Notes under the pieces: model-generated | Database searches by the model: none | What the model was told of the DNA's origin: nothing | Seen by the model: the letters and a program-made list of their open reading frames with translations, nothing else | Translations under genes and position numbers: made by a program | Shown: positions 1-64,000 of the stretch, in pieces | How positions within the stretch are numbered: position 1 is the stretch's first letter | Layout of the letters: each line of letters begins with the position of its first letter | Assembly (NCBI GenBank): GCA_020350725.1 | Contig: CP070719.1 | Location: 1,579,404 to 1,643,403 of the forward strand | Reading direction: 5' to 3' | DNA length: 64,000 bases | Source of the DNA: a bacterium | GTDB taxonomy: Bacteria > BMS3Abin14

Positions 1-2057
1 TCACGGCCCTCAAGGGCGTGGGAGACAAGGTAGCCCGGAAACTGGAATCTCTTGGAATTGGGGTGGTCGAGGACCTGCCCTTTTTCCTCCCCCGAGCCTA
101 TCAGGACAGGACACACCCTCAGCCCATAACATCGCTCTTACCGGGGACCGTAGCGACGGTTCGGGGACAGGTTCTGTCGTTGCGTGAGAGACGCTACCGA
201 AGAAGGGTGACCCTGGAGATGATGGTATCCGACGGCCGGGGCGTTCTGATCGTCAAGTGGTTCCACTTCAGCAGATGGTTAAAGCGCAATCTCGAGCAGA
301 GGTTCCCGGTCGGTGGGGAGATCCTCGCTACCGGCAGGACGGATTCCTACGCAGGGGTTCTGGAGATGCATCATCCCGATCTGGCGGAGGTCGATGAAGA
401 CGGAGGAGAGGGTATCGTACCCATATACCCCCTCACCGAGGGAGTGACCCAACGGCAGATGAGGACGATCGTGGCGAGGGCCCTGGAAAGGACCCTCGAA
501 AAGATCCATGACCCTCTTCCGGAAAGGACCCTCCAACGGCACCGTCTTCCCGATCTCCGAAACGCTCTCATGGGTGTTCACAGGCCACCGGCCGGCAGCG
601 ACGTTGAAGCACTTAACGGGGGTGACAGTCCCTGTCACAGGCGCCTGAAGTTCGGAGAGCTCTTCTTCTTCCAGCTCGGTGTTCTCCACAGAAAGCATGT
701 TCTGGAATCCTGCCGTGCGGTCTCCCTCCCGGCGGATACCTCCCTTGAGAGTTCCTTCCTGAGATCCCTGCCTTTTACTCTCACCTCTGCCCAGAGAAGG
801 GTCCTGGATGAGATCGGAAGGGATCTGGAGAAGGAGGTGCCCATGCATCGTCTTCTCCAGGGAGATGTGGGTTCGGGCAAGACCCTCGTCGCTTTTATGG
901 CCATGCTGCGGGCCGCCGCGTCAGGCCGCCAGGCCGTCCTCATGGCGCCGACGGAGATCCTCGCGGAGCAGCACTTCAGGAACATGGTCATCTGGTCGGA
1001 TGGTTTCGGAGTCGGTATCCACCTGATCACCGGCGGCGTCACGGGGGACCAGAGAAGGGAGGCACTGCTTCGGGCGCGGGAGGAGGGGCCGGCCATCTTT
1101 GTCGGGACCCATGCGCTGATCCAGGAAGGGGTGTCCTTCCGGTCCCTCGCCCTTGCGGTGGTTGACGAACAGCATCGTTTCGGTGTCATGCAAAGGCTGA
1201 CACTTCGGGATAAGGGCCGATCGCCCCATTTTCTTGTCATGACGGCCACACCGATCCCCAGAAGCATGGGTATGGTTCTCTATGGGGATCTCGATATCTC
1301 GACCATCGACGAGCTTCCCCCGGGACGGAAAACGGTGGTCACCCAGATCCTGGGGGAATCGGACAGGGCCAAGCTCCATCTGTCCATTGCCAAAGAGGTA
1401 AAGGAGGGCCGGCAGGTCTACATCGTCTATCCCCTCGTGGAGGAAACGGATCGTTCAGCGCTCCTGGCCGCAAGGGAGATGGCGGAAAAGTACCGGGATA
1501 AGATCTTTCCCAACATGAGGATCGGCCTGCTGACGGGAAGAATGCCTCCAAGGGAAAAAGAGGAGGTCATGGGCGCCTTCCGCGAGGGACATTACCAGGT
1601 TCTAGTGGCCACCACGGTTATCGAGGTCGGTGTGGACGTGCCCAACGCCACCCTCATGGTTGTCGAGCATGCAGAGAGGTTCGGTCTGTTTCAACTCCAT
1701 CAGCTCCGGGGCAGGGTCGGCAGGGGAGGGCATCAGTCGAGGTGCATCCTGATGACGGGTCCTCAGATTTCGGGGGAGGCGATGGAGAGGCTGCAGGCCA
1801 TGGCGAGGACTGAGTCCGGTTTCGAGATCGCCGAGGAGGATCTCCGCATCCGGGGTCCGGGTGATTTCCTGGGGACCCGGCAGTCCGGAATGCCCGACTT
1901 TCGTTACGCCCATCCCCTGGTTGACAGGGATCTCCTCGCTGACGCGAGGGAGGAGGCCGACAGGGTCCTCGCCGAGGGGGCCCAGATACCGGCTCCCCTC
2001 GCGAAAGAGGTGGAGAGAATTTGGGCCGGGCGGCTGAATGTCGCAGTGTCAGGGTAG
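1..2057 (+). CDS. recG: ATP-dependent DNA helicase RecG (5' partial, frame open from nt 3)
   Basis: Frame is open to the window start (TALKGVGDKVARKLESLGIGVVEDL). Walker A GDVGSGKT, DEQH box (VVDEQHRFGV), helicase C motif QLHQLRGRVGRG, and the C-terminal RecG-type domain are present. Confidence 0.9.
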   Translation, partial: TALKGVGDKVARKLESLGIGVVEDLPFFLPRAYQDRTHPQPITSLLPGTVATVRGQVLSLRERRYRRRVTLEMMVSDGRGVLIVKWFHFSRWLKRNLEQRFPVGGEILATGRTDSYAGVLEMHHPDLAEVDEDGGEGIVPIYPLTEGVTQRQMRTIVARALERTLEKIHDPLPERTLQRHRLPDLRNALMGVHRPPAGSDVEALNGGDSPCHRRLKFGELFFFQLGVLHRKHVLESCRAVSLPADTSLESSFLRSLPFTLTSAQRRVLDEIGRDLEKEVPMHRLLQGDVGSGKTLVAFMAMLRAAASGRQAVLMAPTEILAEQHFRNMVIWSDGFGVGIHLITGGVTGDQRREALLRAREEGPAIFVGTHALIQEGVSFRSLALAVVDEQHRFGVMQRLTLRDKGRSPHFLVMTATPIPRSMGMVLYGDLDISTIDELPPGRKTVVTQILGESDRAKLHLSIAKEVKEGRQVYIVYPLVEETDRSALLAAREMAEKYRDKIFPNMRIGLLTGRMPPREKEEVMGAFREGHYQVLVATTVIEVGVDVPNATLMVVEHAERFGLFQLHQLRGRVGRGGHQSRCILMTGPQISGEAMERLQAMARTESGFEIAEEDLRIRGPGDFLGTRQSGMPDFRYAHPLVDRDLLADAREEADRVLAEGAQIPAPLAKEVERIWAGRLNVAVSG

Positions 2058-2383
2058 AGCTTTATCAACAGGTTATTTTATGGGATAGTTGGCATCGGAA
2101 TTTCCTCGGGCTCTTGCCTCGAGCGGGGGTATAAATCCTGCCATAATCGACAATAAATGCTGTAACTATTTGAAATATATAAATTATGGGTAATGCCTAA
2201 AAGTTGTGCAATCTGGATGAAACCGCGATAAGTGATGTTTCGACCCGTTCTTTTCACAGGGTATTCCACGACCTATCCACAATTTCTGTGGAAAAGAAAA
2301 AGGAACCCTTATTTTCCAGCAGTTTATGCCCTGCGGTAGGTCCTGGATGAATGTCAGAGGATGAAAACAGGAAAGGAGAGAAG

Positions 2384-2812
2384 ATGCCAGGCATTGAGAG
2401 AACCCTGTCGATCGTTAAGCCCGACGGAGTGGAAAAGGGAGTCATCGGCGATGTCCTCACCAGGTTCGAGAGGGCAGGCCTGAAGATCGTGGCCGCCAGG
2501 ATGGTACAGCTTTCGGTCTCTGAGGCGGGCGGCTTCTATACAGTGCACAGGGAGCGACCCTTCTACGGGGAACTGAAGGAATACATGGCATCCGGCCCTA
2601 TCCTCGTACTGGTGCTGGAGGGGGAGAACGCCGTAACCATGACCAGGGAGATCATGGGGGCCACGGATCCCCGTGAGGCCGCTCCCGGCACGATTCGGGC
2701 CGATCATGCGGAGAGCATTGAGAGGAATGTCGTTCACGGTTCCGATTCGCCGGAATCGGCGGCCTTCGAGATCCCTTACTTCTTCCCGGAGATTGAGGTC
2801 TATTCCTATTGA
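2384..2812 (+). CDS. ndk: nucleoside diphosphate kinase
   Basis: [11 protein letters not shown]...NVVHGSDS matches NDK across its full length. The internal ATG at 2384 is preceded by AAAGGAGAG, so the ORF-track start at 2351 is probably too far upstream. Confidence 0.9.
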
Positions 2813-2962
2813 AAGGGTTACAGCAGTCAGGTTACCGATGGTCAGAACACGGAAGGATGACCATATACGCAGAGATAGATCCGGTCTCAGGCAAAGACCT
2901 CCATCGTCGCCTGCTATTGCCCGGGACGGATGACTGGTGTCCTTCGGGATACTGAATGACTT

Positions 2963-4015
2963 ATGATGAAACGGAACTTCTTCGACCTGAAATTGAGTGA
3001 CCTGTCGGGGGTCCTCTCCGACATGGACCCGAAACCCTTCCGCCTCGGCCAGGTCCTCCGTTGGGCCTATGTCATGGGCGCAGACGGGTTCGATCTCATG
3101 ACGGACATGCCCAAGGACCTGAGGGATAAGCTCGACGAAGTCCTCGACCTGAGTCCCATGGCCGTCCTCGATGAACTTAGGTCCCGGGACGGTAGCGTGA
3201 AATGGCTTTACGGCCTTCACGACGGCGAGCTGGTGGAGTCGGTCATGATCCGGGAGGAGGGTCACAATACCTTATGCGTGTCCACCCAGGCGGGCTGCGG
3301 CATGGGATGCACCTTCTGTGAAACCGCAACCGTCGGTCTGAGGAGAAACCTCTCCCTGGGAGAGATCACGGCCCAGGTGGCCTACGCCATTCGAACCCTG
3401 GAGGGCCGAAACAGGCTCAGGAACCTCGTGTTTATGGGCATGGGCGAGCCCCTGAAGAACCTCGACGCCCTCGTCCCGGCCCTTGAGAACATCCTCGACC
3501 CCTCAGGCTTCGACTACAGCCCCAGGAGGGTAACCGTCTCCACATGCGGTTGGGTTCCCGGGATCGTTCGTCTGGCCAAGGAAGGCCTGGGTGTGAACCT
3601 CGCCATCTCTCTGAATGCGCCCGATGATTCCATTCGGGACCTTCTCATGCCGGTCAACAGGAAATATCCCCTCGCTCAACTGATGGAGGCAGTCCGGGCC
3701 TATCCCCTTAGGCCGCGCCAGCGGATCACTTTCGAGTACGTCATCATCGGCGGGATCAACGACAGTGACGAACACGCCCTGAAGGTCGCCGGGCTTCTCA
3801 GAGGCATACCCAGCAAGATCAATCTGATATCCTACAACGAGACCTCCGCCCGGTTCAGAAAGCCGGAGGAGGGGCGAATAGAGGGTTTTCAGAGGGTTCT
3901 CCTGTCCCGGGGTTGTCTGGCGACCATTCGCCGGAGCAGGGGTGAGGAGATCGGTGCCGCATGCGGTCAACTCAGAGCCCTTTCCAAAGGAACGGTCCAT
4001 GCCGGAGAAAAATAA
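2963..4015 (+). CDS. rlmN: 23S rRNA/tRNA m2A methyltransferase RlmN (radical SAM)
   Basis: CVSTQAGCGMGCTFCETA radical-SAM cysteine motif. Length and overall similarity fit the RlmN/Cfr family. ndk-rlmN synteny is as in many proteobacteria. Confidence 0.88.
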   Translation: MMKRNFFDLKLSDLSGVLSDMDPKPFRLGQVLRWAYVMGADGFDLMTDMPKDLRDKLDEVLDLSPMAVLDELRSRDGSVKWLYGLHDGELVESVMIREEGHNTLCVSTQAGCGMGCTFCETATVGLRRNLSLGEITAQVAYAIRTLEGRNRLRNLVFMGMGEPLKNLDALVPALENILDPSGFDYSPRRVTVSTCGWVPGIVRLAKEGLGVNLAISLNAPDDSIRDLLMPVNRKYPLAQLMEAVRAYPLRPRQRITFEYVIIGGINDSDEHALKVAGLLRGIPSKINLISYNETSARFRKPEEGRIEGFQRVLLSRGCLATIRRSRGEEIGAACGQLRALSKGTVHAGEK

Positions 4016-5006
4016 GAAAAGGGCACGGAAGCCCGATCCCAAGAGGCCCGACAAGGTCGTCGAACCCGACGAGATCCTCACCGATGACACCGTTACGGAA
4101 GGCTCGGACGAGATAGCCGTTGATGGCCGGGAGGAATCGACTGTCAGCCGAAAGCCCGTTGCCTACGACCCCATCGGCGCCTATTACCAGGAAATCAGAC
4201 ACTACCCGGTTCTGACCAGGGAGGAAGAGAAGGAATTGGCCATCAGCTACCTTGAGGATGGCGAGGTTGACGCAGCCTACAGCCTGGTCACCTCAAACCT
4301 TCGCCTTGTCATCAAGATCGCCATGGAGTACCGGCGCCTCTGGAAGGAGATCGTCGATCTGATCCAGGAGGGGAACGTCGGCCTCATGCAGGCTGTCAAG
4401 AAATACGACCCCTATCGCGGCGTCCGCTTCTCCTCCTATGCAGCATGGTGGATCCGGGCCTACATCATAAGATACATCATGAACAACACCAGAATGGTTA
4501 AGATCGGAACGACCCAGGCCCAGCGGACCCTCTATTTTCAGATGGGACGGGAAAGAGAGCGGCTCAGGCGGATGGGGATCGAGCCCGACAGCAAGGCCAT
4601 TGCCAAATCCCTGAGCGTCAAGGAGTCGGAAGTGGAAGAGATGGCAAAGCGTTTGCGGGGGGGCGACGTATCCCTGGACGCGACGCTGGGGGGTATGGAC
4701 AGCGATTTTACCCTTCTCGAAGCCCTTCCGGCTCCCCAGCCGGGCGCCGACGAGATCGTGGCAGACGCACAGGCCAGGAGCGTGTACCTCGAGAAACTGG
4801 CCGAATATGTGGCGGGACTTTCGGAAAGGGACAAAAAGATCTTCACTTCCCGGTGGATGAGGGACGACCCGCTCACCCTCCAGGAGATCGGGGAGCAGTT
4901 GGGCGTCACTCGGGAGAGGGTTCGTCAGCTGGAGGCAAGAATTCTGAAGAACCTGAGAAAGCACCTTGAGGGAGAGGGACTCAGTGCGGAAGACTTTTTC
5001 GCATAG
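3999..5006 (+). CDS. rpoH: RNA polymerase sigma-32 factor (RpoH-like)
   Basis: Sigma-70 regions 2-4 are present. An RpoH-box-like segment VKIGTTQAQRTLYFQMGRE corresponds to E. coli VKVATTKAQRKLFFNLRK. There is a basic, low-complexity N-terminal extension. The likely start is the ATG at 3999 inside the 3942 ORF, which overlaps the end of rlmN. Confidence 0.75.
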   Translation: MPEKNKKRARKPDPKRPDKVVEPDEILTDDTVTEGSDEIAVDGREESTVSRKPVAYDPIGAYYQEIRHYPVLTREEEKELAISYLEDGEVDAAYSLVTSNLRLVIKIAMEYRRLWKEIVDLIQEGNVGLMQAVKKYDPYRGVRFSSYAAWWIRAYIIRYIMNNTRMVKIGTTQAQRTLYFQMGRERERLRRMGIEPDSKAIAKSLSVKESEVEEMAKRLRGGDVSLDATLGGMDSDFTLLEALPAPQPGADEIVADAQARSVYLEKLAEYVAGLSERDKKIFTSRWMRDDPLTLQEIGEQLGVTRERVRQLEARILKNLRKHLEGEGLSAEDFFA

Positions 5007-6459
5007 GGCCATTACAGGGCAGAGGGCCGCCTTTCAAATCCTGGTCCTGGCCGGAGCGTTCCTGCTCGGGGTATCTATCAACGGCCAGACGTGGGCCGAC
5101 GACTTGGCATCCCTCCGGGAAACCAGTGACGCTTTCGTGCAGATCAGCAGAAAGGTCACGCCTTCTGTGGTGAATATCAAGACCTTCCGAAAGGTCGGGG
5201 GCCGGGGATATGACCTCAGCGACAGGGTTTTCGGCGACATGCTCGAGCCCTTCAGAGAATTCTTCGGCCGGGATTTTACCGAAAGGTTTTTCGGTACTCC
5301 CGATGAAAGAATGGTCCAGCAGGGCCTCGGATCGGGAGTCATCGTCAGGGACGAAGGAGTCATCCTGACGAACAACCACGTGATCCGAGGTGCGGATGAG
5401 ATCCTCGTGACCCTCGGAGACAGGACGGAGCTCAAAGCCCGGGTGATCGGGAGCGATCCCAGGACCGACATCGCTGTCCTCAGGCTTCCGGAGGGAACCT
5501 ATCCTTCCGCCGTGCTCGGCGACTCGGACGCCATCGAGGTCGGTGAGTGGGTGATCGCCATCGGAAACCCCTTCGGCCTCGGTCAGAGCGTCACCGTGGG
5601 GGTGGTGAGCGCCAAGGGGAGAGCCAACGTGGGTGTGGCGGACCTGGAGGATTTTATCCAGACGGACGCAGCCATCAACCCGGGCAACAGCGGCGGCCCG
5701 CTGATCGATCTGGACGGCAGGATTGTGGGTATCAACACGGCCATTTTCAGCCGCAGTGGAGGATATCAGGGAATCGGTTTCGCCGTACCCGTCAATATGG
5801 CCAGGGCCGTCATGAAGAGTCTCCTCAAGACCGGCCGAATCGTCCGTTCGGACCTCGGGATAAGGGTTCAGGGTGCCACGGAAGCTCTCCTCACCGCCCT
5901 CGGGGCTGGCCGCACCAGCGGCGTGATCGTCAGTGAGGTCATCCCCCAGGGGGTCGGTGATGAGGCGGGTATCCTCAGGGGCGATCTGATCACCCGAATC
6001 AAGGGCCGGGAGATCCGGGACACCGATTCCTACTACCGTATCGTCAGCCTGCTTCCCATAGGGGAGGAGGTGCCGGTGGTGGTCATGCGGGACGGACTTC
6101 CATTGACGGTTATGGTCAAGGTGGGAGAACTACCCTCCCGTCCCCAGGACACGTCCATTAGACTGCGAACGGCCCTGGGTTTCTCCGTCGAGGAGCTCAC
6201 CGAGGAAAATGCGGAGAGGTTGGGGTACCGGTACGACAGCGGGGTCCTGATAACCAGGGTTGTGCGGATGGGTCAGGCTGACCGGTCCGGCCTTGAGCCG
6301 GGGGATCTCATCATCGGTTTGAACGACGCCCGGTCTCCCGACCTGGATACCTTCCGTGAGTTGTTCGAGGGCATTGACTGGGGAGAAGAAGTCAGATTGG
6401 TCGTCAAGAGGGCCGGCAGGACCTTCACGGTGACCATGGTCCTCAGGCAGGAGGGTTAG
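4966..6459 (+). CDS. degP: periplasmic serine endoprotease DegP/HtrA (trypsin domain plus 2 PDZ)
   Basis: Signal peptide, catalytic GNSGGPL motif, His/Asp context, and two PDZ-like C-terminal domains. The start is non-ATG (TTG at 4966 or GTG at 4984) and overlaps the end of rpoH. An rpoH-degP arrangement is logical for a heat-shock regulon. Confidence 0.88.
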   Translation: MRERDSVRKTFSHRAITGQRAAFQILVLAGAFLLGVSINGQTWADDLASLRETSDAFVQISRKVTPSVVNIKTFRKVGGRGYDLSDRVFGDMLEPFREFFGRDFTERFFGTPDERMVQQGLGSGVIVRDEGVILTNNHVIRGADEILVTLGDRTELKARVIGSDPRTDIAVLRLPEGTYPSAVLGDSDAIEVGEWVIAIGNPFGLGQSVTVGVVSAKGRANVGVADLEDFIQTDAAINPGNSGGPLIDLDGRIVGINTAIFSRSGGYQGIGFAVPVNMARAVMKSLLKTGRIVRSDLGIRVQGATEALLTALGAGRTSGVIVSEVIPQGVGDEAGILRGDLITRIKGREIRDTDSYYRIVSLLPIGEEVPVVVMRDGLPLTVMVKVGELPSRPQDTSIRLRTALGFSVEELTEENAERLGYRYDSGVLITRVVRMGQADRSGLEPGDLIIGLNDARSPDLDTFRELFEGIDWGEEVRLVVKRAGRTFTVTMVLRQEG

Positions 6460-6704
6460 GGCCAACGACCGAGGCCGGAAGGGTCCAGCGCCCAGAGACC
6501 GGAGAGGGCTCTGGACATGGCGGTACGAGGATGCGGGGACAAGGGGATGAACAGACAGGAGAAAGAGTTCCATATTCCATGTTTCAAACGTGGCCTGGCA
6601 ACCGGGAACGGGAGATTGAGCACCATCCTCCTGGAATCTGGACCGGGTGTCCGGATAGTGGAGTGTGGAATTCGGATTAAAATGAGCAGAGGACCTGACT
6701 CTTC

Positions 6705-7469
6705 ATGATCTCAATCAGGGGCATGACCAAATTCTACGGCTCATTCGAGGCGGTTCACGACCTGAACCTCGAGGTTCGGTCGGGTGAGGTCTTCGGCTTT
6801 CTCGGGCCCAACGGTGCCGGTAAGACGACCACCATCCGCGTCCTCGCGGGGCTTCTTCCCCCGACGGAGGGGCAGGTTGTCGTGGCCGGCAAGGACGTGG
6901 TCAAAGAGCCCCTGATGGCCAAGTCCGCTACGGGATTCATACCCGACACACCTTTCCTGTTCGAGAGATTGACGGGGAGGGAGTTCATCCGGTTCTCGGG
7001 CCGACTGTACGGGATGTCCGCAGCGGAACTGGACAGGGAGGGAGAGCGGCAGCTGGAATTTTTCGAACTCACCGAGTGGGCGAACCAACTTATCGAGGGC
7101 TATTCCCACGGCATGAAGAAGCGTCTCGCCATGGCTGCTTCACTCCTTCACAGCCCGGAGGTGATCATCGTGGACGAGCCCATGGTAGGATTGGACCCGC
7201 TGGGTGCGAGGAAAGTCCGGAACCTCTTCCGGCAGCTGGCGGAAAGCGGAGTGACCGTCTTTCTGACCACTCACGAACTTTCCACGGCCGAGGCCGTGTG
7301 CGACAGGATGGCCATCATCCATCACGGCAGGCTTGCGGCCCTGGGCACCGTAGAGGAGCTGGCGGCACGGGCAATGTCCCCGGGTTCCCCCCTGGAGGAG
7401 ATCTTCCTCCGCCTGACCATCGAAGGGGCCGCCCACGATCACGGAATGGCGACCAATGGCGTCCCTTAG
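6705..7469 (+). CDS. ABC transporter ATP-binding protein
   Basis: Walker A GPNGAGKTT, ABC signature SHGMKKRL, Walker B IIVDEP. Confidence 0.9.
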   Translation: MISIRGMTKFYGSFEAVHDLNLEVRSGEVFGFLGPNGAGKTTTIRVLAGLLPPTEGQVVVAGKDVVKEPLMAKSATGFIPDTPFLFERLTGREFIRFSGRLYGMSAAELDREGERQLEFFELTEWANQLIEGYSHGMKKRLAMAASLLHSPEVIIVDEPMVGLDPLGARKVRNLFRQLAESGVTVFLTTHELSTAEAVCDRMAIIHHGRLAALGTVEELAARAMSPGSPLEEIFLRLTIEGAAHDHGMATNGVP

Positions 7470-9153
7470 AAGGGTGGGTTTCGTTCGTTCACTGTCCCTT
7501 CTCCTCGGTTATCGGGTCAGGGAATTCCTAAACCTTTTTCTGTTCAGGGGGAGAAGGATCTGGGGGTGGAGCGCCTCCGTCCTTCTTCTCGGAGTTCTCT
7601 TCATCTGGTTCGATTATCTATTCTTTGCCAAACTCATCGTCGCCATCCAGGAGAGATTGGAGTTCCTCGCCCCGTACATGCTCCAGCAATTGATCCATAC
7701 CCTCTTTCTCTCCTTTTTCGGGCTCCTCGCTCTGTCCAGCATGGCTTCGGCCGTATCGGGATACTACATGAGCAGGGAGATACCTTTCCTGATAACCACT
7801 CCTGTCTCGCCGACAGCTTTCATCCTTCAGAGATCCTGGCTTGTTTTTATGCAGAGTGCCTGGATGATCCTGGTCTTCGGGACGCCGCCCTTTTTCGCCT
7901 ACGCCAATCGTCTCGGCCTCGGCCGTGACTTCATCACAGGGTGGTTCCCCGTGTTCCTGCTGCTGGTCCTCATTCCGGTCCTCATCGGTTCCGCTCTGGC
8001 CATTGTCCTGATGAGCATCCTGCCCGCTTCACGGGTGAGTCAGACCCTCAGTTTTCTCAGCCTTGCCGTCGGGGCGCTGATCGTCATCCTGTTCAGGATG
8101 AGCCGGCCGGAGCGCCTCTTCATGGACGTTCCGGAGGAACAGGTCATGGACTTCGTGAGAGCCATGTCCGTCCCCGAATCGCCCCTCATGCCGACGAGCT
8201 GGGCTACGGCAGCGGTTGTCAATCTCGGTCTGGACGGGAGCAGGGATATCTATTTTCTCAATCTCCTGTATCTGGTCGCTGCCGCGGCCGGGTGCGCCCT
8301 GCTCTTCTACATCGTGTTCCGCCTGCTTTACTGGAGGGGCCTCTCCTCCATTGAGGAGGGACGTATAAGGAAAAGCCCTGGAAGCATCACTCGAATGGAA
8401 TCTTCAGCTGAGAGGCTGCCGCCCGTCATAGGGTCCTACCTGATCAAGGACATCCTGATCTTTGTCAGGGATCCCGCCCGGTGGACCCAGCTTTTCCTCC
8501 TGGTGGCCCTAGTGGTCCTCTATGTCTACAATGCGCGCAGTTTCCCCATGGGCGGTTATTTCTACCGGAACCTGGTGGCCTTCCTCAACCTGGCCATCAG
8601 CGGTTTCGTCCTCTCGGCCCTGTGTGTGAGGTTTGTCTTCCCGTCCGTGAGCCTCGAGGGGCGGAGCCTCTGGGTGACCATGGCGGCACCTGTGCCCATG
8701 AGGAAATTTTTTCTGGCTAAATACATCTTTGCCTCCATTCCCCTGTGCCTGATCTCGCTCCTCCTCTCCCTCTCCACCAACCTGGTCATGCGGGTTGACG
8801 GTCATATGATCGTTCTCTTTACGGGGGCCTCCCTGGCCATGGCCCTTGCCCTGGTTGGACTGAACCTGGGGCTGGGGGCCGTCTTTCCCCATTTCCGATA
8901 TGAGAACGAGGCCCAGATACCGGCCTCCCCAGGCGGCGTGATCGCCATGATCCTGAGCCTCACCTACGTGGGTTTTATGGTCATATTCCTGGCCGCCCCC
9001 GTCTACAGGTTCTTTGCCGAGCCGATGGGCATGTCAGCCCTGACTCGGGGCGACTCTATTGCCGGGCTGACAGGTGCCGCCGTCCTCTCTGTGGTAACCG
9101 CCATAGTGCCTGTGGGTATGGGATTGAACAGGGTCGGGCATTGGGAGAAGTGA
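7456..9153 (+). CDS. ABC exporter permease, large polytopic membrane protein
   Basis: 565 aa with about 12 hydrophobic segments. Its start overlaps the ATPase stop (translational coupling). Resembles the putative-ABC-exporter permease family. Confidence 0.7.
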   Translation: MASLRRVGFVRSLSLLLGYRVREFLNLFLFRGRRIWGWSASVLLLGVLFIWFDYLFFAKLIVAIQERLEFLAPYMLQQLIHTLFLSFFGLLALSSMASAVSGYYMSREIPFLITTPVSPTAFILQRSWLVFMQSAWMILVFGTPPFFAYANRLGLGRDFITGWFPVFLLLVLIPVLIGSALAIVLMSILPASRVSQTLSFLSLAVGALIVILFRMSRPERLFMDVPEEQVMDFVRAMSVPESPLMPTSWATAAVVNLGLDGSRDIYFLNLLYLVAAAAGCALLFYIVFRLLYWRGLSSIEEGRIRKSPGSITRMESSAERLPPVIGSYLIKDILIFVRDPARWTQLFLLVALVVLYVYNARSFPMGGYFYRNLVAFLNLAISGFVLSALCVRFVFPSVSLEGRSLWVTMAAPVPMRKFFLAKYIFASIPLCLISLLLSLSTNLVMRVDGHMIVLFTGASLAMALALVGLNLGLGAVFPHFRYENEAQIPASPGGVIAMILSLTYVGFMVIFLAAPVYRFFAEPMGMSALTRGDSIAGLTGAAVLSVVTAIVPVGMGLNRVGHWEK

Positions 9154-9411
9154 CAGGCCAAGTGGGATGCTCCATGAGTAATTTCCCAGAGTACAGAACG
9201 GCCTGAATTTTCAAAATCCTGGATCAGAGACCGGATTCAGAATCCACCTGACCAGTGCCCGGAACATCCTTCCCTATTTGACTAAATTCCGGGTTTGAGA
9301 TAAACCTCCCTTTGTCGAAGAGGGTTAAGTTAGGCATCTTGAACGGAGGTCATGGAAAGTGGCCCACAGTCATCAAGCCCTGGATCAAGATGTCCCTGTT
9401 GAAAAATACCA

Positions 9412-10083
9412 ATGACAGAAGGAACCAACAATCCTCTCAAGGCTACCATGATCGTGCTGGCGATCGTGTGTTGTTTTGCCTCCGCGACGTTCATCCTGGA
9501 TGACGAGACAGTCTTGGCAATCGTTCAAGAGGGTGGGCCTGTGGAAACGGCCTCTGCCGTGTTTCATCTCACGGGAGCGGTTCTGGCGGCCTTTCTCTCC
9601 TTTCGATTTGTCTGGAGGAGAGGGCTTCTATTGTCAATGTGTCTTCTTTTAATGGGCTTAAGGGAACTCGACTTCCATGTCAAATTCACTACCATGGGGA
9701 TTTATAAGCAAAACTTTTTTACCAGTCCTGAAGTCCCTTTGATCGAGAAAACCATTGTTACTGTTATTCATCTCCTGACAGTCATTCTGGTGATCTTCGT
9801 CATTCACTTCTTCCGCCGTTCGCTTGTGGATGGTATTAGAAACCATCGCTCCTACACCGTCACGACGCTGGCAGCTCTTCTTCTTCTTCCTTTCAGCAAA
9901 TTATTGGATTCTGGCATCACCTTCCTCACCCATGACATGAGCTTGGAACTCCCCGTGCGCATTAGGCTCTCCTGGGCGGTTCTGGAGGAGACGATCGAAA
10001 TGGGGCTCGCGCTTCTGTTTGTCGTTGCTTTAGTTCAATGGTGGATGGCTCTTCGAGGCGAAGCTCTGGAGACGCAGTCCTAG
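9412..10083 (+). CDS. hypothetical integral membrane protein
   Basis: 223 aa with 5-6 predicted TM helices. No recognisable motif. Confidence 0.5.
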   Translation: MTEGTNNPLKATMIVLAIVCCFASATFILDDETVLAIVQEGGPVETASAVFHLTGAVLAAFLSFRFVWRRGLLLSMCLLLMGLRELDFHVKFTTMGIYKQNFFTSPEVPLIEKTIVTVIHLLTVILVIFVIHFFRRSLVDGIRNHRSYTVTTLAALLLLPFSKLLDSGITFLTHDMSLELPVRIRLSWAVLEETIEMGLALLFVVALVQWWMALRGEALETQS

Positions 10084-10251
10084 GGCCATGAAGAAAAAAA
10101 CCCTGGAAGAGCAAGACGGACTCAACTGCCATCCATCTCTTTTTCGATTAGCCAATAGATACGGGAAGGGACCCCTTGTCGGGTATGAAATGTCGGTGAC
10201 GGGATGTCAGGACAAGCCCTCAGCTATCAGCCGCAAAATGCTTGATTCCGT

Positions 10252-10707
10252 TTGACCAAACACCCAACCGGGGTTGGCCTGCCAAGGGCAGAGGGGAGAA
10301 GATCCGTCGTTATGGGCGTTTCGGATGCTGACAGAAGGAACCTCTTGGCACTGCTGGACCGGCTTGCTGAACTGGAGCCTGAAGAGCTGCTTGACCATTT
10401 CACAACAGAAAATATTCAGGCTGTCAGAAGGGCGATCGAAGAGATCAAGGGAGATGTGACCATCGAGGCCACGATCTCCAGCCGGCGCTTCGTGGCGATC
10501 GTAAGGGAACTCAGTGAGGCGAAATCGATCTGGTCCGAGAAATGGAGCCAGACCATGAAAACGGTGGATGAACTATCGGGTAAAGGCAAGGAGGATCAGG
10601 CGTTGACAGTCCTGAGGGGATTTATCCGCTTCTGCCCATCGCCTTACTACCGCGCTCTGGGGAAGAAAATCCTGCGGAAGATGGAAGAGGAGGAGGAAAT
10701 CCAATGA
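10252..10707 (+). CDS. hypothetical protein (acidic C-terminus)
   Basis: Intact 151-aa ORF (possible internal start MGVSDADRR near 10312) with coding-like composition. No family recognised. Confidence 0.45.
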   Translation: MTKHPTGVGLPRAEGRRSVVMGVSDADRRNLLALLDRLAELEPEELLDHFTTENIQAVRRAIEEIKGDVTIEATISSRRFVAIVRELSEAKSIWSEKWSQTMKTVDELSGKGKEDQALTVLRGFIRFCPSPYYRALGKKILRKMEEEEEIQ

Positions 10708-10902
10708 GCCAGAATCCGGAAAGATAGTTTCCGGGCAACCGTTCCCAATCGGGGTACCGCCGAGAGTCGCGACTCCTCATGGCGCATTGGATAATGGACC
10801 CGTTCCGCCTCTTCGCCTTCGTCCCATTCCCGAGCTTGCTGAGGGATCGCTCCCCCGGCGGTTTTTACCGGCTCCCGGATGCCGGCTTCTGACTCCCGCT
10901 CT

Positions 10903-11196
10903 TCAGTCCTCTTCCTGCAGCCGTCGGCTTTCCGCCATGATCGTCTCGTATATCCGCACCAGGGCGTCCGTGTCCATTGGTCCCTCAGCTCCGGCGGCAA
11001 GTTTCCTTCTGATCTTGCCCTCCCGGGCGGGGTCCAGAATGGGCATGCCCAGCTCCCTCTTGACCTCACCGATCTCCTTGGCCAGGGTGGCTCTCTCCTG
11101 CAGAAGTTCGATGATCCTGGAGTCGATGTTGTCGATGAAGGACCTTATATTCACCAGACGAGGGTCCTGATCCTTGTTTTTCCGGTCGCTGCTCAT
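10903..11196 (-). CDS. chorismate mutase, AroQ class (monofunctional)
   Basis: R..I..ID..I..LL.ER..LAKEIG..K...G.PI.DP.RE pattern typical of the AroQ helical chorismate mutase. Its ATG overlaps the nadB stop (ATGA). Confidence 0.7.
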   Translation of the reverse strand: MSSDRKNKDQDPRLVNIRSFIDNIDSRIIELLQERATLAKEIGEVKRELGMPILDPAREGKIRRKLAAGAEGPMDTDALVRIYETIMAESRRLQEED

Positions 11197-12812
11197 ACGG
11201 CCTTCATATCTCTCCTGTTGATGATCGTGTCATGCCTGTAGACTTCATCCGCTTCGGGATAGTCGAGGGTGAAATGAAGCCCTCGACTTTCCTTCCTCGC
11301 CTGGGCGCATTGGACGATCAGGGAGGCTACAGTGACCAGGTTGCGCAGCTCGATGAGTTCCCTGGTGATCCTGAAATTCCAGTAATACTCCTCCACCTCC
11401 CTCTTGAGGAGTTCGATCCTGTTGATGGCCCTTTCCAGTCGCTTGTCGGATCGAACGATCCCCACATAGTTCCACATGGTTCTTCGGACCTCATCCCAGT
11501 TGTGGGAGATCACGACCATCTCGTCCGAGTCCACGGCGTCACCGGGGTCCCAGGACGGAATTTCCTCAAGGGGTTCCGTCATCATCCTGTCCCATGAGCG
11601 CTGCAGTGATGTGGCGATCCGGTCAGCCATGACGAGTGATTCAAGGAGAGAATTGCTTGCCAGGCGATTGGCACCATGAAGGCCCGTACAGGCGACCTCA
11701 CCGCACGCGTACAGTCCGGCAAGGGTGGATCGGCCCTCGAGGTCGGTAACCACACCACCGCACAGATAGTGGGCGGCGGGGACCACCGGAAGGGGATCTT
11801 TTGTCATGTCGAAACCGTACTGCAGGCACTCCTTGTAGATGTTGGGGAACCTCTCCATTATCTCTCTCGCCGGCTTATGGGTGATATCGAGGAGGACGAA
11901 TTCATCACCTCTTTTCTTGAGCTCGGAGTCGATAGCTCTGGCGACGATGTCACGTGGAGCGAGGTCCTTCATCGGGTGATAACCTCCCATAAAGGCGCGC
12001 CCGTCCACGGTCCTCAGGACCGCTCCCTCGCCCCGCACGGCCTCGCTGATGAGGAAGGACTTGGCCGCAGGATGGTACAGGCAGGTCGGATGGAACTGAA
12101 TAAACTCCATGTTGGCGATGTCGGCCCCTGACCGATAGGCCATGGCGATACCCGCCCCGGTCGCCACGTCGGGATTGCTCGTGTAGAGGTAGACTTTTCC
12201 GGCCCCGCCACTGGCGAGCACGACGGCCCTGGCGGACCAGGGGAGGACGTCACCACTCCTGGCGTCGTGGATATAACAACCGATGCACCGGTCCTGAGCC
12301 GGATCCGCGGGCAGCTTTCCGTTTCTCGTCCCGATGGTGACGAGGTTCAGGGCCGTGTGGTTCTCCAGGAGTTCTATCCTGTCGGACTGGAGGGCTGCTT
12401 TCAGGACGGTCCTCTGCACCTCTCTTCCCGTCATATCCTCCGCATGGACGATACGCCGGTGGGAGTGGCCTCCTTCCCTCCCCAGGTCGAGATCGCCATT
12501 GTCCGAGACGCTGAAATGGGCGCCGAGGTTGATCAGGTCCCTGATGGCGCTCGGCCCCTCCCGGACGATCGTCTCCACGGCCTCTTTCCTGCAGAGACCG
12601 GCACCAGCCGTCAGGGTGTCCCGGATGTGGTACTCGAATTTGTCGGCATCATCGAGAACGGTAGCGATCCCGCCCTGTGCCCGTGATGTGGAGGTGTCGT
12701 CGGCAGACTTCTTGGTGACCACCGCGACCCTGGCGAAGGCAGACAGCTTGATCGCCGCCATGAGGCCGGCGACGCCGCTGCCGATGACCAGGATGTCACA
12801 TGTTTTCGTCAT
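11193..12812 (-). CDS. nadB: L-aspartate oxidase
   Basis: N-terminal FAD dinucleotide fold DILVIGSGVAGL. Succinate-dehydrogenase/fumarate-reductase flavoprotein-like domains. 539 aa. Confidence 0.88.
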   Translation of the reverse strand: MTKTCDILVIGSGVAGLMAAIKLSAFARVAVVTKKSADDTSTSRAQGGIATVLDDADKFEYHIRDTLTAGAGLCRKEAVETIVREGPSAIRDLINLGAHFSVSDNGDLDLGREGGHSHRRIVHAEDMTGREVQRTVLKAALQSDRIELLENHTALNLVTIGTRNGKLPADPAQDRCIGCYIHDARSGDVLPWSARAVVLASGGAGKVYLYTSNPDVATGAGIAMAYRSGADIANMEFIQFHPTCLYHPAAKSFLISEAVRGEGAVLRTVDGRAFMGGYHPMKDLAPRDIVARAIDSELKKRGDEFVLLDITHKPAREIMERFPNIYKECLQYGFDMTKDPLPVVPAAHYLCGGVVTDLEGRSTLAGLYACGEVACTGLHGANRLASNSLLESLVMADRIATSLQRSWDRMMTEPLEEIPSWDPGDAVDSDEMVVISHNWDEVRRTMWNYVGIVRSDKRLERAINRIELLKREVEEYYWNFRITRELIELRNLVTVASLIVQCAQARKESRGLHFTLDYPEADEVYRHDTIINRRDMKAV

Positions 12813-13048
12813 GGATTATGGCCCGGATTCAGGATCTCTCCTGCCAAATTTCAGGTGCCAGGCGCCTGGTCCGGGGTATTACGCCCCCGAAACCTGGAAC
12901 TCGGGACAAGAGCACACTATCAGGCTAGCACATAAGATGCTGTCGGAAAAGGCGGACATGTCGAAAATACGACGCGCTATAGGCCTTGCGCCGACCTGAC
13001 CCTTCTGGTACAAAAATCTGATGACCAATTCTTTCCGGAGGTGGTTGC

Positions 13049-13900
13049 GTGTATAGTCTCCTTGGGGAATACATGGAACTCCCCATCCCGATGGAAGATA
13101 TCGTCAAAATCCACAGGGGTATGAATCAGGTGAAGGTGTCGGTGGGCGAGCGCATGTCCGAGCCCTCCGAGGTCTACATCGTTACCACCGAGGAAAAGGA
13201 GGGGGGCAAGCTCTCCACCTACGTGGTCTTTTACCTGGAAAAGCTTCGCAGGAGGATCGTCTACGGTTACGCCGATCTCCCCTTCGAACCCGACAGAAGA
13301 ATACAGGTGGAGGCGGAGGCCATCGAATTTGTCGAGGAGATGGGAGCCATTGTCGAGGACATCGCCTGGGAGAACCTGAGTGACAGGGATCGTTCCGACT
13401 GGTTGGCGAACCAGCCGCTGTATTCGTCCCCTGAGGAGGAGTCGGATCAACTGGAATATCTCTCCGAGGATGCCCTGATCCCGGACACGGAGGAAGAGGA
13501 GCATCGGGAGGAGGGTCCGGCCAGGCCTGGGGACCAGGAAGGGACGAGGGGCATCCTCGATGACTCAAGCGACAAAGTCGTCTTCGTCGAAGAGAAATTC
13601 GATGAGATGCTCCAGCAGGTCTTCCTCAATCAGCCTCAAGAGGGCAAGCGGGAAGCGGTTGATAGGGGGATCAGGAAGGCTCCTGCGGAGATCTCACCGG
13701 AGGAGGAAGGGCCGGGGGATGCCGATGGCCCCCCGACAGCTGGCGGGCCCCCGGATGCAGCGACCGCCGACGGAACCGCCGCCGGCCCGGACGGTCCGGA
13801 GATGGAAAGGAGAGGTTCGCCAGAGGAGGTGGCCCCCGGCGAGCCGTCCGTCCCGGATGAATCGAGGAGGAAAGTGCTTCGTTTTCTCTCCAAGATGTGA
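13049..13900 (+). CDS. hypothetical protein with structured N-terminal domain and acidic Pro/Gly-rich disordered tail
   Basis: GTG start. An N-terminal domain of about 120 aa is followed by a low-complexity E/D/P/G-rich region. No homolog recognised. Confidence 0.45.
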   Translation: MYSLLGEYMELPIPMEDIVKIHRGMNQVKVSVGERMSEPSEVYIVTTEEKEGGKLSTYVVFYLEKLRRRIVYGYADLPFEPDRRIQVEAEAIEFVEEMGAIVEDIAWENLSDRDRSDWLANQPLYSSPEEESDQLEYLSEDALIPDTEEEEHREEGPARPGDQEGTRGILDDSSDKVVFVEEKFDEMLQQVFLNQPQEGKREAVDRGIRKAPAEISPEEEGPGDADGPPTAGGPPDAATADGTAAGPDGPEMERRGSPEEVAPGEPSVPDESRRKVLRFLSKM

Positions 13901-13909
13901 AGAGTACCT

Positions 13910-14042
13910 GGAGATCGGCCGTCAGAGGTCAGACGTCAGACATTTGGCGTCAGACATCAGAGATCAGACATTGGAGATTAGAGATTGGAGATTGGGGATT
14001 AGATAATAGAGGTCGGATATTGGAGATCAGACAGTTGGATAT
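13910..14042. repeat. tandem heptanucleotide array, 19 degenerate 7-bp units (GGAGATC / AGACATT / AGAGATT ...)
   Basis: Strict 7-bp register can be read off directly: ggagatc ggccgtc agaggtc agacgtc agacatt tggcgtc agacatc agagatc agacatt ggagatt agagatt ggagatt ggggatt agataat agaggtc ggatatt ggagatc agacagt tggatat. Confidence 0.85.
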
Positions 14043-14096
14043 CGGGGAAAGGGACCGGAGAGGCAGGAGAATTGATGCCGGATCAGGGGAATTGTC

Positions 14097-14873
14097 ATGA
14101 ACCTATGGAATAGATCGGTTTTTCGCTTCGCCTGTTCCTTTGTCCTCATCCTGACGGCGGCTTCCTGCGCCTCGACGAAGGACAGGGTATCGGATGCCGA
14201 ACGGGATGGGGAACTTTACTACGAGTTGGGGGTAAGAAATCTCGTCGAGGGCAACATTGAGAAGGCGTTCTTCGAGTTGGCAAAAGCAGAGCGCCTGAAG
14301 CCGAAGGACGCCAAAGTCCACTTCGCCCTGGGAACCGCCTACCTCTACAGGGGACAGGCCGAGATGGCTGTTGAGAGTTTCAGGAAGACCGTCAGGCTCG
14401 ATCCGGGCCACGCCGATGCCTACAACAACCTCGGTGCGGCTTACCTGATGCTCAAGCGGTGGGACGAGGCGATAGAGGCCTGCCAGAAGGCCCTCGACCA
14501 GCTCGGATATCGAACGCCGGAAAAGGCCCTGACGATCATGGGCTGGGCCCACTACAAAAAGGGTGAACCCGCGGAGGCCGTCAACCTCCTCAGGCGCGCC
14601 CTGTCGGTGTCACCGAAAGCCCCGGATCCTTCCAACAAGCTGGCCGAGATATACCTCGAACAGGGCAATATCCAAAAGGCGAAGCCGATCCTGCAGGAAC
14701 TGGTGAGGACGGTCCCTCAGTTCGCAAAGGCGAGGCTGAATATGGGCATCGTCTACTACAAGGAACGCGATTTTGTGGCGGCACGGGACGAGTTCCAGGC
14801 CGTTATCGAGCTCTCGGACAGGGATAGCGAGGATGCGCAGTTGGCCAGAGGTTATCTGGATCTGATCGAGTAG
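14097..14873 (+). CDS. TPR-repeat lipoprotein, PilW/PilF-like
   Basis: Signal peptide with lipobox LTAASC. At least 5 TPR motifs. Size (258 aa) and position next to rodZ resemble the pilF/pilW-rodZ neighbourhood of other proteobacteria. Confidence 0.6.
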   Translation: MNLWNRSVFRFACSFVLILTAASCASTKDRVSDAERDGELYYELGVRNLVEGNIEKAFFELAKAERLKPKDAKVHFALGTAYLYRGQAEMAVESFRKTVRLDPGHADAYNNLGAAYLMLKRWDEAIEACQKALDQLGYRTPEKALTIMGWAHYKKGEPAEAVNLLRRALSVSPKAPDPSNKLAEIYLEQGNIQKAKPILQELVRTVPQFAKARLNMGIVYYKERDFVAARDEFQAVIELSDRDSEDAQLARGYLDLIE

Positions 14874-15018
14874 GTTACCTCCGAAGAAGTACCCCGTCCA
14901 AGGCCCTCCATATCATTCCTCCGGCCTGTCCGACACCGAACAGATGGATCCTCTCACCCGGGGCGCGTGATCCCGGGGGCCGCTTTTCCCGGTCGGGCAG
15001 GCCGTGAGATCTGTGATA

Positions 15019-15759
15019 ATGGACGAGACGAACCTGACAGCGAACCATCTCGGAGAGCTTCTCCGACAGATGAGACAGAGGCAGGGTATCGACCTCCGTG
15101 ACCTGGCGGCGATGACAAAGATCAGCGTCCGCCATCTCACCGCTCTGGAGGAAGGGGATCTGGAAGGGATGCCCGGCACCTTCTTCGTCAGGGGTTTCGT
15201 CCGGAGCGTGTGTGCCGAGCTGCGCCAGGATCCCACGGAATGTCTGGAAATCCTCGACGTCCTGTTTCCCGAGGATGACGAGCCGGAGAGGAGCGTCGGT
15301 ACTGGTGCCGGACCCAGGAATGTGACCCTGCCTCTGACAGCTGCAGGGCTGGCTCTGCTCCTTCTTCTCGGAGGGGGGATCCTTCTCCTCAGCCGGGAAG
15401 ATCCCCGGTCAAAGCAGCCGGCCGCGATGGATGCCGGAGCGGCCGTCACCGGCGGGAAGGCAATCGGATCCGGCAGGGTCGAGCAGGATGCGGAAGAGAT
15501 CCCCGTCCCGGTGGACCTGAATCTTCTCATCAGAGCCATCGAGAGAACGTGGATGCGGATCCAGACCGATGAATCCGATTCCTGGGAGACAACAATGCGG
15601 CCGGGAGACGAGATCCGCCTGAGGGCAACAGAGAGCATTAATCTGCTCATCGGCAATGCCGGAGGGATCATTTTCGATCTCAACGGGAGACGGTTCGGGC
15701 CACCCGGGTCCCACGGGCAGGTCATCTCCAACTATGTCCTGACGCGGGACAACCTGTAG
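15019..15759 (+). CDS. rodZ: RodZ-like cytoskeleton protein (N-terminal HTH, TM segment, C-terminal DUF4115)
   Basis: XRE-type HTH (LGELLRQMRQRQGIDLRDLAAMTKIS), central hydrophobic helix (LALLLLLGGGILLL), and a C-terminal domain resembling DUF4115. ORF-track start is GTG at 15004; the ATG is at 15019. Confidence 0.6.
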   Translation: MDETNLTANHLGELLRQMRQRQGIDLRDLAAMTKISVRHLTALEEGDLEGMPGTFFVRGFVRSVCAELRQDPTECLEILDVLFPEDDEPERSVGTGAGPRNVTLPLTAAGLALLLLLGGGILLLSREDPRSKQPAAMDAGAAVTGGKAIGSGRVEQDAEEIPVPVDLNLLIRAIERTWMRIQTDESDSWETTMRPGDEIRLRATESINLLIGNAGGIIFDLNGRRFGPPGSHGQVISNYVLTRDNL

Positions 15760-15761
15760 GT

Positions 15762-15960
15762 GGAGATGGCATAAGGGAAATGGGAGATCGAAGTGGCGGA
15801 GTTCGAGATCGGACATCCGGAGCGGGAAACTGGAGATCAGAGAATAAAGTGTCCGTGACGCCACCTGTCACCACTTGGGTTTTCTGACCTCCCATTTCCA
15901 CTCTCCAATAGCCGGTTGCCGAACGATTGATCTCCACTGCCCATTTCCCGGCCCCCACGG
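15762..15960. repeat. heptamer array followed by inverted copies of its units (hairpin-forming element) in the fusA2 leader
   Basis: Units in 7-bp register: ggagatg gcataag ggaaatg ggagatc ... ggagatc agagaat. Downstream segments ctcccatttcca and gatctccactgcccatttccc are reverse complements of ggaaatgggag / tggagatc. Confidence 0.7.
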
Positions 15961-15997
15961 GATGTCCGCCAGTGTCCCATTCCATTAAGGGAGCCCT

Positions 15998-18019
15998 ATG
16001 TCGCTGGAAAAGCTCAGAAATATAGGGATCATTGCCCATATCGACGCGGGTAAGACCACGACCACAGAGAGGATCCTCTACTATACGGGAAAGATCCACC
16101 GGATGGGCGAGGTGGATCTGGGATCGGCCCAGATGGACTGGATGACCCAGGAACAGGAGCGGGGGATAACCATAACATCGGCAGCGACCACCTGTCGGTG
16201 GCGGGATCACACCATCAACATTATCGACACGCCCGGCCACGTCGATTTTACCGCCGAGGTGGAGCGGGCCTTGAGGGTCCTGGACGGCTCCATCGTTGTC
16301 TTCTGCGCGGTCGCCGGTGTACAGCCCCAGTCCGAAAAAGTGTGGAGACAGGCCGATCAATACCATGTTCCAAGGATAGTATTCATTAATAAAATTGACA
16401 GGATAGTAGCAAATCCTAATACATCACTGGAGGAAATTGAAAGGAAATTGAATGCCCGTCCTCTCCCCATTCAGATGCCCGTAGGATTGGAATCCGATTT
16501 TTTGGGAGTCGTCGACCTCCTCACCATGCGTCTCGTTGCCTGGAGGGACGATGAGGGAGATGATCCGGATTACGGGGACATTCCCGAGTCGGTCATTGAC
16601 GAGGCGCGAAGATGGAGGGAATCCCTGGCGGAGATCCTTTCCGACGAAGACGACAGGATCATGGAACTCTTCCTCGACGGTCAGGAGGTCCCCGTGCATC
16701 TCATGCAGGAGGCGATCAGGAAGGGAACCCTCAGGAGAAGTTTTTACCCTGTTGTTTTCGGATCGGCCCTGAAGAAGAAGGGCATTCAACCCCTTCTGGA
16801 AGCCGTCGTCGACTATCTGCCCTCTCCCAGGGACCTGCCACCGGTCGTCGGTGTCTGGGCAGGAAAGAGGGAGGAGCGTGCCCTCAGCGAGGAGGATGCC
16901 TTCTGCTCGCTGCTCTTCAAGATCATGGCCTTCTCCGGAAGACCCAATCTTTTCTATCTGAGGGTTTACTCGGGCAGGGCCAAACTGGGGGATAAGATAT
17001 TCAACTCCCGGACAGGAAGGACCGAGCGGGTCATGAAGGTCCTGAGAATGCACGCCAACAGGCGCGAGGAGGTAAAGGAGATGGCGGCGGGTGATATCGT
17101 AGCCCTCGTCGGCATCAAGGACGCGAGGACGGGGGACACCTTCTGCGACCCGGGCCACCTCATCAGCCTCGAGGAACTCTTCTTCCCCGAACCGGTCATC
17201 TTCGTCTCCATCGAGCCCAAGAGCGCCAAAGATCAGGACAGGATGATGGAGGTTCTCACCCTGCTGGCCGAGGAGGACCCGACTTTCGGCGTCCGGATAG
17301 ATGACGAGACCGGACAGGTCATCCTCAGCGGTATGGGAGAACTCCATCTCGAGGTCCTCGTTGAGCGTCTGTTCTCCGACTTCAAGGTCCAGGGCCGGGT
17401 GGGGAGGCCGCAGGTCTCCTTCCGTGAGACGGTCACGAAGTCTGCGACTGTTCAGGAGTTGTTTTCCAGGGAGATAGCGGGAAAGGAGCATGAGGCTTCC
17501 GTGACCCTTTCCATCGAGCCCAAACCGGGCGGCGGGAAGGTTCAGTTCGTAAACCGGTGTCCCGACGGGAAGATCCCTCCTGAGTTCCTTTCCTGTATCG
17601 AACGGTCGGTCTATGAGGCTTCGACGAGCGGTGCGAAGGCCGGATACCCCGTGATCGACGTCGAGGTTATCCTGGTCGATGGTGTATACCATCCGGAGAA
17701 GGCCTCGGAGACGGCTTTCAGCGCTGCCGCCTCGGGAGCCCTGACGAAATGTCTCAGGGACGGCGCCCCCGTCCTCCTGGAGCCGGTCATGGCAGTCGAG
17801 GTCGAGACACCCGATGATTACACCGGCGAAGTTGTGGGCAGTCTCACGGTGAGGCGGGCGACCATCGCGGGAGTCAGAAGACAGGGGCAGATCGAGGTGG
17901 TCAAGGCCAAGGTCCCCCTCAGCGAGATGTTCGGTTACACCACTTCTCTCAGGTCCGTCACCCAGGGTCGCGGCACCTTTACCATGGAACTCTCTGAATA
18001 CCGCCGGGTGGAAGGCTGA
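15998..18019 (+). CDS. fusA: elongation factor G paralog (EF-G2-like)
   Basis: G1 [10 protein letters not shown]3 DTPGHVDF, G4 NKIDR, plus EF-G domains II-V. 673 aa. It stands alone, not in the str operon, so it is a second-copy EF-G. Confidence 0.9.
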
Positions 18020-18834
18020 TGGGACCTCTGGTGATCTTTACCGATCTGGACGGGACTCTCCTCGACCACGAGAGCTACAGCTTCCGCATGGCCCTGCCGG
18101 CCCTGGATCTGCTCAAGCGCCGGAATGTGGCCGTTGTTCCCGTCAGCAGTAAAACCGCCTCTGAGATCCGCATGTGGATGAGACAACTACAGATCGAGGG
18201 TCCTTTTGTCTTCGAGAATGGAGGAGCGGTGGTGATCCCGCCGAATTATTTCCCTTTCCCGGTGGAGGGCAGTGTCGGGGCGAACGGAGAGGTGAGGGTC
18301 TCCCTCGGTCTGAGCATAGAGGGCGTGCGAAGAGCATTGGGGGAGATCGCGGGTGAACTGGGAATAGCGATCCGCGGGTTCGGCGTGATGACGACTCAGG
18401 AGATATCCGATCTCACCGGCCTCACGGGCCTGGAATTATCTTTCAGCATGATGAGGGAATACGACGAACCTTTTCTCATCGAGGGTGATCGTGGTGTCGA
18501 CCTCATCGGCGAGGCCGCGGCCGCCAGGGGCCTTTCCCTGGTGAGAGGCGGCCGTTTTTTCCACCTCTCGGGAGGGTGCGACAAGGGGAAGGCCGTGAAA
18601 GTTCTCGCCGAACTGTATTCGAGGATGGATCCCGATATCACATTCGTCGGGATCGGCGACAGCCAGAATGACGTGTCTGTCTTCGAAGCTGTCGACAGGT
18701 CTTTCGTGGTCCTCAGGCCGGACGGGACATTCGATCCCAGGATCCCCGAGGATGCTGCCGAGCGCGTGAAGGGCATCGGTCCTCAGGGGTGGAGGATGGC
18801 TGTGGAGGCGCTTTTCGCCGATGGGGGCTTTTGA
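18019..18834 (+). CDS. HAD-IIB hydrolase of the mannosyl-3-phosphoglycerate phosphatase (MpgP/YedP) family
   Basis: FTDLDGTLL HAD motif I. Strong overall resemblance to E. coli YedP/MPGP-family phosphatases (...GIGDSQND...). Start overlaps the EF-G2 stop (TGATG). Confidence 0.7.
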   Translation: MGPLVIFTDLDGTLLDHESYSFRMALPALDLLKRRNVAVVPVSSKTASEIRMWMRQLQIEGPFVFENGGAVVIPPNYFPFPVEGSVGANGEVRVSLGLSIEGVRRALGEIAGELGIAIRGFGVMTTQEISDLTGLTGLELSFSMMREYDEPFLIEGDRGVDLIGEAAAARGLSLVRGGRFFHLSGGCDKGKAVKVLAELYSRMDPDITFVGIGDSQNDVSVFEAVDRSFVVLRPDGTFDPRIPEDAAERVKGIGPQGWRMAVEALFADGGF

Positions 18835-18859
18835 GCAGCGGCATCCCTGAGGGGGAATT

Positions 18860-19561
18860 GTGGCAGACGCGAGACATAACCTTTCTGTCCTTGAGAGCAG
18901 GATCCATTACACCTTTGAGGATCCCGCCTATCTGGAACAGGCCCTTACCCATCCCTCCGCGGTCAAGGAGGGCAGATCAAGGGGCCCCGACAACCAGAGG
19001 CTCGAGTTCCTCGGTGACGCGGTGCTGCAGTTGGTCATATCGGATCTCCTGATGCGCCACTTTCCGGATCAGGACCAGGGACATCTCAGCTTCATGAGGG
19101 CGGAGCTGGTGAGGAAGGAGCACCTTGCCGTCCTGGCGGACCGGTTGGGACTCATGGACTTCCTCCGCATTGGACCCGGCCTGGAGGCCGCAGAAAATGT
19201 CGCCTTCAAGTCCGTCACCGCTGACGCCCTGGAGGCCGTCCTGGGAGCCGTATTCCTTGATGGAGGGTGGGAATCTGCCCGGGCCGTGACCGAAAAGGTC
19301 GTAGGGGAACTGCCTGAGCCGGCCGAGGACATCAAGGGTCCCAAGTCGGTCCTCCAGGAGATCATCCAGAAAAGGTTCGAGGGCGACGTGCCCGAATACA
19401 GGGTCCGGGAGAACCCCGGCGACAGAGCGGAGAGAAGATTCCGGGCCATGGTATATCATAGGAAGAGGCTTCTCGGCTCAGGGGAGGGCAGGTCCAAAAA
19501 GAAAGCAGAAGAAGCCGCTGCCCAGGAGGCCCTGAACAGGATGCGGGGGGAAGGATCATGA
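18860..19561 (+). CDS. rnc: ribonuclease III
   Basis: RNase III signature ERLEFLGDA. C-terminal dsRBD (GEGRSKKKAEEAAAQEAL). Confidence 0.92.
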   Translation: MADARHNLSVLESRIHYTFEDPAYLEQALTHPSAVKEGRSRGPDNQRLEFLGDAVLQLVISDLLMRHFPDQDQGHLSFMRAELVRKEHLAVLADRLGLMDFLRIGPGLEAAENVAFKSVTADALEAVLGAVFLDGGWESARAVTEKVVGELPEPAEDIKGPKSVLQEIIQKRFEGDVPEYRVRENPGDRAERRFRAMVYHRKRLLGSGEGRSKKKAEEAAAQEALNRMRGEGS

Positions 19562-20448
19562 CAGGGTTTCGCTCAGGTTTCATCGGGATCCTCGGAAGGC
19601 CCAATGTGGGGAAATCCACTCTGCTGAACGCGCTCTGCGGGGAAAAGCTCGCCATCATCTCTTCCAAGCCGCAGACGACAAGAAACCGCATCCTCGGTGT
19701 CCTGCACCGGCGCGGGTCCCAGCTGGTTTTCCTCGATACGCCCGGGATGCACGAGCTCGATCGCGCCCTGAACAGATACATGCAGGGAGTGATCTCGAGC
19801 GTGATCCAAGACGTGGATGCTGCGGTCTACATGGTGGATCCCACGCGGGCTCACGGACGGGAGGATCGCATGGCCCTTCAAGCTCTGCCTTCAGCGGCCG
19901 GGAAACCCGTTCTTCTGGCTATCAATAAAGTGGACCGGGCCGGTGAGAGACTGGTCAGGGAGCGCATCGACCAGATCCTCGCCGAGTACGAATTCGACGG
20001 TGTCTTCAGCATCAGCGCCCTGAAAAAGATCGGACTTGAACCTTTGGTGGAAAGGCTCACGGAACTGGTTCCTGAAGGCGTTCCCTATTTCCCCGAGGAC
20101 ATGGTCACCGACCAGCCCCTGAGCTTCAGTCTCGGAGAGATCGTCAGGGAGAAGCTGTTCGAGGAGACCCAGGAGGAGATCCCCTACGCTACGGCCGTCG
20201 TTGTGGAGGATATCGCCACCCGGGAAGACGGGCTGGTCGAGGTGTCGGCTGTCATTTACGTAGAGAGGGAGACACAGAAGGGGATCATCATAGGAAAGGG
20301 CGGCCGGATGCTTCGGAAGGTCGGCTCAGCCGCCAGGGTGGAAATGGAGGAAAAGCTGTGCAAGAGGGTTTTTCTCGACCTCTGGGTCAAAGTCAAGAAG
20401 GGGTGGACGGACCGGGAGGGTCTTCTGAGGCAGCTGGGCTACCGATAG
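19558..20448 (+). CDS. era: GTPase Era
   Basis: G1 GRPNVGKST, G3 DTPG, G4 NKVD, C-terminal KH domain. ATGA overlap with rnc (the classic rnc-era operon). Confidence 0.92.
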   Translation: MTGFRSGFIGILGRPNVGKSTLLNALCGEKLAIISSKPQTTRNRILGVLHRRGSQLVFLDTPGMHELDRALNRYMQGVISSVIQDVDAAVYMVDPTRAHGREDRMALQALPSAAGKPVLLAINKVDRAGERLVRERIDQILAEYEFDGVFSISALKKIGLEPLVERLTELVPEGVPYFPEDMVTDQPLSFSLGEIVREKLFEETQEEIPYATAVVVEDIATREDGLVEVSAVIYVERETQKGIIIGKGGRMLRKVGSAARVEMEEKLCKRVFLDLWVKVKKGWTDREGLLRQLGYR

Positions 20449-20709
20449 GGAGCAGCTCCCGGTTCACATTACCCGGCTTCCAGTTTTGCGTTCCCGGTTG
20501 TCGGGATTGAAGATGACGGATCACCCATCGAGGTTCCTGATCACCGGTTTTTGGATCATAACGGCAGATGTTAAACTGATCACAGATCCCCGTACAGGGG
20601 TGATTTAACCTGACACCCAAACCTGCTATCATTAATCGATCCCGGGCTCTTTGTCCCCGGCACCCGGCTCTCGGCACAAGGTAGTTCAAACACCGAAAGG
20701 CGCAGACTG

Positions 20710-22062
20710 ATGTACACGAGTAAGATCGACACCCTCCTGGAGAGCATCCGGAAACTGCTGCGGAGAGGGGCTTATCAGAACGCCAAGAAGATCATCGAGA
20801 AGCTCCATGCGGCCGATGTCGCCTACCTGTACCGCTACCTGAACGAGAAGGAACAGTTCGCGGTCTTCAAGCTTATCTCCAACCTTGAGACGGCAGCCGA
20901 GATCCTCAGCCATGTGGATGCACCCACCAGCGCCCATATCCTGACCAACCTGGAAAGGGAGCGGGCGTCCGAGATCCTCAAGGCCATGGACCCGGATGAC
21001 GAGGTGGGGATCCTGGCGGAGGTCAGTGAAGAGGTGAGGGAGGAGCTCCTCAGTTTCATGTCCAAATCGGACACCGAGCGCATCGAGGAGGTCTTTCAGT
21101 ATCCTGAGGACAGCGCCGGCCGGATCATGAACACCAACTTCTTCGCCCTGCATGAGGAAGTGTACGTAAGTGACGCCATAAGCGAACTGCAGAAGAGGGG
21201 TGAGGATTCCACCGAGATGGTCTTTTACATCTACGTTGTCGACGACAGGAATCACCTCGTAGGCGTGTGTTCCCTCAGGCAGCTCCTCCTGGTGCCGGCC
21301 TCGACCAGAATACAGAAGGTCATGACCTCGGATGTGGTAAGCGTCTTTCCCGAGACAGACCAGGAGGAGGTCGCCAGGCTGGTCGAGCGCTATGATCTCC
21401 TCGCGGTGCCGGTGGTCGACCATGAGAACAAGATGCTGGGCATCGTGACGGTGGACGATGTCATCGATGTTATCCGCTACGAGGCCACAGAGGATATCAT
21501 GAAGATGGTGGGTACGGGCGACGAGTATCACAGCCGCTCCGTAATGCACAGGGCCAGGATGAGGGTCCCCTGGCTTCTGGCCGCTTTTCTGGGGGGATAC
21601 ATCGGCATCCAGTTCCTCAGGATGTTCGATGCCACTCTCGAGAGGATCGTCGCCGTGGCGTTTTTTCTCCCCATCATCATCGCCATGGGGGGCAACATCG
21701 GCATCACCTCCATGACCATCGTCGTGCGGGGACTCGCCACCGGGAAAATTGCCGTAAAAGAACTAAGGAAGGTTGTTTTAAAAGAGCTGGGCGTTGCCCT
21801 TCTCTTGGGCATCCTCTACGGTACGGCCCTGATGACCCTGGCTTACCTGCAGTTCGGCGATGTCAGCTACCTTGGTTTCGTCGTCGGAGCGAGCATGCTC
21901 ATTTCCATGCTCATGGCGGCAGTAATCGGGACAATGGCCCCCATAATACTCCACTACCTGAAAATAGATCCGGCCGTAGCCACCGGTCCTTTCGTCACCA
22001 GCGCGGTGGACAGCCTGGGCATCCTGATCTACCTCGGTCTGGCCACACTGGTCCTGATCTGA
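20710..22062 (+). CDS. mgtE: magnesium transporter MgtE
   Basis: MgtE N-domain, tandem CBS domains, and a C-terminal 5-TM MgtE channel domain. Confidence 0.88.
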   Translation: MYTSKIDTLLESIRKLLRRGAYQNAKKIIEKLHAADVAYLYRYLNEKEQFAVFKLISNLETAAEILSHVDAPTSAHILTNLERERASEILKAMDPDDEVGILAEVSEEVREELLSFMSKSDTERIEEVFQYPEDSAGRIMNTNFFALHEEVYVSDAISELQKRGEDSTEMVFYIYVVDDRNHLVGVCSLRQLLLVPASTRIQKVMTSDVVSVFPETDQEEVARLVERYDLLAVPVVDHENKMLGIVTVDDVIDVIRYEATEDIMKMVGTGDEYHSRSVMHRARMRVPWLLAAFLGGYIGIQFLRMFDATLERIVAVAFFLPIIIAMGGNIGITSMTIVVRGLATGKIAVKELRKVVLKELGVALLLGILYGTALMTLAYLQFGDVSYLGFVVGASMLISMLMAAVIGTMAPIILHYLKIDPAVATGPFVTSAVDSLGILIYLGLATLVLI

Positions 22063-22367
22063 ACATGAAAGGGAAAACCCAGAATCCAAAGACCGAAATA
22101 ACAGACCAAATCTGGGACCGGCAGGGCTGCCAAAAAAGGAATTCATTCTGTTGGCATAAGGATGTGGTAAATCCGGACAGGTTTTCGCCGAGGAACGCGG
22201 TACCCGACCCTGAGGAGAGAACCCTGGACGAACGAGAATGGAAACTGAGGATTATTAATCCTTTTGGATTTCGGACCCGCCTGCGCCAAGGCCCCGGCGC
22301 GGCAAGCTTTGGATCTTGGATTTGAACCCTGCTACACACCTTGCCCAATACAGGTGCGAACCATCCC

Positions 22368-23117
22368 ATGAGCGCTCCGCAGCAGACAGAGGCCATCGTT
22401 CTGTCCCACATCGACGTGGGTGAAGAGGACAGGATCGTCACGTTTCTCACCAGGGATCACGGTCTCCTCAGAGCCGCTGCCGGGGGGGCCAAGCGTCTGC
22501 GGGGAGGAAGACCCGCCGTCTTTGACCTGTTCGTCCACGGCATCATCCATTTCCACGTGTCCGGCAAAGAGGGTAAGCTTACCCGCATCAGGTCGGCGGA
22601 GGTCATTCACCCCTTCCTGAATATACGGGCGGATTACGGGAGGCTTTGTGCGGCTTCATATCTCGCCGAGGTGACCGCCCACTGCGTGCAGGAAGCGGAC
22701 CCCGTCCCCTCGATTTTCGACCTGATCCTGTTCTGTATGGGGCAGCTCGAGAGTGGCGCCGAGGTGTACCGGATCCTTTTCCTCTACGTGATGAGACTTC
22801 TGAAGGAGTTGGGCATGGCTCCGGAACTCTCGCACTGCATGGTCTGTCGAGGGCCCATTGAGGGCGAAGCGCTTTTGAGTCCCATGGACGGCGGGGCCGT
22901 CCACCCTGCTTGTGCGAGGTCAGCGGGCGTGCAGGTCCTGCAGGCCGGGGATATGGCCTTCCTCGCCTTTGCCGCGAAAAGGAGGATCGAATCGTTGAGC
23001 AACCTGAAGCCGGATCCGGAGTCCGCGGAGCGCCTGTTTCAGGCCCTCCACACCTTCGCCGTCCATCATCTAGGTTTCGAGCCGAGATCGTTCAAAATGC
23101 TGGGAAAAGGGACTTAG
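22368..23117 (+). CDS. recO: DNA repair protein RecO
   Basis: N-terminal OB fold and a C4 zinc motif CMVCRG...HPAC. Lies downstream of rnc-era as in the E. coli rnc-era-recO operon. ATG at 22368 lies inside the TTG-initiated ORF that starts at 22341. Confidence 0.8.
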   Translation: MSAPQQTEAIVLSHIDVGEEDRIVTFLTRDHGLLRAAAGGAKRLRGGRPAVFDLFVHGIIHFHVSGKEGKLTRIRSAEVIHPFLNIRADYGRLCAASYLAEVTAHCVQEADPVPSIFDLILFCMGQLESGAEVYRILFLYVMRLLKELGMAPELSHCMVCRGPIEGEALLSPMDGGAVHPACARSAGVQVLQAGDMAFLAFAAKRRIESLSNLKPDPESAERLFQALHTFAVHHLGFEPRSFKMLGKGT

Positions 23118-23465
23118 ATATGGGAAATTGGAAACGGCAGATTTCAGGATCGGTCCGTGAACCTGACACCGGATAGGGAATCACTGGCCATTCTTCAGGA
23201 CCGGGTCGAGGCCCGGTTCAGTTCCCTGGGCTTCGGATGGGCATTCCCCCTCTCCCTTCCTCTGCCCTCTCGGAACGCTTGACATCTCCCGGTTTTCCCT
23301 GTTTTATTTATTGTTCCGCTTTATGCAGTATGCAGGGAGGGGCATTTCCAAGTTACAGGGTCCAGGTTGCACGTTCCCGGGACGGCATCATTCAGGCCTT
23401 TACCTCGACCCATGGACCTGAAATACCGAACCGGTTAAGGCATTCTTATTGAGAGGACATTCACC

Positions 23466-24380
<915 letters not shown>

Positions 24381-24418
24381 GTGCTGCAAAGGGGCGCATG
24401 GGTGAGCGGGCGAGAATT

Positions 24419-24537
24419 TAGTGTCTAGAGTCTAGTGTCTAGTTCTAGAAACTAGGAACCAGAACCAGAAACGCTCTCTGTTGTTTGATCAATACTCTTG
24501 ACTTTTAGATTTTGGATTTTGGATTGTAATCTTGAAA
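24419..24537. repeat. two heptamer arrays in the glyQ-glyS spacer (TAGTGTC-type, containing a near-palindrome, then TTTTGGA-type)
   Basis: tagtgtc tagagtc tagtgtc tagttc tagaaac taggaac cagaac cagaaac (24419-24472), then ttttaga ttttgga ttttgga ttgtaat (24503-24530). ctagttctagaaactag is a near-perfect palindrome. Confidence 0.8.
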
Positions 24538-24555
24538 CTCATGAGGATTATCTAA

Positions 24556-26625
24556 ATGACACGTGACCTGTTACTTGAGATCGGAACGGAAGAGATCCCG
24601 GCCAGCTACCTGCCGCCCGCCCTCGAGCAGATCCAGAGCCTGGCGGCCAGGGAGCTCACCGGCCAGCGCATCGCGTTCGGGAAGACGGCCGCATACGCCA
24701 CACCCAGGAGGATCGTCCTCCATATCACGGATGTAGCAGAGGCCCAGGAGACAAGCGTCAAGGAGGTCCTCGGACCGGCCAGGGCGGTGGCCTTCGATGA
24801 CAAGGGCAAACCCACCAAAGCCGCCGAGGGCTTTGCCAGGGGCCAGGGTATAACTGTCAAGGACCTGAAGACCGTCCAGACGCCCAAGGGGGAGTACGTG
24901 GCCGCCGTCAAGAAGGAGGCCAGCCAGCCCACCGCTGAGATCCTTCCCGCGATCATGCCCAGGATCATCACGTCCCTCCATTTTCCCAAGATGCAGCGAT
25001 GGGGGTATCTGAACCTCCGGTTCCCCCGCCCCATCCGCTGGCTTCTCTGTCTTTTCGGATCCGACGTCGTTCCCTTCGACCTGGAGGGGATCGAGTCGGG
25101 CCGGATGATGACCGGCCATCGTTTCATGGCCCCCGGGCCCTTCGAGATCAAGGACGTCAAGGATTATTTCCGCCAGGTCAAGAGGGCCAGGGTGGTTCTT
25201 GATCAGGACGAGAGGAAGGATATCATCCGTAAGGGTATCACCAAGGCAGCCGAGGAGGTGGGCGGAAAGCCCATCGAGGACGAGGCCCTGCTGGACGAGG
25301 TCACGTACCTCGTGGAATTCCCGGTTGTCCTCACCGGAACCTACGAGAAGAGGTATCTTTCCCTGCCCTGGGAGGTTCTGATCACCTCCATGAGTTCCCA
25401 CCAAAGGTACTTCTCGGTGACGAACAAGAGCGGCAAATTGCTGCCCTATTTCATTACCATCAGCAACAATGTGGCCAGGGACAACGCCCTTGTCGCCCAG
25501 GGGAACGAGAGGGTGTTAAGGGCCCGCCTCGAGGACGCCATGTTCTTCTTCGCTGAGGACAGAAAGATCCCCCTCATGACGAGGGTGGAGGAACTCAAGG
25601 ACGTGGTCTTCCAGGAGAAGCTGGGTACGTCCTACGAGAAGATGGAGCGCTTCCGTGCCCTGGCCCGGTACCTGGCGAAGAGGGTCGAGCCCGACAGCCT
25701 CGACGAGGTGAAAAAGGTGGCTACCCTGTGCAAGGGCGACCTGGTGACCCAGATGGTGGGTGAATTCGCCGACCTCCAGGGGGTCATGGGCAAGGAGTAT
25801 GCCCTGCTCGAAGGAGAGAGCAAGGTGGTCGCCCGGGGGATCAGCGAGCACTATTATCCCAAGTTCTCCGGTGACCGGACACCGGACACGGTGGGCGGCG
25901 CTGCGGTCAGTCTCGCCGACCGCATGGACACCGTGTGCGGCTGCTTCGGCATAGGCATCACCCCCTCCGGAACGGCGGATCCCTACGGTATCAGGAGACA
26001 CGCCCTGGCCATCATCGCCATCCTCATGGATCGGAAATGGAGGATCTCCCTTGCTGACCTGATGAAGGAGTCCCTGAAGCTTCTCAAGGGCAAGATCGAG
26101 GTGGCGCCAAAGGATGCCCTGGCGAGCCTGAGCGATTTCTTCAGGGGACGCCTCCAGCACCAGTTCACTGGACGGGGTTTCCGCCACGATCTGGTGCAGG
26201 CCGTTCTTGCCGACCACTGGGCAGACCCGGTGGACGCGGCCGATCGTCTCGACGCCCTGGCGAAGTTCTCCGAGAAGACCGGTTTCGCAGACCTGATCCT
26301 GTCCTTCAAGCGGGTGATGAACATCATCCCAGAGGGATTCCGGGGCAAACCGGACAAGAGGAAGGCCAGACACCGGGTGGAGAAGGACCTCCTCGACGCG
26401 GCCAGAGATGCCGGAAAGGACGTGGCCGGTTTGCTGGAGGCCGGCAAGTACACCCAGGCCCTCAACCGGCTGGCTAAGCTCAAAAAGCCGGTGGACGCCT
26501 TCTTCGACGGCGTCATGGTCATGGACAAGGACAGGTCCGTCCAGAAGAACCGCCTGGCCATCCTCCAGGAGGTTTCGGACCTGTTCGCCCAGGTGGCGGA
26601 TTTCAGGAAAGTGGTGACAGAGTAA
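24556..26625 (+). CDS. glyS: glycine--tRNA ligase beta subunit
   Basis: 689 aa. GlyS tRNA-binding arm and anticodon-binding domains. Immediately follows glyQ. Confidence 0.93.
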   Translation: MTRDLLLEIGTEEIPASYLPPALEQIQSLAARELTGQRIAFGKTAAYATPRRIVLHITDVAEAQETSVKEVLGPARAVAFDDKGKPTKAAEGFARGQGITVKDLKTVQTPKGEYVAAVKKEASQPTAEILPAIMPRIITSLHFPKMQRWGYLNLRFPRPIRWLLCLFGSDVVPFDLEGIESGRMMTGHRFMAPGPFEIKDVKDYFRQVKRARVVLDQDERKDIIRKGITKAAEEVGGKPIEDEALLDEVTYLVEFPVVLTGTYEKRYLSLPWEVLITSMSSHQRYFSVTNKSGKLLPYFITISNNVARDNALVAQGNERVLRARLEDAMFFFAEDRKIPLMTRVEELKDVVFQEKLGTSYEKMERFRALARYLAKRVEPDSLDEVKKVATLCKGDLVTQMVGEFADLQGVMGKEYALLEGESKVVARGISEHYYPKFSGDRTPDTVGGAAVSLADRMDTVCGCFGIGITPSGTADPYGIRRHALAIIAILMDRKWRISLADLMKESLKLLKGKIEVAPKDALASLSDFFRGRLQHQFTGRGFRHDLVQAVLADHWADPVDAADRLDALAKFSEKTGFADLILSFKRVMNIIPEGFRGKPDKRKARHRVEKDLLDAARDAGKDVAGLLEAGKYTQALNRLAKLKKPVDAFFDGVMVMDKDRSVQKNRLAILQEVSDLFAQVADFRKVVTE

Positions 26626-26631
26626 GCGGCT

Positions 26632-26750
26632 GGGTCAAAGGTCAAAGGGGAAAGGGGAAAGGTAAAAGGTAAAAGATAAAAGGTTAAAGGGGAAAGGATA
26701 AAGGGGAAAGGCGACCACTTTAACCCTTATCCTTTTCCCTTTACCCTTAT
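26632..26750. repeat. AAAGGGG-type heptamer array folded against its own inverse (imperfect long palindrome), copy 1
   Basis: ggtcaaa ggtcaaa ggggaaa ggggaaa ggtaaaa ggtaaaa gataaaa ggttaaa ggggaaa ggataaa ggggaaa gg, then a cgaccac loop, then tttaacccttatccttttccctttaccc, which is the imperfect reverse complement. Confidence 0.8.
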
Positions 26751-26783
26751 AAAAGGGCCCTTCGTGGCCCTTTATTTCTTTTC
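26751..26783 (+). terminator. rho-independent terminator (likely bidirectional)
   Basis: AAAA GGGCC cttcgt GGCCC TTTATTTCTTTT. GC stem of 5 bp flanked by an A-tract and a T-tract. Confidence 0.75.
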
Positions 26784-26784
26784 G

Positions 26785-26904
26785 GGAAAGTGGTGACAGA
26801 GCAGGTGGCAAGGGGAAGGGTAAAAGGTGAAAGGTTAAAGGGGAAAGGGGAAAGGGGAGAGGGGAGAGGCGTCCGCTTTAACCTTTATCCTTTTCCCTTT
26901 ACCC
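26785..26904. repeat. copy 2 of the glyS 3' end (22-bp match) plus an AAAGGGG-type palindromic heptamer element
   Basis: tttcgggaaagtggtgacagag (26780-26801) matches tttcaggaaagtggtgacagag at the glyS stop (26601-26622). It is followed by a second aaagggg/gagaggg array and an inverted arm tttaacctttatccttttccctttaccc. Confidence 0.8.
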
Positions 26905-26995
26905 TGATTAATTGATTTTGGATTCTCATTCCTTCCCTTGCCCCATCCCCCCTGATGCGGTTATATTCCTGTTACAATTTAACGGTAATCCAATC

Positions 26996-28144
26996 ATGGT
27001 GAGACTGGAGAGAGAAAAAAAGGAAGCCGGGGAACTGGCGCCCTATGCCGCCCTCAATTCCATGTCGAGGGGGCGCCTGCATCCGGAGGACGAGCACCCC
27101 ATCAGGCTTGCCTTCGAGCGGGACCGGGACCGGATCATCCACTGCAGTGCCTTCCGTCGGATGGAGTACAAGACCCAGGTCTTCTTCTACCACGAGGGTG
27201 ACTACTTCCGGACCCGGTTGACCCATTCCCTGGAGGTGGCCCAGATCAGCCGGTCGGCGGCTCTGGCGCTGGATCTCAACGAGGTGCTGGCCGAAGCGCT
27301 GGCCCTGGCCCACGACCTCGGGCATACCCCCTTCGGTCACTCGGGGGAGAGGGTCATGGACGCTCTGATGTCTGACGACGGGGGGTTCGAGCACAATCAG
27401 CAGACCCTGAGGGTGGTGGATCTCCTCGAATACCGCTACCCGCGGTTTCCCGGACTGAACCTCTCCTGGGAGGTGCGGGAGGGAATCGCCAAACACAGCA
27501 CGGACTACGACAATCCGGTGATCGCCTCCTTCGGGAACGCACAACCCAGCCTTGAGGCCCAGATCGTTGAACTGGCCGATGAGATAGCGTACAACAACCA
27601 CGATCTGGACGACGGCCTCACCTCGAGGATGATGGAGTTGGAACAGCTGGAGGATGTCACCATCTGGCGTGAGGTGGCGCACCAGATCAAGAGGGATCTT
27701 CCATCCATCAAGCCGTCCATGCTCAAACACGAGGCCATCAGGAGGATCATCAACTGGCAGGTCAGCGACCTCATCTCGAACATCGGCAAGGTCCTCGCAC
27801 AGCGGGGGATCGTGGACCGGCAGGGACTCGCCGAGGCCCGCGAGAGGGTGGCCGGCTTCAGTCCCGACATGGAGGTGATGAACCAGGAACTCAAGGAATT
27901 CCTCAGGGTGAACCTCTACCAGCACTTTCGAGTGATCCGCATGGCCCAGAAGGCACAGAGGATCCTCAGCGATCTCTTCACCGCCTACTGCGACATGCCT
28001 CAGCAGCTACCGCCCCAGTACTTCCGCCGGATCGAAAAGGAGGAGAGCGCCAGACGGGTCATCTGCGACTACATGGCGGGCATGACGGACAAGTTCGCCC
28101 TGGATGAACACAGGAAGCTTTTCGATCCCATGGAAAAGGTGTGA
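26996..28144 (+). CDS. dgt: dGTP triphosphohydrolase-like HD-domain protein
   Basis: HD motif HSLEVAQI...LAHDLGHTPFGH. dGTPase family architecture. ATG at 26996 lies within the longer ORF. Confidence 0.85.
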   Translation: MVRLEREKKEAGELAPYAALNSMSRGRLHPEDEHPIRLAFERDRDRIIHCSAFRRMEYKTQVFFYHEGDYFRTRLTHSLEVAQISRSAALALDLNEVLAEALALAHDLGHTPFGHSGERVMDALMSDDGGFEHNQQTLRVVDLLEYRYPRFPGLNLSWEVREGIAKHSTDYDNPVIASFGNAQPSLEAQIVELADEIAYNNHDLDDGLTSRMMELEQLEDVTIWREVAHQIKRDLPSIKPSMLKHEAIRRIINWQVSDLISNIGKVLAQRGIVDRQGLAEARERVAGFSPDMEVMNQELKEFLRVNLYQHFRVIRMAQKAQRILSDLFTAYCDMPQQLPPQYFRRIEKEESARRVICDYMAGMTDKFALDEHRKLFDPMEKV

Positions 28145-28265
28145 GTTCTGACCAGGCGAGACCCGGGGGAGGATACGTCACGACGCAATTGTAAGAGCTC
28201 ATCTTCTGCAAGATGTCTGATCCGCCGGAAGGGGACTTCCGGAAGGCATGGAAAGGAGAAACGGT

Positions 28266-28583
28266 ATGAAGAGGATTGTCGTTGTTCTCATGATCTTGAC
28301 CCTGGCGATGGCCCTGAGCGGAGTGGTCCTGGCCGACGCGGATAAGCCGGCGGTGGCCGAGAGCGGCGCGGTGGACATGGAGGCGGCAAAGGCCACCTTC
28401 GAGAACACCTGTTCCAAGTGCCACGCCCTCAGCCGAGCCATGGCCAAGAAGAAGGACCTCGCGGGATGGCAGGCGACGGTGAAGAGGATGTCCACGAACC
28501 ACCGCATACGATTTGGCGAGGAGATCTCCCAGGAGGATCAGGAGGCCATCGTTCAGTACCTGCTGGAGAACGCGGGGAAGTAG
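28266..28583 (+). CDS. small secreted mono-heme c-type cytochrome (putative)
   Basis: Signal peptide MKRIVVVLMILTLAMALSGVVLA. Single CxxCH (CSKCH). RBS AAAGGAGAA. 105 aa. Confidence 0.6.
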   Translation: MKRIVVVLMILTLAMALSGVVLADADKPAVAESGAVDMEAAKATFENTCSKCHALSRAMAKKKDLAGWQATVKRMSTNHRIRFGEEISQEDQEAIVQYLLENAGK

Positions 28584-28590
28584 GAAGAAG

Positions 28591-28806
28591 CAGCAGTCAG
28601 TAGACAGTATTCAGGATTCAGGAAAAGCTCCCCAAACAGCTACCGGAAAAATCAACCGGTTTTTTGAATTTAAAAACCATACAAAACGGGAACTTACAAA
28701 GCCTACTTAATATCTTACATTAAATTTTGCATGCCCGTTTTTCTCTTGACTGATGGATATTCCTGAATTCTGAATACCGACTACTGATTACTGAATCCTG
28801 ACTCCC
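28591..28806. repeat. inverted-heptamer-array-flanked AT-rich element (MITE-like or sRNA-like cassette)
   Basis: Left array tagacag tattcag gattcag (28601-28621). Right array ctgaatt ctgaata ccgacta ctgatta ctgaatc ctgactc (28763-28804) is its imperfect reverse complement. The core carries a 21-bp palindrome GGTTTTTTGAATTTAAAAACC (28658-28678) and a hairpin AAAACGGG...CCCGTTTTT (28683-28742). Confidence 0.7.
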
Positions 28807-28815
28807 GGTCCTAAC

Positions 28816-30039
28816 TCACACGCTCCTCCTCACCCCCCTCGGCCGCCAGGACGGCGGGATGATTCCGTTCGATCCACGCAGGTCCGGCAACTGGTCCGCA
28901 TACATGGCGGAGAACTCCCCGTACCGGTCATTGATAAGATCGAGGGCCCCCTGCAGGGAGTCCTCTTCTCTGTCGGCGGGGAAGAGGGATCCCTGCAGGC
29001 AGCCGAACCGGAGGTGGCTCAGTGAGATCCCCAGGAGGCGGATGGGCCTTACGATGGATACCGAATCCAGAATGGCCGACGCTGATCGGTAGATCCGGCT
29101 GGTGGTCCTGATCGGATGGGCCAGCGTCATCTGCCTCGAAAAGGTGGTGAAATCCCGGTAGCGTACGGTCAGTGTCACCCTGTTTCCGGCACAGTCGTGA
29201 CGGCGCGCCCTCCGTCCGACCATCTCCGAGAGGGTCAGGAGAACCCGTCGCGCGGTGACAAGGTCGGTGACATCGCGGGGCAGGGTTGCCGAATGTCCGA
29301 TGCTCTTGACCTTTTCGTTGCCCGCCCCCAGGGGCACGACGGGGGAATCCTCCTCTCCTCGTCCCATTCTCGAAAGGGTGTGTCCCAGGACACCGAATTC
29401 ACGGACCAGGATCTGCAGCGGGAAACGTCCCAACTGGCCGCAGGTCGAAATGCCCATGGATCCCAGACGGCGTTCGGTCTCCGGACCGATGCCGCACAGC
29501 TTTCCCACCGGCATGCTTTCCATGAGGTCCCTTACGTCGCCAGGGGCAAGGACCGACAGTCCATCGGGTTTTCTCCGGCCGCCGACCAGTTTTGCCAGCA
29601 GCTTGTTGGGACCGATCCCCACGGAACAGGTGAGGCCGGTCTCCTCCCGAATCCGTTCCTTGATCCTCCCCCCGAGGGTCTCAGCCCCCCCGAAACGGTT
29701 CAGATCGGTGGTCACATCCAGAAAGGCCTCATCGACGGAATAGGGCTCCACGAGAGGGGTGAAAGATTCAAGGATATCGATGATCATGGCCGAGACGTGA
29801 CTGTACTTCCGGTGATCACACCGGACTATGACAAGGGCGGGACACAGTTTCAGGCCCTGACCGAGAGCCATGCCCGTCCTGACGCCGAACTCCCTCGCCG
29901 CATAGGATGCGGTGGTGATGATGGTCCTCTGTCCCGGCCCGGCCACTGCCACCGGTTTGCCCCTCAGGGAAGGGTTGTCCACCTCTTCCACCGAGGCGAA
30001 GAAGGCATCCATGTCCACGTGGAGGATCACCCGGTTCAT
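28816..30039 (-). CDS. dinB: DNA polymerase IV (Y-family)
   Basis: N-terminal HVDMDAFFASVE catalytic motif. Full Y-family polymerase length (407 aa). Third gene of the lexA operon. Confidence 0.9.
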   Translation of the reverse strand: MNRVILHVDMDAFFASVEEVDNPSLRGKPVAVAGPGQRTIITTASYAAREFGVRTGMALGQGLKLCPALVIVRCDHRKYSHVSAMIIDILESFTPLVEPYSVDEAFLDVTTDLNRFGGAETLGGRIKERIREETGLTCSVGIGPNKLLAKLVGGRRKPDGLSVLAPGDVRDLMESMPVGKLCGIGPETERRLGSMGISTCGQLGRFPLQILVREFGVLGHTLSRMGRGEEDSPVVPLGAGNEKVKSIGHSATLPRDVTDLVTARRVLLTLSEMVGRRARRHDCAGNRVTLTVRYRDFTTFSRQMTLAHPIRTTSRIYRSASAILDSVSIVRPIRLLGISLSHLRFGCLQGSLFPADREEDSLQGALDLINDRYGEFSAMYADQLPDLRGSNGIIPPSWRPRGVRRSV

Positions 30040-30290
30040 ACCAGTTGCGCCACCTTCTCCAGGTACCAGGTGAGGGCCTCGCCGTCGAGGACGAGCTCAT
30101 ACAGGTCGGAACCGTCCGTCACCGTGAAGTGGTGGAGGATAGCGGAACCCCTCCTCTCCGACCAGGAGAAGGTGATCCCTGAAATACGGTATCTCCTTTT
30201 CCTCCAGATAAACCAGGCCGGACGCATTTTCCCGCCCGCACCGAAGACGGCGCCCACCACGACCCGCTCCTGGATCTCCTGGGCCATCAC
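30036..30290 (-). CDS. hypothetical 84-aa protein, translationally coupled between lexA and dinB
   Basis: 4-nt overlaps with both the lexA stop and the dinB start. Coding-like composition. No family recognised (MMAQEIQERVVVGAVFGAGG...HHFTVTDGSDLYELVLDGEALTWYLEKV). Confidence 0.55.
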   Translation of the reverse strand: MMAQEIQERVVVGAVFGAGGKMRPAWFIWRKRRYRISGITFSWSERRGSAILHHFTVTDGSDLYELVLDGEALTWYLEKVAQLV

Positions 30291-31057
30291 CGGGCGTTTC
30301 CCCCTTTGAGGATGCGGATAACGGCCTCGACCCTGCCCGCGATCCTGGTTGTCCCGGCATCCTCTCCGGTGAGGACGATGGCCGGGAATTCCGGATTGGC
30401 CGCCTCGAGAGCGATCCCGTCCCGGGTCCTTCGGAATCTCTTCAGGGTGGCTTCGTCGCCCACCACCGCGACCACGATGTCGCCGTCATATACTGTGGCC
30501 TGCGGTCTGACGAGGGCCAGATCCCCCGGCAAGATCTGTTCTCCCCGCATGCTGTTTCCCTTCACCCTGAGGAGAAAGTGATCCTGCCCAGCCAGGTTTT
30601 CATCGAGGTGGATGTAATCCTCCACCTCCTCGGCGGCAAGATCGAGGGCTCCGGCGGCCACCGATCCGACCACCGGAACAGGCACACCACCGGGCCCGTC
30701 GAGGGGTGAGGGGAACCGGGACAAAATCTCCAGGCCACGGGAGATACCGGGAATCCTCCTGATGAGCCCTTTCCGCTCCAGCGCCTCCAGGTGCTTGGCC
30801 GCAGCCCGCGGACCGGAGAGGTTCAGGTGATGGGCCAGTTCACGAACAGTGGGGGGATAGCCGTTCTCGGAAAGGAAGGTCCTGATATATGCCAGGACCT
30901 GTTGCTGTCTGGGTGTGAGTTCGTGCAAAAGGCCGCCCTCCCAATTATCAGATCTCCGACTCCATATCCGACAGGAATTCAAAGTCCACAGCCTGCCATC
31001 CGACTTTTCCACCGCTGCTATCAGCGAAGTTGGAAGCTTCACTTCAGGTGGGTCCAA
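30287..31057 (-). CDS. lexA: LexA repressor
   Basis: Winged-HTH LTPRQQQVLAYI...TVRELA. S24 peptidase catalytic Ser in GNSM and the Lys region (ATLKRF). Ala-Gly cleavage site (VAAGAL). ORF-track start is TTG at 31057. A more LexA-typical start is the in-frame TTG at 30928 (MHELTPRQQ), giving about 214 aa. Confidence 0.88.
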   Translation of the reverse strand: MDPPEVKLPTSLIAAVEKSDGRLWTLNSCRIWSRRSDNWEGGLLHELTPRQQQVLAYIRTFLSENGYPPTVRELAHHLNLSGPRAAAKHLEALERKGLIRRIPGISRGLEILSRFPSPLDGPGGVPVPVVGSVAAGALDLAAEEVEDYIHLDENLAGQDHFLLRVKGNSMRGEQILPGDLALVRPQATVYDGDIVVAVVGDEATLKRFRRTRDGIALEAANPEFPAIVLTGEDAGTTRIAGRVEAVIRILKGGNAR

Positions 31058-31127
31058 AATCCAAGATGAACAGAACTATGAATTAGGCCTGGCCGAAATC
31101 GGGGATTTTGGGTATTTACTTGACACT

Positions 31128-31172
31128 CGGTACTTTATACCTTGAACTGGCTTAAGGTATACTTATGTATAC
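31128..31172. promoter_or_regulatory. candidate LexA operator(s): GGTAC-TTTA-TACC and perfect palindrome GGTATAC-TTAT-GTATACC
   Basis: Two palindromic GGTA...TACC motifs at 31128-31140 and 31155-31172 in the divergent lexA/smc spacer, 100-230 bp upstream of lexA. They do not match the E. coli or published Geobacter consensus, so the assignment is by position only. Confidence 0.35.
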
Positions 31173-31480
31173 CACATGGGGTCTTAGAGGTAAAGAGGCA
31201 TTCGGGTCGGCAAGGCCCTTTCGGTTTCTTTACAACGGACCCGTTAAGTGATAGAGTTTGGCATCAAAGCGTCAAGTAGGACTCAACGGTTACGGGAATC
31301 AGCCCCCGGCCGGCTCCCTCCGCGGGCAGACTCGTCCGGCGGTGTCTGTCCGGTGCCGGTGTTCCGCCGGCGGAAGCGACGGGCCGGGGCATGTGAAGGG
31401 GCTCCTCTTTCCGACGGGCGTAATCCCCTTTGCCGCACCGTCTGCACGGGCACGTTCGGGAGCATTGTCGAGAATATGTC

Positions 31481-34400
31481 ATGCGCTTGAAACGATTGGA
31501 GATACAGGGATTCAAGAGCTTCCCTGACCGGACCGTCTTCAAATTCCAGGCGGACGGCCTCACGGCCATCGTCGGTCCGAACGGTTGCGGCAAGAGCAAC
31601 ATCGTGGACGCCGTCCGGTGGGCTCTCGGCGAACAGAGCGCCAAGCTGCTCCGTGGCCAGACGATGGAGGACGTCATTTTCAACGGCAGTGACAGGCGCA
31701 AACCCCTCGGCATGGCCGAGGTTACCCTCCTTTTCGAGAACGACGGCGGCCTCAACGGGCAATGGCGTGATTATTCTGAGATATCCATCAGCCGCCGTCT
31801 TTTCCGGACCGGCGAGAGTGATTATCTGATCAACGGTGTCCCGTGTCGCCTGAAGGATGTCCGTGAGCTTCTCGCCGACGCCGGCGGGAGCAGCAGGGGT
31901 TATTCCATCGTCGAACAGGGACGGATCTCGCTCCTTATCAATTCCAAACCCGAGGAGAAGAGAGCCCTCATCGAAGAGGCGGCGGGGGTCCTCAAGTACC
32001 GGATGAGGAGGCAGGAGGCGGAGCGCAAGCTGGAGAGGACCAGGCAGAATCTCCTCCGGGTAAGCGATATCATCCGCGAGGTCAAGCGACAGGTTGATTC
32101 CCTGAAACGGAGCGCGGCCAAAGCCCGCCGTTACCGAAGGCTCCGTGACGATCTCAACTCCCTGGTCCTGCGTGTCCGATACGAGGAATTTCAGGAATTA
32201 GGGGACAGCCTGTCCGGTCTCGAGGGTGAACTGGAGGAAAAGAGAGCCGCCATGGAGGGGAGGATGACGGCCCTCGCCGCCATGGAGGCCCGGGAGGAAG
32301 TCCTCAGGCTCGAACTGGCCGGTGGTGAGGAGAACATGACAAAAGCCTTCGAGGATGTCCGGTCCATTGAATCGGAGATCGCTCGCCTCGAGGGTGATAT
32401 ATCGGTAAGAGAAGGATCCGTCAGGTCCATCGAAGAGAGAATACACCGGCTCCTCGATGACGAGAAAAATCTCCAGAGATTGGGGGAATCGGAGGAACAC
32501 GAGCGGGTTCAGCTGGAACTGGAACTGGAATCCATCGAGGGAGAATACAGGAAATACAGCGAGGGGCTGGGATCGACATTGGAGGTCCTGGAGGGATCGG
32601 AGCGCGAGCTGGCTGAGATGCGCGAAAAAGTGGACGGAGCACGGAGGGGACTCTTTTCCCTCGGCACGGAGCGCTCCCGGCTCACTTCCGAGGTCGACTC
32701 CGGGAAGAAGGTGCTGGAGAGCATCCACAGGCGGAGGGGGGAGATCCTCTCGAGGGAGTCCTTTCTGGAAGAACGGATCCGGACGGCGCGGAGCGCCAGG
32801 GCCGAACGGGAGGACGAACTCGCCAAAGCCAGCGGCCAGAGGGAAGAGCAGCAGAGGACGATCGATGATCTGAAGGCCTGTCTCGACTCCTCCAGGGCAG
32901 AGCTATCCCAGGTAGAGAGCCGGCTGGTGTCTCTGTCCGAGCAGATGGCCGAGTTCAGGGGACTCCAGAGGACCCTGGCTGCGCTCGAGGACGAGATGGA
33001 GGGGTTCTCGGAGGGTGTGAGGGGGATCCTCAAGGAATACGCCGGATCCGGTGCCTCAGGCATCCTCGGGGTGGTTGCCGATCACCTTCAGGTGCCGCAG
33101 AGGTTCGAAAAAGCTGCACTGGCCGTCCTCGGCGAGCGGCTCCAGCACGTCATTGTCGATCATCCGGATAGCGGCCTGTCCGCAGTAGACTACCTCAAGG
33201 AACGGTCCAAGGGAAGGGGTGGTTTCATACCCAAGTCGCCCAGGACCAACGGCGGTGGAAACGGGAGTCTGGCTGCGGTTCAGGAGGAGGGAGTCCTCGG
33301 TCCTCTGACGGACCTGGTGGATTTCTCCGAAGACCTGAACGGCGTGGGGGATTTTCTGCTCGGCCATGCCGTTGTCGTTGAGAGCCTGGACAAGGCCCTG
33401 CGGCTGTGGAGGTCGAGCGGCTTTGAAGGCACCCTGGTGACCCTCGACGGAGATGTGGTGGAGCCGACCGGTGTCATCACCGGGGGCAGCCTGGATGGAG
33501 GCGGCACCGAGATCCTATCGCGTAAGAGAAGGCTGAAGGAGGTCCGCGAGCTGTCTGCCTCGCTGGACGTGGAACTGGGATCCACCCGGGTCAGGAGGGA
33601 CGACCTCAGGGAGAAGATCGCCTCCGATGAGGGGGAACTCGATGAAGCCCGCAGGCGGCTGCGTGAAGCTGAAAAGAGCTGTATCGATGGAGAGGGTTCC
33701 CTTGCCCTGTTGGAGAAGGAGGCCGTGCAGCTCGAGACATCGGTTGAGGACATCCGCACCGAGGCGAGAATGATCCAGGACGAGGCGGCCCAGACATCAA
33801 GACACATCCTGGAATGTCAGGAGAGGCTTGCGCGGCTGGCTGATGAGGAGGCTGCGACGCAGGAACGGCTCCAATCCCTCGAGGGGTCCCTCGGCGAACT
33901 GGAGGGGACACTCCAGGGGCTTCGCAGGGATGCCGAGGAGGCCCGCATCAAGGTCAATTCGATCACCCTGAAGCGTGAGAGCTCGGAGAAAGCCCTCGAG
34001 GGGGCGAGGACGAGGTCCAGAGAGTTTGAGGAACGCAGGAGCCGAATGAGGGAGGAGATCGAGGATTCCAGGGCGAGGATCCTGCTCCATCGAGAGGAAA
34101 TAGAAGCGGGCAGGACAGGTGTGGAGGAGGCCGCTGCGGAACTGGATGTCAGGAAGGAGCGGCTCGTAAGGTTGCGCGAGGAACAGGAACGGGCCCGGTC
34201 GGAAGCCGGCGAGGTAGCCGTTCAGGTCCGTGAGATGAGGCAGATCATCGGTATGATGAGGGATGAGGTGTCCAGGATCGATATCAGGATCCACGAGTTG
34301 AAAACCGAAAGGCAGGGGCTTCTGACAAGGGTCCAGGAGGAACACGGGCTCGATATCGCCTCGGTTTCAGCCGATCTCATCGGAGACCGGGAATACGACC

Positions 34401-35053
34401 GCCCTGAGGCGATGGAACGGATAGGCAGCCTCAGGCAGAAGATAGCGTCGCTGGGCGAGGTCAATCCAGGCGCCGTGGAGGAGTTCGAGGAGCTGAACCA
34501 GAGGTACGATTTCCTCACCGCCCAGAAGGACGACCTGGAAAGCTCCATAGAATCCCTGCAGAAGGCCATACGAAAGATCAACCGCAAGAGCAGGGAACGG
34601 TTCGTCAGTACCTTCAAGGAGGTCAATGAGAATTTCTCCCGCCTCTTCCCCGCCCTCTTCGAGGGGGGCAGCGGAGAGATGGTGCTTATCGACGAGAACG
34701 ATCCCCTGAACACGGGGGTGGAGATCAACGTGAAGCCGCCCGGCAAGAAGCTCAGGAGCATGCAGCTCCTCTCCGGCGGCGAGAAAGCTCTGGTCAGCCT
34801 GACCATGATCCTGTCCATGTTCCTGGTCAAACCCAGCCCTTTCTGCATCCTGGACGAGGTGGATGCCCCCCTGGACGACGACAATCTCAGCCATTTCGCC
34901 CGGATCGTCCAGGATCTGTCCCGGAAATACCAGGTCCTGGTGATCACCCACAACAAACTGACCATGGAATCGGCCGACGTTCTATACGGCATCACCATGC
35001 GGGAGCCCGGAGTTTCCCAGGTGGTCTCCGTTCGCCTCAGGGACGTGGCCTGA
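31481..35053 (+). CDS. smc: chromosome partition protein Smc
   Basis: N-terminal MRLKRLEIQGFKSF...GPNGCGKSN Walker A. Long coiled coils with a central hinge. C-terminal signature LSGGEKALVSL and Walker B ILDEVDAPLD. ATG at 31481 lies within the longer ORF. Confidence 0.93.
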   Translation: MRLKRLEIQGFKSFPDRTVFKFQADGLTAIVGPNGCGKSNIVDAVRWALGEQSAKLLRGQTMEDVIFNGSDRRKPLGMAEVTLLFENDGGLNGQWRDYSEISISRRLFRTGESDYLINGVPCRLKDVRELLADAGGSSRGYSIVEQGRISLLINSKPEEKRALIEEAAGVLKYRMRRQEAERKLERTRQNLLRVSDIIREVKRQVDSLKRSAAKARRYRRLRDDLNSLVLRVRYEEFQELGDSLSGLEGELEEKRAAMEGRMTALAAMEAREEVLRLELAGGEENMTKAFEDVRSIESEIARLEGDISVREGSVRSIEERIHRLLDDEKNLQRLGESEEHERVQLELELESIEGEYRKYSEGLGSTLEVLEGSERELAEMREKVDGARRGLFSLGTERSRLTSEVDSGKKVLESIHRRRGEILSRESFLEERIRTARSARAEREDELAKASGQREEQQRTIDDLKACLDSSRAELSQVESRLVSLSEQMAEFRGLQRTLAALEDEMEGFSEGVRGILKEYAGSGASGILGVVADHLQVPQRFEKAALAVLGERLQHVIVDHPDSGLSAVDYLKERSKGRGGFIPKSPRTNGGGNGSLAAVQEEGVLGPLTDLVDFSEDLNGVGDFLLGHAVVVESLDKALRLWRSSGFEGTLVTLDGDVVEPTGVITGGSLDGGGTEILSRKRRLKEVRELSASLDVELGSTRVRRDDLREKIASDEGELDEARRRLREAEKSCIDGEGSLALLEKEAVQLETSVEDIRTEARMIQDEAAQTSRHILECQERLARLADEEAATQERLQSLEGSLGELEGTLQGLRRDAEEARIKVNSITLKRESSEKALEGARTRSREFEERRSRMREEIEDSRARILLHREEIEAGRTGVEEAAAELDVRKERLVRLREEQERARSEAGEVAVQVREMRQIIGMMRDEVSRIDIRIHELKTERQGLLTRVQEEHGLDIASVSADLIGDREYDRPEAMERIGSLRQKIASLGEVNPGAVEEFEELNQRYDFLTAQKDDLESSIESLQKAIRKINRKSRERFVSTFKEVNENFSRLFPALFEGGSGEMVLIDENDPLNTGVEINVKPPGKKLRSMQLLSGGEKALVSLTMILSMFLVKPSPFCILDEVDAPLDDDNLSHFARIVQDLSRKYQVLVITHNKLTMESADVLYGITMREPGVSQVVSVRLRDVA

Positions 35054-35415
35054 TGCCCTTTCGCCGGGAACTCGGAAAGATCGTCAGCAGGGCCTCGGGC
35101 GCCGTCGGGGCCGTCTTCGTGGACGACAACGGCGAGACCATCGACCAGTTCACGAGCAGGGGAGACCAGGAGGATATCCGCCTGGTGGGCGCCCACCAGG
35201 GTATCGTTCTCCGGGAACTGCTCCGGGTGGTCAACAGGGCGGGAAACGGTGACAGGCTTCAGGGTGTGTCCATAACCTCCCAGAACCACGTTTACTCGGT
35301 GGTCCCAGTCGATGAGGATAATTTCCTGGTTCTGGTGCAGGACCAGACCGGTCTCCCCTCGCAGGGTATGAGGGTCCTGGAGGAGGCGGTGGAGGAGATA
35401 CGGGCGTTGATCTGA
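35053..35415 (+). CDS. Roadblock/LC7 (MglB-like) domain protein
   Basis: 120 aa. Pattern typical of the Roadblock/LC7 fold (GAVGAVFVDDNGETI...LVGAHQGIVLREL...DNFLVLVQD). Start overlaps the smc stop (TGATG). Confidence 0.6.
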   Translation: MPFRRELGKIVSRASGAVGAVFVDDNGETIDQFTSRGDQEDIRLVGAHQGIVLRELLRVVNRAGNGDRLQGVSITSQNHVYSVVPVDEDNFLVLVQDQTGLPSQGMRVLEEAVEEIRALI

Positions 35416-35652
35416 GGCCTACTCCCCGTGATTCGTGACTTCTGACTCGTGTAGTCAAATCGGGAACGTACTGAAGTATAAATCTCCGGCATTCGATCAC
35501 CAAGGTAGAAATCCCCGACCGATAGAGGAACCACCCATTGCCTCGACTTCAGACGACAAGAGGGGAACGGGGACGCCCATCTCTCCGAAATACGAATCAC
35601 GGATCACTCTCTTTCAGGGGCTTATTCCCGCTTTCTTTTATAACCACATTCC

Positions 35653-36621
35653 ATGACCACTCCCGGCGATAAGGACAGATACCTGATCGGTCTCGACAGA
35701 AGCCGCAGTTCCCTGATGGGACGGTTTCGGTCCATCTTCGGCCAGGGGGCCCAGATCGGCCGGGACCAGTTGGAGGAGCTGGAGGAAGCCCTTATTCAGG
35801 CCGATGTCGGTATGGATTACACCGTTCGGATCGTCGAGGAACTTGGCCAGGTCCTCGGAAGACAAAGAGCATGGACCCAGGAGGATATCAGGGGCTTCCT
35901 GACCGCCATCATTGCCAGGGCAGTGGGCGTGGGCGGGCGGAGGAGAGGCATGCTCTCCCTGTTGGAAGGCGATGCCGGTGGGGGTTCGCGGCAGGGAAAG
36001 GGAACCGAAGTCGTTCTCGTCGTGGGCGTGAATGGAACGGGCAAGACCACTACCATCGGCAAGCTGGCGCACCGTTTCCGGAAACGCGGTCTAAGGGTCC
36101 TTCTCGCGGCGGGGGACACCTACAGGGCTGCGGCGGAAGAACAGCTTGAGATCTGGGCCGAGCGATCGGGTTCCCTTTACCACCGCGGAAGCGAAGGGGC
36201 CGATCCGGCGAGTGTCGTCCACGACGCCCTCTCCATTGCTCTGTCCGGATCGGTGGACGTCGCCCTGGTGGATACGGCGGGAAGGCTTCACACCAAGGAA
36301 CCGCTTATGAGGGAGCTGGCCAAGATCATGAAGGTCGCCTCGAGGGTGGTGGAGGGAGCCCCCCACGAGGTTGTCCTGGTCCTGGATGCGACAACGGGAC
36401 AGAATGCTCTGGTCCAGGCCAGGACTTTCCTGGAGACCGTGGGAGTGACGGCGGTGATCCTCACGAAAATGGACGGGACGGCCAAGGGGGGGATCCTCAT
36501 ACCGATCGCCGGCGAACTGGGGCTACCGATCAGCTATGTCGGCCTGGGCGAGGGCCTTGACGACCTGGTTCCCTTTGATCCGCAGGCCTACGCGGAGGCC
36601 TTGATCGGAGGGGATGATTAG
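35653..36621 (+). CDS. ftsY: signal recognition particle receptor FtsY (NG domain only)
   Basis: GVNGTGKTTT G1. DTAGR G3. TKMDGTAKGG G4-like. An SRP54-type N domain precedes it. Confidence 0.92.
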   Translation: MTTPGDKDRYLIGLDRSRSSLMGRFRSIFGQGAQIGRDQLEELEEALIQADVGMDYTVRIVEELGQVLGRQRAWTQEDIRGFLTAIIARAVGVGGRRRGMLSLLEGDAGGGSRQGKGTEVVLVVGVNGTGKTTTIGKLAHRFRKRGLRVLLAAGDTYRAAAEEQLEIWAERSGSLYHRGSEGADPASVVHDALSIALSGSVDVALVDTAGRLHTKEPLMRELAKIMKVASRVVEGAPHEVVLVLDATTGQNALVQARTFLETVGVTAVILTKMDGTAKGGILIPIAGELGLPISYVGLGEGLDDLVPFDPQAYAEALIGGDD

Positions 36622-36749
36622 GGCTTCGGCAGATCCAGAATCCAAAGTCCAAAAAGTTAAAACCCATTGTACCTTGCATATAACGGCTCTAACTTTTTAC
36701 TTTTACCTTTTCACTTTCCACTGATTCCCGGTTTGACGTCGGGCGGTCG

Positions 36750-36941
36750 TCAATCGAATATCCCCCCGCAGTGGGAGAGAAAAACGGCGATGAGGACCAC
36801 AATGGCCACCAGGTAGAGCAGACAGCCGGTGGCCTCGAGGATCTTCCTGACGGTGTTTTTCGTGCCTTTTCCTCTCACGGCGACCCATGCTAACAGAAAA
36901 ACGGGGTCTGAACCATATCGTAAAATAGCGGCCGGTTTCAT
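36750..36941 (-). CDS. small putative membrane protein (63 aa from internal ATG)
   Basis: MKPAAILRYG...CLLYLVAIVVLIAVFL carries one clear TM segment. Weak RBS. Could be a non-coding region. Confidence 0.3.
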   Translation of the reverse strand: MKPAAILRYGSDPVFLLAWVAVRGKGTKNTVRKILEATGCLLYLVAIVVLIAVFLSHCGGIFD

Positions 36942-37215
36942 GTCGTCCCGGTGACAAATTGGGTCAGAAAATTTTTCCCGCTCCCCCGTTTCAGGAAAGG
37001 CAGACCCCTCGCTCCACCGGATCCCCGTCTCGGCAAACCACAAGAAAACCTATTTAGAATAGCTTGTTTAAGGCCCTCCCGAAGCAGTTTCCTGTGCCGT
37101 AATTGCCGGGAGGATTCTGCACAGAATCAATAGGTTACATTGGCAAATTATTTGCAATCGATAAGGTAAAGAAATAGCTGCCGTCAGGAATCGATCAGAA
37201 AGGGGGAGGTACTCG

Positions 37216-37533
37216 ATGAAGATGAACTGCTGGGAACACAAGAGATGCGGAAGAGAGCCGGAGGGCAGCAAGGTCCAGGAACTGGGTGTTTGCGCTGCCG
37301 CCGTGGAGAAAAGACTTGACGGAGTCCACGGAGGGATCAATGCAGGCCGGACCTGCTGGGTTGTTGCGGGCACCCTTTGCGGCGGTGAGGTACAGGGGAC
37401 CTTCGCGGAAAAGATGGGGAACTGCCGAAAATGCGATTTCTATCAGGCCGTCTGGCACGAGGAGGTGGGAGACTTCGAGACGGTGAGCCAGCTCCATGAG
37501 CGGCTCATCCGAGCGAGGGTCGCAGCTTCCTGA
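37216..37533 (+). CDS. cysteine-rich small protein with paired C-W motifs (two-CW-domain-like)
   Basis: Strong RBS GGGGGAGG 8 nt upstream. NCWEHKRCG and TCWVVAGTLCGG are followed by NCRKCDFY. 105 aa. This architecture is usually N-terminal to sensor kinases, but here it stands alone. Confidence 0.6.
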   Translation: MKMNCWEHKRCGREPEGSKVQELGVCAAAVEKRLDGVHGGINAGRTCWVVAGTLCGGEVQGTFAEKMGNCRKCDFYQAVWHEEVGDFETVSQLHERLIRARVAAS

Positions 37534-37589
37534 AGGCCCCACCGCCCGGTTGACTTTTGATAAGAAAAGAGTTACCAAAATGGCCTTCG

Positions 37590-37666
37590 GGCGGTGTAGC
37601 TCAGGTGGTTAGAGCATGCGGCTCATATCCGCAGTGTCCGGGGTTCAAGTCCCTGCACCGCCACCA
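37590..37666 (+). tRNA. tRNA-Met (anticodon CAT); elongator or possibly lysidine-type tRNA-Ile2
   Basis: Manual cloverleaf fold. Acceptor stem GGCGGTG/CACCGCC with G1-C72. D arm GCTC-AGGTGGTTA-GAGC. Anticodon stem TGCGG/CCGCA with loop CTCATAT. T arm CGGGG-TTCAAGT-CCCTG. Discriminator A plus encoded CCA. It is not an initiator tRNA (no C1xA72, no 3 G-C pairs in the anticodon stem). Confidence 0.85.
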
Positions 37667-37678
37667 CCCTAAAATAAA

Positions 37679-37702
37679 GGCCCTTTTCAGGGCCTTTTTT
37701 TT
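37679..37702 (+). terminator. rho-independent terminator after the tRNA
   Basis: GGCCCT tttc AGGGCC followed by T8. Confidence 0.8.
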
Positions 37703-37872
37703 AGGGTGGTGCGCATCGGAGTATGGGAGGATCGGGGCGTCGGGCAAAGGGCTGGAGGGGACGACCGAACCGCCCCTTGTTCAGAACTTTCCAGGTCGGA
37801 TTAAATCCTTTCACCGATGCGCCGAAACGCCGCCACACCCTTACCTTGGATAGATCGCCCAGTTACTGCCGA

Positions 37873-40464
37873 CTAGAACGCCATTGGAGTCATGATCTTT
37901 TCCTCATCCTTCTCGATGTTCTCACGGTAGTAGGACATGTACTCCTCGAGGGTGGGCACCTTGCCGGTGATGGCGCAGACCGTGGCTACCAGCGAGGAAC
38001 CCAGGTACACCTGGGCGCCCGTGCCCATGCGATTGTCGAAATTCCGGGTGCTTGTGGACAGGACGGTAGCCCCGGTGGCCACCTGGCCCTGGTTGCCCAT
38101 GCAAAGGGAGCAGCCCGGTACGTGGACGTTGGCGCCGGCGTGCATGAGGGTCTGGTGGACCCCTTCGTCGGCCAGTCTGGCGTTGCTCTCTCTGTCGGGG
38201 GGCACGGCCCAGAGGCGCATGTCCGGCGGCAGGAGTTTACCCGCGAGGACGGCAGCAGCCGCCCGGAAGTCGGTTATATCGGTCATGCACGATCCGACAA
38301 AGACCTCGTCGATGACCGTACCCGCGGCCTCGGAGAGGGTGACGATTTTGTCCGGATCGTTGGGCGCGGCCAGGAGGGGCTCCTGAACCGTCGCCAGGTC
38401 GATCTCGATAATGTCGGCGTATTCGGCGCCCTCATCACCGGTGAGGAATTCCGGTGCCTTCAGCCACTTCTCCATGAGGTTGATGATGACCTTGATCTGC
38501 TTGGAGGGGTTCCTCTTAATGAAGTTCTCCTTGAGGAACTTCAGGTTGTTCTCGACATATTCGACGATCCTGTCCGGATGGTGGGCGAAGGTTGAGGCGG
38601 CGGCGGATCGTTCCGCGGAGGTGTCGGTGAACTTGTAGGACTCCTCCACCGGCATTAAGTCCAGGCCCTCGATCTCAAGGATCCGATCGGCGAAGACGTT
38701 GATTTTGGCATCACCCTTCTCCAGGTTGAGTTTGCCCTGTTGAAGGGCCACCCACGGGATTGCGTTGACAAGGTCCCTGGCGGTGATGCCGGGCTGGATC
38801 TCACCCCTGAATCGAACCAGAACCGACTCGGGCATATCGAGGGGAAGGTATCCCTGGCTGGCCGCGAACGCCACGAGGTCGGACCCGGCGGGGAAACTGA
38901 TGCCTATGGGGAAGCGGGTGTGGCTGTCCCCTCCCGTCCCCACAAAGTAGGGGAGGAGGAACCGGTTGCCGTTGGTGTGGATGATCCCGTCCCCCGGCCT
39001 CAGGGCGATGCCGCCCAGTTGATTGACGAACCGGGTCAGGGTGGTCTGCATCTCGGCGTCCTTGCTCCTCGGCCCGGCGGCGGTGTGGCAGAAGGACTGG
39101 ATAAACACTGTGGCAAAGTGGGTACAGGCCAGTTCCTCCAGCTCCTGCCGGGTCATCTTGCCTGTCGTGTCCTGGCTGAAAACGAGGTGGGCCTGCGGCT
39201 CGACGTACATCCCGGGCAGTACCCCGGAAAGCCCCGCCGCCCTGCCGACGAGCTTCTGGGCCAGCGAATAGGGCTTACTCTCAGGCAGGTCCGGCCTGCC
39301 GGGCAGAGGTACCGCCGGTTTCCCGGCTTGGATCCGGTTCTTGGCGCACGCCTCGATGGCCCTTTCGGTGAGCTTCCTTCCGATGATCAGGAGGTTTCTT
39401 CCTCCCGCCCTCGCTTCCTCCATGATGGACGATGGTTCGACCTTGAATGTCACGTGGGTCCTCCCCGTCTTACTGTCGGTAATGGTTCCCGCGGAAAAGT
39501 CCACCTCCACCACCATCCCTTCCTGGAGGCCTCCGGCCTGACAGCGGACAGGGACCGCGCCGCAGCCCCTCAGTGTATTGAAGAAAATGGGGGCGATCTT
39601 GGAGGCGAAGACGAGGCCTCCCCGCCTCTTGTTGGGGGTCTGGGGGATGTCCCGGCCGATCCACCACACCAGGGAGTTGGATGCCGATTTGCGGCTGCTC
39701 CCGGTTCCCACCACGTCACCGGCAAACAGGATCGGCATGCCGGGTTGCGCCGATTTCAATCTCTCCAGACGGTCGAGAAAGTCCCGGTCATGGGGGCTCG
39801 TCGACAGCATTGACAGGGCATGGAGGGGGATGTCGTCCCTGGTACCGGCTTCCTGGGCGGGCGAGAAGAAATCTGTGTTGATCTCGCCGCTGGTCCGGGC
39901 CACCACACAGGTCAATTTATCTGGGACGGGGGGAAGGTTGGCAAACCACGACGCCTCCGCCCAGTTCCTGAGGATGTATGCGGCGTGCTGGTTGCCGGCT
40001 CCGCCCAGTTCGGCCACCTTGGACACCATCATCGGCGAGATGAGGATGGTGTTGGAAAGAGCCTCGGCGGCCAGAACAGGGATCTCCCCCTTCAGGGAAA
40101 GGGCATCGAAGAGAAAGGGGATGTTCGCGCCGCCGCCCATCTGACCTAGCATCCGGACAGCATCGGTGGAGGTCAGAAAGGGCGAGATCCTGTCTCCCTT
40201 GAGGAGATCCCCGAGAAATTCGGCTTTCACGTAGGAGGCGTCCGTGACACCGGGGGGGACTCTCTCCTGCAGCAGGTAGACAAGTGTCTCGGCCGTGTCC
40301 TTGTGGCCGGGCATGACGAAAATAAGATCGAGTACGTCTGACTGAAGCGCCTCACAGACGGAAAGGGTCTGATCCCTGTCCAGGGGAAGGGGAGGGATCC
40401 CCTTTTCCCTGCGCGTTTCAGCATCTTTCAGATAACTGGTGAAGAAGGATTCGAGACTGGACAT
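37873..40464 (-). CDS. acnB: aconitate hydratase B (bifunctional aconitase / 2-methylisocitrate dehydratase)
   Basis: 863 aa. N-terminal HEAT-like domain with RREKGIPPLPL...RVPPGVTDASYVKAEFL, closely paralleling E. coli AcnB (AERAAEGIAPKPL...RVPPGVDEAAYVKAGFL). Followed by a swivel domain and Fe-S cluster-binding domains. Confidence 0.9.
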   Translation of the reverse strand: MSSLESFFTSYLKDAETRREKGIPPLPLDRDQTLSVCEALQSDVLDLIFVMPGHKDTAETLVYLLQERVPPGVTDASYVKAEFLGDLLKGDRISPFLTSTDAVRMLGQMGGGANIPFLFDALSLKGEIPVLAAEALSNTILISPMMVSKVAELGGAGNQHAAYILRNWAEASWFANLPPVPDKLTCVVARTSGEINTDFFSPAQEAGTRDDIPLHALSMLSTSPHDRDFLDRLERLKSAQPGMPILFAGDVVGTGSSRKSASNSLVWWIGRDIPQTPNKRRGGLVFASKIAPIFFNTLRGCGAVPVRCQAGGLQEGMVVEVDFSAGTITDSKTGRTHVTFKVEPSSIMEEARAGGRNLLIIGRKLTERAIEACAKNRIQAGKPAVPLPGRPDLPESKPYSLAQKLVGRAAGLSGVLPGMYVEPQAHLVFSQDTTGKMTRQELEELACTHFATVFIQSFCHTAAGPRSKDAEMQTTLTRFVNQLGGIALRPGDGIIHTNGNRFLLPYFVGTGGDSHTRFPIGISFPAGSDLVAFAASQGYLPLDMPESVLVRFRGEIQPGITARDLVNAIPWVALQQGKLNLEKGDAKINVFADRILEIEGLDLMPVEESYKFTDTSAERSAAASTFAHHPDRIVEYVENNLKFLKENFIKRNPSKQIKVIINLMEKWLKAPEFLTGDEGAEYADIIEIDLATVQEPLLAAPNDPDKIVTLSEAAGTVIDEVFVGSCMTDITDFRAAAAVLAGKLLPPDMRLWAVPPDRESNARLADEGVHQTLMHAGANVHVPGCSLCMGNQGQVATGATVLSTSTRNFDNRMGTGAQVYLGSSLVATVCAITGKVPTLEEYMSYYRENIEKDEEKIMTPMAF

Positions 40465-40558
40465 GATAACCCCCTTATTGGACAGTGGTCGGTGAAAGGA
40501 TCAACTCTGGAATGATCGGGCTAAGTCGAAAAAAGTCTATTAAAGTCAAATTGTTAAC

Positions 40559-40593
40559 TGGAAACTGGAAACTGGAAACGAGAAACTGTGTCG
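40559..40593. repeat. heptamer array CTGGAAA x3 + CGAGAAA in the acnB upstream region
   Basis: ctggaaa ctggaaa ctggaaa cgagaaa ctgtgtc, read directly from sequence. Confidence 0.8.
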
Positions 40594-40786
40594 AAAACAT
40601 AGTATCCTCAGAGGCTTTCGATGCTGTATATTGTATACAATTTTTGGGGGATGTAAAGGGGAGGGTGAGAGCAGAGGACGGTCTTAAGGGATAATCGGTG
40701 CTCTCAATGACTCAGCCGGGGGAAATATATCCGTTCTGTTTCAGGGGAAAAGAGATCTGAGGTGGGATGGGAATGCTCCAATCGAT

Positions 40787-41866
40787 CTATTGCGAATACG
40801 GAATCCTGTCCTCTGCGTCCTTTGGCTGAACCAGGATCTCAATCTTGGCCCTGGAACGAAGTCCGTCCAGGAGTTCATTGATCATGGATTTGGATTTCAT
40901 GTGTCTCAGACGGGCTATGATCTGCCCCGTGACCTCCTCCAGAGGGCGAATGGCAGAGGGATCGACGCTCACCACCTTGAAGATGTGGTACCCCCGCCGG
41001 GATTTCACCGGCTGGCTGATGCCGCCGGGGGGAAGGGAGAAGATGACGCTGTCGATATGGGTCTGGAGATTGCCTCTGGTGATGACACCCATGTCACCGG
41101 AAGCAGAGGCCCCGGACGGGTCCTCGGAATATCTCCTTGCCAGAAGCATGAAGTCGGTCCCTTTGACGGCCGCTCCGTAGACCGTCTGGGCTTTATGGTG
41201 GGCTTCCTCTATTGCCGATGGATCACCCCAGGTCTTGACCCTGATAAGGATCTGCTTGATCCGGGCCGCCTCGGGCCTGCTGAAACGGTGGGGGTTCGCC
41301 CTGTAATACGCCTGGATCTCCACGTCCGTGATCACGATCTTCCGATAGACCTCCCGGTCCAGATATCCCTTGATCGTCAGGTTGCGAAAGATCTTTCTCT
41401 TGAGATCCTCCGGAGTCATTTCCACACATGCGAGGGCCGCGGCCATCCCTTCCGAGCCCCCCAGCCTCTCCAGTTCAGCGGCGTACCGGCGCTCAACTTC
41501 CTCCTCGATGCCCGGAAGGCGCAGCTTGAGCCCCTCCTGATAGAGGAGTTCAATGTCGATCAGGCGGTGAAGGGCCATCTCGCTGGGATCGGAGATCCGT
41601 CCTGCCGGCGGCCTCGGGTTTATCAGAGCCGCCTCCAGAGCGCAATCGAGGTCGGATCGATAGATGGGCATGCCGTTGACCTTCGCAACGGCCAGCTTGT
41701 CGTCGGCACGGGCCCCCTGAGAGCCGATGGTCGTGACTGCCAAAGCTGCCAGGAGCAAGACCGTGGTTGAGGCATGTGTTTTCCAAAGGGAGTTAACCAT
41801 GATCACGTCAGAGAGAATAGACCACCTCGTGGCTGCCTGGCGGTGGGTGCCCTTCGCGGAGCGCAC
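40787..41866 (-). CDS. periplasmic peptidyl-prolyl cis-trans isomerase, SurA/PpiD-like with parvulin domain
   Basis: Signal peptide (probable start at internal ATG 41800). SurA-N-like chaperone region. Parvulin (PpiC) domain near the C-terminus. Confidence 0.75.
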   Translation of the reverse strand: MRSAKGTHRQAATRWSILSDVIMVNSLWKTHASTTVLLLAALAVTTIGSQGARADDKLAVAKVNGMPIYRSDLDCALEAALINPRPPAGRISDPSEMALHRLIDIELLYQEGLKLRLPGIEEEVERRYAAELERLGGSEGMAAALACVEMTPEDLKRKIFRNLTIKGYLDREVYRKIVITDVEIQAYYRANPHRFSRPEAARIKQILIRVKTWGDPSAIEEAHHKAQTVYGAAVKGTDFMLLARRYSEDPSGASASGDMGVITRGNLQTHIDSVIFSLPPGGISQPVKSRRGYHIFKVVSVDPSAIRPLEEVTGQIIARLRHMKSKSMINELLDGLRSRAKIEILVQPKDAEDRIPYSQ

Positions 41867-41869
41867 CGA

Positions 41870-41901
41870 AAAAAAAAAGGGCGGCCCTTTCAGAACCGCC
41901 C
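41870..41901 (-). terminator. rho-independent terminator for the upstream PPIase gene (minus strand)
   Basis: On the minus strand: GGGCGG ttctgaaaggg CCGCCC followed by T9. Confidence 0.7.
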
Positions 41902-41965
41902 CTCCACTCGGTGATAAGTAAACCCTATATTTTGCTGATTGTCAATAATGATGACCTTGAGTGGC

Positions 41966-43045
41966 TCACTGGGTGGATCCCTGTCCCGGCTGGGGATCGG
42001 CCGGCCCGCCGGGGGATTCCGGCGTCAGGAAAACCTCTATCTCGGCTTTTTCCGAGAGCTCCTTGATCCTTTCGTTTACCGTCGAGTTGACCTTGTCCCT
42101 CTTCATTTCGACCATGAGATCTTCCTTGACCTCGTCGAAGGGGAGGGTCCTGGGATCCTTCCGGTCCGTGACCTTTATGACATGGTACCCGAACCGGGTT
42201 AACACGGGATCGCTTATCTCGCCGGTTTTCATTGCAAATGCGGCGTCTTCGAAGGGTTTCACCATCCGACCGCGGCCGAAATAGCCCAGGTCTCCACCCG
42301 ATGGGCCGCTGGGACCTTCGGAGTGTTCCATGGCCAGTGCCGCGAAATCAGCTCCCTCGGCCCTGGCCAGATCGGTGATCTCCGTGGCACGGGCCAGGGC
42401 CTTGTCCTTCTCTTCCTGATCTGCTTCGGAGGGGGCATTGATGAGGATATGGCTCGCCTTGACCTGTTCCTCCTCGGTGAACCTTTCCGGGTTCTGATTA
42501 AAATATTCCCTGGCTTCACCCTCTTCGATCGAGGTCTTCGCTACGATGGTTTCCTCCAGGAGCAGCTGAATACTCATCTGTTTCTTCATGCTGGCCTTGA
42601 GGGAATCTTCATCGAAGCCCCGTCTTTCCATCTCCTCATTGAACTCCTCCTTCGATGGATACTGTTCAGCCAGTTCGGAGAAGGACTCATCCACTTTATC
42701 CGGTTTGGCCTCGAACCCCTGCCTGACCGCTTCCTGGTAGAGAAGCTCACCGGCGATGAGCTGGTTCAGGACCTGGCTGCCTATCCTGTCCATGAGCGAC
42801 TGTTCGGGTGTTCCCAGGATGCCCATCCTTACGGCGGTGTTCTTTACCGCGGATTCGACTTCGGACATGGGGATGGACTGACCGTTTACAATGGCTGCCG
42901 CCGATCCTTTATCGGAGGGCGTGGCGGCCTGCACCGCCTCGGCCTTGCCCTCCTCCGCAGGCTTATCGCCTTTGGCGCAGGAGATCGGGGGCAGGACCAT
43001 AGTGGAAAAGAGGATCAGGAAGCAGACGGTTCGAATCGATTTCAT
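41966..43045 (-). CDS. parvulin-type peptidyl-prolyl isomerase lipoprotein (PrsA/SurA-like)
   Basis: Lipoprotein signal [23 protein letters not shown]. PpiC-type domain ASHILI...[21 protein letters not shown]...GYHVIKV. Confidence 0.8.
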
Positions 43046-43129
43046 TATATTTTCCTTTTCTTCTGGAGTTCTCTTTCAGCGCGGGTGGCATCATAGAGTA
43101 TTTTGGGTGGAATGGGAAGGGGGGTGCAG

Positions 43130-43157
43130 GTGATCGGTGATCTGTGATCAGTGATCG
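43130..43157. repeat. heptamer array GTGATCG x4
   Basis: gtgatcg gtgatct gtgatca gtgatcg. Confidence 0.8.
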
Positions 43158-43194
43158 GAAGAGACGGTTGAAACACCCAGAGCGACCGTGGTCT

Positions 43195-44889
43195 TTACTG
43201 GTCATCAGTCACGGGCCACGGTTCACTGACCAAAAACATCTTTGCCTTGGCGATGGGGTAGCGTCGTCCCAACCCGAAGGCCTTCCAGGAGACCTTGAGT
43301 CCCGGTGCAGCCTGTTGCCTTTTGTATTCGTTCCCCTCGACCATGTTGAGGACCCGGGTGACAAGGTCGGGGGGAAATCCGTCAGCGACGATCTCACTGT
43401 GGGTTTTGTGGTCCTCGATGTAGGCCTTCAGAATGGGGTCCAGTGTTTCGTAGGGAGGCAGGAAATCGGAATCCTTCTGCCCCGGCCGAAGTTCGGCTGA
43501 GGGCTCTTTGGTCAGGACCCTCTCGGGGATCACCTTTCCCTGTCGATTCATGAATCTGGCCAGCTGGTAGACCTCTCCCTTGTAGAGATCACTGATGACG
43601 GCCAGTCCGCCGGACATATCCCCGTAAAGGGTGCAGTATCCCGTGGCCAGTTCCGATTTGTTTCCGGTGGAGAGGACGAGGTGTCCGAATCGATTGGAGA
43701 GAGCCATCAGGATGTTGCCGCGGATGCGGGCCTGGATGTTTTCCTCCGTGACATCCCCCGGCAGACCTTCCAGGCTTTCCTCGAGGTCCGAAAGATACTG
43801 CCGGTATATACTCATGATGGGAATGGTCTTCGTCTCGATCCCGAGGTTGGCGGCCAGATCGGCGGCGTCCGCCATGCTCTCATCGGATGTGAAATCCGAT
43901 GGCATCAGCACCCCAAGGACCCGATCTGAACCGATGGCCTCGGCAGCGATGACGGCAGTGATCGCCGAGTCGATGCCACCGGAAAGACCCAGCACAGCGG
44001 AGGGAAAACCGCATTTCCTGACGTAGTCCCTCAGGCCGAGGACAAGGGCGCTGTGTACCTGGGCGATGTTCTCGGCTCGTGGTCGGGCGATGAAATGCTC
44101 ATGGGGGCGGTCGATATCGACCACGAGCATCTGCTCGGTGTATCCTTCGGCCATTGCCACCGTCCGACCCTCTCGGTCGATGACGAAGCTTCCGCCGTCG
44201 AAGACAAGGGAGTCGTTGCCGCCGACGAGGTTGACGTAGACGACGGGTATTTTGAACCGGCGGGCGATGTTGGTCAGCATCTCATATCTCAGAGATGCCT
44301 TCCCCTGACTGAAGGGGGAGGCCGCGATGTTGATGAGGGGCATGGGATCGGCACCGAGCGTTTCCTCGACGGGATCGAAATGGTAGATCCGCCTTTTCCA
44401 GTAGGTTTTGTCGTTCCAGACATCCTCACAGATGGAAAGAGCCACCATGCCGCCCGAGATCTCCACCGTGGTCAGTCCGGCTCCCGGCTCGAAGTGACGG
44501 TTCTCATCGAAGACATCATAGGTGGGCAGGAGGATCTTCCTGTGCGTTGTGACGACCCTGCCTCCTCGGATGAGGACCGCCGCGTTGTAAAGGGGTTTCC
44601 CTTCGCTGGTGTCCTCGCGGGGCAGAACGGTGCCTATCAGCACGTCCAGGTCTATTTCCGCCGTCGCCGCGATCAACGCCTCGAGGGCCTTCCGGGCCAT
44701 GCCTATGAACTCCCTGTTCTCCAGGAGGTCCAGGGGTGGATAACCCACGAGGCAGAGTTCGGGAAATACAGCCAGTTCGGCTCCCGAATCCCTCGCTCTT
44801 CGCGCGCCGTCGAGGATCTTATCCACGTTTCCGGAAAAATCGCCGATTGTGGAGTTGATCTGGTGGAGGGAGATCTTCATTTGAGGCAA
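43195..44889 (-). CDS. nadE: glutamine-dependent NAD+ synthetase
   Basis: N-terminal carbon-nitrogen hydrolase domain (E-K-C triad context ...VFPELCLVGYP...). C-terminal NAD synthetase domain with SGGIDS PP-loop. 564 aa. Confidence 0.9.
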   Translation of the reverse strand: MPQMKISLHQINSTIGDFSGNVDKILDGARRARDSGAELAVFPELCLVGYPPLDLLENREFIGMARKALEALIAATAEIDLDVLIGTVLPREDTSEGKPLYNAAVLIRGGRVVTTHRKILLPTYDVFDENRHFEPGAGLTTVEISGGMVALSICEDVWNDKTYWKRRIYHFDPVEETLGADPMPLINIAASPFSQGKASLRYEMLTNIARRFKIPVVYVNLVGGNDSLVFDGGSFVIDREGRTVAMAEGYTEQMLVVDIDRPHEHFIARPRAENIAQVHSALVLGLRDYVRKCGFPSAVLGLSGGIDSAITAVIAAEAIGSDRVLGVLMPSDFTSDESMADAADLAANLGIETKTIPIMSIYRQYLSDLEESLEGLPGDVTEENIQARIRGNILMALSNRFGHLVLSTGNKSELATGYCTLYGDMSGGLAVISDLYKGEVYQLARFMNRQGKVIPERVLTKEPSAELRPGQKDSDFLPPYETLDPILKAYIEDHKTHSEIVADGFPPDLVTRVLNMVEGNEYKRQQAAPGLKVSWKAFGLGRRYPIAKAKMFLVSEPWPVTDDQ

Positions 44890-45321
44890 TCTTCGGGTAA
44901 TAACGGAGTGCTGTCAACAAGTTAAAGGTAGGGATTCGTCTTTAATCCCCGTCTCCCTTTGCGGCCTCCCGTCACCGGCATAGTGCCCAGCCGGACCTAT
45001 TTGTGTAAATTTTCTATTCAATGTGTAGAATTAGTATGTAAAAACTCTCCCGCGGTGTGCCGGGTGGGACCACAATATGTTATTTTTTAGACACTTATGG
45101 AGTATCCGATAAATGGCACGTTCTTTGAATCTTATGTGGTCGACAGAGGACAGTCGACCCTCCGATCGGGTTTTTCAAAGAGGTCCACCACCTTTTTCAG
45201 TAAAGGTCCACTGCCCCTCCTGAGACGGCCAAGAAAAAGAATTAACAATCGACCTCAAGAGGTGGGCGATGTCATCTTCGGGCGGGCCACGCTCGCTTCT
45301 GAGAGCAAACGGAGGCTGTAG

Positions 45322-45783
45322 GTGAAGAGAATCTATGCCAGGGAGGAAGTCTGCATCGGCTGCCGGCTGTGTGAGATCCACTGCCAGGTAGAACACTCCC
45401 GGACCAGGAATATTATAAAGACGTTCAAGGAAGAGGTTCCTCCTCCGCCCCGGATCAATGTCGAGGAGGAGGGGCCGGTATCCTTTGCCCTCCAATGCAG
45501 ACACTGTGACGAACCATACTGCGCCTATTCCTGCATCGCGGGCGCTATCTATCAGGATGAACAGACGGGAGAGGTTATCCAGGACATTGAAAAATGCATT
45601 GGTTGCTGGACCTGTGTCCTTACCTGCACCAAAGGGGCCATCAGGCCTGACCTCAGGGGTCCGCGAAAAGCGGCCAAGTGTGACCTGTGTCCGGACCGGG
45701 AAATCCCGGCCTGTGTGGAAATGTGTCCCAACGATGCGCTGTACATTGTGGAGGAAGAGATCAAGGAGACCGTACCCGGGTAA
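45322..45783 (+). CDS. polyferredoxin-like 4Fe-4S protein (4 cluster motifs), GltS-associated
   Basis: Four CxxCxxC(x)nCP-type motifs: CIGCRLCEIHC, CRHCDEPYCAYSC, CIGCWTCVLTC, CDLCPDREIPACVEMCP. Confidence 0.8.
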   Translation: MKRIYAREEVCIGCRLCEIHCQVEHSRTRNIIKTFKEEVPPPPRINVEEEGPVSFALQCRHCDEPYCAYSCIAGAIYQDEQTGEVIQDIEKCIGCWTCVLTCTKGAIRPDLRGPRKAAKCDLCPDREIPACVEMCPNDALYIVEEEIKETVPG

Positions 45784-45951
45784 CGGAGTGCGCGGTTGGG
45801 GTGGAGAGCCCAGGGCTCGCACAGGGGCGGAGATGAACATTGTCACCAAAGGTGCGCTTGAGTTAATTGAGGATTCATTTTCGATATTGGGTTCTGGGTA
45901 TTGGACTGAACTCCCGGAACCTGCAACAGAACCGAAATTGGGACGGAAGAC

Positions 45952-47274
45952 ATGGCGACAAAGAAGTTTGATTACCTGATCATCGGCAACAGTGCGGGCG
46001 GCATCGGCTGCGCCGAGGGGATCCGCAGGGTCGACACCAAGGGCACCATCGCCATGGTTTCCGATGAGCCCTATCACACCTATTCCCGACCCCTGATCAC
46101 CCACCTCCTGGAGGGGGACGTCGACAGGAAGGGTATGGACTTCAGACCGAGGGACTTCTACCGCAGACACGCCGTCGAGCCTTTGCTCGGTTTCAGGGCG
46201 GAGGACCTGAACACCGATGGAAGGTCGGTGAAGGTCATCGGGACCAATGGGAAGGCCGGAACGAGGCATAATCTCAGATACGGAAAACTGCTCGTCGCAA
46301 CCGGCGGCGCGCCGTTCATACCGGCCATGGATGGCCTGGGCCTGGGCGGCGTCACCCCGATGATCAACCTGGCTCAGAGTCTGGACGTCAAGAAACGGCT
46401 GGCCAGGGTCCGAAACGCAGTCGTTTTGGGAGCCGGTCTTATCGGCACCAAGACCGCTGAAGCCCTGTCCCAGGTCGTCAACCGAGTCACCATGGTTGAG
46501 CTCGCCGACCGAATCCTGGCTCCCGTCAGTGATATCAGGTCCTCGCGGATGGCAGCTGACGCGTTCCGCGGCAACGGTGTCGAGGTGATCCTCAACAACA
46601 CCGTTACCGGCATCCAGGGGGATGAAAAGGGACAGGTAACCGAAGTTGTTCTCAGGGACGGTTCCGTCCTCCCCTGTGACCTGTTCGTGGTCGCCATAGG
46701 CGTCCGGCCCCGCACCGATCTTCTGGAAGGCAGTGGTGTGGAACTGGCCTCGGCCAAAGTGGGCGGTGGTGTCGAGGTCGATCTGAATATGGAAACGAGC
46801 GTGGAGGGCATTTACGCCTGCGGGGACTGCGCCCATGCCCACGATTTCGTCACCGGAGGAATGAGGCTGCTGCCCCTTTGGCCCAACGCCTACATCGGGG
46901 GCCGTATCGCCGGATTAAATATGGCCGGGTCCCCACACCACCACAGATGGGCCACGAACATGAATTCCGTGGATTTCTTCGGGTTCCCGATGGTCTCTGC
47001 CGGGTTCATGCTCAAACCGGACAGGAAAGGCTTCGAGGAGATCGTCCGTGACGAGGGGCACTGGTACGCCAAGATCATCCTCCAGAACGACGTCATAAAA
47101 GGATTGATCATGGCGGGCAGGGTGGAACGGGCCGGCATCTATCTGGGACTGATGCGAGGCAGGACGAAGGTCACCGCTTTCAAGCGCGAACTGCTGACCG
47201 ACGCCTTCACCGCCGTTCACCTCCCCGACGAGGTGAAGGAGGAGATCAAAAAGCCGATCACCGTCATCGAGTGA
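45952..47274 (+). CDS. FAD/NAD(P)-binding pyridine nucleotide-disulfide-type oxidoreductase, probable electron-input subunit for the split glutamate synthase
   Basis: Two Rossmann GxGxxG motifs (IIGNSAGGIG and VLGAGLIGTK). NADH-oxidase/nitrite-reductase-like fold. 440 aa. Confidence 0.75.
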   Translation: MATKKFDYLIIGNSAGGIGCAEGIRRVDTKGTIAMVSDEPYHTYSRPLITHLLEGDVDRKGMDFRPRDFYRRHAVEPLLGFRAEDLNTDGRSVKVIGTNGKAGTRHNLRYGKLLVATGGAPFIPAMDGLGLGGVTPMINLAQSLDVKKRLARVRNAVVLGAGLIGTKTAEALSQVVNRVTMVELADRILAPVSDIRSSRMAADAFRGNGVEVILNNTVTGIQGDEKGQVTEVVLRDGSVLPCDLFVVAIGVRPRTDLLEGSGVELASAKVGGGVEVDLNMETSVEGIYACGDCAHAHDFVTGGMRLLPLWPNAYIGGRIAGLNMAGSPHHHRWATNMNSVDFFGFPMVSAGFMLKPDRKGFEEIVRDEGHWYAKIILQNDVIKGLIMAGRVERAGIYLGLMRGRTKVTAFKRELLTDAFTAVHLPDEVKEEIKKPITVIE

Positions 47275-47374
47275 CAATGATCGGCTGTGCGAAGCAAGGG
47301 GTACAAAGGACACAGGTAAACCCGCTTTGTACCCGGTACACAAAGGTAAAGGATAATTTCGAGGGATCAAGAGC

Positions 47375-48550
47375 ATGAAAGACCTGTCGAAAGTGAATAA
47401 TCCCTATAACGACGAGAAGGTCATCTCCCAGTGCTCCATCTTCGGGATGATGAGCACTGTAGGGGAGTTGTTCTCCGGCAAGGCCATCATTACGGCCGTG
47501 GCCAATATGCACGACCGCGGTAACGGCCTCGGGGGGGGGTTCGCCATCTACGGATGCTATCCTGACAGGTCTGAGGACTACTGCCTGCAGATCATGTTCA
47601 ACACCCGGGTTTCCAGGGAGGAAACGGAGGTCTACCTGAAGCGGTTTTTCCACATCAACCACGCTGAGGAGATCCCCACCTTTCCCACGAAGGCCATCAA
47701 GAATCCCCCCGATGTCTGGCGCTACTTCGTCCAGCCCAAACTCGAGGAGTTGCATGAGATCATCAGCGAGGACGACGTGGTCACGCGCAGGGTGTTCACG
47801 ATCAACACCACCCTGGAGGGAGCCTACGTCTTCTCCTCCGGAAAGAACATGGGTGTCTTCAAAGGGGTCGGATTCCCTGAGGAGATCGCCGAGTACTTCG
47901 GACTGGAACATTACCAGGGGTACATCTGGACCGCTCACGGTCGATTCCCGACCAACACTCAGGGATGGTGGGGTGGCGCTCACCCCTTTTCCCTGCTGGA
48001 CTGGACCGTGGTCCATAATGGTGAGATCAGTTCCTATGGGGCCAACCGCAGGTTCCTGGAGATGTACGACTACGTCTGTTCAATGCACACCGACACGGAG
48101 GTGGTGGCCTATGCAGTGGATCTTCTCGCCAGAAGACACGGCCTGCCCGTTGAGGTGGTGATGGATATTTTTTCTCCCCCGGTCTGGGAGCAGATCGACC
48201 GCATGGGGCCCGAGGAAAGGGTATATTTCGAGGCCCTGAGGAACACCTACGGCCCCCTTCTCCTCAACGGACCCTTTGCCATAATCGTCGCCCATCACGG
48301 CGAGATGGTGGCTCACACCGACCGCATCCGCCTGAGGCCCATGGTCGCCGGCATCAGGGGCGACATGGTCTACGCCTCCTCCGAGGAGTCGGCCATAAGG
48401 CTCGTGTCCCCCCAACTGGACAGGGTGTGGATCCCGGTGGGCGGACACCCGATTATCGCTCGGATCAAGGATACCCCGGGCCAGGAGGTGGTCAAGGGGG
48501 GCCGGGAACTGGATAAGGGCGAGAAGGCGGAGGAATTTCCGACATGCTGA
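47375..48550 (+). CDS. glutamate synthase glutamine amidotransferase-domain subunit (class II, Ntn)
   Basis: Nucleophile Cys right after the start region (QCSIFGMM). Class-II GATase fold as in archaeal-type GltS subunits. Confidence 0.8.
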   Translation: MKDLSKVNNPYNDEKVISQCSIFGMMSTVGELFSGKAIITAVANMHDRGNGLGGGFAIYGCYPDRSEDYCLQIMFNTRVSREETEVYLKRFFHINHAEEIPTFPTKAIKNPPDVWRYFVQPKLEELHEIISEDDVVTRRVFTINTTLEGAYVFSSGKNMGVFKGVGFPEEIAEYFGLEHYQGYIWTAHGRFPTNTQGWWGGAHPFSLLDWTVVHNGEISSYGANRRFLEMYDYVCSMHTDTEVVAYAVDLLARRHGLPVEVVMDIFSPPVWEQIDRMGPEERVYFEALRNTYGPLLLNGPFAIIVAHHGEMVAHTDRIRLRPMVAGIRGDMVYASSEESAIRLVSPQLDRVWIPVGGHPIIARIKDTPGQEVVKGGRELDKGEKAEEFPTC

Positions 48551-50043
48551 CATCACTACTGCCTGAGTTCACCGTCGACCGCAGCGAGGACCGGTGCATC
48601 CAGTGCCGGGTGTGTGAGCGGCAGTGCTCCTTCGACGTCTTCGGCTACGACGGGGAAAACAACGTCATGGTCCACAGGGAGGAGAACTGCGTGGCCTGTC
48701 AACGATGCTCTGTCCTGTGCCCGACCAATGCCCTCGTCATCAGGGAGAACCAGTACACCTACAGGCCGAATGCCAACTGGACCCGGGAATACATCCAGGA
48801 CCTGAAAAAGCAGGCCGAAACGGGCGGGGTACTCCTCACCGGCATGGGCTGCGACAAGCCCCACAAGATCTACTGGGACCATATTCTCATCAACGCCTCT
48901 CAGGTGACTAACCCGTCCATCGATCCTCTGCGCGAGCCCATGGAGCTCAGAACCCATCTGGGACGGAAGCCGGACCAACTGGAGATGGTGGACGGCAAGC
49001 TGGTCCTGCCCGATTATCCCAACGTGGAGATCTCGACGCCCATCATGTTCGGAGCCATGTCCTACGGAGCCATATCCTACAACTCCTTCCGTTGCCTGGC
49101 CCGCGCCGCCTTCGAATACGGGACCATGTTCAACACGGGCGAGGGCGGCTGGCCCATGGAGCTTCGCAAGTACGGAAAGTCTACCATCGTGCAGTGTGCA
49201 TCGGGGCGATTCGGCCTTGATCTGGAGTACTTCAACGACGCAGCGGTGGTGGAGATCAAGATCGGACAGGGGGCCAAACCCGGCATCGGCGGCCACCTTC
49301 CCGGAGAGAAGGTCTCGGAGCATATCAGCCAGACGAGGATGATCCCGGAGGGTTCAGATGCCATCAGCCCGGCACCCCACCACGATATCTACTCCATCGA
49401 GGATCTTCACATGCTGATTCACGCCATCAAGGAGGCGGTGGATTACCAGAAGCCGGTATCGGTCAAGATCAGCGCGGTCCACAACGCCCCGGCCATCGCC
49501 TCGGGGATGGTGCGGGCGGGAGCGGACATCATCGTTCTTGACGGCCTGCGCGGCGGCACCGGTGCGGCGCCAAAAATCCTCCGTGACAACGTGGGTATTC
49601 CCATTGAACTCGCCCTGGCGGCGGTGGACACGAGGCTTCGCAACGAGGGGATCCGTAACTGGGCCTCCCTGGTCGTTTCCGGTGGCATACGGAACTCGGC
49701 CGATATCTTTAAAGCCATCGCTCTGGGAGCAGATGCGGTGTACATCGGCACGCCGGCCCTCATGGCCCTCGGCTGCACCGTGTGCCAGAAGTGCTACACG
49801 GGTAAATGCGCCTGGGGCATAACCACCCAGGATCCCTATTTGACGAAGAGGGTGAATCCGGAGATCGGGACCCAGAACCTGAAGAACCTCCTGAGGGCCT
49901 GGAGCCTGGAGATAAAGGAGCTCCTGGGCTGCGGCGGGATCAACAGTATCGAGTCCCTGAGAGGAAACCGGCTGCAACTCAGGGGAATAGGCCTCGAGAG
50001 CTGGGAACTCGAGGCGCTGGGAATCAGAGGAGCAGGACAATGA
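48544..50043 (+). CDS. glutamate synthase FMN/Fe-S (central domain) subunit with N-terminal 2x[4Fe-4S] ferredoxin
   Basis: N-terminal CIQCRVCERQC and CVACQRCSVLCP, then a GltS central domain (FMN-binding TIM barrel, ...GEGGW...DGLRGGTGAAP...SGGIRN) and a C-terminal Cys cluster CTVCQKCYTGKC. Confidence 0.85.
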   Translation: MLTSLLPEFTVDRSEDRCIQCRVCERQCSFDVFGYDGENNVMVHREENCVACQRCSVLCPTNALVIRENQYTYRPNANWTREYIQDLKKQAETGGVLLTGMGCDKPHKIYWDHILINASQVTNPSIDPLREPMELRTHLGRKPDQLEMVDGKLVLPDYPNVEISTPIMFGAMSYGAISYNSFRCLARAAFEYGTMFNTGEGGWPMELRKYGKSTIVQCASGRFGLDLEYFNDAAVVEIKIGQGAKPGIGGHLPGEKVSEHISQTRMIPEGSDAISPAPHHDIYSIEDLHMLIHAIKEAVDYQKPVSVKISAVHNAPAIASGMVRAGADIIVLDGLRGGTGAAPKILRDNVGIPIELALAAVDTRLRNEGIRNWASLVVSGGIRNSADIFKAIALGADAVYIGTPALMALGCTVCQKCYTGKCAWGITTQDPYLTKRVNPEIGTQNLKNLLRAWSLEIKELLGCGGINSIESLRGNRLQLRGIGLESWELEALGIRGAGQ

Positions 50044-50882
50044 AAACGAGTTCGGCGGTGAAGAAGACCAGATCCACCTCCAGCAGCAGATCCGGGAAGC
50101 AGAGGTCTGGGGCGCACTGGATCAAGCTGGACGCCCAGGGCGTTTACTACAAGGACCTGAATCGGCAGATCCGGTCCCTGGCCCTTCAGGGAGATCGGAG
50201 GTTTGAGATCCACAACGTCTTCGGACAGCGTTACCTGGGTACGAACCTCTGGGGCATCGAGGGCCGGGACAGGATCGTGATCCGAGTATACGGCACGCCG
50301 GGTTCGGATATGGGGGCGTTCATGGACGGGCCCAGGATAGAGGTGTTCGGCAACGCCCAGGACGCCACCGGCAACACCATGAACTGCGGCCAGATCGCTA
50401 TCCACGGTTCCGCCGGAGATGTCCTCGGCTACGGCATGAGGGGGGGCGAGATCTACGTCCGGGACAACGTGGGGTACCGGGTCGGCATTCACATGAAGGA
50501 ATACAGGGATAAAATCCCGACGGTGGTCATCGGTGGCACGATGCAGGATTTCTTCGGGGAATACATGGCCGGAGGGAGGATCATCGTACTCAACAAGTTC
50601 TTCGCCGACAACCCCCCCGTTCGGAGGAGCTATTTCATCGGCACGGGGATGCACGGCGGCAATATCTACGTCCGCGGTGACGTGGACCTGCACCAGATCG
50701 GCGCGGAGGTCGGAATCGCCAGTCCCACGGATGCCGAGTGGAAGATCATCGAGAAATATGTGCACAATTTCTGCAAGGTCTTCGGGCTGGAGGAGAACAA
50801 GGCCAAACTCCTCAAGAGGCACAAGTTCACTCGATTATATGCCAAATCGTCCAGGCCATACGGCAGGCTGTATGCATACTGA
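50040..50882 (+). CDS. glutamate synthase GXGXG-domain subunit
   Basis: Repeated GXGXG beta-helix motifs (GTPGSDMGAFMDGPRIEVFGNAQDATGNTMNCGQIAIHGSAGDVLGYGMRGG). ATG at 50040 overlaps the previous stop (ATGA). Confidence 0.85.
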   Translation: MKTSSAVKKTRSTSSSRSGKQRSGAHWIKLDAQGVYYKDLNRQIRSLALQGDRRFEIHNVFGQRYLGTNLWGIEGRDRIVIRVYGTPGSDMGAFMDGPRIEVFGNAQDATGNTMNCGQIAIHGSAGDVLGYGMRGGEIYVRDNVGYRVGIHMKEYRDKIPTVVIGGTMQDFFGEYMAGGRIIVLNKFFADNPPVRRSYFIGTGMHGGNIYVRGDVDLHQIGAEVGIASPTDAEWKIIEKYVHNFCKVFGLEENKAKLLKRHKFTRLYAKSSRPYGRLYAY

Positions 50883-50952
50883 GGACTGAGTACTAAGGAC
50901 TAAGGACCAGGTGCTGATAGCTGAGTGCTGAGTATTGGACACTGGAAACTGA
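50883..50952. repeat. heptamer array (GGACTGA / GGACTAA / GTGCTGA ...), 10 units
   Basis: ggactga gtactaa ggactaa ggaccag gtgctga tagctga gtgctga gtattgg acactgg aaactga. Confidence 0.8.
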
Positions 50953-51030
50953 TCCGAAAGGCCCCTTCCGGGGCCTACCCTCCGGATCAGGCCCGGCGCT
51001 TCCCCCGCTGCGGAGACGCCGGATATGCCT

Positions 51031-51513
51031 CTAGGGTGCCACGATCAACGGTTCCTCGATCCGGCCGGTCTCGATCTCCTTATCCGTGGCCTCCCGGATG
51101 TCGACCACTGTGACGTCGAAGTTGAGGGTCTCCCCGGCCAAGGGGTGGTTGGCATCCACTACGACCGAGTCCTCCCTGAGTTCAGTGACGGACATTACCA
51201 TGACGCCGGCATCGGTATTGGCCTGGAACCTCATGCCAACCTGGATCTCCCCCTCGAGATCGAAGTGATCCTTGGGAATCTCCTCTATCAGCTCCTCTCT
51301 GCGGGGTCCATAGGCGTCCTCCGGAGGGATGGACACCTTGATGGTGTCACCCGGCGATCTCCCCTCCAGGGCTTTTTCCAGGCCCGGGATTATGTGCCCT
51401 CTCCCGTGCAGGTAGGAAAGAGGTCCATGTCCCTGGGACGTGTCCAGGACCTGATCCTCGGAATCGGTAAGTGTGTAGTCGATACTTACGACCTTGTTAA
51501 GGGCTATATTCAC
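51031..51513 (-). CDS. slyD: FKBP-type peptidyl-prolyl isomerase SlyD-like
   Basis: FKBP domain with IF (insert-in-flap) region (VVSIDYTLT...GHGPLSYLHG...IPGLEKAL). 160 aa. Confidence 0.8.
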   Translation of the reverse strand: MNIALNKVVSIDYTLTDSEDQVLDTSQGHGPLSYLHGRGHIIPGLEKALEGRSPGDTIKVSIPPEDAYGPRREELIEEIPKDHFDLEGEIQVGMRFQANTDAGVMVMSVTELREDSVVVDANHPLAGETLNFDVTVVDIREATDKEIETGRIEEPLIVAP

Positions 51514-51690
51514 TGTTTCCTCCTTTGGTAAGCATTCCAGGGGACCCTACATGGTCTGGACGGGAAGGTCAAATCGTAAGATGAAGGACCCTTATCGCGG
51601 GAGTTCGAGGGTCTGCTTCGGCCCGCCGCAGCCATGTCGACTTGCATGGGGCAGGGTAAATCATTTACGATGGAACGGGGAGGTGCATCA

Positions 51691-52437
51691 ATGGTCCTGA
51701 ACGAAAAACAGGTCGAGATGTGCAGGAGCAGCCGATGGGATTTTTCAGGCCTGAGTGCGCTGTTCCTCAATTGCACCCTGAAGCGGTCGCCGGAGATATC
51801 CCACACCGAGGGGCTGGTCAGGATATCCCGGGCCATCATGGAGAAAAACGGCGTCCGGACAGAGGTGCTGCGCCCCGTGGATCATGAGATCGCCAGCGGC
51901 GTCTATCCCGACATGACCGAGGCCGGGTGGTCCAGGGACGATTGGCCCTCGATCTACGAAAAGGTCCTGGGTGCGGACATCCTGGTGGTGACTTCACCCA
52001 TCTGGCTCGGTGAGAAATCCTCGGTGTGCACGAAGGTTATCGAGCGGCTCTACTCGACCTCAGGGGAACTGAATGAAAATGGACAGTACGCCTATTATGG
52101 GCGGGTTGGAGGGTGCCTGATCACGGGCAACGAGGACGGGGCCAAACACTGTGCCATGAACATCCTGTATTCCCTGCAGCACCTGGGTTACGTCATCCCC
52201 CCTCAGGCGGATGCGGCCTGGGTGGGCGAGGCCGGTCCCGGACCGTCCTACCTGGATCCCGGGTCGGGAGGGCCCGAAAACGATTTTACCAACCGGAACA
52301 CCACCTTCATGACGTGGAACCTCCTGCACCTGGCCCGCATGTTAAAGGATGCCGGCGGCGTGCCGGCTCACGGCAACCAGCGCTCCAGGTGGGAAGCGGG
52401 GTGCCGCTTCGACCACCCCAATCCGGAGTATCGGTGA
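51691..52437 (+). CDS. NAD(P)H-dependent FMN reductase / flavodoxin-fold oxidoreductase
   Basis: Flavodoxin-like NADPH-dependent FMN reductase pattern (LFLNCTLKRS...GADILVVTSPIWLG...). ATG at 51691 lies inside the longer ORF. Confidence 0.65.
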   Translation: MVLNEKQVEMCRSSRWDFSGLSALFLNCTLKRSPEISHTEGLVRISRAIMEKNGVRTEVLRPVDHEIASGVYPDMTEAGWSRDDWPSIYEKVLGADILVVTSPIWLGEKSSVCTKVIERLYSTSGELNENGQYAYYGRVGGCLITGNEDGAKHCAMNILYSLQHLGYVIPPQADAAWVGEAGPGPSYLDPGSGGPENDFTNRNTTFMTWNLLHLARMLKDAGGVPAHGNQRSRWEAGCRFDHPNPEYR

Positions 52438-52643
52438 GCGAGGCATCTCGAGGAGCGGCAGCCGACAGCCGATCCCGGACCGGCGCACGGGATCCCCGGG
52501 GGCCTCGGAGACCTCGGGCAGAGAGACCTTCCGTCCCTGGGGAGCGGGGCACGATCCGCTGCCGGTGCATGCGTCGCGCTTTGGCTGGGACAATTCTATG
52601 ACGGGAAGGAGCCTGACCAGGTGATCGCAGGGACGGCCAAACC

Positions 52644-54023
52644 ATGAACGGCAGAGCAAGGGGCACCTGGGTCCTGTCGTTTTTGGCCTTGATCGTTCTG
52701 ACCCTGTTCCTGCTGGTCTCTGCCATGACGAGAACGCCGGACCGCGATCTTGAGGAGATCGTCGAGTCAGGCCGCATCGTCATGATCACCCAGAACAGCG
52801 CCAACACCTATTACATTGACCGGGACGAGCCGAGCGGATTCGAATATGAACTGGCCCAGGAGTTCGCCGATTACCTCGGAGTCCAACTGGAGGTCATCAC
52901 CCCCGGATGGAGCCGGATGATCGACTTCCTCAACAGGGGAAGGGGAGACTTCATCGCCGCCGGCATGACGATAACACCCTCCCGGGAGGAATTGGTCGAT
53001 TTCTCCGACGAGTACCTCAGGGTTCAGCAGATGATCGTGGTCAACAAGGACAATCTCGAGGTGAGGTCCCTTGAGGACCTCAACGGCAGAACGGTGAAGT
53101 TGAGGGAGGACACCTCCTATCAGGAGCGCCTGATGGAGTTGAGGGATGAGGGCCTCGATGTCCGACTGGATCTTTTCCGGGACGTCCCCACCGAGGAGTT
53201 CATCCGGATGGTGGCCGAGGGCGAGATCGAGATCACCATCGCCGACTCCAATATCGCCATGCTGAACCGCCGATATTACCCTGACGTCCGGATCGCCTTT
53301 CCCGTCCAGGAGGACGAGCCGCTCGGCTGGGCCGTTCGGAAGGGCAGTCTTGAACTTGTCGAGAAGATCAACGGATTCTTCGAGCACATCAAGGGGAACG
53401 GAGTTTACAATCAGGTCCTGGCCCGCCACTACGGCAACCTGGAGGCCTTCGAATACCACGAATTGAAGAGGTTCCACGGTATGATCGAGACCAGGATGCC
53501 GGAGTACCGGAATATCATCGTCAGGGAGGCCGAGAAGCACGCCATCGATTGGAGGTTGATCGCCGCGGTTGTCTACCAGGAATCCCATTTCAACCCGAGG
53601 GCCTGGAGCTATACCGGTGTGCGGGGCCTGATGCAGGTGACCAAAAAAACGGCTGAAGAGATGGGGATCAGCGATCGCCTCGATCCCGAGGAGAGCATCA
53701 AAGCGGGGGTGGGTTACATCGCCAAATTGTACAGCCGCTTCGATGAGGTCGAGGAGGATTTCGAGCGGATGACCTTTGCCCTGGCCAGCTACAATGTCGG
53801 TTATGGCCACGTCCGCGACGCCCAGAGGCTGGCCAGGCGGCAGGGGCTCGATCCCAACAGGTGGTCCTCCCTGAAAAAAACCCTTCCTCTGCTGAGATAC
53901 CCGAAATATTACCGCCAGACGGTCTTCGGGTACGCCCGGGGTACGGAACCGGTGCGTTTCGTGGAGAGGGTGCGCCTTTATTACGATATCCTGAGGCGGA
54001 AGTCTGCCTATGAGCCGGCGTAA
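52644..54023 (+). CDS. mltF: membrane-bound lytic murein transglycosylase F
   Basis: Signal/anchor. Periplasmic solute-binding (SBP_bac_3-like) domain. C-terminal SLT domain with catalytic-Glu context (VYQESHFNPRAWSYTGVRGLMQV). Confidence 0.8.
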   Translation: MNGRARGTWVLSFLALIVLTLFLLVSAMTRTPDRDLEEIVESGRIVMITQNSANTYYIDRDEPSGFEYELAQEFADYLGVQLEVITPGWSRMIDFLNRGRGDFIAAGMTITPSREELVDFSDEYLRVQQMIVVNKDNLEVRSLEDLNGRTVKLREDTSYQERLMELRDEGLDVRLDLFRDVPTEEFIRMVAEGEIEITIADSNIAMLNRRYYPDVRIAFPVQEDEPLGWAVRKGSLELVEKINGFFEHIKGNGVYNQVLARHYGNLEAFEYHELKRFHGMIETRMPEYRNIIVREAEKHAIDWRLIAAVVYQESHFNPRAWSYTGVRGLMQVTKKTAEEMGISDRLDPEESIKAGVGYIAKLYSRFDEVEEDFERMTFALASYNVGYGHVRDAQRLARRQGLDPNRWSSLKKTLPLLRYPKYYRQTVFGYARGTEPVRFVERVRLYYDILRRKSAYEPA

Positions 54024-54198
54024 CAGAGATCCGTGATCAGCAGAGGCGAGGGACGCCCGAGAAAAGAGAAGGGGACAAGCGCTCTTTCCGGATCAGGAAT
54101 GGCTGGTTTCAGACAACTGTGGACCGGGAATTCTTCGACAGGCGCGGGACAGCTTGGCAACGGGTAACTGTATTCAGAGAACTGTGGATCGGAATACC

Positions 54199-54765
54199 AT
54201 GAGTAGCGTTAACAGATGCCCCTGGGCGGAGAGCAGCGAGCTGATGATCAAATACCATGACCTGGAGTGGGGAGTTCCGCTGCACGATGACCGCGGCCTT
54301 TTCGAGTTCCTTGTCCTCGATGCGTTTCAGGCCGGACTGAGCTGGGAGATCACGCTGAGAAAGAGGGAGGCCTTCCGCTCGGCCTTCGATGGCTTCGATC
54401 CGGAGACCGTGGCATCCTACGACGGGCGGAAAAGAGAGGAGCTGCTCGGCAACCCGTCAATCATCCGCAACAGGAAAAAGATCGAGGCTTCCATCGCCAA
54501 CGCGGGACTCTTTCTGGACATCCGAAACGCATTCGGCAGCTTTGATGACTACATCTGGGGGTTCACCGGCGGGCGGGTCATCCGAAACTCCTGGCAGTCG
54601 GTGGATCAGATACCTGCCTTCACCGCTGAGTCGGAGGCCATGAGCCGGGATCTGAGGGGACGCGGGTTCAGGTTCGTCGGACCGACCATCTGTTACTCCT
54701 TCATGCAGGCCGCCGGAATGGTCAACGATCACCTTGTGAGCTGTTTCCGGTACGATGAAGTTTGA
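54199..54765 (+). CDS. tag: DNA-3-methyladenine glycosylase I
   Basis: Tag family pattern CPWA...YHDLEWG.P..DD..LFE.L.L..FQAGLSW. C-terminal zinc ligands (H...C). ATG at 54199. Confidence 0.85.
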   Translation: MSSVNRCPWAESSELMIKYHDLEWGVPLHDDRGLFEFLVLDAFQAGLSWEITLRKREAFRSAFDGFDPETVASYDGRKREELLGNPSIIRNRKKIEASIANAGLFLDIRNAFGSFDDYIWGFTGGRVIRNSWQSVDQIPAFTAESEAMSRDLRGRGFRFVGPTICYSFMQAAGMVNDHLVSCFRYDEV

Positions 54766-54776
54766 CGTTTGAGGCC

Positions 54777-55002
54777 TTTTAATCCAATCCAAAATCCAAA
54801 AAAAAGCTCCGAAAACAAGGATTTGAGGTTGGAAGATCCTTCTGAATCAGGGATCTCAAGTCCGTCCGCCGCCCCATCAGCTCCCATCTGAGTTGAAAGA
54901 TTAAGCGATAAGATAGGTTCAATTTCTCAGGAAGTATTAACCGGGTCAACCTTGTGTTTTTTGGATTTTGGACTTTGGATTTTAGATCTGGAAATCTGAT
55001 GG
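54777..55002. repeat. heptamer arrays (AAAATCC-type, then TTTGGAT-type) downstream of tag and of the DUF4031 gene
   Basis: ccaatcc aaaatcc aaaaaaa ... (54784-54867) and ttggatt ttggact ttggatt ttagatc tggaaat (54961-54995). Confidence 0.7.
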
Positions 55003-55012
55003 CCGGGATGGT

Positions 55013-55330
55013 TCACTCCGGCCGGTGCGGGATCTTCCTCGGCCGACCCAGCCGGCCCCTCCTCGGGCCCATTACCGACCTCTTCTTCTTCAGGATGCGC
55101 CCAAGCTCCCGCCGGTCGACGACGGGTACGCCGGCCGCCCTGACAAGGTGGATCTCTCCCCCCCTGATGTCGTAATGCTCGGCATAGGTGTGCAGGGCGT
55201 GGATCCTGCGTCTTATCAGACCGATCCTGTCAGCGAACTCCTCAAGTTCCCTGGAGCCGGCCTCGCCGGCCTTGTCGGAGAAGAGATGTGCCCAGCCGTC
55301 GCTCCTCGGTCTGTCCATGAAGATAGCCAT
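55013..55330 (-). CDS. DUF4031-family small protein
   Basis: MAIFMDRP...WAHLFSD...ELEEFADRIGL...HYDI...AGVPVVDRREL matches the DUF4031 pattern (MxVYVDD..W.HL.SD..EEL..FA.R.GL...HYD...A...GA..V..REL). Only the C-terminal 105 codons of the 188-aa track ORF look coding. Confidence 0.55.
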   Translation of the reverse strand: MAIFMDRPRSDGWAHLFSDKAGEAGSRELEEFADRIGLIRRRIHALHTYAEHYDIRGGEIHLVRAAGVPVVDRRELGRILKKKRSVMGPRRGRLGRPRKIPHRPE

Positions 55331-55357
55331 AATTCGTGGAATCAGGTCCGGTTCCCG

Positions 55358-55385
55358 CTTTGGACTTTGGATTTTGGAATTTGGA
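55358..55385. repeat. heptamer array CTTTGGA x2, TTTTGGA, ATTTGGA upstream of the DUF4031 gene
   Basis: ctttgga ctttgga ttttgga atttgga. Confidence 0.8.
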
Positions 55386-55421
55386 TCATTGAGGGGGTTG
55401 TTCTGAAGGGTGTCCGCAGAG

Positions 55422-55682
55422 CTAGGAGGCATCCTCCAGCTTGTGGCAGAAGTAGCATTTGAATTTGCCTGTCGGGACCGATCCATCCTCCAGGGTATGG
55501 TCCTCGGGCAGGACGCCCGGGGGGTGGCAGGAAAGGCAGGGCGTGGGGTCTTTCCTGCGTCCTCCGTGGTCTCCATCACGCGGCATCCGGGGAGTGGTGG
55601 ATTCGGGGGCCATCAGGAAGAAAGCGAGGATTCCCACACAGACGACAACGAAGATCAGGCTCTGCCAGCGCTTCTTGTCCAT
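55422..55682 (-). CDS. small membrane-anchored di-heme c-type cytochrome (putative)
   Basis: ATG at 55682 with RBS AAAGGA 8 nt upstream. N-terminal TM helix (LIFVVVCVGILAFFLM). Two CxxCH motifs (CLSCH and CYFCH). 86 aa. Confidence 0.6.
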   Translation of the reverse strand: MDKKRWQSLIFVVVCVGILAFFLMAPESTTPRMPRDGDHGGRRKDPTPCLSCHPPGVLPEDHTLEDGSVPTGKFKCYFCHKLEDAS

Positions 55683-55867
55683 AATGACGTCCTTTCTACA
55701 CCATTTGATCCTTCCGGTACAGTTTCTTTCCGGGGAGAAAGGGGAGCCGGTTGATTTGTCGAAGGAGATGGCTATAATACTTACTATATAACTCAAGAAA
55801 TGTCCATTGAGCACCGGTTCCTCGCGGAGAGGAGCCGGACTTTTCAGAGAGAGAAAGGACGACGGGT

Positions 55868-56722
55868 ATGAGTGATGTGCGCGTTCCGATAAGGGTCTTT
55901 CCGAGCAGGCCGACGCTCGAGGGTGCCGGTGTCCGGCTCAGAAGAGCCTTCGGCTACTACGAGGTCCCCCAATTCGACCCCTTCCTCCTCCTTGATGACA
56001 TCCACTCCCTGGATCCGGAGGATTACACCGCCGGCTTCCCGTGGCATCCCCACAGGGGGATCGAGACGGTGACCTATGTCATCCACGGTGAAGTGGAGCA
56101 CGGTGACAGCATCGGCAACAGGGGGGATATCCGGGACGGTGACGTCCAGTGGATGACCGCCGGCAGCGGGATCATCCACCAGGAGATGCCCCACCGGATC
56201 GAAGGCGACATGCGGGGTCTCCAGCTGTGGGTGAACCTGCCGGCCAGCCACAAGATGATGGAGCCGCGGTACCGGGACGTCCCGGCGGAAACCATTCCCG
56301 CGGTCACGCTGGAGGACGGCACGGTGATCAAGGTGATCGCCGGCAGGTATGACGGCACCGAGGGCCCGGTGAAGGACATCGTCAGGAGCCCGGAATACCT
56401 GGATGTGTCGGTCCCGCCCCATACCTCTTTCACCCGCAGTACGGAGCCGGGCCACACCGTTTTCGCCTACGTACTCGACGGCGAGGCATCCTTCGGTCCC
56501 GGCGGCACCGACCCCGCCGGGCCGGACAGCGTCGTCCTGTTCGGTAAGGGGGACAGGGTGGCAGTCCGGGCTTCCGGGAAGGGGGTCCGTTTTCTCCTCA
56601 TCTCGGGAGAGCCCCTGGGTGAGCCGGTGGCGTGGCGCGGCCCCATCGTCATGAACTCCCAGGAGGAGCTGGATCTGGCCTTCAGGGAGTACCGTGAGGG
56701 GACGTTTATAAAGAGCGGTTAA
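55868..56722 (+). CDS. pirin family protein (bicupin)
   Basis: Pirin N-terminal cupin with metal ligands HPHRG...H..E. 284 aa. Confidence 0.88.
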   Translation: MSDVRVPIRVFPSRPTLEGAGVRLRRAFGYYEVPQFDPFLLLDDIHSLDPEDYTAGFPWHPHRGIETVTYVIHGEVEHGDSIGNRGDIRDGDVQWMTAGSGIIHQEMPHRIEGDMRGLQLWVNLPASHKMMEPRYRDVPAETIPAVTLEDGTVIKVIAGRYDGTEGPVKDIVRSPEYLDVSVPPHTSFTRSTEPGHTVFAYVLDGEASFGPGGTDPAGPDSVVLFGKGDRVAVRASGKGVRFLLISGEPLGEPVAWRGPIVMNSQEELDLAFREYREGTFIKSG

Positions 56723-56941
56723 GGGAAACAGGACTATGCCTGTCTTTTCCGGGGAAGGTTTTCAGGGGTCGTGATTCAGCGGTCAGGAACAGGCACTGAG
56801 ACCCTCTTTTTCCCCTTCCACTCCTGTCTTTCCACTGGACACAGGTGCCCTTTTCGTGAGGAAACCCGTAAACCCGGTCTGCTATAATCTCGAAGGCTGA
56901 ACATCCGCTCCCCGTTGCTACCGGGTAAGGGGAGGCGGGGC

Positions 56942-57838
56942 ATGGAATACGGGGAGGCGATCATGGGCAGAACGGCACTCGTACTGAGCGGGGGAGGGGC
57001 CAAGGGTGCTTTCCAGGTGGGGGTGGAGAAGTATCTCAGGGAGGAGAAGGGCTTCAGCTGGGATATCATCGCCGGCGTGTCCGTGGGGGCCCTGAACGGG
57101 GCCATGCTGGCCATGGAGAGGTACCGGCGCCTCGAGGTCATCTGGAGGACCATCTGTCACAACAGGGTCTACACCGGGAAGGTAAACCTCTGGACCGCCG
57201 TCCGGCTTTTCATGGGGAAACTCTCCATTTACGGCAACGATCCCCTGGCGGAGATCATCGAGTCGGAGGTGGAACCGGAGAACTTCAAGGTCGACTTAAG
57301 GGTCGGCACCGTCTCCCTGAGGACGGGCAGGTACACCATCTACAGGGGTGACGATCCCAATATCAAAAAGGCCATATTGGCATCCACCGTCGTTCCCCTG
57401 CTCTGGCCTCCCCAGTACGTTTCATCCGAGTGCCAATACATGGTGGACGGCTCCCTGATCCGCTTTTCCCCCATAGGGGATGTCCTGGATGCCGACCCTG
57501 AAGAGGTGGTGGTCATCAACTGCTGGCCAAGGGACCGCGGACCGAGGTCGGGCAGATTCAGAAACGTCCTCGACATCGGGCTGAGGGCCCTTGACATCTC
57601 ATCGGCCGGCATCATCTCCTCGGACATCCACGAGTTCACCCATATCAACCGCAATGTCAAGGAGGCGGGCGAACACGGAGTGACGCTGCACAACGAGAAG
57701 GGAAAACCGTACAAATTCTATAAATACCTCATCATTGAACCGGAAGAATACCTCGGCAGCCTCCTTGACTTCTCCTACGACGCGATCCAGGGGCACGTGG
57801 AGAAGGGGTGGAACCGGGCCAAGGAAATATTGGGTTAA
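56942..57838 (+). CDS. patatin-like phospholipase
   Basis: Oxyanion GGGAKG. Nucleophile elbow GVSVG. Catalytic Asp region (DGS). ATG at 56942 lies within the longer ORF from 56915. Confidence 0.85.
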   Translation: MEYGEAIMGRTALVLSGGGAKGAFQVGVEKYLREEKGFSWDIIAGVSVGALNGAMLAMERYRRLEVIWRTICHNRVYTGKVNLWTAVRLFMGKLSIYGNDPLAEIIESEVEPENFKVDLRVGTVSLRTGRYTIYRGDDPNIKKAILASTVVPLLWPPQYVSSECQYMVDGSLIRFSPIGDVLDADPEEVVVINCWPRDRGPRSGRFRNVLDIGLRALDISSAGIISSDIHEFTHINRNVKEAGEHGVTLHNEKGKPYKFYKYLIIEPEEYLGSLLDFSYDAIQGHVEKGWNRAKEILG

Positions 57839-58112
57839 TCGTTTCCCTGGCGGGGAGTATTAAGTGAAAAGGGCTAGGTGCTAGGATAAAATACCGGCAA
57901 GAGATCACCCGCTGATGTCACATCAGCACATTGGCCAGACCGAGCAATTAATGATCCAGTAATTATGTTATAAAAATTAAATATATTAAGTATTTAAGAA
58001 TTTAGATTCATGTTAAACATTAAGTATGAGTCTTGCGCATTGAACGGAATAATGATAGCGATAAGCCCTGTTTTGCTTGGCTCTTAACCCTTAGTTCTCA
58101 GACCGATATGCC

Positions 58113-58319
58113 ATGAACCCCAAAGCCGAGGAAATACGCATCCGCTACCTGAACCGGAGGAAGGTCCTGACGGGCGAAGTTAAGGTCCGCCTGGCGGCGG
58201 CCAGGAGGCTGGTCGGTCCCGACTGCGCCTATCACCTCTACGGGTTCCTCAAGGCGGCGGATCTGGAAGAAGACAAACCCAGATCCGGGATCCAAGGCCC
58301 AAAAGCCAAAATCAAGTAG
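58113..58319 (+). CDS. hypothetical small basic protein (68 aa)
   Basis: Intact ORF following an AT-rich region. No family recognised. Could be spurious. Confidence 0.25.
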   Translation: MNPKAEEIRIRYLNRRKVLTGEVKVRLAAARRLVGPDCAYHLYGFLKAADLEEDKPRSGIQGPKAKIK

Positions 58320-58449
58320 AAAACCGGAGCATTCCTGACCCTGAAGTTACCGGGATTGTCTCGAGTACTTCCACCTCTGATTCCGGAGAACTCAGACTTC
58401 AAACCCCAAACACCTTCCTCCCTTTCCACTTTCCCCTGAGAAAGCAGTC

Positions 58450-60270
58450 TCAATCCTCGTAGAGTGCGTCCAGCACCGGCCCGAACTTCTCTGAGACAAC
58501 CTTTCTCTTCACCTTCATCGTCGGGGTCAGTTCCCCCTCCTCCTCGGACAGTTCACGGTCAAGGAGGTGGATCCTCTTCACCCTCTCGAAGGAGGCCAGA
58601 TCCCCCGTCCTCGCCCCGATGCGCTCCATGAGGAGGTCGTAAAGCCGTCTGTTGGAGGAGAGGGCTTCGGGGGTCAGGTCCTCCCCGGAAAGCCCTTCAA
58701 GACCTATCTGATGGGCCATGGCGGCTATCCGCTCGTAGTTCGGGACCACCAGGGCGGTAAGGAAATTCCTCCCATCCCCGTAGACCATGACCTGGTTGAT
58801 CAGGTCGTCCTCCACGATGAGGTTCTCGACCACCGCCGGAGAGACGTTCTTGCCGCCTGAGGTAACCAGTATGTCCTTTTTGCGGCCGGTGATCCTGATG
58901 TAGCCGTCCTCGATCTCCGCGAGATCGCCGGTGTGCAGCCAGCCGTTCCGTATCGCCCCTGATGTGGCGGCAGGATCGTTGTCATAACCGAGCATGACGT
59001 TGGGACCGGCGACGAGGAGCTCGCCGTCCTCGGCGATCCTGACCTCGATGCCGGGCAGGGGCCTGCCCACCGTCCCCGGCCTGAGGGCCCCCAGCGGGTT
59101 GACCGATACCACGGGTGCGGCCTCCGTCAGGCCGTAGCCCTCCATGATCTGGATTCCGGCAGCCAGGAAGAACTCGATGATCTCCGGAGCGAGCGGCGCC
59201 CCGCCGGAGACGAAAAACCGCAGCCGCCCGCCCAGCTTGGCCTTGAGCCTGGAGAAAACCATGCGGTCGGCGATACGGTATTTCAGCTCCAGTAGCGGTC
59301 CCGGCCTTTTACCGGACATGAGCAGGCCGTTGCGAGTCCTGCCCACGCCCATGCCCCAGTGGAAGATCTTCTGCCTGATGGCCGGTGCCTGCCGCAGGGC
59401 GTCGAGCACTTTGGTGTGGAGTTTCTCGAAAAACCGGGGTACCGAGATCATCACGGTGGGTTTCACCTCGGGCAGATTGTCCGCCACCCGCAGCATGGAG
59501 GTGGCGTAGGCGATGGTCGCCCCGGCCATGATCATGAGGAACTGTCCGACGGTTCGTTCGAAAACGTGGCTGAGGGGCAGGAAACTCAGGTGGATGTCCC
59601 CGGGGCCGACCGGCTGGGCGGAAAGACCCGCCTGGGCATCGAACAGGATATTGCCGTGGGTGAGCATCACCCCTTTCGGGTCACCGGTGGTCCCGGATGT
59701 GTAGATGATGGTGGCCACGTCGCCCGGCCCGGCGGAATCGATCCGTTCGTCGAGCTCCCTGCCGCCGGCCGCGAGGAAATCCGCGCCCTTGAGCTTGAGT
59801 GTGCCGTAGTCCATGGAGCACTCTCCGGCGTCGTCAACGCCGACAGGGTCCAGGGAGATGATGGTGTCCAGCAGGGGGCTGCACGACAAAAGCATCTCGG
59901 CCTGGTCCGATCGGGCGACAAAGGCGACCCGGGCACCCGATCTACCCAGGATCCGGTCGGCCTGCACCAGGGGTATGGTGTGGTAGATGGGGATGGTGAT
60001 GGCCCCGGCGGCCATGATGGCCAGGTCGGTCACCAGCCACTCCGGGCGGTTGTAAGCCATGACGGCCACCCTGTCCCCCTGCTTGACCCCGATGGCGACC
60101 AAGCCCGCCGCCGCCTCGCGGATCTGGGAAGCTATCTCCTCCCAGCTGATGGGCCGGTAGAAGCCGCTCTTTCCCTCCAGAACGGATGCCGCCCTGCCGA
60201 GGCGCTCCGCCTGGGCGAAGTACATCCGGGGTAAAGTGCCGTAGGTTTCGACCGCGTCCTGGTCATTCAC
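58450..60270 (-). CDS. fadD: long-chain fatty-acid--CoA ligase (AMP-binding)
   Basis: AMP-binding signature IYTSGTTGDPKGVMLTH. 606 aa. Last gene of the fad operon. Confidence 0.88.
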   Translation of the reverse strand: MNDQDAVETYGTLPRMYFAQAERLGRAASVLEGKSGFYRPISWEEIASQIREAAAGLVAIGVKQGDRVAVMAYNRPEWLVTDLAIMAAGAITIPIYHTIPLVQADRILGRSGARVAFVARSDQAEMLLSCSPLLDTIISLDPVGVDDAGECSMDYGTLKLKGADFLAAGGRELDERIDSAGPGDVATIIYTSGTTGDPKGVMLTHGNILFDAQAGLSAQPVGPGDIHLSFLPLSHVFERTVGQFLMIMAGATIAYATSMLRVADNLPEVKPTVMISVPRFFEKLHTKVLDALRQAPAIRQKIFHWGMGVGRTRNGLLMSGKRPGPLLELKYRIADRMVFSRLKAKLGGRLRFFVSGGAPLAPEIIEFFLAAGIQIMEGYGLTEAAPVVSVNPLGALRPGTVGRPLPGIEVRIAEDGELLVAGPNVMLGYDNDPAATSGAIRNGWLHTGDLAEIEDGYIRITGRKKDILVTSGGKNVSPAVVENLIVEDDLINQVMVYGDGRNFLTALVVPNYERIAAMAHQIGLEGLSGEDLTPEALSSNRRLYDLLMERIGARTGDLASFERVKRIHLLDRELSEEEGELTPTMKVKRKVVSEKFGPVLDALYED

Positions 60271-62387
60271 GGGTAGAACACCTTTCCTTCCTTTGCCATT
60301 TGAACGAGAGACCCGGCGGGGGAGAACCGGTGCCCCGCTTCCTCGCTGAGCTTGCCCAGTGTCTCCGTCACCCTGACGGCCCCCGCGGAATCAGCATACC
60401 GTAACAGCCCTCCTGTGAAGGGCGGAAAGCCCGCCCCGAGGACCATGGCCGCGTCCACGGCCTCCGGTGTATTCACGACATCCTCCTCGAGGACCAGCGC
60501 CGCCTCATTGATCATGGGATAGATGAGCCGGTGCACGATCTCCTCCGGGGTAAAGGACCTGGTCCCCTTGATATGGGGGGCCAGGATGTTTTTGACGGTG
60601 GGATCCGGCTGACGGTTTCCGGCCCTGTCGTAAAGGTAGAAACCCTTGCCGGCCTTCTTTCCCAGCCTGCCGGCCTCGATCATGGCCTGAAAGATCGGCG
60701 ATGGGGTCATCCTGTCGCCGAACCCCTCGAACATGCTCCTTCCCGCGTGGGACGCGATGTCCAGGCCAACCTGGTCCAGGAGGTAATAGACGCCCATGGG
60801 CATGCCGAAGTCCATCAGGGCCCGGTCCACACTTTCGATGTCAGCGCCCTCCTCGAGGAGCACGGCGGCCTCGTTCATGTAGGGCAGAAGCAGGCGATTG
60901 ACCAGGAATCCCGGCCTGTCCCTGACGACCACGGGCACCTTGCCCAGGAGCCGAGCGAAGGCGGCCGTCCTTTCCACTGTTGCATCGGAGGTCCTCTCGC
61001 CCCTGATCACCTCCACGAGCGGCATGCGGTCCACGGGGTTGAAGAAATGCAGACCGGCCACCCGTTCCGGATGAGGGACGTCCTCGGCCATCCGGGTGAC
61101 CGACAGGGAGGACGTGTTGGTTAGGATGAGGGTGTCATCGGAGACCTTGGCCGCCGCCTCGGCGAAGACCGCTTTCTTGACATCCATACGCTCGGCCACA
61201 GCCTCGATGACCACGTCGGCACTTCCGATCCAGCGCATGCCGGTATCGGGGCTGATCCGGGTGGGGATCCACTGGGCATCGATGTCCGTGTATCGGCCTT
61301 TCCGTCTCTTGGTCGCGACGTCGTGATGGAGGAATCTCATGGCCGAGCCCAGGGCCCCGTCTGACCTGTCCACCAGGCGGACGTTCAGGCCGTGTTCCGC
61401 CGCCAGGGCGGCGATCCCCCCTCCCATGGCGCCGGCGCCGATCACCGAGAGGTCGGCGATCCCCGCCGCCGGGGATTTGTCCCCCCTGGCGAAAGACTCC
61501 CTCAGGTGAAAGACCCCGATGAGCCTCTTGGAGACCTCCGTGACCGCCATCTCGCCGAGGATGCGGGCCTCGTAGGCCAATCCCTTTTCCATGCCGTGGT
61601 TGAGACCGTACTCAACGGCAGCGATGGCGGCCAGGGGGGCGGGATAGTGGCTGCGGGTTTTCTCGATCACCGCCCTGCGGGCCCTGTTGGCGATGACCTT
61701 CCGGCCCGGTCGAAACCTCTCCATATTCTCTTCCACGACCCTGCCGAGCGTTCTTTTTCGTTTTCCTGTACTCAGCCGGCCCTCGACGGCCGCCATGGCC
61801 GCGTCCAGGAGATGTTCCGTCGCGGTGACCTCGTTGACGAGGCCGATCCTCTTTGCCTGTCCCGCATAGACGGGCGAACCGGTTGTGATCATGCGCAGCG
61901 ACTCGGCGAGCCCCACCAGCCGGGGCAGGCGCTGCGTGCCCCCGAAACCGGGTATGATCCCCAGCTGTGTCTCGGGCAGCCCGAGGAAAGTTCCCGCCGA
62001 GTCGCTGACCACCCGATAGTCGCAGGCCAGGGCGAACTCGAGGCCTCCTCCGAGGCAGGAGCCGTTGATGGCCGCCGCGGTGGGAACGGGAAGCGACGCC
62101 AGGCGGTCGAAGACCCGCTGGCCTTTTGCGGCCAGTTCGGCTCCCCTAACGGCGTCGTCGATCCCCTCGATAAGGGACAGGTCGGCTCCGGCGATGAAGT
62201 TGTTCCCCTTCCCGGAGATGAATATCGCTCCCCGGAGGGCGTCCGCCATTTCCTCCAGGTCGCTCAGGAGAACATTCAGCTCCTCCAGGACCTCGAGATT
62301 GAGGATATTGACCTTCGATCCGGGAAGGTCGAGGGTGACGACGGCCACCCCGTCCAGGATGTTGAAAGAGAGGGCGTTCACGGTCAT
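60267..62387 (-). CDS. fadJ: fatty acid oxidation complex alpha subunit (enoyl-CoA hydratase / 3-hydroxyacyl-CoA dehydrogenase)
   Basis: N-terminal crotonase fold. Central NAD-binding VIGAGAMGGGIA. C-terminal 3HCDH domains. 706 aa. 4-nt overlaps with its neighbours. Confidence 0.9.
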   Translation of the reverse strand: MTVNALSFNILDGVAVVTLDLPGSKVNILNLEVLEELNVLLSDLEEMADALRGAIFISGKGNNFIAGADLSLIEGIDDAVRGAELAAKGQRVFDRLASLPVPTAAAINGSCLGGGLEFALACDYRVVSDSAGTFLGLPETQLGIIPGFGGTQRLPRLVGLAESLRMITTGSPVYAGQAKRIGLVNEVTATEHLLDAAMAAVEGRLSTGKRKRTLGRVVEENMERFRPGRKVIANRARRAVIEKTRSHYPAPLAAIAAVEYGLNHGMEKGLAYEARILGEMAVTEVSKRLIGVFHLRESFARGDKSPAAGIADLSVIGAGAMGGGIAALAAEHGLNVRLVDRSDGALGSAMRFLHHDVATKRRKGRYTDIDAQWIPTRISPDTGMRWIGSADVVIEAVAERMDVKKAVFAEAAAKVSDDTLILTNTSSLSVTRMAEDVPHPERVAGLHFFNPVDRMPLVEVIRGERTSDATVERTAAFARLLGKVPVVVRDRPGFLVNRLLLPYMNEAAVLLEEGADIESVDRALMDFGMPMGVYYLLDQVGLDIASHAGRSMFEGFGDRMTPSPIFQAMIEAGRLGKKAGKGFYLYDRAGNRQPDPTVKNILAPHIKGTRSFTPEEIVHRLIYPMINEAALVLEEDVVNTPEAVDAAMVLGAGFPPFTGGLLRYADSAGAVRVTETLGKLSEEAGHRFSPAGSLVQMAKEGKVFYP

Positions 62388-63670
62388 GTCCTTCTGAACA
62401 GGACAGCCGCTCCCTGCCCGCCCCCGACGCAGAGGGTGGCAAGACCGAGATCGACCTCGCGGCGCCGCATCTCCAGGAGGAGGGTCAGGATGATACGTGT
62501 CCCGGATGAACCGACGGGATGGCCCATGGCGATGGCTCCGCCGTTGACGTTCAAGATGGTTCTGTCAATGGCCCCGATGGCCCTGCATCCCAGGAAGTGC
62601 TCCGATAGACTGTCATCGGCGAAGACCATCTCGTTGGCGATGATCTGGGCGGCGAAGGCCTCGTTCATCTCCATGAGGCCGATCTCCGAATACTCCATTC
62701 CGGTCTTCTCCAGGAGAAGGGATGTGGCGTAGGACGGCCCCAGGCCCATCCGCTTCGGTTCCAGGCCGGCGAAGGAGTGGTCGACCAGATAACCAATGGG
62801 TTCAAGACCCAGTCTGGCGGCCGCTGTCTCGGTGGTGACGAGGACGGCCGCCCCCCCGTCGGTGATCTGAGACGCGTTGCCCGCTGTGACGGAGCCGTAC
62901 GTCCGGTCGAAGACCGGCCTGAGCTTGGCCAGCTGCTCCATGGTCTGGTGGGGGCGAATGCCGTTGTCGAATGAGATCCGGCCTTCAAAATTCGGGGGCG
63001 CGAACACCGGCATGATCTCCTCTGCGAACCGTCCCTCCTCGTGGGCCGCCGCCGCCCGCTGATGGCTCAGCAGGGCCAGTTCGTCCTGGGCCTGCCGGCT
63101 GATCCCGAGCTCCCTGGCCAGGACCTCGGCGGTCTGGCCCATGTTGAGGCCGCATGTGGGATCGGTCAGACCGAGCAGGAGGCCGACGCGGGGCGTGAAA
63201 TGTCTGGGCCGCACGGTCTTCAGGATGGAGAGTTTTTCCTTCCACGACATCGCCCGCTGGTATTTCGTCAGGATCTCGGCGGTCTCCTGCTGGAGAAAGA
63301 GGGGGATGTTGGTCATCGACTCCACTCCGCCGGCGACGACAACCTCGGCCTCGCCGGTGGCGATGGACTGGGCGGCGGAGATCACGGATTGGATTCCCGA
63401 GGCGCAGTTTCGGTGGACGGTGTAGGCCGGGACATTCTCCGGAACGCCTGCGTACAGGGAGATGACCCGGGCCACGTTCACCGCCTCGGGAGGCTGGGCC
63501 ACGTTGCCGATGATCACCGAATCCACCTCATCCGGGTCGATCCCGGTTCGAGCGATGAGCTCGGAGACCACCAGGCGGCCCAGGTCCGCGGCCGTCAGGT
63601 CCTTGAAGAGGGTGCCGGCTTTGATATAAGGGGTTCTCACCCCGCCCGCTATGACGATCCGATCGCTCAT
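62384..63670 (-). CDS. fadA: acetyl-CoA C-acyltransferase (3-ketoacyl-CoA thiolase)
   Basis: Thiolase fold with active-site Cys region (NCASGIQ), the His motif, and the C-terminal CVGGGQG. Confidence 0.9.
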   Translation of the reverse strand: MSDRIVIAGGVRTPYIKAGTLFKDLTAADLGRLVVSELIARTGIDPDEVDSVIIGNVAQPPEAVNVARVISLYAGVPENVPAYTVHRNCASGIQSVISAAQSIATGEAEVVVAGGVESMTNIPLFLQQETAEILTKYQRAMSWKEKLSILKTVRPRHFTPRVGLLLGLTDPTCGLNMGQTAEVLARELGISRQAQDELALLSHQRAAAAHEEGRFAEEIMPVFAPPNFEGRISFDNGIRPHQTMEQLAKLRPVFDRTYGSVTAGNASQITDGGAAVLVTTETAAARLGLEPIGYLVDHSFAGLEPKRMGLGPSYATSLLLEKTGMEYSEIGLMEMNEAFAAQIIANEMVFADDSLSEHFLGCRAIGAIDRTILNVNGGAIAMGHPVGSSGTRIILTLLLEMRRREVDLGLATLCVGGGQGAAVLFRRT

Positions 63671-64000
63671 CTCGATCCGCCTCCTTCATTCGGTTCCCGG
63701 TGGCCGGTTTCCCTGGCCGAGACCAGGTCGGTAAAGACCCTGCGCCCGGCTGATTCCAACCCATTGTTTCTGATCCGGAGATCATCCCGGAGGGTCCGTG
63801 CGGCCTCCTCTGTGAGATATCGGAGCCGGTTCAGATCGGTCGATATGTCCTCTCCGTCTTTCTTCCGTGCGTCGATGAGCGCCAGGGAGGCCAGCAGGCC
63901 GTAAAGGGCAAGGCTCAGGCGGGAGACCCGACGGAGGAAGAATTCATGACCCACCACGTCCCTGCCGTATTTCATCAGGCCGAGGTGGACCATCTTTCTC
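63667..64000 (-). CDS. 3' end of a gene running off the window (probably the first fad-operon gene, possibly an acyl-CoA dehydrogenase)
   Basis: Frame is open to the window edge. Its stop overlaps the fadA start. Identity inferred only from operon context. Confidence 0.35.
   Translation of the reverse strand, partial: RKMVHLGLMKYGRDVVGHEFFLRRVSRLSLALYGLLASLALIDARKKDGEDISTDLNRLRYLTEEAARTLRDDLRIRNNGLESAGRRVFTDLVSARETGHREPNEGGGSR

Follow-up and report, generated by a model that had tools for sequence, protein, structure and literature searches.

Heptanucleotide arrays in the intergenic spacers

The window, i.e., the whole 64,000-nt stretch of DNA from an uncultured bacterium that was analysed, carries tandem heptanucleotide arrays that are dispersed over its length, are nearly restricted to non-coding DNA, and adjoin unrelated housekeeping genes (glyQS, EF-G, recO, nadE, acnB, and ftsY). 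The arrays and associated features are as follows (f7, period-7 match fraction; p, comparison with shuffles; TRF, Tandem Repeats Finder; L010 and L005, related genomes; only the terminator-like hairpin has an assigned strand):

9202..9257, weak array of degenerate heptamers between tandem (+,+) genes (f7 = 0.45, other periods ≤0.30; p = 0.0015)
13913..14040, long array of GGAGATC, CAGACAT, and GGAGATT (TRF rows 13920-14039; f7 = 0.63, p = 0.0005), beginning 12 nt past the stop of gene 13049-13900, with a TPR gene downstream
15762..15845, left purine-rich array, the 5' arm of a spacer-spanning hairpin (p = 0.0005), beginning 3 nt past the rodZ stop
15886..15968, right pyrimidine-rich partner array (f7 = 0.41, p = 0.0055), complementary to 15761-15826 and ending ~30 nt ahead of the EF-G gene start
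22074..22115, (ATCCAAA)-type array 12 nt past the mgtE stop, weak alone as a period-7 array; 17 nt show 82% complementarity with 22307-22323
22263..22330, (TTTGGAT)-type partner array (p = 0.038; inverted repeat), ending 11 nt ahead of the recO start
24395..24472, arrays of GGGYGAG, TAGTGTC, and GAACCA in the glyQ-glyS intercistronic spacer (TRF, 24419-24472; f7 = 0.51, p = 0.0005), beginning 15 nt past the glyQ stop
24493..24532, (TTTTGGA)n array (f7 = 0.67, p = 0.0005), ending 23 nt ahead of the glyS start, where L010 and L005 carry related arrays
26629..26751, (AAAGGGG/AAAGGTA)n array with inverted (CCCTTTA)n from 26718 (TRF), beginning 3 nt past the glyS stop; both parts make an imperfect hairpin (fold), with 82% complementarity between 26677-26710 and 26718-26751
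26752..26773, plus strand, intrinsic-terminator-like hairpin with a T run, the best terminator-like site in the scan
26781..26907, second copy (alignment of both copies and L010), consisting of a decayed duplicate of the final ~27 nt of glyS (26781-26806), (AAGGGGA)n, and a (CCTTTAC)n partner; 82% complementarity between arms 26811-26844 and 26872-26905
28590..28626, (TCAGGAT/TCAGTAG)n array in a convergent spacer (period-7 segment scan), 6 nt past the cytochrome c gene stop; 34 nt show 85% complementarity with 28760-28793
28759..28809, (ATTCTGA/ATCCTGA)n partner array 6 nt from the dinB stop (period-7 scan and inverted repeat)
35420..35450, short (CGTGATT)-type array (f7 = 0.50, p = 0.0095), 5 nt past the stop of the gene after smc, with an 11-nt exact inverted match to 35588-35614
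35588..35614, (AATCACG)-type partner ~40 nt ahead of the ftsY start (f7 = 0.50, p = 0.0125)
36633..36660, (ATCCAAA)n array 12 nt past the ftsY stop (f7 = 0.67, p = 0.0005)
36688..36723, (CTTTTAC)n array (TRF; f7 = 0.72, p = 0.0005), 26 nt from the stop of minus-strand gene 36750-37043, with no complementarity to 36633-36660
40546..40590, (CTGGAAA)n array ~80 nt upstream of the acnB start (TRF; p = 0.0005)
43122..43161, (GGTGATC)n array 33 nt past the nadE stop (nadE on the minus strand; f7 = 0.86, p = 0.0005)
50873..50952, (ACTGAGG/ACTAAGG)n followed by (GTGCTGA)n (TRF; p = 0.0005), overlapping the stop codon of a GXGXG glutamate-synthase-type gene (distance to stop, -10)
54777..54805, short (ATCCAAA)n array 12 nt past the methyladenine glycosylase gene stop, alone not significant for period 7 (p = 0.29); 16 nt show 100% complementarity with 54957-54972
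54950..54991, (TTTTGGA)n partner array (TRF; f7 = 0.69, p = 0.0005), 21 nt from the stop of the minus-strand DUF4031 gene
55348..55393, (TTTGGAT)n array (f7 = 0.90, p = 0.0005) between the true DUF4031 start (55330, from re-reading of the gene boundaries) and the stop of a small minus-strand cytochrome gene (55422-55682)
58387..58414, short array in a convergent spacer (f7 = 0.71, p = 0.0005), 35 nt from the stop of an AMP-binding enzyme gene

Period-7 arrays between genes had been reported in a preliminary description of the window, and they are real: 12 of its 14 intervals, taken one at a time, gave p ≤ 0.005 against shuffles, while of the other two, 31051-31085 was borderline (p = 0.03) and 22074-22115 did not reach significance by itself (p = 0.13). 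Together with the multiples 14 and 21, period 7 is the sole tandem periodicity exceeding shuffled controls, and it accounts, as period 7, 14, or 21, for 30 of 55 TRF rows. When at least 18 of 21 positions were required to be identical to the base one period further on, only periods 7 (304 bases) and 14 (129 bases) gave a signal, far above the block-wise dinucleotide shuffles (n = 30), which gave 0 bases at every period. Relaxing the threshold to 15/21 yielded 17 period-7 segments, one of them (99 nt) in the array at 13913..14040, and a coverage of 9.2% of non-coding versus 0.07% of coding DNA (17.1% versus 0.42% at 13/21), with any other period covering at most 3.5% of non-coding bases. The strict 7-bp register claimed earlier is not kept everywhere, as slips of 6 and 8 bases occur; spacers actually built from arrays are few (26626-26911, 13901-14096, and 24381-24555), and the remaining ones do not fit that description.

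The arrays favour the ends of genes, 14 of 44 lying within 12 nt of a stop codon (expected, 5.1; P = 0.0002). The terminator-like hairpin at 26752..26773 lies just downstream of the first glyS array hairpin, which places the arrays within the glyS 3' untranslated region, and the window, L010, and L003 share the order of glyS stop, arrays, and terminator. Judged from these positions and from those inside the glyQS operon, the arrays would be transcribed. The array upstream of acnB lies between the gene and a promoter-like site, TTTACA-16-TACAAT, at 40657-40630 on the minus strand (a consensus match only), and is therefore probably part of the acnB 5' untranslated region.

Inverted partners and shared units

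Inverted partner arrays, also noted in the preliminary description, are found in 6 to 7 spacers and not in every one. Inverted partnership is much commoner for two arrays within a spacer than for arrays drawn from different spacers (p = 0.0046), with no enrichment of direct similarity (p = 0.50). The variant units GGATAAA and GGTTAAA have mirrored counterparts in the other arm. Some pairs enclose loops of only 4 to 7 nt and others flank 100 to 215 bp of unique sequence; the arms can be unequal (87 nt versus 32 nt), and their lengths vary independently between strains. The spacer at 28580-28820 folds better than any of its shuffles (z = -6.1), followed by 26620-26915 (z = -3.2), the rodZ-EF-G spacer at 15755-16000 (z = -2.6), and the mgtE-recO spacer (z = -2.3; -3.3 in L005), whereas many array spacers, including 43046-43194 and 36622-36749, fold no better than shuffles. 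At orthologous positions, spacer-spanning hairpins reappear but differ in sequence. The rodZ-fusA spacer has one in all three genomes compared, which in L010 is a longer (GGAGATT)n/(AATTTCM)n hairpin (z = -5.1) and in L005 is not heptamer-based, so that structure is retained and sequence is not. On the sense strand, G-U and A-C mismatches in the stems number 15 and 14, a lack of bias consistent with inverted copying and subsequent neutral decay. The hairpins exist, but they do not demonstrate the structured RNA family suggested earlier: the stems lack this bias, and the Rfam search matched no known RNA family.

The statement that each locus has its own unit proved wrong, as the same unit can turn up at several unlinked loci and in further genomes. 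Related unit pairs number 87, compared to 22.8 ± 5.0 for composition-matched units, and the unit consensus carries 4.66 bits of information (against 3.57 ± 0.13). At the same time, units as diverse as GGAGATT, AAAGGGG, ATCCAAA, GATCACC, and TAGTGTC are found within one genome. Three unit families lie directly past the nadE stop across three related genomes, namely GGTGATC in the window, TTCAGKA in L134/L135, and GYCCAGA in L136, a case of unit turnover at a fixed position. Likeness to Shine-Dalgarno sequences is weak and not strand-specific, and a canonical G-quadruplex motif occurs just once in the arrays, as four GGGG runs with 3-nt loops at 26840-26864.

Distribution among relatives and variation between strains

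The arrays are not restricted to the window: they are present at the same density in the syntenic region of L010, L005, and L003 and in a second syntenic region, in L133-L137 (12.8 to 30.8 bases per kb, versus 1.2 to 1.7 in 1.6 Mb of other loci). Their presence in independent short-read contigs from at least 10 sequencing runs indicates that they are not an assembly artefact; the sequence of the array at 13913..14040 is the same in 8 Logan contigs, 5 of which break within it. Across 75 genomes, the median glyQ-glyS gap is ~16 nt, compared with 175 nt in the window; with arrays, in the window, L010, and L005, it spans 168 to 296 nt, and L011, L022, L023, L039, and L076 carry independent heptamer arrays there. 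An array-poor relative, CP070682.1 (L132), has short spacers. The presence of arrays is patchy among close lineages, a hint of a trans-acting factor. Between genomes with 75 to 83% identity in their genes, ~90% conservation is seen for one arm downstream of glyS; the right arm is conserved between the window and L010.

The suspicion of a slippage-prone mutational signature gained direct support from near-identical strains, whose arrays differ from those of the window by indels of 7, 14, and 21 bp within identical flanks (Logan contigs). The array at 26629..26751 differs from strains L001 and L002 by 21 bp and one extra GGTCAAA unit, and that at 26781..26907 differs from L001 by 14-bp and 7-bp indels. 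Such gain and loss of whole 7-base units is the signature of slipped-strand mispairing in replication; no empty and filled sites with target duplications were seen in these comparisons.

Origin of the arrays and related systems

The best account of the arrays, with a probability of roughly 0.55, is that they are slippage-born heptanucleotide microsatellites tolerated in untranslated linkers, with the hairpins being a by-product or REP-like. They would originate in short linkers beside ORFs (between stop and terminator, between promoter and ribosome-binding site, and in intercistronic gaps), and because linker expansion would be tolerated there, they could lengthen spacers that other lineages keep short and reach stop codons. 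Occasional fold-back (template-switch) copying might convert an array into an inverted pair, after which both arms would drift and slip independently. Since the arrays appear to lie within transcription units, such pairs could form long imperfect stem-loops able to close the spacer, and any advantage of these would be structural and REP-like (3' end protection or processing) rather than sequence-specific. The shared vocabulary, inverted partners, recurring hairpins, conserved arm, and patchy distribution are features that plain slippage does not predict.

A possible, though clearly less probable, alternative is that the inverted pairs are themselves selected as REP/BIME-like RNA or DNA stem-loops closing the spacer, with slippage merely building the stems; they would protect the upstream mRNA 3' end, provide RNase III sites, or bring the stop near the next start. 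The inverted rather than direct pairing within spacers, five of the folds (z = -6.1 to -2.6), the rodZ-fusA hairpin that persists in L005 without heptamers, the location upstream of terminators, and the right arm conserved in L010 all agree with such selection. However, about half of the arrays are partnerless (13913, 24412, 40546, 43122, 50873, and 55348), and the shuffle-like folds, the unequal and independently varying arms, and the unbiased mismatches without an Rfam match argue against it. It is rather unlikely that the heptads are binding sites of a trans-acting protein whose specificity sets the shared vocabulary, be it a DNA-binding nucleoid-associated or global regulator, an omega-type ribbon-helix-helix protein, or an RNA-binding S1, Csp, or CsrA-like protein. 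The omega repressor, a ribbon-helix-helix protein, reads arrays of 7-bp heptads. A non-random vocabulary that reappears at unlinked loci, in different genomes, and in different phyla, as well as the patchy phylogenetic distribution, would suit a protein, and published proposals invoke nucleoid-associated or global regulator binding for the Geobacter metallireducens heptads and RNA binding by S1, Csp, or CsrA-like proteins for TAACTGA repeats. Nevertheless, no single sequence-specific protein would fit units this diverse, the unit at one orthologous site is replaced between relatives, the neighbours are unrelated housekeeping genes, the weak Shine-Dalgarno likeness lacks strand specificity, and no candidate protein was identified.

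The remaining explanations are far less probable. G-quadruplex formation, known for the published units GGGAATC (Xanthomonas) and GGGGAYT (Nostoc), which GGGGATT and GGAGATC of the window resemble, is very improbable despite the motif at 26840-26864: four G runs of at least 3 occur in only 1 of ~20 arrays, a scan result that largely refutes it as a general explanation, in most units G runs are absent or limited to GG, and no preference for four units was seen. Just as improbable are terminal inverted repeats of MITEs, a reading prompted by the inverted arrays around 100 to 215 bp of unique sequence in several spacers and by a transposase gene adjoining arrays in L136; in an all-against-all comparison, similarity between spacers was confined to the arrays, with no common core, target-site duplications were not noticed, and some pairs have loops of no more than 4 to 7 nt. 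Phase-variation (contingency) switches or an assembly artefact can be given hardly any credence. Copy numbers do vary between strains and short-read contigs do break at arrays, but the arrays are degenerate, adjoin housekeeping genes, and lie outside promoter spacers and reading frames, and the same arrays appear in independent assemblies of many runs and in other MAGs.

The arrays belong to the class termed STRR in cyanobacteria and long simple sequence repeats elsewhere, so "STRR-like heptanucleotide arrays" was the right designation. The Xanthomonas and Nostoc heptamer repeats described in 2015 have the same architecture, with location near ORF ends, inverted partners, and variable length among the reported features; transcription was demonstrated, and slippage was proposed; a published suggestion attributes the 7-base unit to a property of the replicative polymerase. 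Paired heptanucleotide arrays have also been published for G. metallireducens, including (ATTCTGA/CTCCTGA) pairs; their unit family is that of the window, and in the published alignment the class 3 pairs match 28759..28809, the partner of 28590..28626, in both unit family and arrangement. Scattered heptamer arrays occur in other Desulfobacterota loci (L007, L022, L024, L033, L055, L061, and L071). Accordingly, the view that such arrays would be unusual in a deltaproteobacterial-type genome holds for their density but not for their presence. With their features already known from Xanthomonas and Nostoc, the arrays of the window are a very dense case of STRR or long simple sequence repeats, and what distinguishes them from those of other Desulfobacterota is array density.

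Heptanucleotide arrays in the noncoding DNA

The tandem runs of 7-base units (arrays) in the window are true heptanucleotide microsatellites whose length changes in whole units. Periods of 7, 14, or 21 account for 30 of the 55 rows returned by Tandem Repeats Finder, and a sliding autocorrelation (21-nt windows in which 18 or more positions are identical to the base lying p positions further on, periods 2 to 15) gave a signal only at p = 7 (304 bases) and p = 14 (129 bases). Thirty block-wise dinucleotide-preserving shuffles yielded zero signal at every period, and the excess of period 7 that the preliminary description had reported is therefore genuine. At a threshold of 15/21, the window contains 17 period-7 segments, 15 of them outside genes. 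Depending on the threshold, period 7 covers 9.2 to 17.1% of the noncoding DNA (8.5 kb) and 0.07 to 0.42% of the coding DNA, whereas every other period covers at most 3.5% of the noncoding DNA. The arrays, 17 to 24 in number, are dispersed from 9 to 58 kb of the window. Among the 14 intervals initially listed as arrays, 12 are individually significant (p ≤ 0.005) and that at 31051-31085 is marginal, but that at 22074-22115 is not significant when taken alone. The accompanying view that the spacers are built from arrays describes spacers 26626-26911, 13901-14096, and 24381-24555, which are indeed dominated by arrays, but is overstated as a general case. With head-to-tail 7-base units beyond chance, a dispersed and mostly intergenic location, and copy numbers changing by whole units, these elements belong to the heptanucleotide SSRs or LSSRs, and their description as STRR-like was correct in this broad sense.

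The window carries housekeeping genes, namely, recG, rlmN, a sigma factor gene, nadB, rodZ, an EF-G gene, rnc, era, mgtE, recO, glyQ, glyS, dinB, lexA, smc, ftsY, acnB, nadE, and those for glutamate synthase and beta-oxidation. One spacer of a different kind, at 57839-58112, is strikingly AT-rich for a genome of 59% G+C, with runs such as TTATAAAAATTAAATATATTAAGTATTTAAGAATTTAG, and is not heptameric.

Distribution among relatives and turnover

A GlyS search of 185,579 genomes revealed only three species-level relatives, all of them MAGs, represented by the loci L010, L005, and L003 (90%, 88%, and 77% identity, respectively); the next matches, at 50% identity or less, came from Desulfuromonadales and Syntrophia-type MAGs. 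The density of period-7 bases is 12.8 per kb in the window, 27.3 in L010, 15.1 in L005, and 30.8 in L003, compared with 1.67 per kb in 1.21 Mb of other glyS loci. Scanning metagenomes with the FadB-like protein gave no close relative (the best match showed 59% identity over a fragment), and the 429 kb of unrelated loci that it provided served as a second control, with 1.17 bases per kb and no prominence of period 7. In a second region, around nadE, five loci from further relatives (L133 to L137, 67 to 79% identity) have 9.8 to 29.8 bases per kb. The arrays are thus not limited to the window, and they are mostly intergenic in all these relatives as well. CP070682.1, a more distant relative and a complete 2.16-Mb MAG (positions 1942498 to 1964150; NadE 65% identical), has in common with the window the gene order of the glutamate synthase cluster, nadE, two surA-like genes, ftsY, and smc. 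Its spacers are short, and at 1.3 bases per kb it is essentially array-free, so that this syntenic region provides a natural negative control. The high density in relatives, seen in two regions, and the near-absence in CP070682.1 and the controls make the trait a property of a narrow clade and not of a single locus.

Scattered heptamer arrays, often as inverted pairs beside glyS, were also found in eight Desulfobacterota loci (L007, L011, L022, L024, L033, L055, L061, and L071), and heptamer arrays occur in L076, the glyS locus of a MAG labelled as Bacteroidota. Given these loci and the published pairs of Geobacter metallireducens, the earlier suggestion that such an architecture would be an oddity in a deltaproteobacterial-type genome was overstated. 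What is new here is an uncultured, Desulfobacterota-related lineage in which arrays are far denser than in any of the ∼120 other loci sampled.

Whole-unit changes are seen between strains. Two Logan contigs that derive from other sequencing runs have the same flanks as the window after glyS; within the arrays, they show deletions of 21, 14, and 7 bp and carry one additional GGTCAAA unit. More degenerate arrays, such as that at 13913-14040, are identical in eight contigs. Genomes with 72 to 83% gene identity have arrays in the same spacers, with different lengths and units. Directly after the nadE stop codon, for example, there is (GATCACY)n in the window, (TTCAGKA)n in L134 and L135, and (GYCCAGA)n in L136. 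The arrays downstream of nadE in L136 are directly followed by a DDE transposase gene (5852-7138). The median length of the glyQ-glyS gap in 75 genomes is ∼16 nt; L003 has a gap of 8 nt, and the gaps of the window, L010, and L005 span 168 to 296 nt. Heptamer arrays have been acquired independently in this gap in five unrelated genomes; in L076, they make up 159 of its 191 nt. The array at 1748-1906 of L076 (the MAG is labelled Tenuifilaceae), an almost perfect (CAGCTAT)n run of 23 units, is the purest of any locus.

Larger slips take place too, as shown by a ∼180-bp tandem duplication at 26596-26911 of the window, which comprises a decayed glyS 3' end and the whole array hairpin:

Duplicated feature downstream of glyS
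26781-26806: decayed copy of the final ∼27 nt of glyS, with the stop codon TAA changed to CAG; the second copy of the array hairpin comes after it

Short-read (Logan) contigs of this organism (L001, L002, L083 to L085, L088, and L089) have an end that falls at or within a heptamer array. A practical consequence of the arrays is, therefore, that they fragment the short-read assemblies of this organism.

The units themselves are related. Counting unit pairs in any rotation and on either strand, with neighbors excluded, the 47 consensus units form 87 pairs within one mismatch, compared with 22.8 ± 5.0 for letter-permuted units. The preliminary description had assigned each locus its own unit, which this count contradicts: the families TTTGGAT, GGAGATT, GTTTCAA, CCAAAGT, and TAGTGTC recur both within and between genomes. 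The common pattern is approximately T-N-S-A-R-A-N (GGAAATT-like), with 4.66 bits against a null of 3.57 ± 0.13, and the similarity between nonorthologous spacers is restricted to the arrays.

Placement relative to genes and inverted pairing

Of the 44 arrays in the four genomes, 14 begin no more than 12 nt from a stop codon, whereas placing arrays at random in the same spacers would give 5.1 (P = 0.0002), and several overlap the stop codon itself. [quoted passage not shown] Downstream of glyS, the order of stop codon, arrays, and strong terminator-like hairpin is found in the window, L010, and L003. Arrays also lie inside the glyQS operon, between the genes for the two subunits of one enzyme, and the acnB array is located between a promoter-like site (a consensus match only) and the acnB start. 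From position only, namely, the stop-to-terminator location and the presence in the glyQS operon, we infer that the arrays are transcribed.

Arrays make up 3.5% of the bases in divergent spacers, of which there are only 10, versus 12 to 14% in tandem and convergent ones. The count of array-bearing spacers (2 of 10 divergent versus 25 of 57 others) shows a trend only; with L133 to L137 added by eye, it becomes 4 of 14 versus 33 of 70. Likewise only as a trend, the strand rich in A or in purines leads away from the nearest ORF in its 5' to 3' direction (A over T, 27:17, p = 0.087; purines, 23:15, p = 0.13). Shine-Dalgarno mimicry after stop codons gave a mean z of −0.87 against composition-matched shuffles, partly owing to the palindromic GATC, and the difference between sense and antisense was not significant (p = 0.16). 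Inspection by eye showed that stop triplets are missing from most units, and the provision of stop codons in all frames was dropped as a role for the arrays on that ground.

The 188-amino-acid ORF at 55013-55682 (minus strand) really consists of two genes with a heptamer array between them. In the divergent lexA/smc spacer, a short noncoding stretch is conserved in three genomes (84 to 96% over 25 to 45 nt) and overlaps a promoter-like site, TTTACA-17-TAGAGT.

Genes, RNA features, and conserved noncoding DNA
55422-55682, minus strand: small membrane-anchored protein with two CxxCH heme motifs
55330 (start), minus strand: DUF4031 protein
31252-31296 (L010, ∼16513-16557; L005, ∼16813-16841): conserved lexA/smc stretch
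37590-37666: tRNA-Met (CAT), the only Rfam or ARAGORN match in the window
37676-37697: strong terminator-like hairpin after tRNA-Met

Two arrays of the same spacer are often the arms of an inverted pair. Inverted similarity exceeded the 95th percentile of between-spacer pairs in 8 of 19 within-spacer pairs (Mann-Whitney p = 0.0046), and direct similarity of the within-spacer pairs showed no enrichment (p = 0.50). The arms are 72 to 100% complementary. Predicted folds were better than those of shuffled sequences in some spacers (z = −6.1, −3.2, and −2.6) and no better in others. The proposal that several arrays have inverted partners and fold into long hairpins holds in that such partners are enriched within spacers and some folds go beyond shuffles; half of the arrays are unpaired. 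Variant units of one arm are mirrored in its partner, as expected if one arm had been copied from the other, and the arms change length independently. In the stems, G-U and A-C mismatches on the sense strand number 15 and 14, respectively, giving no RNA-strand signal, and an Rfam scan of the window, L010, L005, and L003 returned tRNA-Met only, with no known structured RNA family at the arrays.

L005 has, in addition, a dispersed palindromic element of its own, GTCATTGCGA...AAGCAATCTCG.CAAAATGAGACTGC...TCGCAATGAC, which is absent from the window and each copy of which adjoins heptamer arrays:

Copies of the palindromic element in L005
6340-6430
9790-9910
∼16495-16531

Known heptanucleotide repeats and the proposed origin of the arrays

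The cyanobacterial STRRs of Mazel et al. (1990) are reportedly tandem heptanucleotides that form many dispersed intergenic arrays of unknown function; heptanucleotides of Calothrix are cited in the literature. The classic units STRR1 to STRR3 of heterocystous cyanobacteria are CCCCAGT, TTGGTCA, and CAACAGT. The arrays described here have other units, and their host is not a cyanobacterium, being related to Desulfobacterota-type MAGs. The REP/BIME elements of enterobacteria are extragenic, transcribed, and hairpin-forming and lie after stop codons between codirectional or convergent genes; REPs are conserved palindromes of 20 to 40 nt that are spread by RAYT transposases. Despite the likeness in placement and hairpins, this is a functional analogy only; the arrays are tandem heptamers and not 20- to 40-nt palindromes.

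A close parallel is provided by the heptamers of Xanthomonas (GGGAATC) and Nostoc PCC 7120 (GGGGAYT), which form degenerate, dispersed arrays of 2 to 26 units, ∼90% of them intergenic (Rehm et al. 2015, PMC4692102). [quoted passage not shown] The flanking genes have no common function, the function of the repeats is unknown, and transcription has been demonstrated for those of Xanthomonas (PMC4692102). The arrays of the window and its relatives are likewise degenerate and dispersed, lie at ORF ends and in part over stop codons, adjoin genes that share no function, form frequent convergent inverted pairs, and vary in length and sequence at the same intergenic site. However, they comprise many unit families instead of one, show no four-unit preference, and allow a canonical G-quadruplex (four tracts of at least 3 G) at 26840-26864 only. 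Their density is also far higher, with 17 arrays in 64 kb versus 186 arrays of a single unit family across the entire Xcc genome (PMC4692102).

In G. metallireducens, the “class 3 global regulator binding sites” consist of approximately five tandem MTYCTGA units (ATTCTGA or CTCCTGA) and form eight pairs on opposite strands, ∼70 to 115 bp apart, with TCAGRAT on the left and ATYCTGA on the right; binding of an IHF/HU-type protein is the authors' untested proposal (Aklujkar et al. 2009, PMC2700814). The window pair 28590-28626/28759-28809 (units ATTCTGA, ATCCTGA, and TTACTGA; 34 nt, 85% complementary) has matching units and the same left-right orientation, with 135 nt between the arms, and CTGA-type units, (CTCCTGA)n and (TTCAGKA)n, are present in L136 and L134. 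In contrast to G. metallireducens, with only eight class 3 pairs and a few other families, the class 3 type is one of many here, and the density is far higher. An octamer run in L003, TCTCCGTG TCTCCGTT TCTCCATG, fits the “class 2” consensus TCTCCGTS of G. metallireducens. It lies, together with several other arrays, in a 1.2-kb gene-free stretch downstream of glyS (3417-4611) that is bounded by inverted (TCTCAGA)n arrays and has no Rfam match.

The TAACTGA direct repeats of marine Beggiatoaceae, some Cyanobacteria, and Bacteroidetes form arrays of 2 to 6 copies of a single exact unit, mostly direct, over the ribosome-binding site just upstream of start codons (MacGregor 2015, PMC4679880). They resemble the present arrays in being intergenic heptamers whose core is CTGA and in their patchy occurrence across phyla, and (NNNCTGA)3 is 30-fold enriched in the window (11 matches versus 0.37 expected). 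Unlike them, the arrays described here are degenerate, have many units, lie mostly after stop codons, and are often inverted. According to the summaries in PMC4679880 and PMC4692102, Mrazek et al. (2007) found heptamers to be the commonest class of prokaryotic LSSRs (units of 5 to 11 nt), assigned LSSRs to larger, GC-richer, non-host-adapted genomes, and proposed polymerase slippage. LSSR is, however, a statistical category and not a mechanism, and it is silent on inverted pairing and on the shared vocabulary.

The preferred explanation, to which we assign a probability of roughly 0.55, is that slipped-strand mispairing would give birth to arrays and resize them, that they would accumulate in short untranslated linkers beside ORFs, and that fold-back copying would sometimes turn an array into an inverted pair. 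Expansion tolerated in such linkers would lead to spacer inflation and to arrays abutting stop codons. The main rival, in which the spacer-closing stem-loops are themselves selected in a REP-like manner at the RNA or DNA level, appears doubtful: orthologous positions repeatedly carry hairpins of unrelated sequence, including one in L005 that is not built from heptamers, and one arm is conserved, but the unpaired half of the arrays, the unequal arms, and the lack of a wobble signature in the stems argue against it. That the arrays are protein-binding sites would fit their shared vocabulary and patchy distribution; this is, nevertheless, quite unlikely, given that the units of a single genome are diverse and that those at a fixed site have been replaced.

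Several other explanations are poorly supported. Only the one array at 26840-26864 qualifies for G-quadruplex formation; the degenerate arrays, which follow stop codons and flank housekeeping genes, make poor phase-variation contingency loci; and an assembly artefact is likewise poorly supported. A MITE was rejected because the spacers have arrays in common but no core. A long shot, compared with slippage in untranslated linkers, is that the arrays form the cis-acting part of a dedicated, horizontally mobile system, either with a heptad-reading protein or with an enzyme that seeds and copies heptads at ORF ends. If true, it would explain the inverted pairs hugging ORF ends and the “grammar” of roughly T-N-S-A-R-A-N that crosses phyla (CTGA-type units in Geobacter, Beggiatoaceae, and this clade; GGRRATY in Xanthomonas, Nostoc, and this clade). 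It would also explain the on/off pattern in close relatives, with dense arrays in this clade and none in CP070682.1; heptamer arrays are present in G. metallireducens and, as published, absent in G. sulfurreducens.

The finding opens no new category, being a very dense case of known heptanucleotide repeats in an uncultured lineage. Heptanucleotide arrays, known since 1990, are still without an accepted function, and any model has to accommodate four facts: length differences of whole units among strains, the start of arrays at stop codons, the inverted pairing of arrays in one spacer, and a vocabulary held in common with G. metallireducens, Xanthomonas, and Nostoc. As the host is uncultured, the function of such arrays would be easier to test in G. 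metallireducens or Xanthomonas.

Follow-up and report, generated by a model that had tools for sequence, protein, structure and literature searches.

The stretch of DNA analysed here (the window, 64,000 nt) contains glyS, encoding the beta subunit of glycyl-tRNA synthetase, followed by a gene for a dgt-like dGTP triphosphohydrolase (Table 1). GlyS ends in ...ADFRKVVTE*, with the stop at the same position in all relatives. The genes around the locus, mgtE, recO, glyQ, glyS, dgt, dinB, lexA and smc, are all housekeeping genes. No transposase, integrase or reverse transcriptase was found among the flanking genes scanned (approximately 5 kb on either side). The host represents a deep-branching uncultured lineage. 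Its GlyS shares no more than 50% identity with that of any other lineage found, the closest being Desulfuromonadales and allied MAGs.

Table 1. Features of the region from glyS to dgt, with positions given in the window.
Feature	Position	Strand	Description
glyS	24556..26625	+	glycyl-tRNA synthetase beta subunit; intact frame; Pfam PF02092 tRNA_synt_2f, E 1e-209
DR1	26601..26622	+	TTTCAGGAAAGTGGTGACAGAG; last 22 nt of glyS; stop TAA directly after, 26623-26625
Unit 1 linker and left array	26626..26711 (array 26633-26711)	+	linker GCGGC; about 11 AAAGGNN heptamers
Unit 1 loop and inverse arm	26712..26751 (arm 26719-26746)	+	loop CGACCAC; TTTNNCC x4
glyQS intrinsic terminator (predicted)	26752..26783 (stem-loop 26752-26773, plus tail)	+	AAAGGGCC-CTTCGT-GGCCCTTT, tail ATTTCTTTTC
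DR2	26780..26801	+	TTTCGGGAAAGTGGTGACAGAG; non-coding copy of the glyS 3' end; A to G at position 5
Copy of stop codon and linker	26802..26809	+	decayed; CAGGTGGC in the window, TAGGTGGC in L080, TAAGCGGC in unit 1
Unit 2 left array	26810..26869	+	about 8 heptamers; period-7 AAAGGNN
Unit 2 loop and inverse arm	26870..26911 (arm 26877-26904)	+	loop CGTCCGC
Unit 2 tail	up to 26911	+	TGATTAA; end of homology to unit 1
Spacer	26912..26995	+	79/88 identical to sister species
Promoter-like site	26938-26967	+	TTGCCC-18-TATATT; upstream of dgt
dgt-like gene	26996..28144	+	dGTP triphosphohydrolase (HD and HD_assoc domains); downstream neighbour

In brief, the 3' end of glyS is present twice. DR1 and DR2 are identical at 21 of 22 positions, start 179 nt apart and are separated by 157 nt, in agreement with the initial annotation, which placed a copy of the last 22 bp of glyS about 180 bp downstream. 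A search for the 22-mer with up to three mismatches gave these two as the sole matches in the 64 kb, and no match in 100 shuffles. The parts described earlier, a 22-bp copy followed by an array and its inverse, are all there, but the homology does not end with the 22-mer; it runs on through the stop codon, linker, array, loop and inverse arm to the motif TGAT(A/T)AA. The duplicated block, approximately 130-155 nt, begins with the last 22 nt of glyS and takes in the stop codon, linker and heptamer hairpin. Outside the arrays, units 1 and 2 differ at 9 of 72 positions (12.5%), and 27 of the 28 positions of the inverse arm are identical. These are collinear copies made of several parts, with similarity beyond chance, as in a local direct segmental duplication. 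The proposed segmental duplication of the glyS 3' end with its heptamer hairpin is thus a true one, seen in two independent assemblies. The arrangement is not a head-to-tail tandem duplication of 179 nt, as a second terminator is absent and unit 2 joins the conserved dgt spacer. The octamer CAGGTGGC, found before DR1 and after DR2, was considered as a junction signature and rejected: the second assembly has TAGGTGGC there, and point changes from TAAGCGGC suffice.

The inverse arm of both units, 28 nt long, reads TTTAACC(C/T)TTATCCTTTTCCCTTTACCC, and its motif can be written as TTTAACCYTTATCCTTTTCCCTTTACCC. Each unit is predicted to fold into a hairpin of about 33 bp (unit 1, -40.2 kcal/mol, z -2.5; unit 2, -41.8 kcal/mol, z -3.7), and in unit 1 the arm is paired with the 4-5 closest heptamers of the left array. 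Covariation is weak, with one compensatory pair in 25 among five close sequences. A search of Rfam 15 gave no match at the gathering score, the only matches being sub-threshold ones to generic hairpins (microRNA precursor). We did not find the hairpin module elsewhere in the 64-kb window; both copies are at the glyS locus.

Heptamer arrays as such are common. The window holds 11 arrays at period 7, all in spacers, versus none at lags of 4-6 and 8-12 and none in shuffles. Some of them form inverted pairs, and the spacers of the lineage contain almost nothing but period-7 arrays, which often flank terminators in inverted pairs. As tandem intergenic 7-nt units, enriched over other periods and varying in number between strains, these arrays belong to the STRR-like class. 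A function through G-quadruplexes was considered and rejected: at the locus, unit 2 of the window is the sole place with a canonical four-tract motif (26840-26864), and the other assemblies, L080 and L081, lack it. G-quadruplex motifs are not enriched in the window, with 7 found versus 5.6 in shuffles.

Between the two units lies a putative Rho-independent terminator, recognised by its GC stem-loop, its T-run, its place at the end of the operon and its conservation in relatives. It folds with -13.1 kcal/mol (z -3.3), and a GGGGCCC-N4-GGGCC stem with a T-run is found at the same place in about ten relatives. The terminator (approximately 25 nt, 26752-26779) is the only part that is not duplicated, and the last TTTC of its tail doubles as the opening 4 nt of DR2. 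A GC-stem/T-tract terminator between the copies had been described before, and as bidirectional; the terminator is found again by prediction, but bidirectionality is not supported by the terminator scan, which made a call on the plus strand only. On the minus strand the stem is followed by TTTTAT, and both neighbouring genes are on the plus strand. Unit 2 sits between the terminator and the promoter-like site of dgt.

A second, independent assembly of the same species (L080; Logan, SRR31444229) has both units on one contig, with an identical GlyS and different array versions. Four copy-specific differences are common to the window and L080: TTCAGG/TTCGGG, GCGG/GTGG, loop ACCAC/TCCGC and arm AACCC/AACCT. 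The duplication therefore predates the split of the two strains. L080 carries the same copy of DR2 with one additional A to G change, its second-copy stop codon reads TAG where the window has CAG, and one heptamer has been lost from its unit 2 arm. The window and L080 differ at three places in unit 2 and at one in unit 1, and the higher divergence of unit 2 fits relaxed constraint. The window, L080 and L081 encode the same GlyS protein, yet each has its own version of array 1, with a different number and content of heptamers; the species is sampled by two to three assemblies, and the array versions may partly reflect assembly of a mixed population. Both additional assemblies are short-read: the L081 contig ends inside array 1 and the L080 contig just after unit 2. 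An exact look-up of the Dgt protein gave no further contigs, and the GlyS cluster at 90% has three members only.

The sister-species sequences (L008, L091 and L092; GlyS approximately 90% identical) have one unit and the terminator, followed by an unrelated spacer and no second copy. More distant relatives (about ten; L001 and L083-L090) likewise lack a second copy, with glyS followed by the array and the terminator. This restricts the duplication to the one species. The unrelated sister spacer shares two residual matches with unit 2, the hexamer GTCCGC and the nonamer GGATTTCAG, which we treated as chance. A search of the window for the displaced sister-species spacer matched other arrays with its heptamer part only. 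Comparison with relatives had been set beforehand as the test that could refute the duplication; with an unrelated spacer in the sister species and the duplication in the conspecific assembly, it dates the event and does not refute it. The adjacent spacer differs between the window and the sister species at 9 of 88 positions (10%). Judged by these sequence distances, 12.5% between the copies versus 10% between the species, the duplication would be roughly as old as the species itself.

The proposal that the modules are dynamic and are copied with their flanks stands in its first part only. Array variability is seen in the three versions of array 1, and a CCAAAGT array also varies among the sister-species sequences, which are short-read contigs. 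Copying of flanks as a general behaviour found no second case: the duplicated unique flank is absent from the nine other array-bearing spacers in the window and from eight related loci (approximately 60 kb of related sequence), and neither set holds another duplication of a gene 3' end with a palindrome.

We consider it likely that the second unit arose by a one-off, species-specific local duplication, through replication slippage or template switching beside the hypervariable heptamer repeats. It is general background that, in bacteria, short direct repeats close to hairpins give rise to duplications through slipped misalignment or template switching, a mechanism treated in reviews by Lovett. 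Like such duplications, the glyS case is a local direct copy with its junction at a short motif (TTTC), beside a palindrome and microsatellite-like arrays. It differs from a clean slippage product in that the terminator is single and an extra step is required.

The suggested course of events is as follows. The ancestor would have been arranged like the sister species today, with glyS, one AAAGGNN hairpin, the glyQS terminator, a spacer of approximately 140 nt and the dgt promoter. The block of about 130-155 nt would then have been copied once, to the position directly after the T-tail of the terminator, replacing the ancestral spacer. This may have happened when replication slipped or switched template between two TTTC motifs, one opening the 22-mer and the other in the terminator tail, with the long hairpin and the repeat arrays stimulating the error; a 4-nt TTTC microhomology would fit the left junction. 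Simple tandem copying of 179 nt would have doubled the terminator, so that one must assume either a further step or a single but complex event. A second switch or a later deletion could have removed the second terminator and the old spacer, and unequal recombination would be an alternative route to the same product. The junctions are too diverged for the event to be reconstructed.

As unit 2 is outside the glyS frame and downstream of the terminator, translation of the copy is not expected, and transcription would occur by read-through only. The copy is decaying: its stop codon went from TAA through TAG to CAG, and its 22-mer has gathered A to G changes. Both arrays probably gain and lose heptamers by slippage, and possibly exchange them. 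We suggest that the rearrangement is ordinary and probably neutral, with no predicted effect on glyS.

Alternatively, the duplication may have arisen by error and then been kept because a second hairpin brings a benefit: it might back up the terminator against transcripts reading through from glyQS into dgt, serve as a platform that stabilises RNA or binds proteins, or act as a spacer insulating the dgt promoter. Unit 2 dates back to about the time of speciation and its predicted hairpin is still strong, its inverse arm is nearly identical to that of unit 1, and arrays beside terminators are, as a class, conserved throughout the lineage. The well-preserved unit 2 arm could mean selection or gene conversion, and conversion from unit 1 would explain the preservation equally well. 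Moreover, a single unit with a different spacer is enough in the sister species, unit 2 is the more variable unit between strains, with a heptamer lost from the L080 arm, and the copied coding fragment is decaying together with its stop codon. We therefore regard retention for a function as rather unlikely, and the neutral local duplication remains our preferred reading.

A broader version holds that the heptamer hairpins of the lineage spread by copy-and-paste, for example by hairpin-stimulated template switching, and can carry adjacent unique sequence with them. If so, glyS would be the one instance in which the carried flank is still recognisable, and the process would explain the abundance of period-7 arrays and inverted pairs across the lineage and offer a route by which gene 3' ends are reshaped. 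We consider this quite improbable.

The initial annotation also offered a mobile mechanism that duplicates its target site. Here a non-autonomous element, consisting of the TAA, unit 1 and the terminator, would have inserted at the end of glyS and generated a target-site duplication of 22 nt. It is true that direct repeats flank a 157-nt segment with a long palindrome, and that heptamer arrays abound in the genome, in part as inverted pairs. Nevertheless, the homology continues outward past the 22-mer into unit 2, so that the whole 130-155-nt unit is repeated, and a target-site duplication would need the element to insert beside a resident copy of itself. An array and a terminator directly follow glyS in all relatives; unit 1 and the terminator are therefore ancestral and there is no empty site. 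Target-site duplications are usually far shorter than 22 nt. Nor is the structure MITE-like, as the sequence after DR2 is homologous to the supposed insert and both of the two copies in the 64-kb window are at this locus. With no transposase nearby and no second such case, the mobile mechanism did not hold up, and we regard it as very improbable.

Integrative elements and diversity-generating retroelements both yield a second copy of a gene 3' end downstream, and retroelements often have a hairpin after the repeat. The second 22-mer might on these grounds be an attL/attR remnant of a deleted integrative element, or one of the template and variable repeats of a retroelement. However, neither an integrase nor a reverse transcriptase is encoded within approximately 5 kb on either side, and the repeat is 22 nt long, in a housekeeping gene, where the repeats of retroelements are at least about 100 nt. 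Only 157 nt lie between the copies, and these are homologous to the sequence after the second copy. The A in the gene versus G in the copy is the reverse of the adenine-in-template pattern of retroelements. Either origin is most improbable. Finally, an assembly artefact of low-complexity repeats is barely conceivable: the short-read contigs of L080 and L081 do break in or beside arrays, but the genome behind the window is a single contig of 2.78 Mb, the assembly of a separate run has both units on one contig, and units that differ at 12.5% of their non-array positions do not come from a collapsed or re-used read path.

Heptameric repeats of the STRR type in cyanobacteria were reportedly described by Mazel et al. 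in 1990. Other heptameric repeats are GGGNATC/GGGGAYT in Xanthomonas and Nostoc (PMC4692102) and TAACTGA in the Beggiatoaceae (PMC4679880). All three groups resemble the arrays of the window in being tandem 7-nt units confined to non-coding DNA, whereas the units of the window differ in sequence and form a G-rich array followed by its own inverse arm, in a hairpin of about 33 bp. Another difference is that G-quadruplex potential is not conserved in the window arrays.

Geobacter metallireducens, which has a related deltaproteobacterial-type genome, carries repeat sites of classes 1-3 (Gmet_I sites), with units of 7-9 nt in 3-5 copies, paired on opposite strands (PMC2700814). In the text available of that paper, the Gmet_I sites are, like those of the window, short tandem units in intergenic inverted pairs at variable distance, but they have other consensus units, are read as protein-binding sites and come with no report of flank duplication. 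Co-duplication of a gene end is not mentioned in the accessible parts of the sources for the Xanthomonas/Nostoc, Beggiatoaceae (PMC4692102, PMC4679880) or Geobacter repeats. The glyS module can also be compared with REP/BIME elements, being an imperfect palindrome between a stop codon and a terminator, whose stable RNA hairpin could protect the upstream mRNA. REPs are dispersed, near-identical units of 20-40 nt, often with a RAYT transposase. The glyS module differs in its tandem heptamers, its single locus in the window and the absence of a RAYT gene within 5 kb.

On its own the finding carries little weight: it is a small duplication, dated and inherited, at the edge of an essential gene, and the gene remains intact. 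It does show that the heptamer arrays of this lineage change between closely related strains. More promising is the wider picture: the spacer arrays of the lineage resemble the unexplained heptamer repeats found in cyanobacteria, Xanthomonas and Beggiatoaceae, and could be a further system in which the role of such repeats may be approached.

The glyS gene (Pfam tRNA_synt_2f, E 1e-209) ends in the codons ...GAT TTC AGG AAA GTG GTG ACA GAG TAA. The 22-mer preceding the stop codon (DR1) reappears downstream as DR2, as the initial annotation had stated, with one mismatch (21/22 match) and a start-to-start distance of 179 nt. With up to three mismatches permitted, DR1 and DR2 are the sole matches in the window, and matches were found in 0/100 dinucleotide-preserving shuffles. 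DR1 and DR2 are followed by unit 1 and unit 2, respectively, each consisting of a stop codon (decayed to CAG in unit 2 of the window), a linker, an AAAGGNN heptamer array, a loop of 7-8 nt and an inverse arm. A terminator lies between the units. Arrays, inverse arms and terminator had also been described correctly.

Coordinates of features in the window
Feature	Position	Strand	Details
glyS	24556-26625	+	
DR1	26601-26622		
DR2	26780-26801		
AAAGGNN period-7 array, unit 1	26633-26711		
AAAGGNN period-7 array, unit 2	26810-26869		
28-nt inverse arm, unit 1	26719-26746		TTTAACC(C/T)TTATCCTTTTCCCTTTACCC
28-nt inverse arm, unit 2	26877-26904		TTTAACC(C/T)TTATCCTTTTCCCTTTACCC
Stem-loop and T-run between units		+	AAAGGGCC-CTTCGT-GGCCCTTT, then ATTTCTTTTC; terminator scan
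Octamer CAGGTGGC	26590-26597; 26802-26809		immediately 5' of DR1; immediately 3' of DR2
G-quadruplex motif, canonical	26840-26864		GGGGAAAGGGGAAAGGGGAGAGGGG, in unit 2
Promoter-like site of dgt, conserved	26938-26967		3' of unit 2
dinB and lexA, adjacent	28816-31057	-	just 3' of dgt
Period-7 arrays	13920-14039, 24416-24525, 28595-28623, 28763-28803, 36690-36717, 40548-40588, 43127-43159, 50877-50933, 54786-54989, 55356-55387		
(NNTTGGA)n arrays	22309, 24512, 31053, 36641, 54788, 54961-54979, 55360-55385		in at least 7 spacers
Inverted heptamer-array pair	28591-28624 / 28760-28793		34 nt, 85% complementary, between convergent genes
Inverted heptamer-array pair	54788-54803 / 54957-54972		16 nt, 100% complementary

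Each unit is predicted to form a hairpin of ~33 bp (unit 1, -40.2 kcal/mol, z -2.5; unit 2, -41.8 kcal/mol, z -3.7). All of the copies available (5/5) preserve a hairpin consensus of 25 pairs, in which a single compensatory change was seen. The terminator folds at -13.1 kcal/mol (z -3.3); its structure itself is symmetric, with A4 on the upstream and a T-run on the downstream side of the stem. Its designation as bidirectional is not supported, since the scan calls the + strand only and both neighbour genes are co-oriented.

Alignment of the two copies extended the homology beyond the 22-mer, through stop codon and linker (TAAGCGGC vs CAGGTGGC), array, loop and arm, up to TGAT(A/T)AA, 3' of the inverse arm. 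The duplicated block is thus ~130-155 nt, varying with array length, and the ~25-nt terminator alone is single-copy. The linker octamer of unit 2 also occurs next to DR1. Another assembly of the same species (L080) reads TAGGTGGC at the second site, and the octamer pair is therefore probably a chance product of point changes from TAAGCGGC.

The window is part of one contig (2,777,263 bp) from an uncultured bacterium, encoding GlyS (UCF29945.1) and, next downstream, the dGTP triphosphohydrolase-like Dgt (UCF29946.1). An exact-protein look-up found identical GlyS in two independent assemblies, L080 (SRR31444229) and L081 (SRR31444205), the contig of the latter stopping within array 1. In L080 the entire region lies within one contig, in the order DR1, TAA, array, loop ACCAC, arm, terminator, DR2 (TTTCGGGAAAGTGGTGGCAGAG), TAG, GTGGC, array, loop TCCGC, arm and dgt spacer. 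The retained TAG confirms that the stop codon was within the copied block. The window and L080 have unit-specific substitutions in common (TTCAGG/TTCGGG, GCGG/GTGG, ACCAC/TCCGC and AACCC/AACCT), indicating that the duplication was inherited and predates the split of the two strains. An assembly artefact is thereby ruled out.

A scan of species-representative genomes gave only three close GlyS relatives, L008 (90%), L003 (88%) and L001 (77%); all others were at most 50% identical, mainly from Desulfuromonadales and allied lineages. Nine extra metagenome contigs of the lineage were found with a degenerate glyS 3'-end pattern, and two extra sister-species contigs (L091, L092) were taken from the protein cluster. 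The sister species (L008, L091, L092) has glyS-TAA, one unit, the terminator, a ~140-nt spacer and the conserved dgt upstream region. Its unit is short and the same in all three, with four heptamers per arm; its spacer is unrelated sequence and carries a variable (CCAAAGT)n array. More distant relatives have glyS-TAA, then a heptamer array of different units (TCTCAGA, TTCAAGA and TCCAAGA among them), a GGGGCCC-N4-GGGCC-type terminator with its T-run, and a second array. No second glyS-end copy was found in the glyS loci of the sister species or the more distant relatives; the duplication is species-specific. From the single-unit layout of the relatives, unit 1 and the terminator are ancestral, and we infer that unit 2, as an insertion or a replacement, is derived and confined to the species of the window. 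Units 1 and 2 differ at 9/72 non-array positions, and window and sister species at 9/88 positions of the adjacent conserved spacer, making the duplication roughly as old as the species.

Two other variants were seen near glyS. At ~2205-2210 of L092, near the glyS 3' end, an in-frame stretch of 33 nt (11 codons) is missing relative to L008; natural variation or faulty assembly could account for it. The other concerns L003 (6095-6700), and also L082 and L084: in L003 dgt no longer adjoins glyS, and a short AAAGGGG array is followed by a segment starting AAAACCTTGTCTCACGCAAAGCTCGCTAAGCACGCAAAGAA, with GTCTCACG recurring farther along. This segment looks like an inserted element.

We favour a replication error as the putative origin of unit 2. 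Slipped misalignment or template switching would produce the second copy, with the left junction at TTTC, a motif of both the glyS sequence and the tail of the terminator; the second terminator and the old spacer would have been lost in a further switch or a subsequent deletion. Junction divergence is too great for proof of this step. A clean tandem duplication of 179-nt period is ruled out because there is only one terminator. The initial annotation also proposed a mobile, target-site-duplicating route. This fails, since the sequence beyond DR2 is homologous to the supposed insert, unit 1 and the terminator are already present in relatives, and usual target-site duplications are far shorter than 22 nt. 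The neighbour genes (mgtE, recO, glyQ, glyS, dgt, a small haem-binding-like gene, dinB, lexA and smc) include no transposase, integrase or reverse transcriptase; dinB (Pol IV, IMS family) and lexA are seemingly an ordinary SOS pair. Within the 64 kb, no copy of the hairpin module and no AAAGGNN array was found outside the glyS locus. The proposal that other modules are copied with their flanks did not hold, as no duplicated unique flank or gene-end plus palindrome was found in the other array-bearing spacers of the window or in eight related loci. That modules spread by copy-and-paste, able to carry flanks, is very improbable.

The suggestion that the heptamer modules are dynamic was borne out. 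Array 1 occurs in three versions among the three assemblies with identical GlyS, two of which are short-read contigs that break at heptamer repeats. It has two GGTCAAA units on its 5' side in the window (26631-26650), three in L081 (2178-2205) and none in L080, which has additional unit differences. Array 2 is not alike in the window and L080, with 3-4 GGTCAAA units in the latter (2236-2265), where one heptamer is gone from the second inverse arm. The GGTCAAA position shift hints at exchange between paralogous arrays, or independent origin.

The window holds tandem arrays at period 7 only, 11 in number; periods 4-6 and 8-12 gave none, and neither did shuffles. Each of the 11 is in an intergenic spacer, and the unit sequence changes from spacer to spacer. 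Such arrays number 38 in 77 kb of the close lineage vs 10 in 657 kb of distant relatives, ~30x more per kb in the former. The motif TTGGANNTTGGA gave 10 matches vs 0.14 expected; it occurs in 11 loci, all of this lineage (L001, L003, L008, L084-L088, L091, L092 and the conspecific L081), and in 0/76 distant glyS loci. These counts suggest that (NNTTGGA)n is a lineage-specific dispersed motif, possibly a candidate binding site. Two inverted array pairs enclose a spacer of 135-153 nt, an array-plus-inverse design as at glyS with a long interior. The G-quadruplex motif of unit 2 is missing in L080, and such motifs are not enriched in the window; a role was rejected, its potential not being conserved. 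No Rfam family matched the locus. Heptamer repeats of a similar kind are the STRR repeats of cyanobacteria. Others on record are GGGNATC/GGGGAYT repeats of Xanthomonas and Nostoc, which sit close to stop codons, are found on the sense strand and vary in unit number (PMC4692102), TAACTGA heptamers in Beggiatoaceae (PMC4679880) and, in Geobacter metallireducens, tandem sites that form inverted pairs (PMC2700814).

Unit 2 lies between the terminator and the dgt promoter-like site and should thus be largely untranscribed. Its stop codon has decayed (TAA to TAG to CAG), and between strains it varies more than unit 1; both observations would fit a neutral unit 2. It is possible that unit 2 is kept for a function, or that it is homogenised by gene conversion. 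No consequence is predicted for glyS itself, and its case adds one more instance of phenomena already known: a short segment duplicated locally, next to hypervariable simple-sequence repeats.

Follow-up and report, generated by a model that had tools for sequence, protein, structure and literature searches.

The window, as we call the whole 64 kb stretch of DNA that was analysed, carries lexA, orf84 and dinB, all on its minus strand. The genes and the predicted operator of this operon are as follows.

31156-31173, strand not given: predicted LexA operator, the palindrome GGTATACATAAGTATACC on the minus strand, with GGTA/TACC arms of the Geobacter type
30287-30928, minus strand: lexA, SOS repressor of 213 aa with a TTG start (longest open frame 31057-30287, 256 aa)
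30036-30290, minus strand: orf84, 84 aa from GTG, predicted stand-alone ImuB-C domain protein, GSU0042-like and related to Pfam DUF6504
28816-30039, minus strand: dinB/polY, 407 aa, apparently active Y-family DNA polymerase (predicted from motifs) of the GeoPolY-like group

The coordinates bear out the 4-nt overlap that a sequence-only reading of this DNA had described at each junction, and the peptides quoted there are present. At the lexA/orf84 junction, the lexA stop codon TGA (30289-30287) overlaps the GTG start of orf84 by 4 nt; orf84 may instead start at an ATG one codon further on (30287), as in the NCBI annotation (83 aa), which would reduce the overlap to 1 nt. At the orf84/dinB junction, the orf84 stop and the dinB ATG share the letters ATGA, a 4-nt overlap. 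No imuA or dnaE2 was found within the lexA-orf84-dinB operon. The window has a GC content of 59% and contains many overlapping shadow ORFs, such as that at 29116-30309 on the plus strand (397 aa).

LexA was identified by the TIGR00498 lexA equivalog (E 6.6e-58, 195.7 bits vs a cutoff of 111) and by the Pfam domains LexA_DNA_bind and Peptidase_S24. In the 256-aa frame LexA_DNA_bind starts only at residue 46 and the extra 43 aa are not LexA-like; gene callers pick the TTG at 30928, which gives 213 aa, also on independent contigs, and a GGGAGGG Shine-Dalgarno sequence precedes this TTG. The elements of self-cleavage are present: VAAGAL at aa 90-95 contains an Ala-Gly site, GNSM (aa 124-127) supplies the Ser, and TLKRF (aa 161-165) supplies the Lys.

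The palindrome at 31156-31173 is a candidate Geobacter-type LexA operator, predicted from its letters. It is the sole match to GGTWNNCNNNNGNNWACC in the 64 kb window, where 0.15 matches are expected, and it lies about 230 nt upstream of the lexA start, which is unusually distant. The nearest related locus has GGTATACATATGGATACC at -292, within a conserved block, and 10 further related loci carry GGT(T/A)nnCnnnnGnn(A/T)ACC 32-66 nt upstream of lexA. Neither a search for the strict palindrome GTATACN4GTATAC nor promoter and terminator scans added anything to this single candidate. The Geobacter LexA box consensus, GGTTN2CN4GN3ACC, reportedly comes from Jara et al. 2003. A passage of PMC6511836 credits the damage induction of the G. 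sulfurreducens operon to Jara 2003.

Conservation, family and fold of the orf84 protein

Results of homology searches showed that orf84 is a genuine conserved gene. Its homologues amount to 442 cluster representatives at E<=1e-3 (82 at E<=1e-10), nearly all of them 80-100 aa long and mostly 80-86 aa, and its GC3 is 0.81, vs 0.74 and 0.76 in the neighbour genes. In a 116-sequence alignment W75 is invariant, and V12, F16, P24, F27, G48 and L77 each recur in 90% or more; a basic hairpin, RPAWFIWRKRRYR (aa 23-35), contains R23, R30 and R32. The Geotalea uraniireducens protein GURASL_19280, itself encoded in a lexA-X-dinB locus, is 46-48% identical to the orf84 protein, and G. anodireducens ANA41728.1 is 44% identical (E 4e-10). 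A word-indexed homology search with the single orf84 protein as query found only itself, and the same kind of search with the family profile returned 20 proteins only and no ImuB. Two tblastn matches on Streptomyces plasmids were rejected as chance.

Gene order was surveyed in 49 loci of other species, a sample that was seeded with Geobacter-like sequences (a 2-sequence alignment) and is hence biased, and that covers Geobacteraceae, Desulfuromonadales, Deferribacterales, Elusimicrobia, Nitrospirae and Clostridia. lexA lies directly upstream of the orf84 homologue in 47 of these loci, with a spacing of typically 3-4 nt or an overlap, and dinB follows within 200 nt downstream in 40; the ATGA 4-nt overlap recurs in 19 of the 49. 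The order lexA-X-dinB was also seen in Geotalea, Bipolaricaulota and metagenomes. In 5/49 loci lexA-imuB-C stands without an adjacent polymerase gene, so the partner may be encoded elsewhere or the role may be independent of a polymerase. Apparent LexA-ImuB-C fusions in three loci were rejected, because a stop codon separates the genes. The survey, which the sequence-only reading had proposed, thus found the arrangement conserved across phyla. Its view that the small ORF is translated holds good in the light of the conserved homologues, the conserved gene order and a confident structure model (below), and the SOS-type operon of Geobacter type that it recognised recurs with the same order in 40/49 loci and in the published Geobacter operon.

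By sequence comparison, we assign the orf84 protein to the stand-alone ImuB-C family, which was named in 2013 by Aravind et al. with Geobacter GSU0042 as its prototype (PMC3765255) and which corresponds to Pfam DUF6504. Homology to Geobacter was measured on the G. uraniireducens and G. anodireducens proteins, and GSU0042 is known via the literature. Against PF20114 (DUF6504) the window protein scored 21.7 bits, below the gathering threshold of 24.2 (E 2.4e-4, residues 4-47 only), and it had no NCBIfam match; 66 of the 116 relatives match DUF6504 at E<=0.01, with a best value of 1.6e-7. The HMM search that had been suggested for this protein therefore gave a family signal through its relatives, and a sub-threshold one for the protein itself.

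DUF6504 in turn matches ImuB at aa 430-508 with 31.8 bits, above the gathering threshold, and so represents ImuB's C-terminal domain. C-terminal ImuB fragments named 'protein ImuB' carry PF20114, and it is evident that mainly ImuB-type sequences went into the Pfam model. On three proteobacterial ImuB proteins a plain HMM of the orf84 family was marginal (2-3 bits), with the match in the correct position, and a deeper ImuB C-terminal alignment was built for this reason. The hhalign comparison of the orf84 family with 37 ImuB C-termini gave a probability of 88.4% (E 2.8e-6, 73 columns, residues 5-80, the conserved Trp included), vs E 1e-4 when just three ImuB sequences were used. In ImuB, the residue aligned with W75 is the W of RWFLHG, and a conserved Trp and a basic cluster have been described for ImuB-C (PMC3765255). 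Since the plain HMM barely scores on ImuB, the ImuB link rests on the profile-profile comparison and the Pfam intermediate. The middle protein, for which no family could be named earlier, thus finds its place in ImuB-C/DUF6504. It appears to be homologous to the ImuB C-terminal domain, which is essentially the outcome that the sequence-only reading had set against its own case, a domain of a known DinB-like extension. A literature search on the name DUF6504 found no paper, and none of the literature found reports an experiment on any stand-alone ImuB-C protein, the role of which is listed as open in PMC8072749.

The AF2 model on the 116-sequence family alignment reached a pLDDT of 95 and comprises seven beta strands and no helix; the model from the single orf84 sequence reached 49. 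The structure prediction that had been called for thus describes a seven-strand domain, and the model indicates an all-beta soluble protein without a membrane segment. Foldseek of this model against the PDB gave no neighbour at E<1e-3 (TM<0.4), and no known DNA-binding fold was recovered in PDB sequence or structure searches with orf84. Lipocalin- and TbpB-like beta matches from Foldseek were weak (TM<0.4) and non-specific, and Affitin and HoxF, from PDB sequence searches with the protein and the profile, were not meaningful (E>0.1). That no close PDB neighbour was found agrees with the report that ImuB-C is a beta-barrel of novel fold, different in structure from the SH3-like barrel that UmuD' and YqjX have (PMC12926913).

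The polymerase and its C-terminal tail

The dinB product matched the NCBIfam Pol IV equivalog NF002677 with 315 bits (cutoff 256) and the Pfam domains IMS, IMS_HHH and IMS_C. It keeps the catalytic motifs, HVDMDAFF at aa 7-14 and SVDEAFLD at aa 101-108, and is apparently catalytically active. Three motifs were located in its tail, using an alignment of 23 tails of the group.

28981-28998, minus strand: putative beta-clamp-binding motif LQGSLF (23-tail alignment; group consensus QLPLF)
28897-28959, minus strand: putative RecA-NT-like or DUF4113-like motif SLQGALDLINDRYGEFSAMYA (23-tail alignment and Pfam)
28825-28863, minus strand: extreme C-terminal PolY motif IIPPSWRPRGVRR (group consensus (V/I)ISPAWRPxG(I/V)R)

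LQGSLF is read as a putative beta-clamp motif from its position just before the RecA-NT motif, by analogy with ImuB, in which QLPLW is followed by RecA-NT (PMC11791113). DUF4113 is the sole Pfam match of the window tail, a weak one (E 0.28); 21/23 group tails match it at E<=1, with a best value of 9.9e-5. The D, N and G of the RecA-NT-like motif are invariant in the 23 tails, the window tail having all three, and a motif of this kind has been described for the GeoPolY-like polymerase group (PMC6511836). In the extreme C-terminal motif each of the residues I, P, W and P is kept by at least 90% of the 23 tails. By analogy with the UmuC tail, which binds UmuD' (PMC6511836), this motif is a candidate docking site for ImuB-C.

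Proposed role of the stand-alone ImuB-C protein

We propose that orf84 probably encodes a stand-alone ImuB-C that serves, in a translesion-synthesis polymerase module under LexA control, as the small subunit without catalytic function. In the undamaged cell, LexA bound to the palindrome GGTATACATAAGTATACC would repress its own operon. Upon DNA damage, the RecA filament would trigger LexA self-cleavage, for which LexA has the Ala-Gly site and the Ser/Lys dyad, and the three translationally coupled cistrons would then be made together. The Y-family polymerase would be competent, its tail offering in order the beta-clamp motif, the RecA-NT-like motif and the ISPAWRPxG end; ImuB-C would bind the polymerase, most likely at this tail, together with RecA. 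The resulting PolY-ImuB-C-RecA complex would have its analogue in Pol V (UmuC-UmuD'2-RecA) and be a 'split ImuB' whose polymerase is active; within it, ImuB-C may regulate or target lesion bypass. AlphaFold complex models in the literature support PolY/ImuB-C/RecA modules (PMC12926913), and within ImuB the ImuB-C domain stabilises ImuA' binding and has been modelled against the DnaE2 PHP domain, as the chief contact to it (PMC12926913, PMC11791113).

Aravind et al. 2013 proposed a different role for ImuB-C, that of a DNA-binding damage sensor (PMC3765255), which would recognise damaged or stalled-fork DNA and recruit the available repair enzyme without being a stable polymerase subunit. The conserved basic hairpin, WRGxRRR in ImuB, would suit such a sensor, as would the lexA-imuB-C pairs without adjacent dinB and the presence of the family beside Ku/ligase, SplB photolyase and SRAP genes, besides polymerases (PMC3765255). 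However, the PDB searches returned no known DNA-binding fold, ImuB-C in ImuB has been modelled, and partly shown, to contact the ImuA' and DnaE2 proteins, and a gene so tightly coupled in translation to that of the polymerase speaks rather for a stoichiometric partner; we consider the sensor unlikely. A further reading, again by analogy, is rather improbable to us: free-standing ImuB-C may act as a polymerase-switch adaptor in operons that lack dnaE2, bridging the SOS-induced Pol IV-like enzyme to the Pol III alpha PHP domain or to RecA via the ISPAWRPxG tail. Were it true, the lexA-imuB-C-polY cassette would be a minimal 'third kind' of bacterial mutasome.

The orf84 protein might also act on SOS regulation rather than on the polymerase, by modulating LexA cleavage or DNA binding. 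Adjacency to lexA (47/49) is indeed more constant than adjacency to dinB (40-44/49), and the close lexA-X spacing points the same way, but the seeding with Geobacter-like sequences biases this sample, the fusion partner of the homologous domain is the polymerase-like ImuB and not LexA, and ImuB-C also occurs in operons without lexA (PMC6511836). Such a function is very unlikely. The sequence-only reading had offered guesses at function. That of a polymerase accessory factor coincides with the published prediction. That of an SOS-induced division inhibitor, a functional analogue of SulA, YneA or SidA, has as its only argument that, in general, division is a frequent target of small proteins under SOS control; an all-beta soluble model without helix or hydrophobic segment, the lack of any Pfam or NCBIfam match to division-inhibitor families, and a family fused to ImuB and consistently found beside polymerase genes make it highly improbable. 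Finally, the idea that orf84 is a chance untranslated frame, as might be expected in a window of 59% GC with many shadow ORFs, has a negligible chance of being right and is refuted by the conservation data (442 homologues across phyla, conserved position and length, pLDDT 95, GC3 0.81).

Relation to known systems

The lexA-imuB-C-Y-family polymerase operon is already known from Geobacter and its relatives, and the supplement of PMC3765255 gives SRAP-LexA-ImuBC-DinB as a neighbourhood in G. sulfurreducens. The window locus shares with the Geobacter operon an all-beta protein of about 80 aa with conserved Trp and basic residues, an equal gene order, and the tight coupling of lexA and a Y-family polymerase that looks active and has putative clamp and RecA-NT-like motifs. 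Geobacteraceae orthologues are 44-48% identical to the orf84 protein, and the LexA box is of Geobacter type. In contrast to these operons, the host here is an uncultured bacterium (MAG), no SRAP gene lies upstream, whereas G. sulfurreducens has one there, the operator candidate has GGTA/TACC instead of GGTT/AACC arms and lies about 230 nt upstream of lexA, and the clamp motif reads QGSLF instead of QLPLF.

ImuB's C-terminal domain, from the ImuA-ImuB-DnaE2 mutasome, appears homologous, and ImuB runs in the order clamp motif, RecA-NT motif, ImuB-C, which is also that of the predicted elements in the window. The similarity is remote (2-3 bits by plain HMM), and the window ImuB-C is a separate polypeptide, encoded upstream of a polymerase with intact catalytic motifs. 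The ImuY/DnaE2 system (PMC8072749) is likewise under LexA control and has, next to a Y-family protein, a stand-alone ImuB-C of some 80 residues; however, its imuB-C comes after the Y-family gene, the Y-family protein ImuY is predicted to lack activity, and the polymerase is DnaE2. UmuD' of Pol V and YolD/YqjX resemble the orf84 protein as proposed small beta-rich subunits that are LexA-coexpressed with a Y-family polymerase bearing a RecA-NT motif and a conserved tail (PMC6511836, PMC12926913), but they are related to it neither in sequence nor in fold: the orf84 protein has no Pfam Peptidase_S24 or YolD match and, unlike UmuD', no autoproteolytic site.

The discovery value of the locus is low: the family has borne its name since 2013, and a 2019 description of the operon type was followed by a return to it in 2026. 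The orf84 protein is deposited as 'hypothetical protein', and this label, the sub-threshold Pfam score and the lack of an NCBIfam model lead pipelines and naive readers to keep calling it new. Widespread among Geobacter-like bacteria, Deferribacteres and other anaerobes, the PolY-ImuB-C-RecA module would be a type of mutagenic polymerase that DNA damage induces, as predicted, and the invariant polymerase tail motif may offer a concrete handle on the interaction between PolY and ImuB-C.

Operon layout and coding status of orf84

The genes lexA, orf84 and dinB are co-directional on the minus strand of the window, with the following features and flanks.

31057..30287, minus strand: lexA, longest ORF, 256 aa
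30929-31057, minus strand: extra 43 codons at the N-terminal end of the 256-aa lexA ORF, without LexA similarity and skipped by gene callers
30929-31155, minus strand: leader from the predicted LexA box to the lexA start codon, unusually long at ~230 nt
30290..30036, minus strand: orf84, of 84 codons with the GTG start or 83 with the next codon, ATG, as start
30039..28816, minus strand: dinB, 407 aa
28825-28863, minus strand: near-invariant (V/I)ISPAWRPxG(I/V)R end of the polymerase, also found at the dinB 3' ends of the related loci L020-L068
28248-28583, 26912-28144 and 31430-35053, plus strand: small c-type-cytochrome-like protein, dGTPase-like HD protein and SMC, unrelated flanking genes

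The lexA stop and the orf84 GTG share GTGA, a 4-nt coordinate overlap (1 nt with the ATG start), and the orf84 stop overlaps the dinB start by 4 nt (ATGA). Gene order, overlaps and coordinates were thus reproduced as described in the sequence-only reading, except for the lexA start, which had been taken as 31057. The LexA DNA-binding domain starts no earlier than residue 46 of the 256-aa ORF (Pfam), and six further contigs of this organism carry independent calls of a 213-aa product. The start of that product is TTG 30928, which has a GGGAGGG ribosome-binding site in front of it and is probably the true start. The NCBI deposit of orf84 is the 83-codon ATG form ('hypothetical protein JSV26_07595'). 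Because the flanking genes are unrelated and on the opposite strand, the SOS cassette is an isolated three-gene unit here. Several long overlapping ORFs, including one of 397 aa antisense to dinB and orf84 (29116-30309, plus strand), were regarded as non-genic shadow frames in GC-rich coding DNA.

Four lines of evidence indicate that orf84 is a real gene. We scanned 1.84 billion representatives exhaustively with phmmer and obtained 442 homologues at E ≤ 1e-3, of which 82 reached E ≤ 1e-10; nearly all are 80-100 aa long and align end to end. In a 116-sequence alignment, W75 was invariant and V12, F16, P24, F27, G48 and L77 were kept in at least 90%. AlphaFold2 with this alignment predicted seven beta strands and no helix (pLDDT 95, pTM 0.84); the single-sequence model was uninformative. 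Third-position GC was 0.81, similar to the flanking genes.

Relationship of orf84 to the ImuB C-terminus

The middle gene, left unassigned by the sequence-only reading, encodes a stand-alone ImuB-C protein, ImuB's C-terminal domain as a separate small protein, in an operon type described before. Orf84 itself scored 21.7 bits against Pfam DUF6504 (PF20114), below the 24.2 threshold, and had no NCBIfam match; 66 of its 116 relatives matched DUF6504 at E ≤ 0.01. To see what DUF6504 represents, imuA-imuB-dnaE2 cassettes were located on Agrobacterium, Burkholderia and Komagataeibacter plasmids. The extreme ImuB C-terminus (aa 430-508 of 512) matched DUF6504 over threshold (31.8 bits), and a search with it returned hundreds of 'protein ImuB' or 'DUF6504 family protein' entries, all carrying PF20114. 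Profile-profile comparison of the orf84 family with 37 ImuB C-termini gave 88.4% probability (E 2.8e-6, 73 columns), spanning orf84 residues 5-80 with the PxWFxWRG hairpin and C-terminal Trp aligned. A plain HMM comparison with ImuB was only marginal; the relationship is thus consistent though distant. Foldseek of the orf84 model against the PDB gave nothing significant. The sequence-only reading had named homology to a known LexA or DinB extension as a result that would refute it, and homology to a known polymerase extension is what we found.

The relationship is already published: the ImuB-C superfamily was named by Aravind, Anand and Iyer (2013), who took Geobacter sulfurreducens GSU0042 as its prototype and described the domain as ~80 residues, beta-rich, with a conserved C-terminal tryptophan and basic residues; their supplement lists the G. 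sulfurreducens neighbourhood SRAP->LexA->ImuBC->DinB (PMC3765255). Damage induction and co-transcription are attributed to Jara et al. 2003 in PMC6511836. A 2026 survey described PolY/ImuB-C/RecA association modules, backed by AlphaFold complex models, and reported for ImuB-C a beta-barrel without close relatives in the PDB (PMC12926913). The window orf84 is one more ImuB-C orthologue, 44-53% identical to its relatives, from an uncultured lineage.

Conservation of lexA-X-dinB loci

The arrangement, with X the orf84 homologue, recurred in four of four homologue loci (Geotalea uraniireducens, a Bipolaricaulota MAG and two metagenome lineages), with otherwise unrelated neighbours. A scan with one genome per species yielded 49 loci from Geobacteraceae, Desulfuromonadales, Deferribacterales, Elusimicrobia, Nitrospirae and Clostridia MAGs. 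LexA lay directly upstream of X on the same strand in 47 of 49, and dinB followed within 200 nt in 40, of which 19 had the ATGA 4-nt overlap. Non-conservation at such loci, the other refuting outcome named in the sequence-only reading, was thus not what the scan showed. In four loci dinB lay 0.4-3.3 kb downstream, and in five none was present in the fetched flank.

Those without dinB within a 2.3-3.5 kb downstream flank were lexA-imuB-C pairs of Geobacteraceae MAGs (L027, L038, L045, L049, L052). Downstream of the pair, L045 and L038 carry a toxin-antitoxin module (CcdB, or HEPN/MNT nucleotidyltransferase) plus a DUF3375 (JetA, Wadjet) gene, and L027 carries PAP2 and B12/radical-SAM genes on the reverse strand. 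In Pelotalea chapellei (L063), a reverse-strand gene (3930-5855, minus strand; 641 aa, glucodextranase-B and Ig-like domains) between imuB-C and dinB breaks up the usual operon. A Nitrospirae MAG (L053) showed the permuted order imuB-C, dinB, lexA, with lexA ~150 nt 3' of dinB. Geobacter anodireducens plasmid pSD (L018) carries lexA-imuB-C-dinB at 2392-4462, with dinB in two frames (break at ~4079) and probably a pseudogene. Pelobacter propionicus pPRO1 (L019) has an unannotated ImuB-C-like ORF at 3001-3189 (35% identity, E 1e-4), with an IHF-alpha gene just downstream.

Polymerase tail, proposed role and predicted operator

The window LexA is a full equivalog match with the Ala-Gly site and Ser/Lys dyad, and the dinB product (PolY) scores as Pol IV with its acidic catalytic motifs kept. 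Past the little finger, PolY has a 60-residue tail with, in order, QGSLF as a clamp-type motif (QLPLF in the group consensus), a RecA-NT-like segment ALDLINDRYGEF and the ISPAWRPxG-type end. DUF4113 was the sole Pfam match of this tail, and weak (E 0.28); 21 of 23 tails of the polymerase group matched it (best 9.9e-5). No mention of the end motif was seen in the passages of the cited papers that the analysis covered. Three Elusimicrobia- and Clostridia-type loci (L023, L024, L033) had another tail, ILARGLWAKTF. Within ImuB, the order is clamp motif, RecA-NT, ImuB-C (PMC11791113); given this shared order, the window operon resembles an ImuB that has been split, with a polymerase part predicted to be still active.

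In the reading with the best support, orf84 is a small subunit, itself without catalytic activity, of a PolY-ImuB-C-RecA translesion polymerase that LexA represses and damage induces. Our own computations showed which family and fold class orf84 belongs to, that the operon is conserved and which motifs the polymerase carries, and they gave the operator candidate; damage induction and co-transcription in Geobacter, the protein-contact roles of ImuB-C inside ImuB and the AlphaFold-supported complexes come from the literature. ImuB-C would bind the window polymerase and may affect its activity, plausibly docking at the ISPAWRPxG tail as the UmuC tail binds UmuD'. We found no experiment on a stand-alone ImuB-C in the literature.

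Among the rival readings, the likeliest has orf84 act as a sensor of DNA damage, as first proposed in 2013, which fits the basic hairpin and the family's adjacency also to non-polymerase repair genes. Second comes a LexA-directed regulator, suggested by the linkage to lexA, which varied least of all features in a biased sample of loci. Third, a division inhibitor had been suggested in the sequence-only reading, but support was looked for and none was found. A chance ORF, ranked last, is refuted. There is little new in the window operon, and the remaining interest lies in the biochemical role of ImuB-C.

The only window match to a relaxed Geobacter LexA-box pattern was GGTATACATAAGTATACC at 31156-31173 (0.15 expected by chance), ~230 nt upstream of the lexA start, a candidate operator at which LexA may bind. 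The consensus box of Jara et al. 2003 is reportedly GGTTN2CN4GN3ACC. No promoter was assignable with confidence in the 30929-31155 leader. The nearest relative, L020 (62% DinB identity), has a similarly long leader, with GGTATACATATGGATACC at -292 inside a conserved block. In Geobacter-type loci the box is closer, at 32-66 nt upstream, and ten other loci have GGT(T/A)nnCnnnnGnn(A/T)ACC at -32 to -66. Minor peculiarities of the window instance are its GGTA/TACC operator arms, the long leader and the absence of the SRAP neighbour that lies upstream of the cassette in G. sulfurreducens.

Follow-up and report, generated by a model that had tools for sequence, protein, structure and literature searches.

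The gene order smc–mglC-like gene–ftsY occurs in at least two distant lineages, cultured Desulfuromonadia included, and the start codon of the middle gene often lies on the smc stop codon or a few bases past it. In the stretch of bacterial DNA analysed here (64,000 nucleotides, referred to as the window) the middle gene codes for a small protein of the Roadblock/LC7 fold whose best sequence and structural match is MglC of Myxococcus xanthus. The preferred explanation, which we judge somewhat more probable than not, is that this is a genuine MglC-family gene co-expressed with smc, that its product would be a homodimeric, two-faced adaptor devoid of GAP activity, and that the gene order is old and the partners of the protein may have changed. 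To our knowledge, MglC has been known from Myxococcus only, as part of the front-rear polarity switch, and mglC is described there as an "orphan" gene without informative neighbours. No paper mentioning a linkage between smc and mglC was found in the literature, the MglC papers included.

Locus layout and coupling to smc

The region comprises the following features:

30287..31057, minus strand: lexA, divergent from smc (Pfam LexA_DNA_bind and Peptidase_S24; start codon uncertain)
31156..31173, no strand assigned: perfect palindrome GGTATAC-TTAT-GTATACC in the lexA/smc intergenic region
31481..35053, plus strand: smc, 1190 aa, SMC ATPase of chromosome segregation, the first gene of the coupled pair (TIGR02168 SMC_prok_B, 1059 bits, positions 1-1181 of 1181)
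35039..35055, plus strand: coupling junction, with an SD-like AGGGA (35039-35043) inside the last smc codons followed by the overlapping stop/start TGATG (35051-55)
35053..35415, plus strand: mglC-like gene, 120 aa, Roadblock/LC7 fold, MglC (MglB_orphan1) family
35416..35652, plus strand: spacer between the mglC-like gene and ftsY, 237 nt, variable among relatives
35639-35644: TATAAC box, 8 nt before the ftsY ATG
35653..36621, plus strand: ftsY, 322 aa, SRP receptor GTPase (TIGR00064, 309.6 bits; Pfam SRP54_N and SRP54)

A sequence-only reading of this DNA had placed smc, a 120-aa ORF, and ftsY in a row on the plus strand, and both the coordinates and the gene identities proved correct. The smc gene starts with ATG at 31481 (N-terminus MRLKRLEIQGF) and its product matches Pfam SMC_N and SMC_hinge. 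FtsY has a short N-terminus, with about 20 residues ahead of the N domain and without a long A domain, and its closest named relatives are those of Firmicutes (46-52% identity). The two outer genes are classic conserved gene neighbours.

The ATG of the mglC-like gene takes its A from the TGA of smc (GCC TGA TG at 35048-55). The GCCTGATG junction is present in nine distinct relatives, two of which were picked blindly by FtsY similarity alone, and both loci chosen in this way carry the mglC-like gene. The 1-nt overlap is found in the window and in those of the related loci L001-L012, L102, and L103 for which upstream DNA is available, and an extended junction, ...A(A/G)GGA(C/T)(G/A)TNGCCTGATG, is common to the window, L001, L005/6, L011, L102, and L103. 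In L003, L004, and L012 GCCTGATG is likewise present, with AAAGA where the others have the SD-like motif, while in L013 the two genes are separated by a 1-nt spacer and ftsY follows after 5 nt. Judging from this conservation at the nucleotide level, the overlap of smc and the mglC-like gene is not a product of chance.

The small ORF had been read as translationally coupled with the whole smc–ftsY pair. Coupling to smc stands, owing to the TGATG overlap, while coupling to ftsY does not: the 237-nt gap before ftsY limits the coupling in the window to smc and the small ORF, and an alignment with six relatives shows that this spacer is poorly conserved and varies from 150 to 380 nt. The sequence TATAA lies 8-10 nt ahead of the ftsY ATG in the window, L011, L012, and L004, and the TATAAC box of the window may be ftsY's own promoter, giving rise to a leaderless or nearly leaderless mRNA; ftsY in the window's lineage probably has a separate promoter. 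Terminator and promoter scans revealed no site between the small ORF and ftsY, and Rfam gave no match in this spacer, a tRNA at 37590-37663 being the only match in the scan of the smc–ftsY region. In L001 an oppositely oriented response-regulator-PilZ gene lies in the spacer.

MglC family membership and gene order

Many spurious long ORFs are present on both strands of the window, whose G+C content is 59%, and a chance ORF following smc in such DNA had to be considered. This is next to impossible here: full-length homologs of 49-71% identity carry no frame disruptions, the dN/dS of the small ORF is 0.11-0.20 versus 0.14 for smc, its GC3 (0.81) is similar to that of the neighbouring genes, the family has 351 representatives in public data, and a Roadblock fold is predicted confidently. 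A spurious ORF was rejected on the grounds of this conservation and the fold data.

The assignment of a Roadblock/LC7 domain, made in the sequence-only reading, is sub-threshold in Pfam: Robl_LC7 (PF03259) matches the window protein with 14.6 bits (E=0.027), below the cut-off of 23, although over positions 10-90 of the 91 in the model, and no NCBIfam model fits. It is nevertheless confirmed by several lines of evidence. Robl_LC7 is matched, weakly, by eight of the nine clade members (best E=3.9e-4), a precomputed PF03259 match exists in most of the listed Desulfuromonadia relatives, and a clade profile built from nine homologs matches dynein roadblock (E=0.04). An AF2 monomer model (pLDDT 79.8, pTM 0.76) has an alpha-beta-beta-alpha-beta-beta-beta-alpha topology with the elements H4-13, E17-24, E29-34, H40-62, E72-75, E80-85, E90-96, and H102-119. 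In Foldseek its top match is MglC (7ct3, E=7e-10), followed by a Streptomyces Roadblock/LC7 protein, MglB, Asgard archaeal Roadblock proteins, and LAMTOR, all with a probability of 1.00, and dynein roadblock is matched with the same probability. The description of the product as a stand-alone Roadblock/LC7 protein is borne out as well. It has a single domain of this fold; an identical protein in NCBI is named "roadblock/LC7 domain-containing protein".

The protein had been called MglB-like, and in the GAP sense this has to be revised, as its sequence groups with MglC, the "orphan" MglB paralog. The clade profile matches M. xanthus MglC (PDB 7CT3) over the full length (E=6e-12; residues 1-117 to 1-118 of a 120-residue chain), while no MglB chain is matched even at E<=10; likewise, a profile of the Desulfuromonadia clade matches MglC (E=4.5e-13) and none of the MglB chains. 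The 120-aa protein, like MglC homologs (PMC7949163), has neither of the extensions found at the N- and C-terminus of MglB. MglB of Thermus (1J3W/3T12) and M. xanthus (6HJM) shares the Roadblock fold with it (Foldseek TM 0.7-0.8), and its D24...G27 has a D-x-x-G spacing reminiscent of D36...G39 in MglB. An MglB ortholog was rejected because there is neither an adjoining mglA, nor a sequence match to MglB chains, nor the MglB extensions. The Streptomyces conservon protein CvnB (3KYE/3LEQ), the Asgard Roadblock proteins, and LAMTOR/Ragulator have the same fold and serve as platforms, stacked as dimers, for small GTPases; however, their genes adjoin those of GTPase or sensor partners, whereas the only conserved neighbours here are smc and ftsY.

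Members of the MglB_orphan1 group are not encoded within a few genes of mglA, share an invariant G27 with a conserved acidic residue, D26, just before it, and all occur in genomes with a group-1 MglA (PMC4719450). In a tblastn search with an MglA query sequence, the best match in the window had E=0.1 and fell inside the EF-G gene, while the same kind of search in about 100 loci (L001-L103), with flanks of up to 7-10 kb on either side, gave nothing at E<1e-3 to 1e-5. With MglA-like ORFs missing from both the window and these flanks, the gene fits the "orphan" definition of MglB_orphan1; the window also contains no motility or polarity genes. G27 is invariant; at position 26 the window protein has N, its clade has D, E, K, or T, and the Desulfuromonadia proteins have E.

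The closest likeness is thus to M. xanthus MglC (MXAN_5770; PDB 7CT3/7CY1), with which the protein shares the size of about 120 aa, a single Roadblock/LC7 domain, the lack of MglB extensions, a gene not adjoining mglA, the invariant G27, and a residue 26 that is acidic in most family members. The identity is, however, only about 25%, and the residues of M. xanthus MglC that form its two contact patches are replaced in the window's clade. The FDI patch (F25, D26, I28), which binds MglB in M. xanthus, is absent, the window protein having D25, N26, and E28 and its clade D or G at 25 and an invariant E28; D24 and E28 are nearly invariant there, whereas M. xanthus MglC has G24 and I28. The KRR patch (K104, R106, R110), which binds RomR, is also absent, with Q104, M106, and E110 in the window, though a one-residue shift in the alignment of the C-terminal helix is possible; the window protein has an R107, invariant among its nine closest relatives. 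The Desulfuromonadia proteins are closer to M. xanthus MglC than those of the window's clade, with the aromatic/acidic pair W25/E26, followed by E28, and a mostly basic residue at 110.

The Desulfuromonadia proteins (e.g., those of Geopsychrobacter electrodiphilus and Geobacter sp. OR-1, annotated as "roadblock/LC7 domain-containing protein") belong to the same family and their genes occupy the same smc–ftsY slot, closely spaced from smc. In these loci the mglC-like protein is 25-33% identical to that of the window, smc lies upstream in 75 of 76 cases and ftsY downstream in all 55, and the distance from smc is mostly 2-12 nt (range 2-30 nt), i.e., a spacer and not an overlap. ftsY follows closely, and then zapB and zapA; in the cultured G. 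electrodiphilus the order is smc–Robl_LC7–ftsY–(61-aa ORF)–zapA, with 47 nt to ftsY. The sole exception in this set is L070, where a vWA-like ORF precedes the gene, perhaps through rearrangement or because the contig is chimeric. In every smc-linked locus checked the next same-strand gene is ftsY, although SMC itself is only 37-57% identical across the compared loci. The contig profile search with close alignment returned two species-level genomes only, those of L011 and L012, and so widened the taxonomic range little.

The gene had been described as inserted into the smc–ftsY pair, which is misleading given that the order is old and shared with the Desulfuromonadia-type loci; the conservation in related smc–ftsY loci, together with the nine relatives with the overlap, indicates that the mglC-like gene is no lineage-specific insertion. 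With the fold confirmed too, neither of the two refuting conditions set in the sequence-only reading applies. The linkage is not universal. In the family branch of L019 the gene is off smc, preceded by an HD-domain gene and followed by rpe (the L018 sequence is too short for its neighbours to be counted), and M. xanthus has kept both SMC (MXAN_4901) and MglC with the two genes far apart, its smc being judged to lie outside any operon.

Possible function

In the preferred explanation, smc and the mglC-like gene would be transcribed together. Translation of the latter would proceed by termination-reinitiation at the observed UGAUG overlap, aided by the SD-like AGGGA, so that its synthesis would depend on that of SMC. 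Judging from the solved MglC, the product most likely forms a homodimer by beta-sheet extension and would serve as a passive adaptor whose two-helix and four-helix faces are bound by other proteins, GAP or GEF activity of its own being unlikely. In M. xanthus those faces of MglC contact an MglB dimer and RomR, a response regulator, the adaptor being sandwiched between the two (PMC10329633). RomR homologs are known from both Geobacter and Pelobacter, where they occur together with MglA and MglB (PMC3441718). Since both partner-binding surfaces have changed in the window's clade, the partners there may differ from MglB and RomR. The gene order would be an old one, shared by the window's deep-branching lineage and Desulfuromonadia (Geobacter, Geopsychrobacter, Desulfuromonas), with the linkage having disappeared in Myxococcus and in one or more further branches of the family.

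The strictness with which order and stop/start coupling are kept at such a low SMC identity exceeds what would be expected of functionally unrelated neighbours; it counts against the preferred explanation and leaves room for a direct link to SMC. As the unrecognised SMC accessory factor suggested in the sequence-only reading, the Roadblock dimer might bind Smc-ScpAB (at the head, joint, or hinge), or load or position it at the pole or origin region, with coupling ensuring matched amounts and with this scaffold secondarily taken over for polarity in M. xanthus. The overlap or 1-12-nt spacing from smc preserved across two very divergent clades, the far looser spacing from ftsY in the window's lineage, and the loss of MglB/RomR interface residues, which makes another partner plausible, all speak for this reading. 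We nevertheless consider it fairly unlikely: the argument comes from gene order, and smc and ftsY are themselves conserved neighbours for which we know of no physical interaction of the products; smc and mglC are unlinked in M. xanthus and in the L019 branch. Moreover, the known accessory proteins have other folds. The kleisin ScpA and the kite proteins ScpB and MukE are of winged-helix type; ScpA/ScpB, MukE/MukF, and MksE/MksF are likewise small proteins, and those of the Muk and Mks systems share an operon with an SMC-like ATPase, but all have kleisin or kite folds, while a Roadblock fold is predicted for the mglC-like protein. A kleisin or kite subunit was rejected for this reason. In a bolder version, which we regard as unlikely, an MglC-type Roadblock dimer was ancestrally a condensin partner, made in step with SMC and tethering Smc-ScpAB or the origin region to the pole, and was only later redeployed for polarity in Myxococcus; as the contact residues are lost and the smc overlap is kept, the window's clade would then display the ancestral, polarity-independent function.

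The other readings look away from SMC. A GAP/GEF platform contacting a distal MglA-like small GTPase directly, as MglB does, would agree with the fold, which also occurs in MglB, LAMTOR, and those archaeal Roadblock proteins whose partners are small GTPases, yet it is quite improbable, as the protein sides with MglC in sequence and lacks the MglB extensions, no GTPase gene lies nearby in the approximately 100 loci, and M. xanthus MglC binds MglB and RomR (PMC10329633), with no report of direct action on MglA or of GAP or GEF activity towards it found in the literature. The proposal of the sequence-only reading that the protein regulates a distal MglA-like GTPase would, by analogy with the RomR/MglB adaptor, hold indirectly at best. 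It is very unlikely that the protein assists FtsY. In eukaryotic SR-alpha a longin-type SRX domain precedes the NG domain, and a bacterial analogue might help to target an FtsY devoid of the A domain; ftsY invariably comes next in the same orientation, the gap is as short as 5 nt in L013 and 47 nt in Geopsychrobacter, and the window's FtsY has little sequence before its N domain. However, the spacer in the window's lineage is long and variable and probably carries a separate promoter, an opposite-strand gene sits in it in L001, Geopsychrobacter has the Roadblock gene despite an FtsY with a long N-terminal region, and longin is a related but different fold.

Should the linkage be merely historical, the annotation "roadblock/LC7 domain protein" would still improve to "MglC family"; should it be functional, it would provide a testable tie between chromosome organisation and pole identity, for which Geobacter genetics is feasible.

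The region upstream of smc

The lexA gene occupies the same position in L001, L003, L011, L012, and L103, and the palindrome is found at the same place in these five loci with 0-1 mismatch. In the whole window GTATAC-N4-GTATAC, with up to two mismatches allowed, has this palindrome as its only match. The palindrome overlaps a promoter-like site on the plus strand (31134-31163) and is a candidate LexA operator.

The smc–ftsY locus and its close relatives

Three genes of the window lie head to tail:

31481-35053, plus strand, smc, 1190 aa (TIGR02168 SMC_prok_B, 1059 bits, full length; Pfam SMC_N and SMC_hinge)
35053-35415, plus strand, mglC-like ORF, 120 aa
35653-36621, plus strand, ftsY (TIGR00064, 309.6 bits)

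The A of the smc TGA doubles as the first base of the mglC-like ATG (GCC TGA TG), a Shine–Dalgarno-like AGGGA lies within the final smc codons, 9 nt 5' of this start, and a spacer of 237 nt precedes ftsY. The sequence-only reading had placed and described this arrangement correctly. The genes of the 64-kb window are housekeeping only.

The mglC-like gene starts on the last base of the SMC gene in every homolog contig with upstream DNA (L001-L010 and the GTDB genomes L011 and L012), and the wider synteny is also kept: a gene for an HD-domain hydrolase, dinB and lexA (both minus strand), smc, the mglC-like gene, ftsY and, further on, acnB (minus strand). In L013 (GCA_040961635.1), whose protein is 51% identical, 1 nt separates smc from the mglC-like gene and 5 nt the latter from ftsY. 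For an unbiased test FtsY, not the Roadblock protein, served as the query, and two matches at 55–57% identity were examined, the closed 2.16-Mb genome CP070682.1 (L102) and GCA_975963535.1 (L103). Both carry a 119-aa MglC-like gene, 53–55% identical to that of the window, starting at the same GCCTGATG junction. The check put forward in the sequence-only reading, conservation of the smc–roadblock–ftsY order across relatives, turned out in its favour.

In CP070682.1 the smc ORF 5' of the mglC-like gene (L102:6587-9475) matches SMC residues 431-1190 only; the 10 kb preceding it contain no N-terminal SMC head (Walker A) segment, and the opposite strand of that region has a 'P-loop_SecA' ORF. This smc has been truncated or rearranged; the mglC-like gene is nevertheless intact, as is its overlap with smc.

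Family assignment and distant members

Alone, the window protein scores 14.6 bits (E=0.027, model positions 10-90 of 91) against Pfam Robl_LC7, below the cut-off of 23 bits, and an NCBIfam search with it gave no matching model. An identical protein in a large protein database is named 'MAG: roadblock/LC7 domain-containing protein [bacterium]' by NCBI, and eight further homologs there (49–70% identity) all align end to end. The profile of these nine proteins has a single strong match in the PDB, Myxococcus xanthus MglC (7CT3/7CY1; E=6e-12, residues 1-117 to 1-118), followed by dynein roadblock (E about 0.04), while the matches up to E=10 include no MglB chain. The AF2 model (pLDDT 79.8, pTM 0.76) has the Roadblock topology, alpha-beta-beta-alpha-beta-beta-beta-alpha; in Foldseek, MglC ranks first, followed by a Streptomyces Roadblock/LC7 protein, Thermus and Myxococcus MglB, Asgard Roadblock proteins and LAMTOR, all at probability 1.00. 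dN/dS ranges from 0.11 (L003-L012) to 0.20 (window-L001), compared with 0.14 for the smc genes of these pairs, and the GC3 of 0.81 is similar to that of adjacent genes. Together, the profile match, modelling, dN/dS and GC3 indicate a real gene under selection with a predicted Roadblock fold, which excludes a spurious ORF. The earlier domain assignment, sub-threshold by Pfam for the single protein, is upheld by the clade profile and the model; of the label 'Roadblock/LC7 (MglB-like)' the fold stands, but by sequence the protein belongs to the MglC ('MglB_orphan1') family rather than to MglB.

An exhaustive profile search returned 351 cluster representatives, most of about 119 aa. The biggest cluster, 25–33% identical to the window protein, bears names such as Geobacter sp. 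OR-1, Geopsychrobacter electrodiphilus, Desulfuromonas sp., Syntrophotaleaceae and Desulfuromonadales. Eighty metagenomic loci of the Desulfuromonadia-type clade were screened by tblastn.

Neighbours of the mglC-like gene in Desulfuromonadia-type loci (denominators, loci with enough flank)
SMC C-terminus directly upstream: 75/76
ftsY downstream: 55/55
zapA further downstream: 30/33

In most of these loci 2–12 nt lie between the smc stop and the start codon of the mglC-like gene, and cultured G. electrodiphilus has smc, Robl_LC7, ftsY (466 aa), a 61-aa ORF and zapA. In L100 (11866-12377) and L015 (6054-6529), both Desulfuromonadia, ftsY is followed by a small ORF (61 aa without Pfam match in L100, a faint ZapB match in L015), zapA and the 5-formyltetrahydrofolate cyclo-ligase gene, then, in L100, that of RNase Y. 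The mglC-like gene of this group has genes of chromosome segregation and cell division as its neighbours. The one Desulfuromonadia-type exception to the smc link is L070:1-646, where the Roadblock gene follows a vWA-like ORF and about 250 nt of non-coding sequence; the contig may be rearranged or chimeric. The smc linkage is not universal in the family: in a locus of another cluster (L019) the gene lies between an HD-domain gene on its upstream side and rpe on the other, and in M. xanthus smc is MXAN_4901, judged outside any operon, and mglC is MXAN_5770.

The family, its fold, the Myxococcus function and the NCBI label 'roadblock/LC7' were already known; the MglC assignment and the conserved smc–ftsY slot, often translationally coupled, in at least two distant lineages go beyond existing annotation. 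No paper mentioning linkage of MglC-family genes to smc and ftsY was found, and this association is interesting and testable.

Putative function and alternatives

In M. xanthus, the Roadblock protein MglC is a homodimer whose two-helix side binds the MglB dimer through F25/D26/I28 and whose four-helix side binds RomR through K104/R106/R110, the RomR/MglC/MglB complex generating positive feedback at the lagging cell pole (PMC4719450, PMC7949163, PMC10329633). No report of GAP activity was found in the MglC literature. The Desulfuromonadia clade keeps the aromatic/acidic pair (W25, E26) and, in most members, a basic residue at 110; an orthologous polarity-adaptor role would be reasonable there, because Geobacter and Pelobacter carry RomR homologs co-occurring with MglA and MglB (PMC3441718) and group-1 MglA is present in the genomes of all MglB_orphan1 members (PMC4719450). 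The window's clade is more divergent, its protein having D25, N26 and E28 in place of the first patch and Q104, M106 and E110 in place of the second; its R107 does not vary across the nine closest relatives. Given the function of MglC and this divergence, the window protein is most likely a dimeric two-faced adaptor with uncertain partners, produced in step with SMC—the two genes would be co-transcribed, and termination–reinitiation at UGAUG would tie the synthesis of one protein to that of the other.

The strict conservation of the smc junction and the loss of MglB- and RomR-contact residues would also suit a direct partner of SMC, yet the fold is not that of a kite protein, smc and mglC are unlinked in Myxococcus, and the idea draws on gene order, which makes it unlikely. 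An ancestral link between condensin and the pole through an MglC-type Roadblock protein is somewhat less probable still. That the protein is a true GAP/GEF for an MglA-like GTPase is quite improbable, its affinity being to MglC, not MglB, and the MglB extensions being absent. A partnership with FtsY, its downstream neighbour, is very improbable: in the window's lineage the spacer to ftsY is long and variable, holds a conserved TATAA box 8–10 nt before the ATG and, in L001, an inserted opposite-strand gene.

The ftsY spacer, the lexA–smc region and other features

In the window, 8 nt separate TATAAC (35639-35644) from the ftsY ATG, and no Shine–Dalgarno sequence intervenes; TATAA recurs at about this distance in L011, L012 and L004, which suggests a separate promoter for ftsY and an mRNA that is leaderless or nearly so. 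Short tandem motifs also occur in the spacer, ATTCCAAA/ATCCAAAA repeats in L012 (10380-10460), L004 (2960-3040) and L103 (8060-8110), and GTGATTC/GTGACTTC repeats in the window (35440-35470) and L011. The gene inserted in L001 (7293-8012, minus strand; mglC-like protein 70% identical) codes for a response-regulator–PilZ protein. In Myxococcus, proteins of the PilZ/REC type regulate the polarity of motility, and the insertion hints only weakly at such a context.

Between the divergent lexA and smc lies a perfect palindrome, GGTATAC-N4-GTATACC (31156-31173). GTATAC-N4-GTATAC (up to 2 mismatches) has only this match in the 64-kb window, and it is kept with 0–1 mismatch in five relatives (L001:2884, L003:1181, L011:6112, L012:6096, L103:3916); it is likely a LexA operator of unusual sequence type. 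Since it overlaps a promoter-like plus-strand site (31134-31163), smc–mglC could conceivably be under SOS control. The divergent cassette of lexA, an 84-aa ORF (weak DUF6504 match, E=2.4e-4) and dinB (IMS family; 28816-31057, minus strand) resembles a small operon for SOS mutagenesis; L103 too has an 84-aa ORF between lexA and dinB.

Further features of the window are a single tRNA gene and four ORFs without Pfam match whose GC3 (0.64–0.74) is coding-like, two of them 272–283 aa and two about 100 aa long:

13049-13900, plus strand, ORF
14913-15731, minus strand, ORF
36750-37043, minus strand, ORF
37216-37533, plus strand, ORF
37590-37663, plus strand, tRNA gene (Rfam RF00005, 64 bits), between ftsY and the convergent acnB
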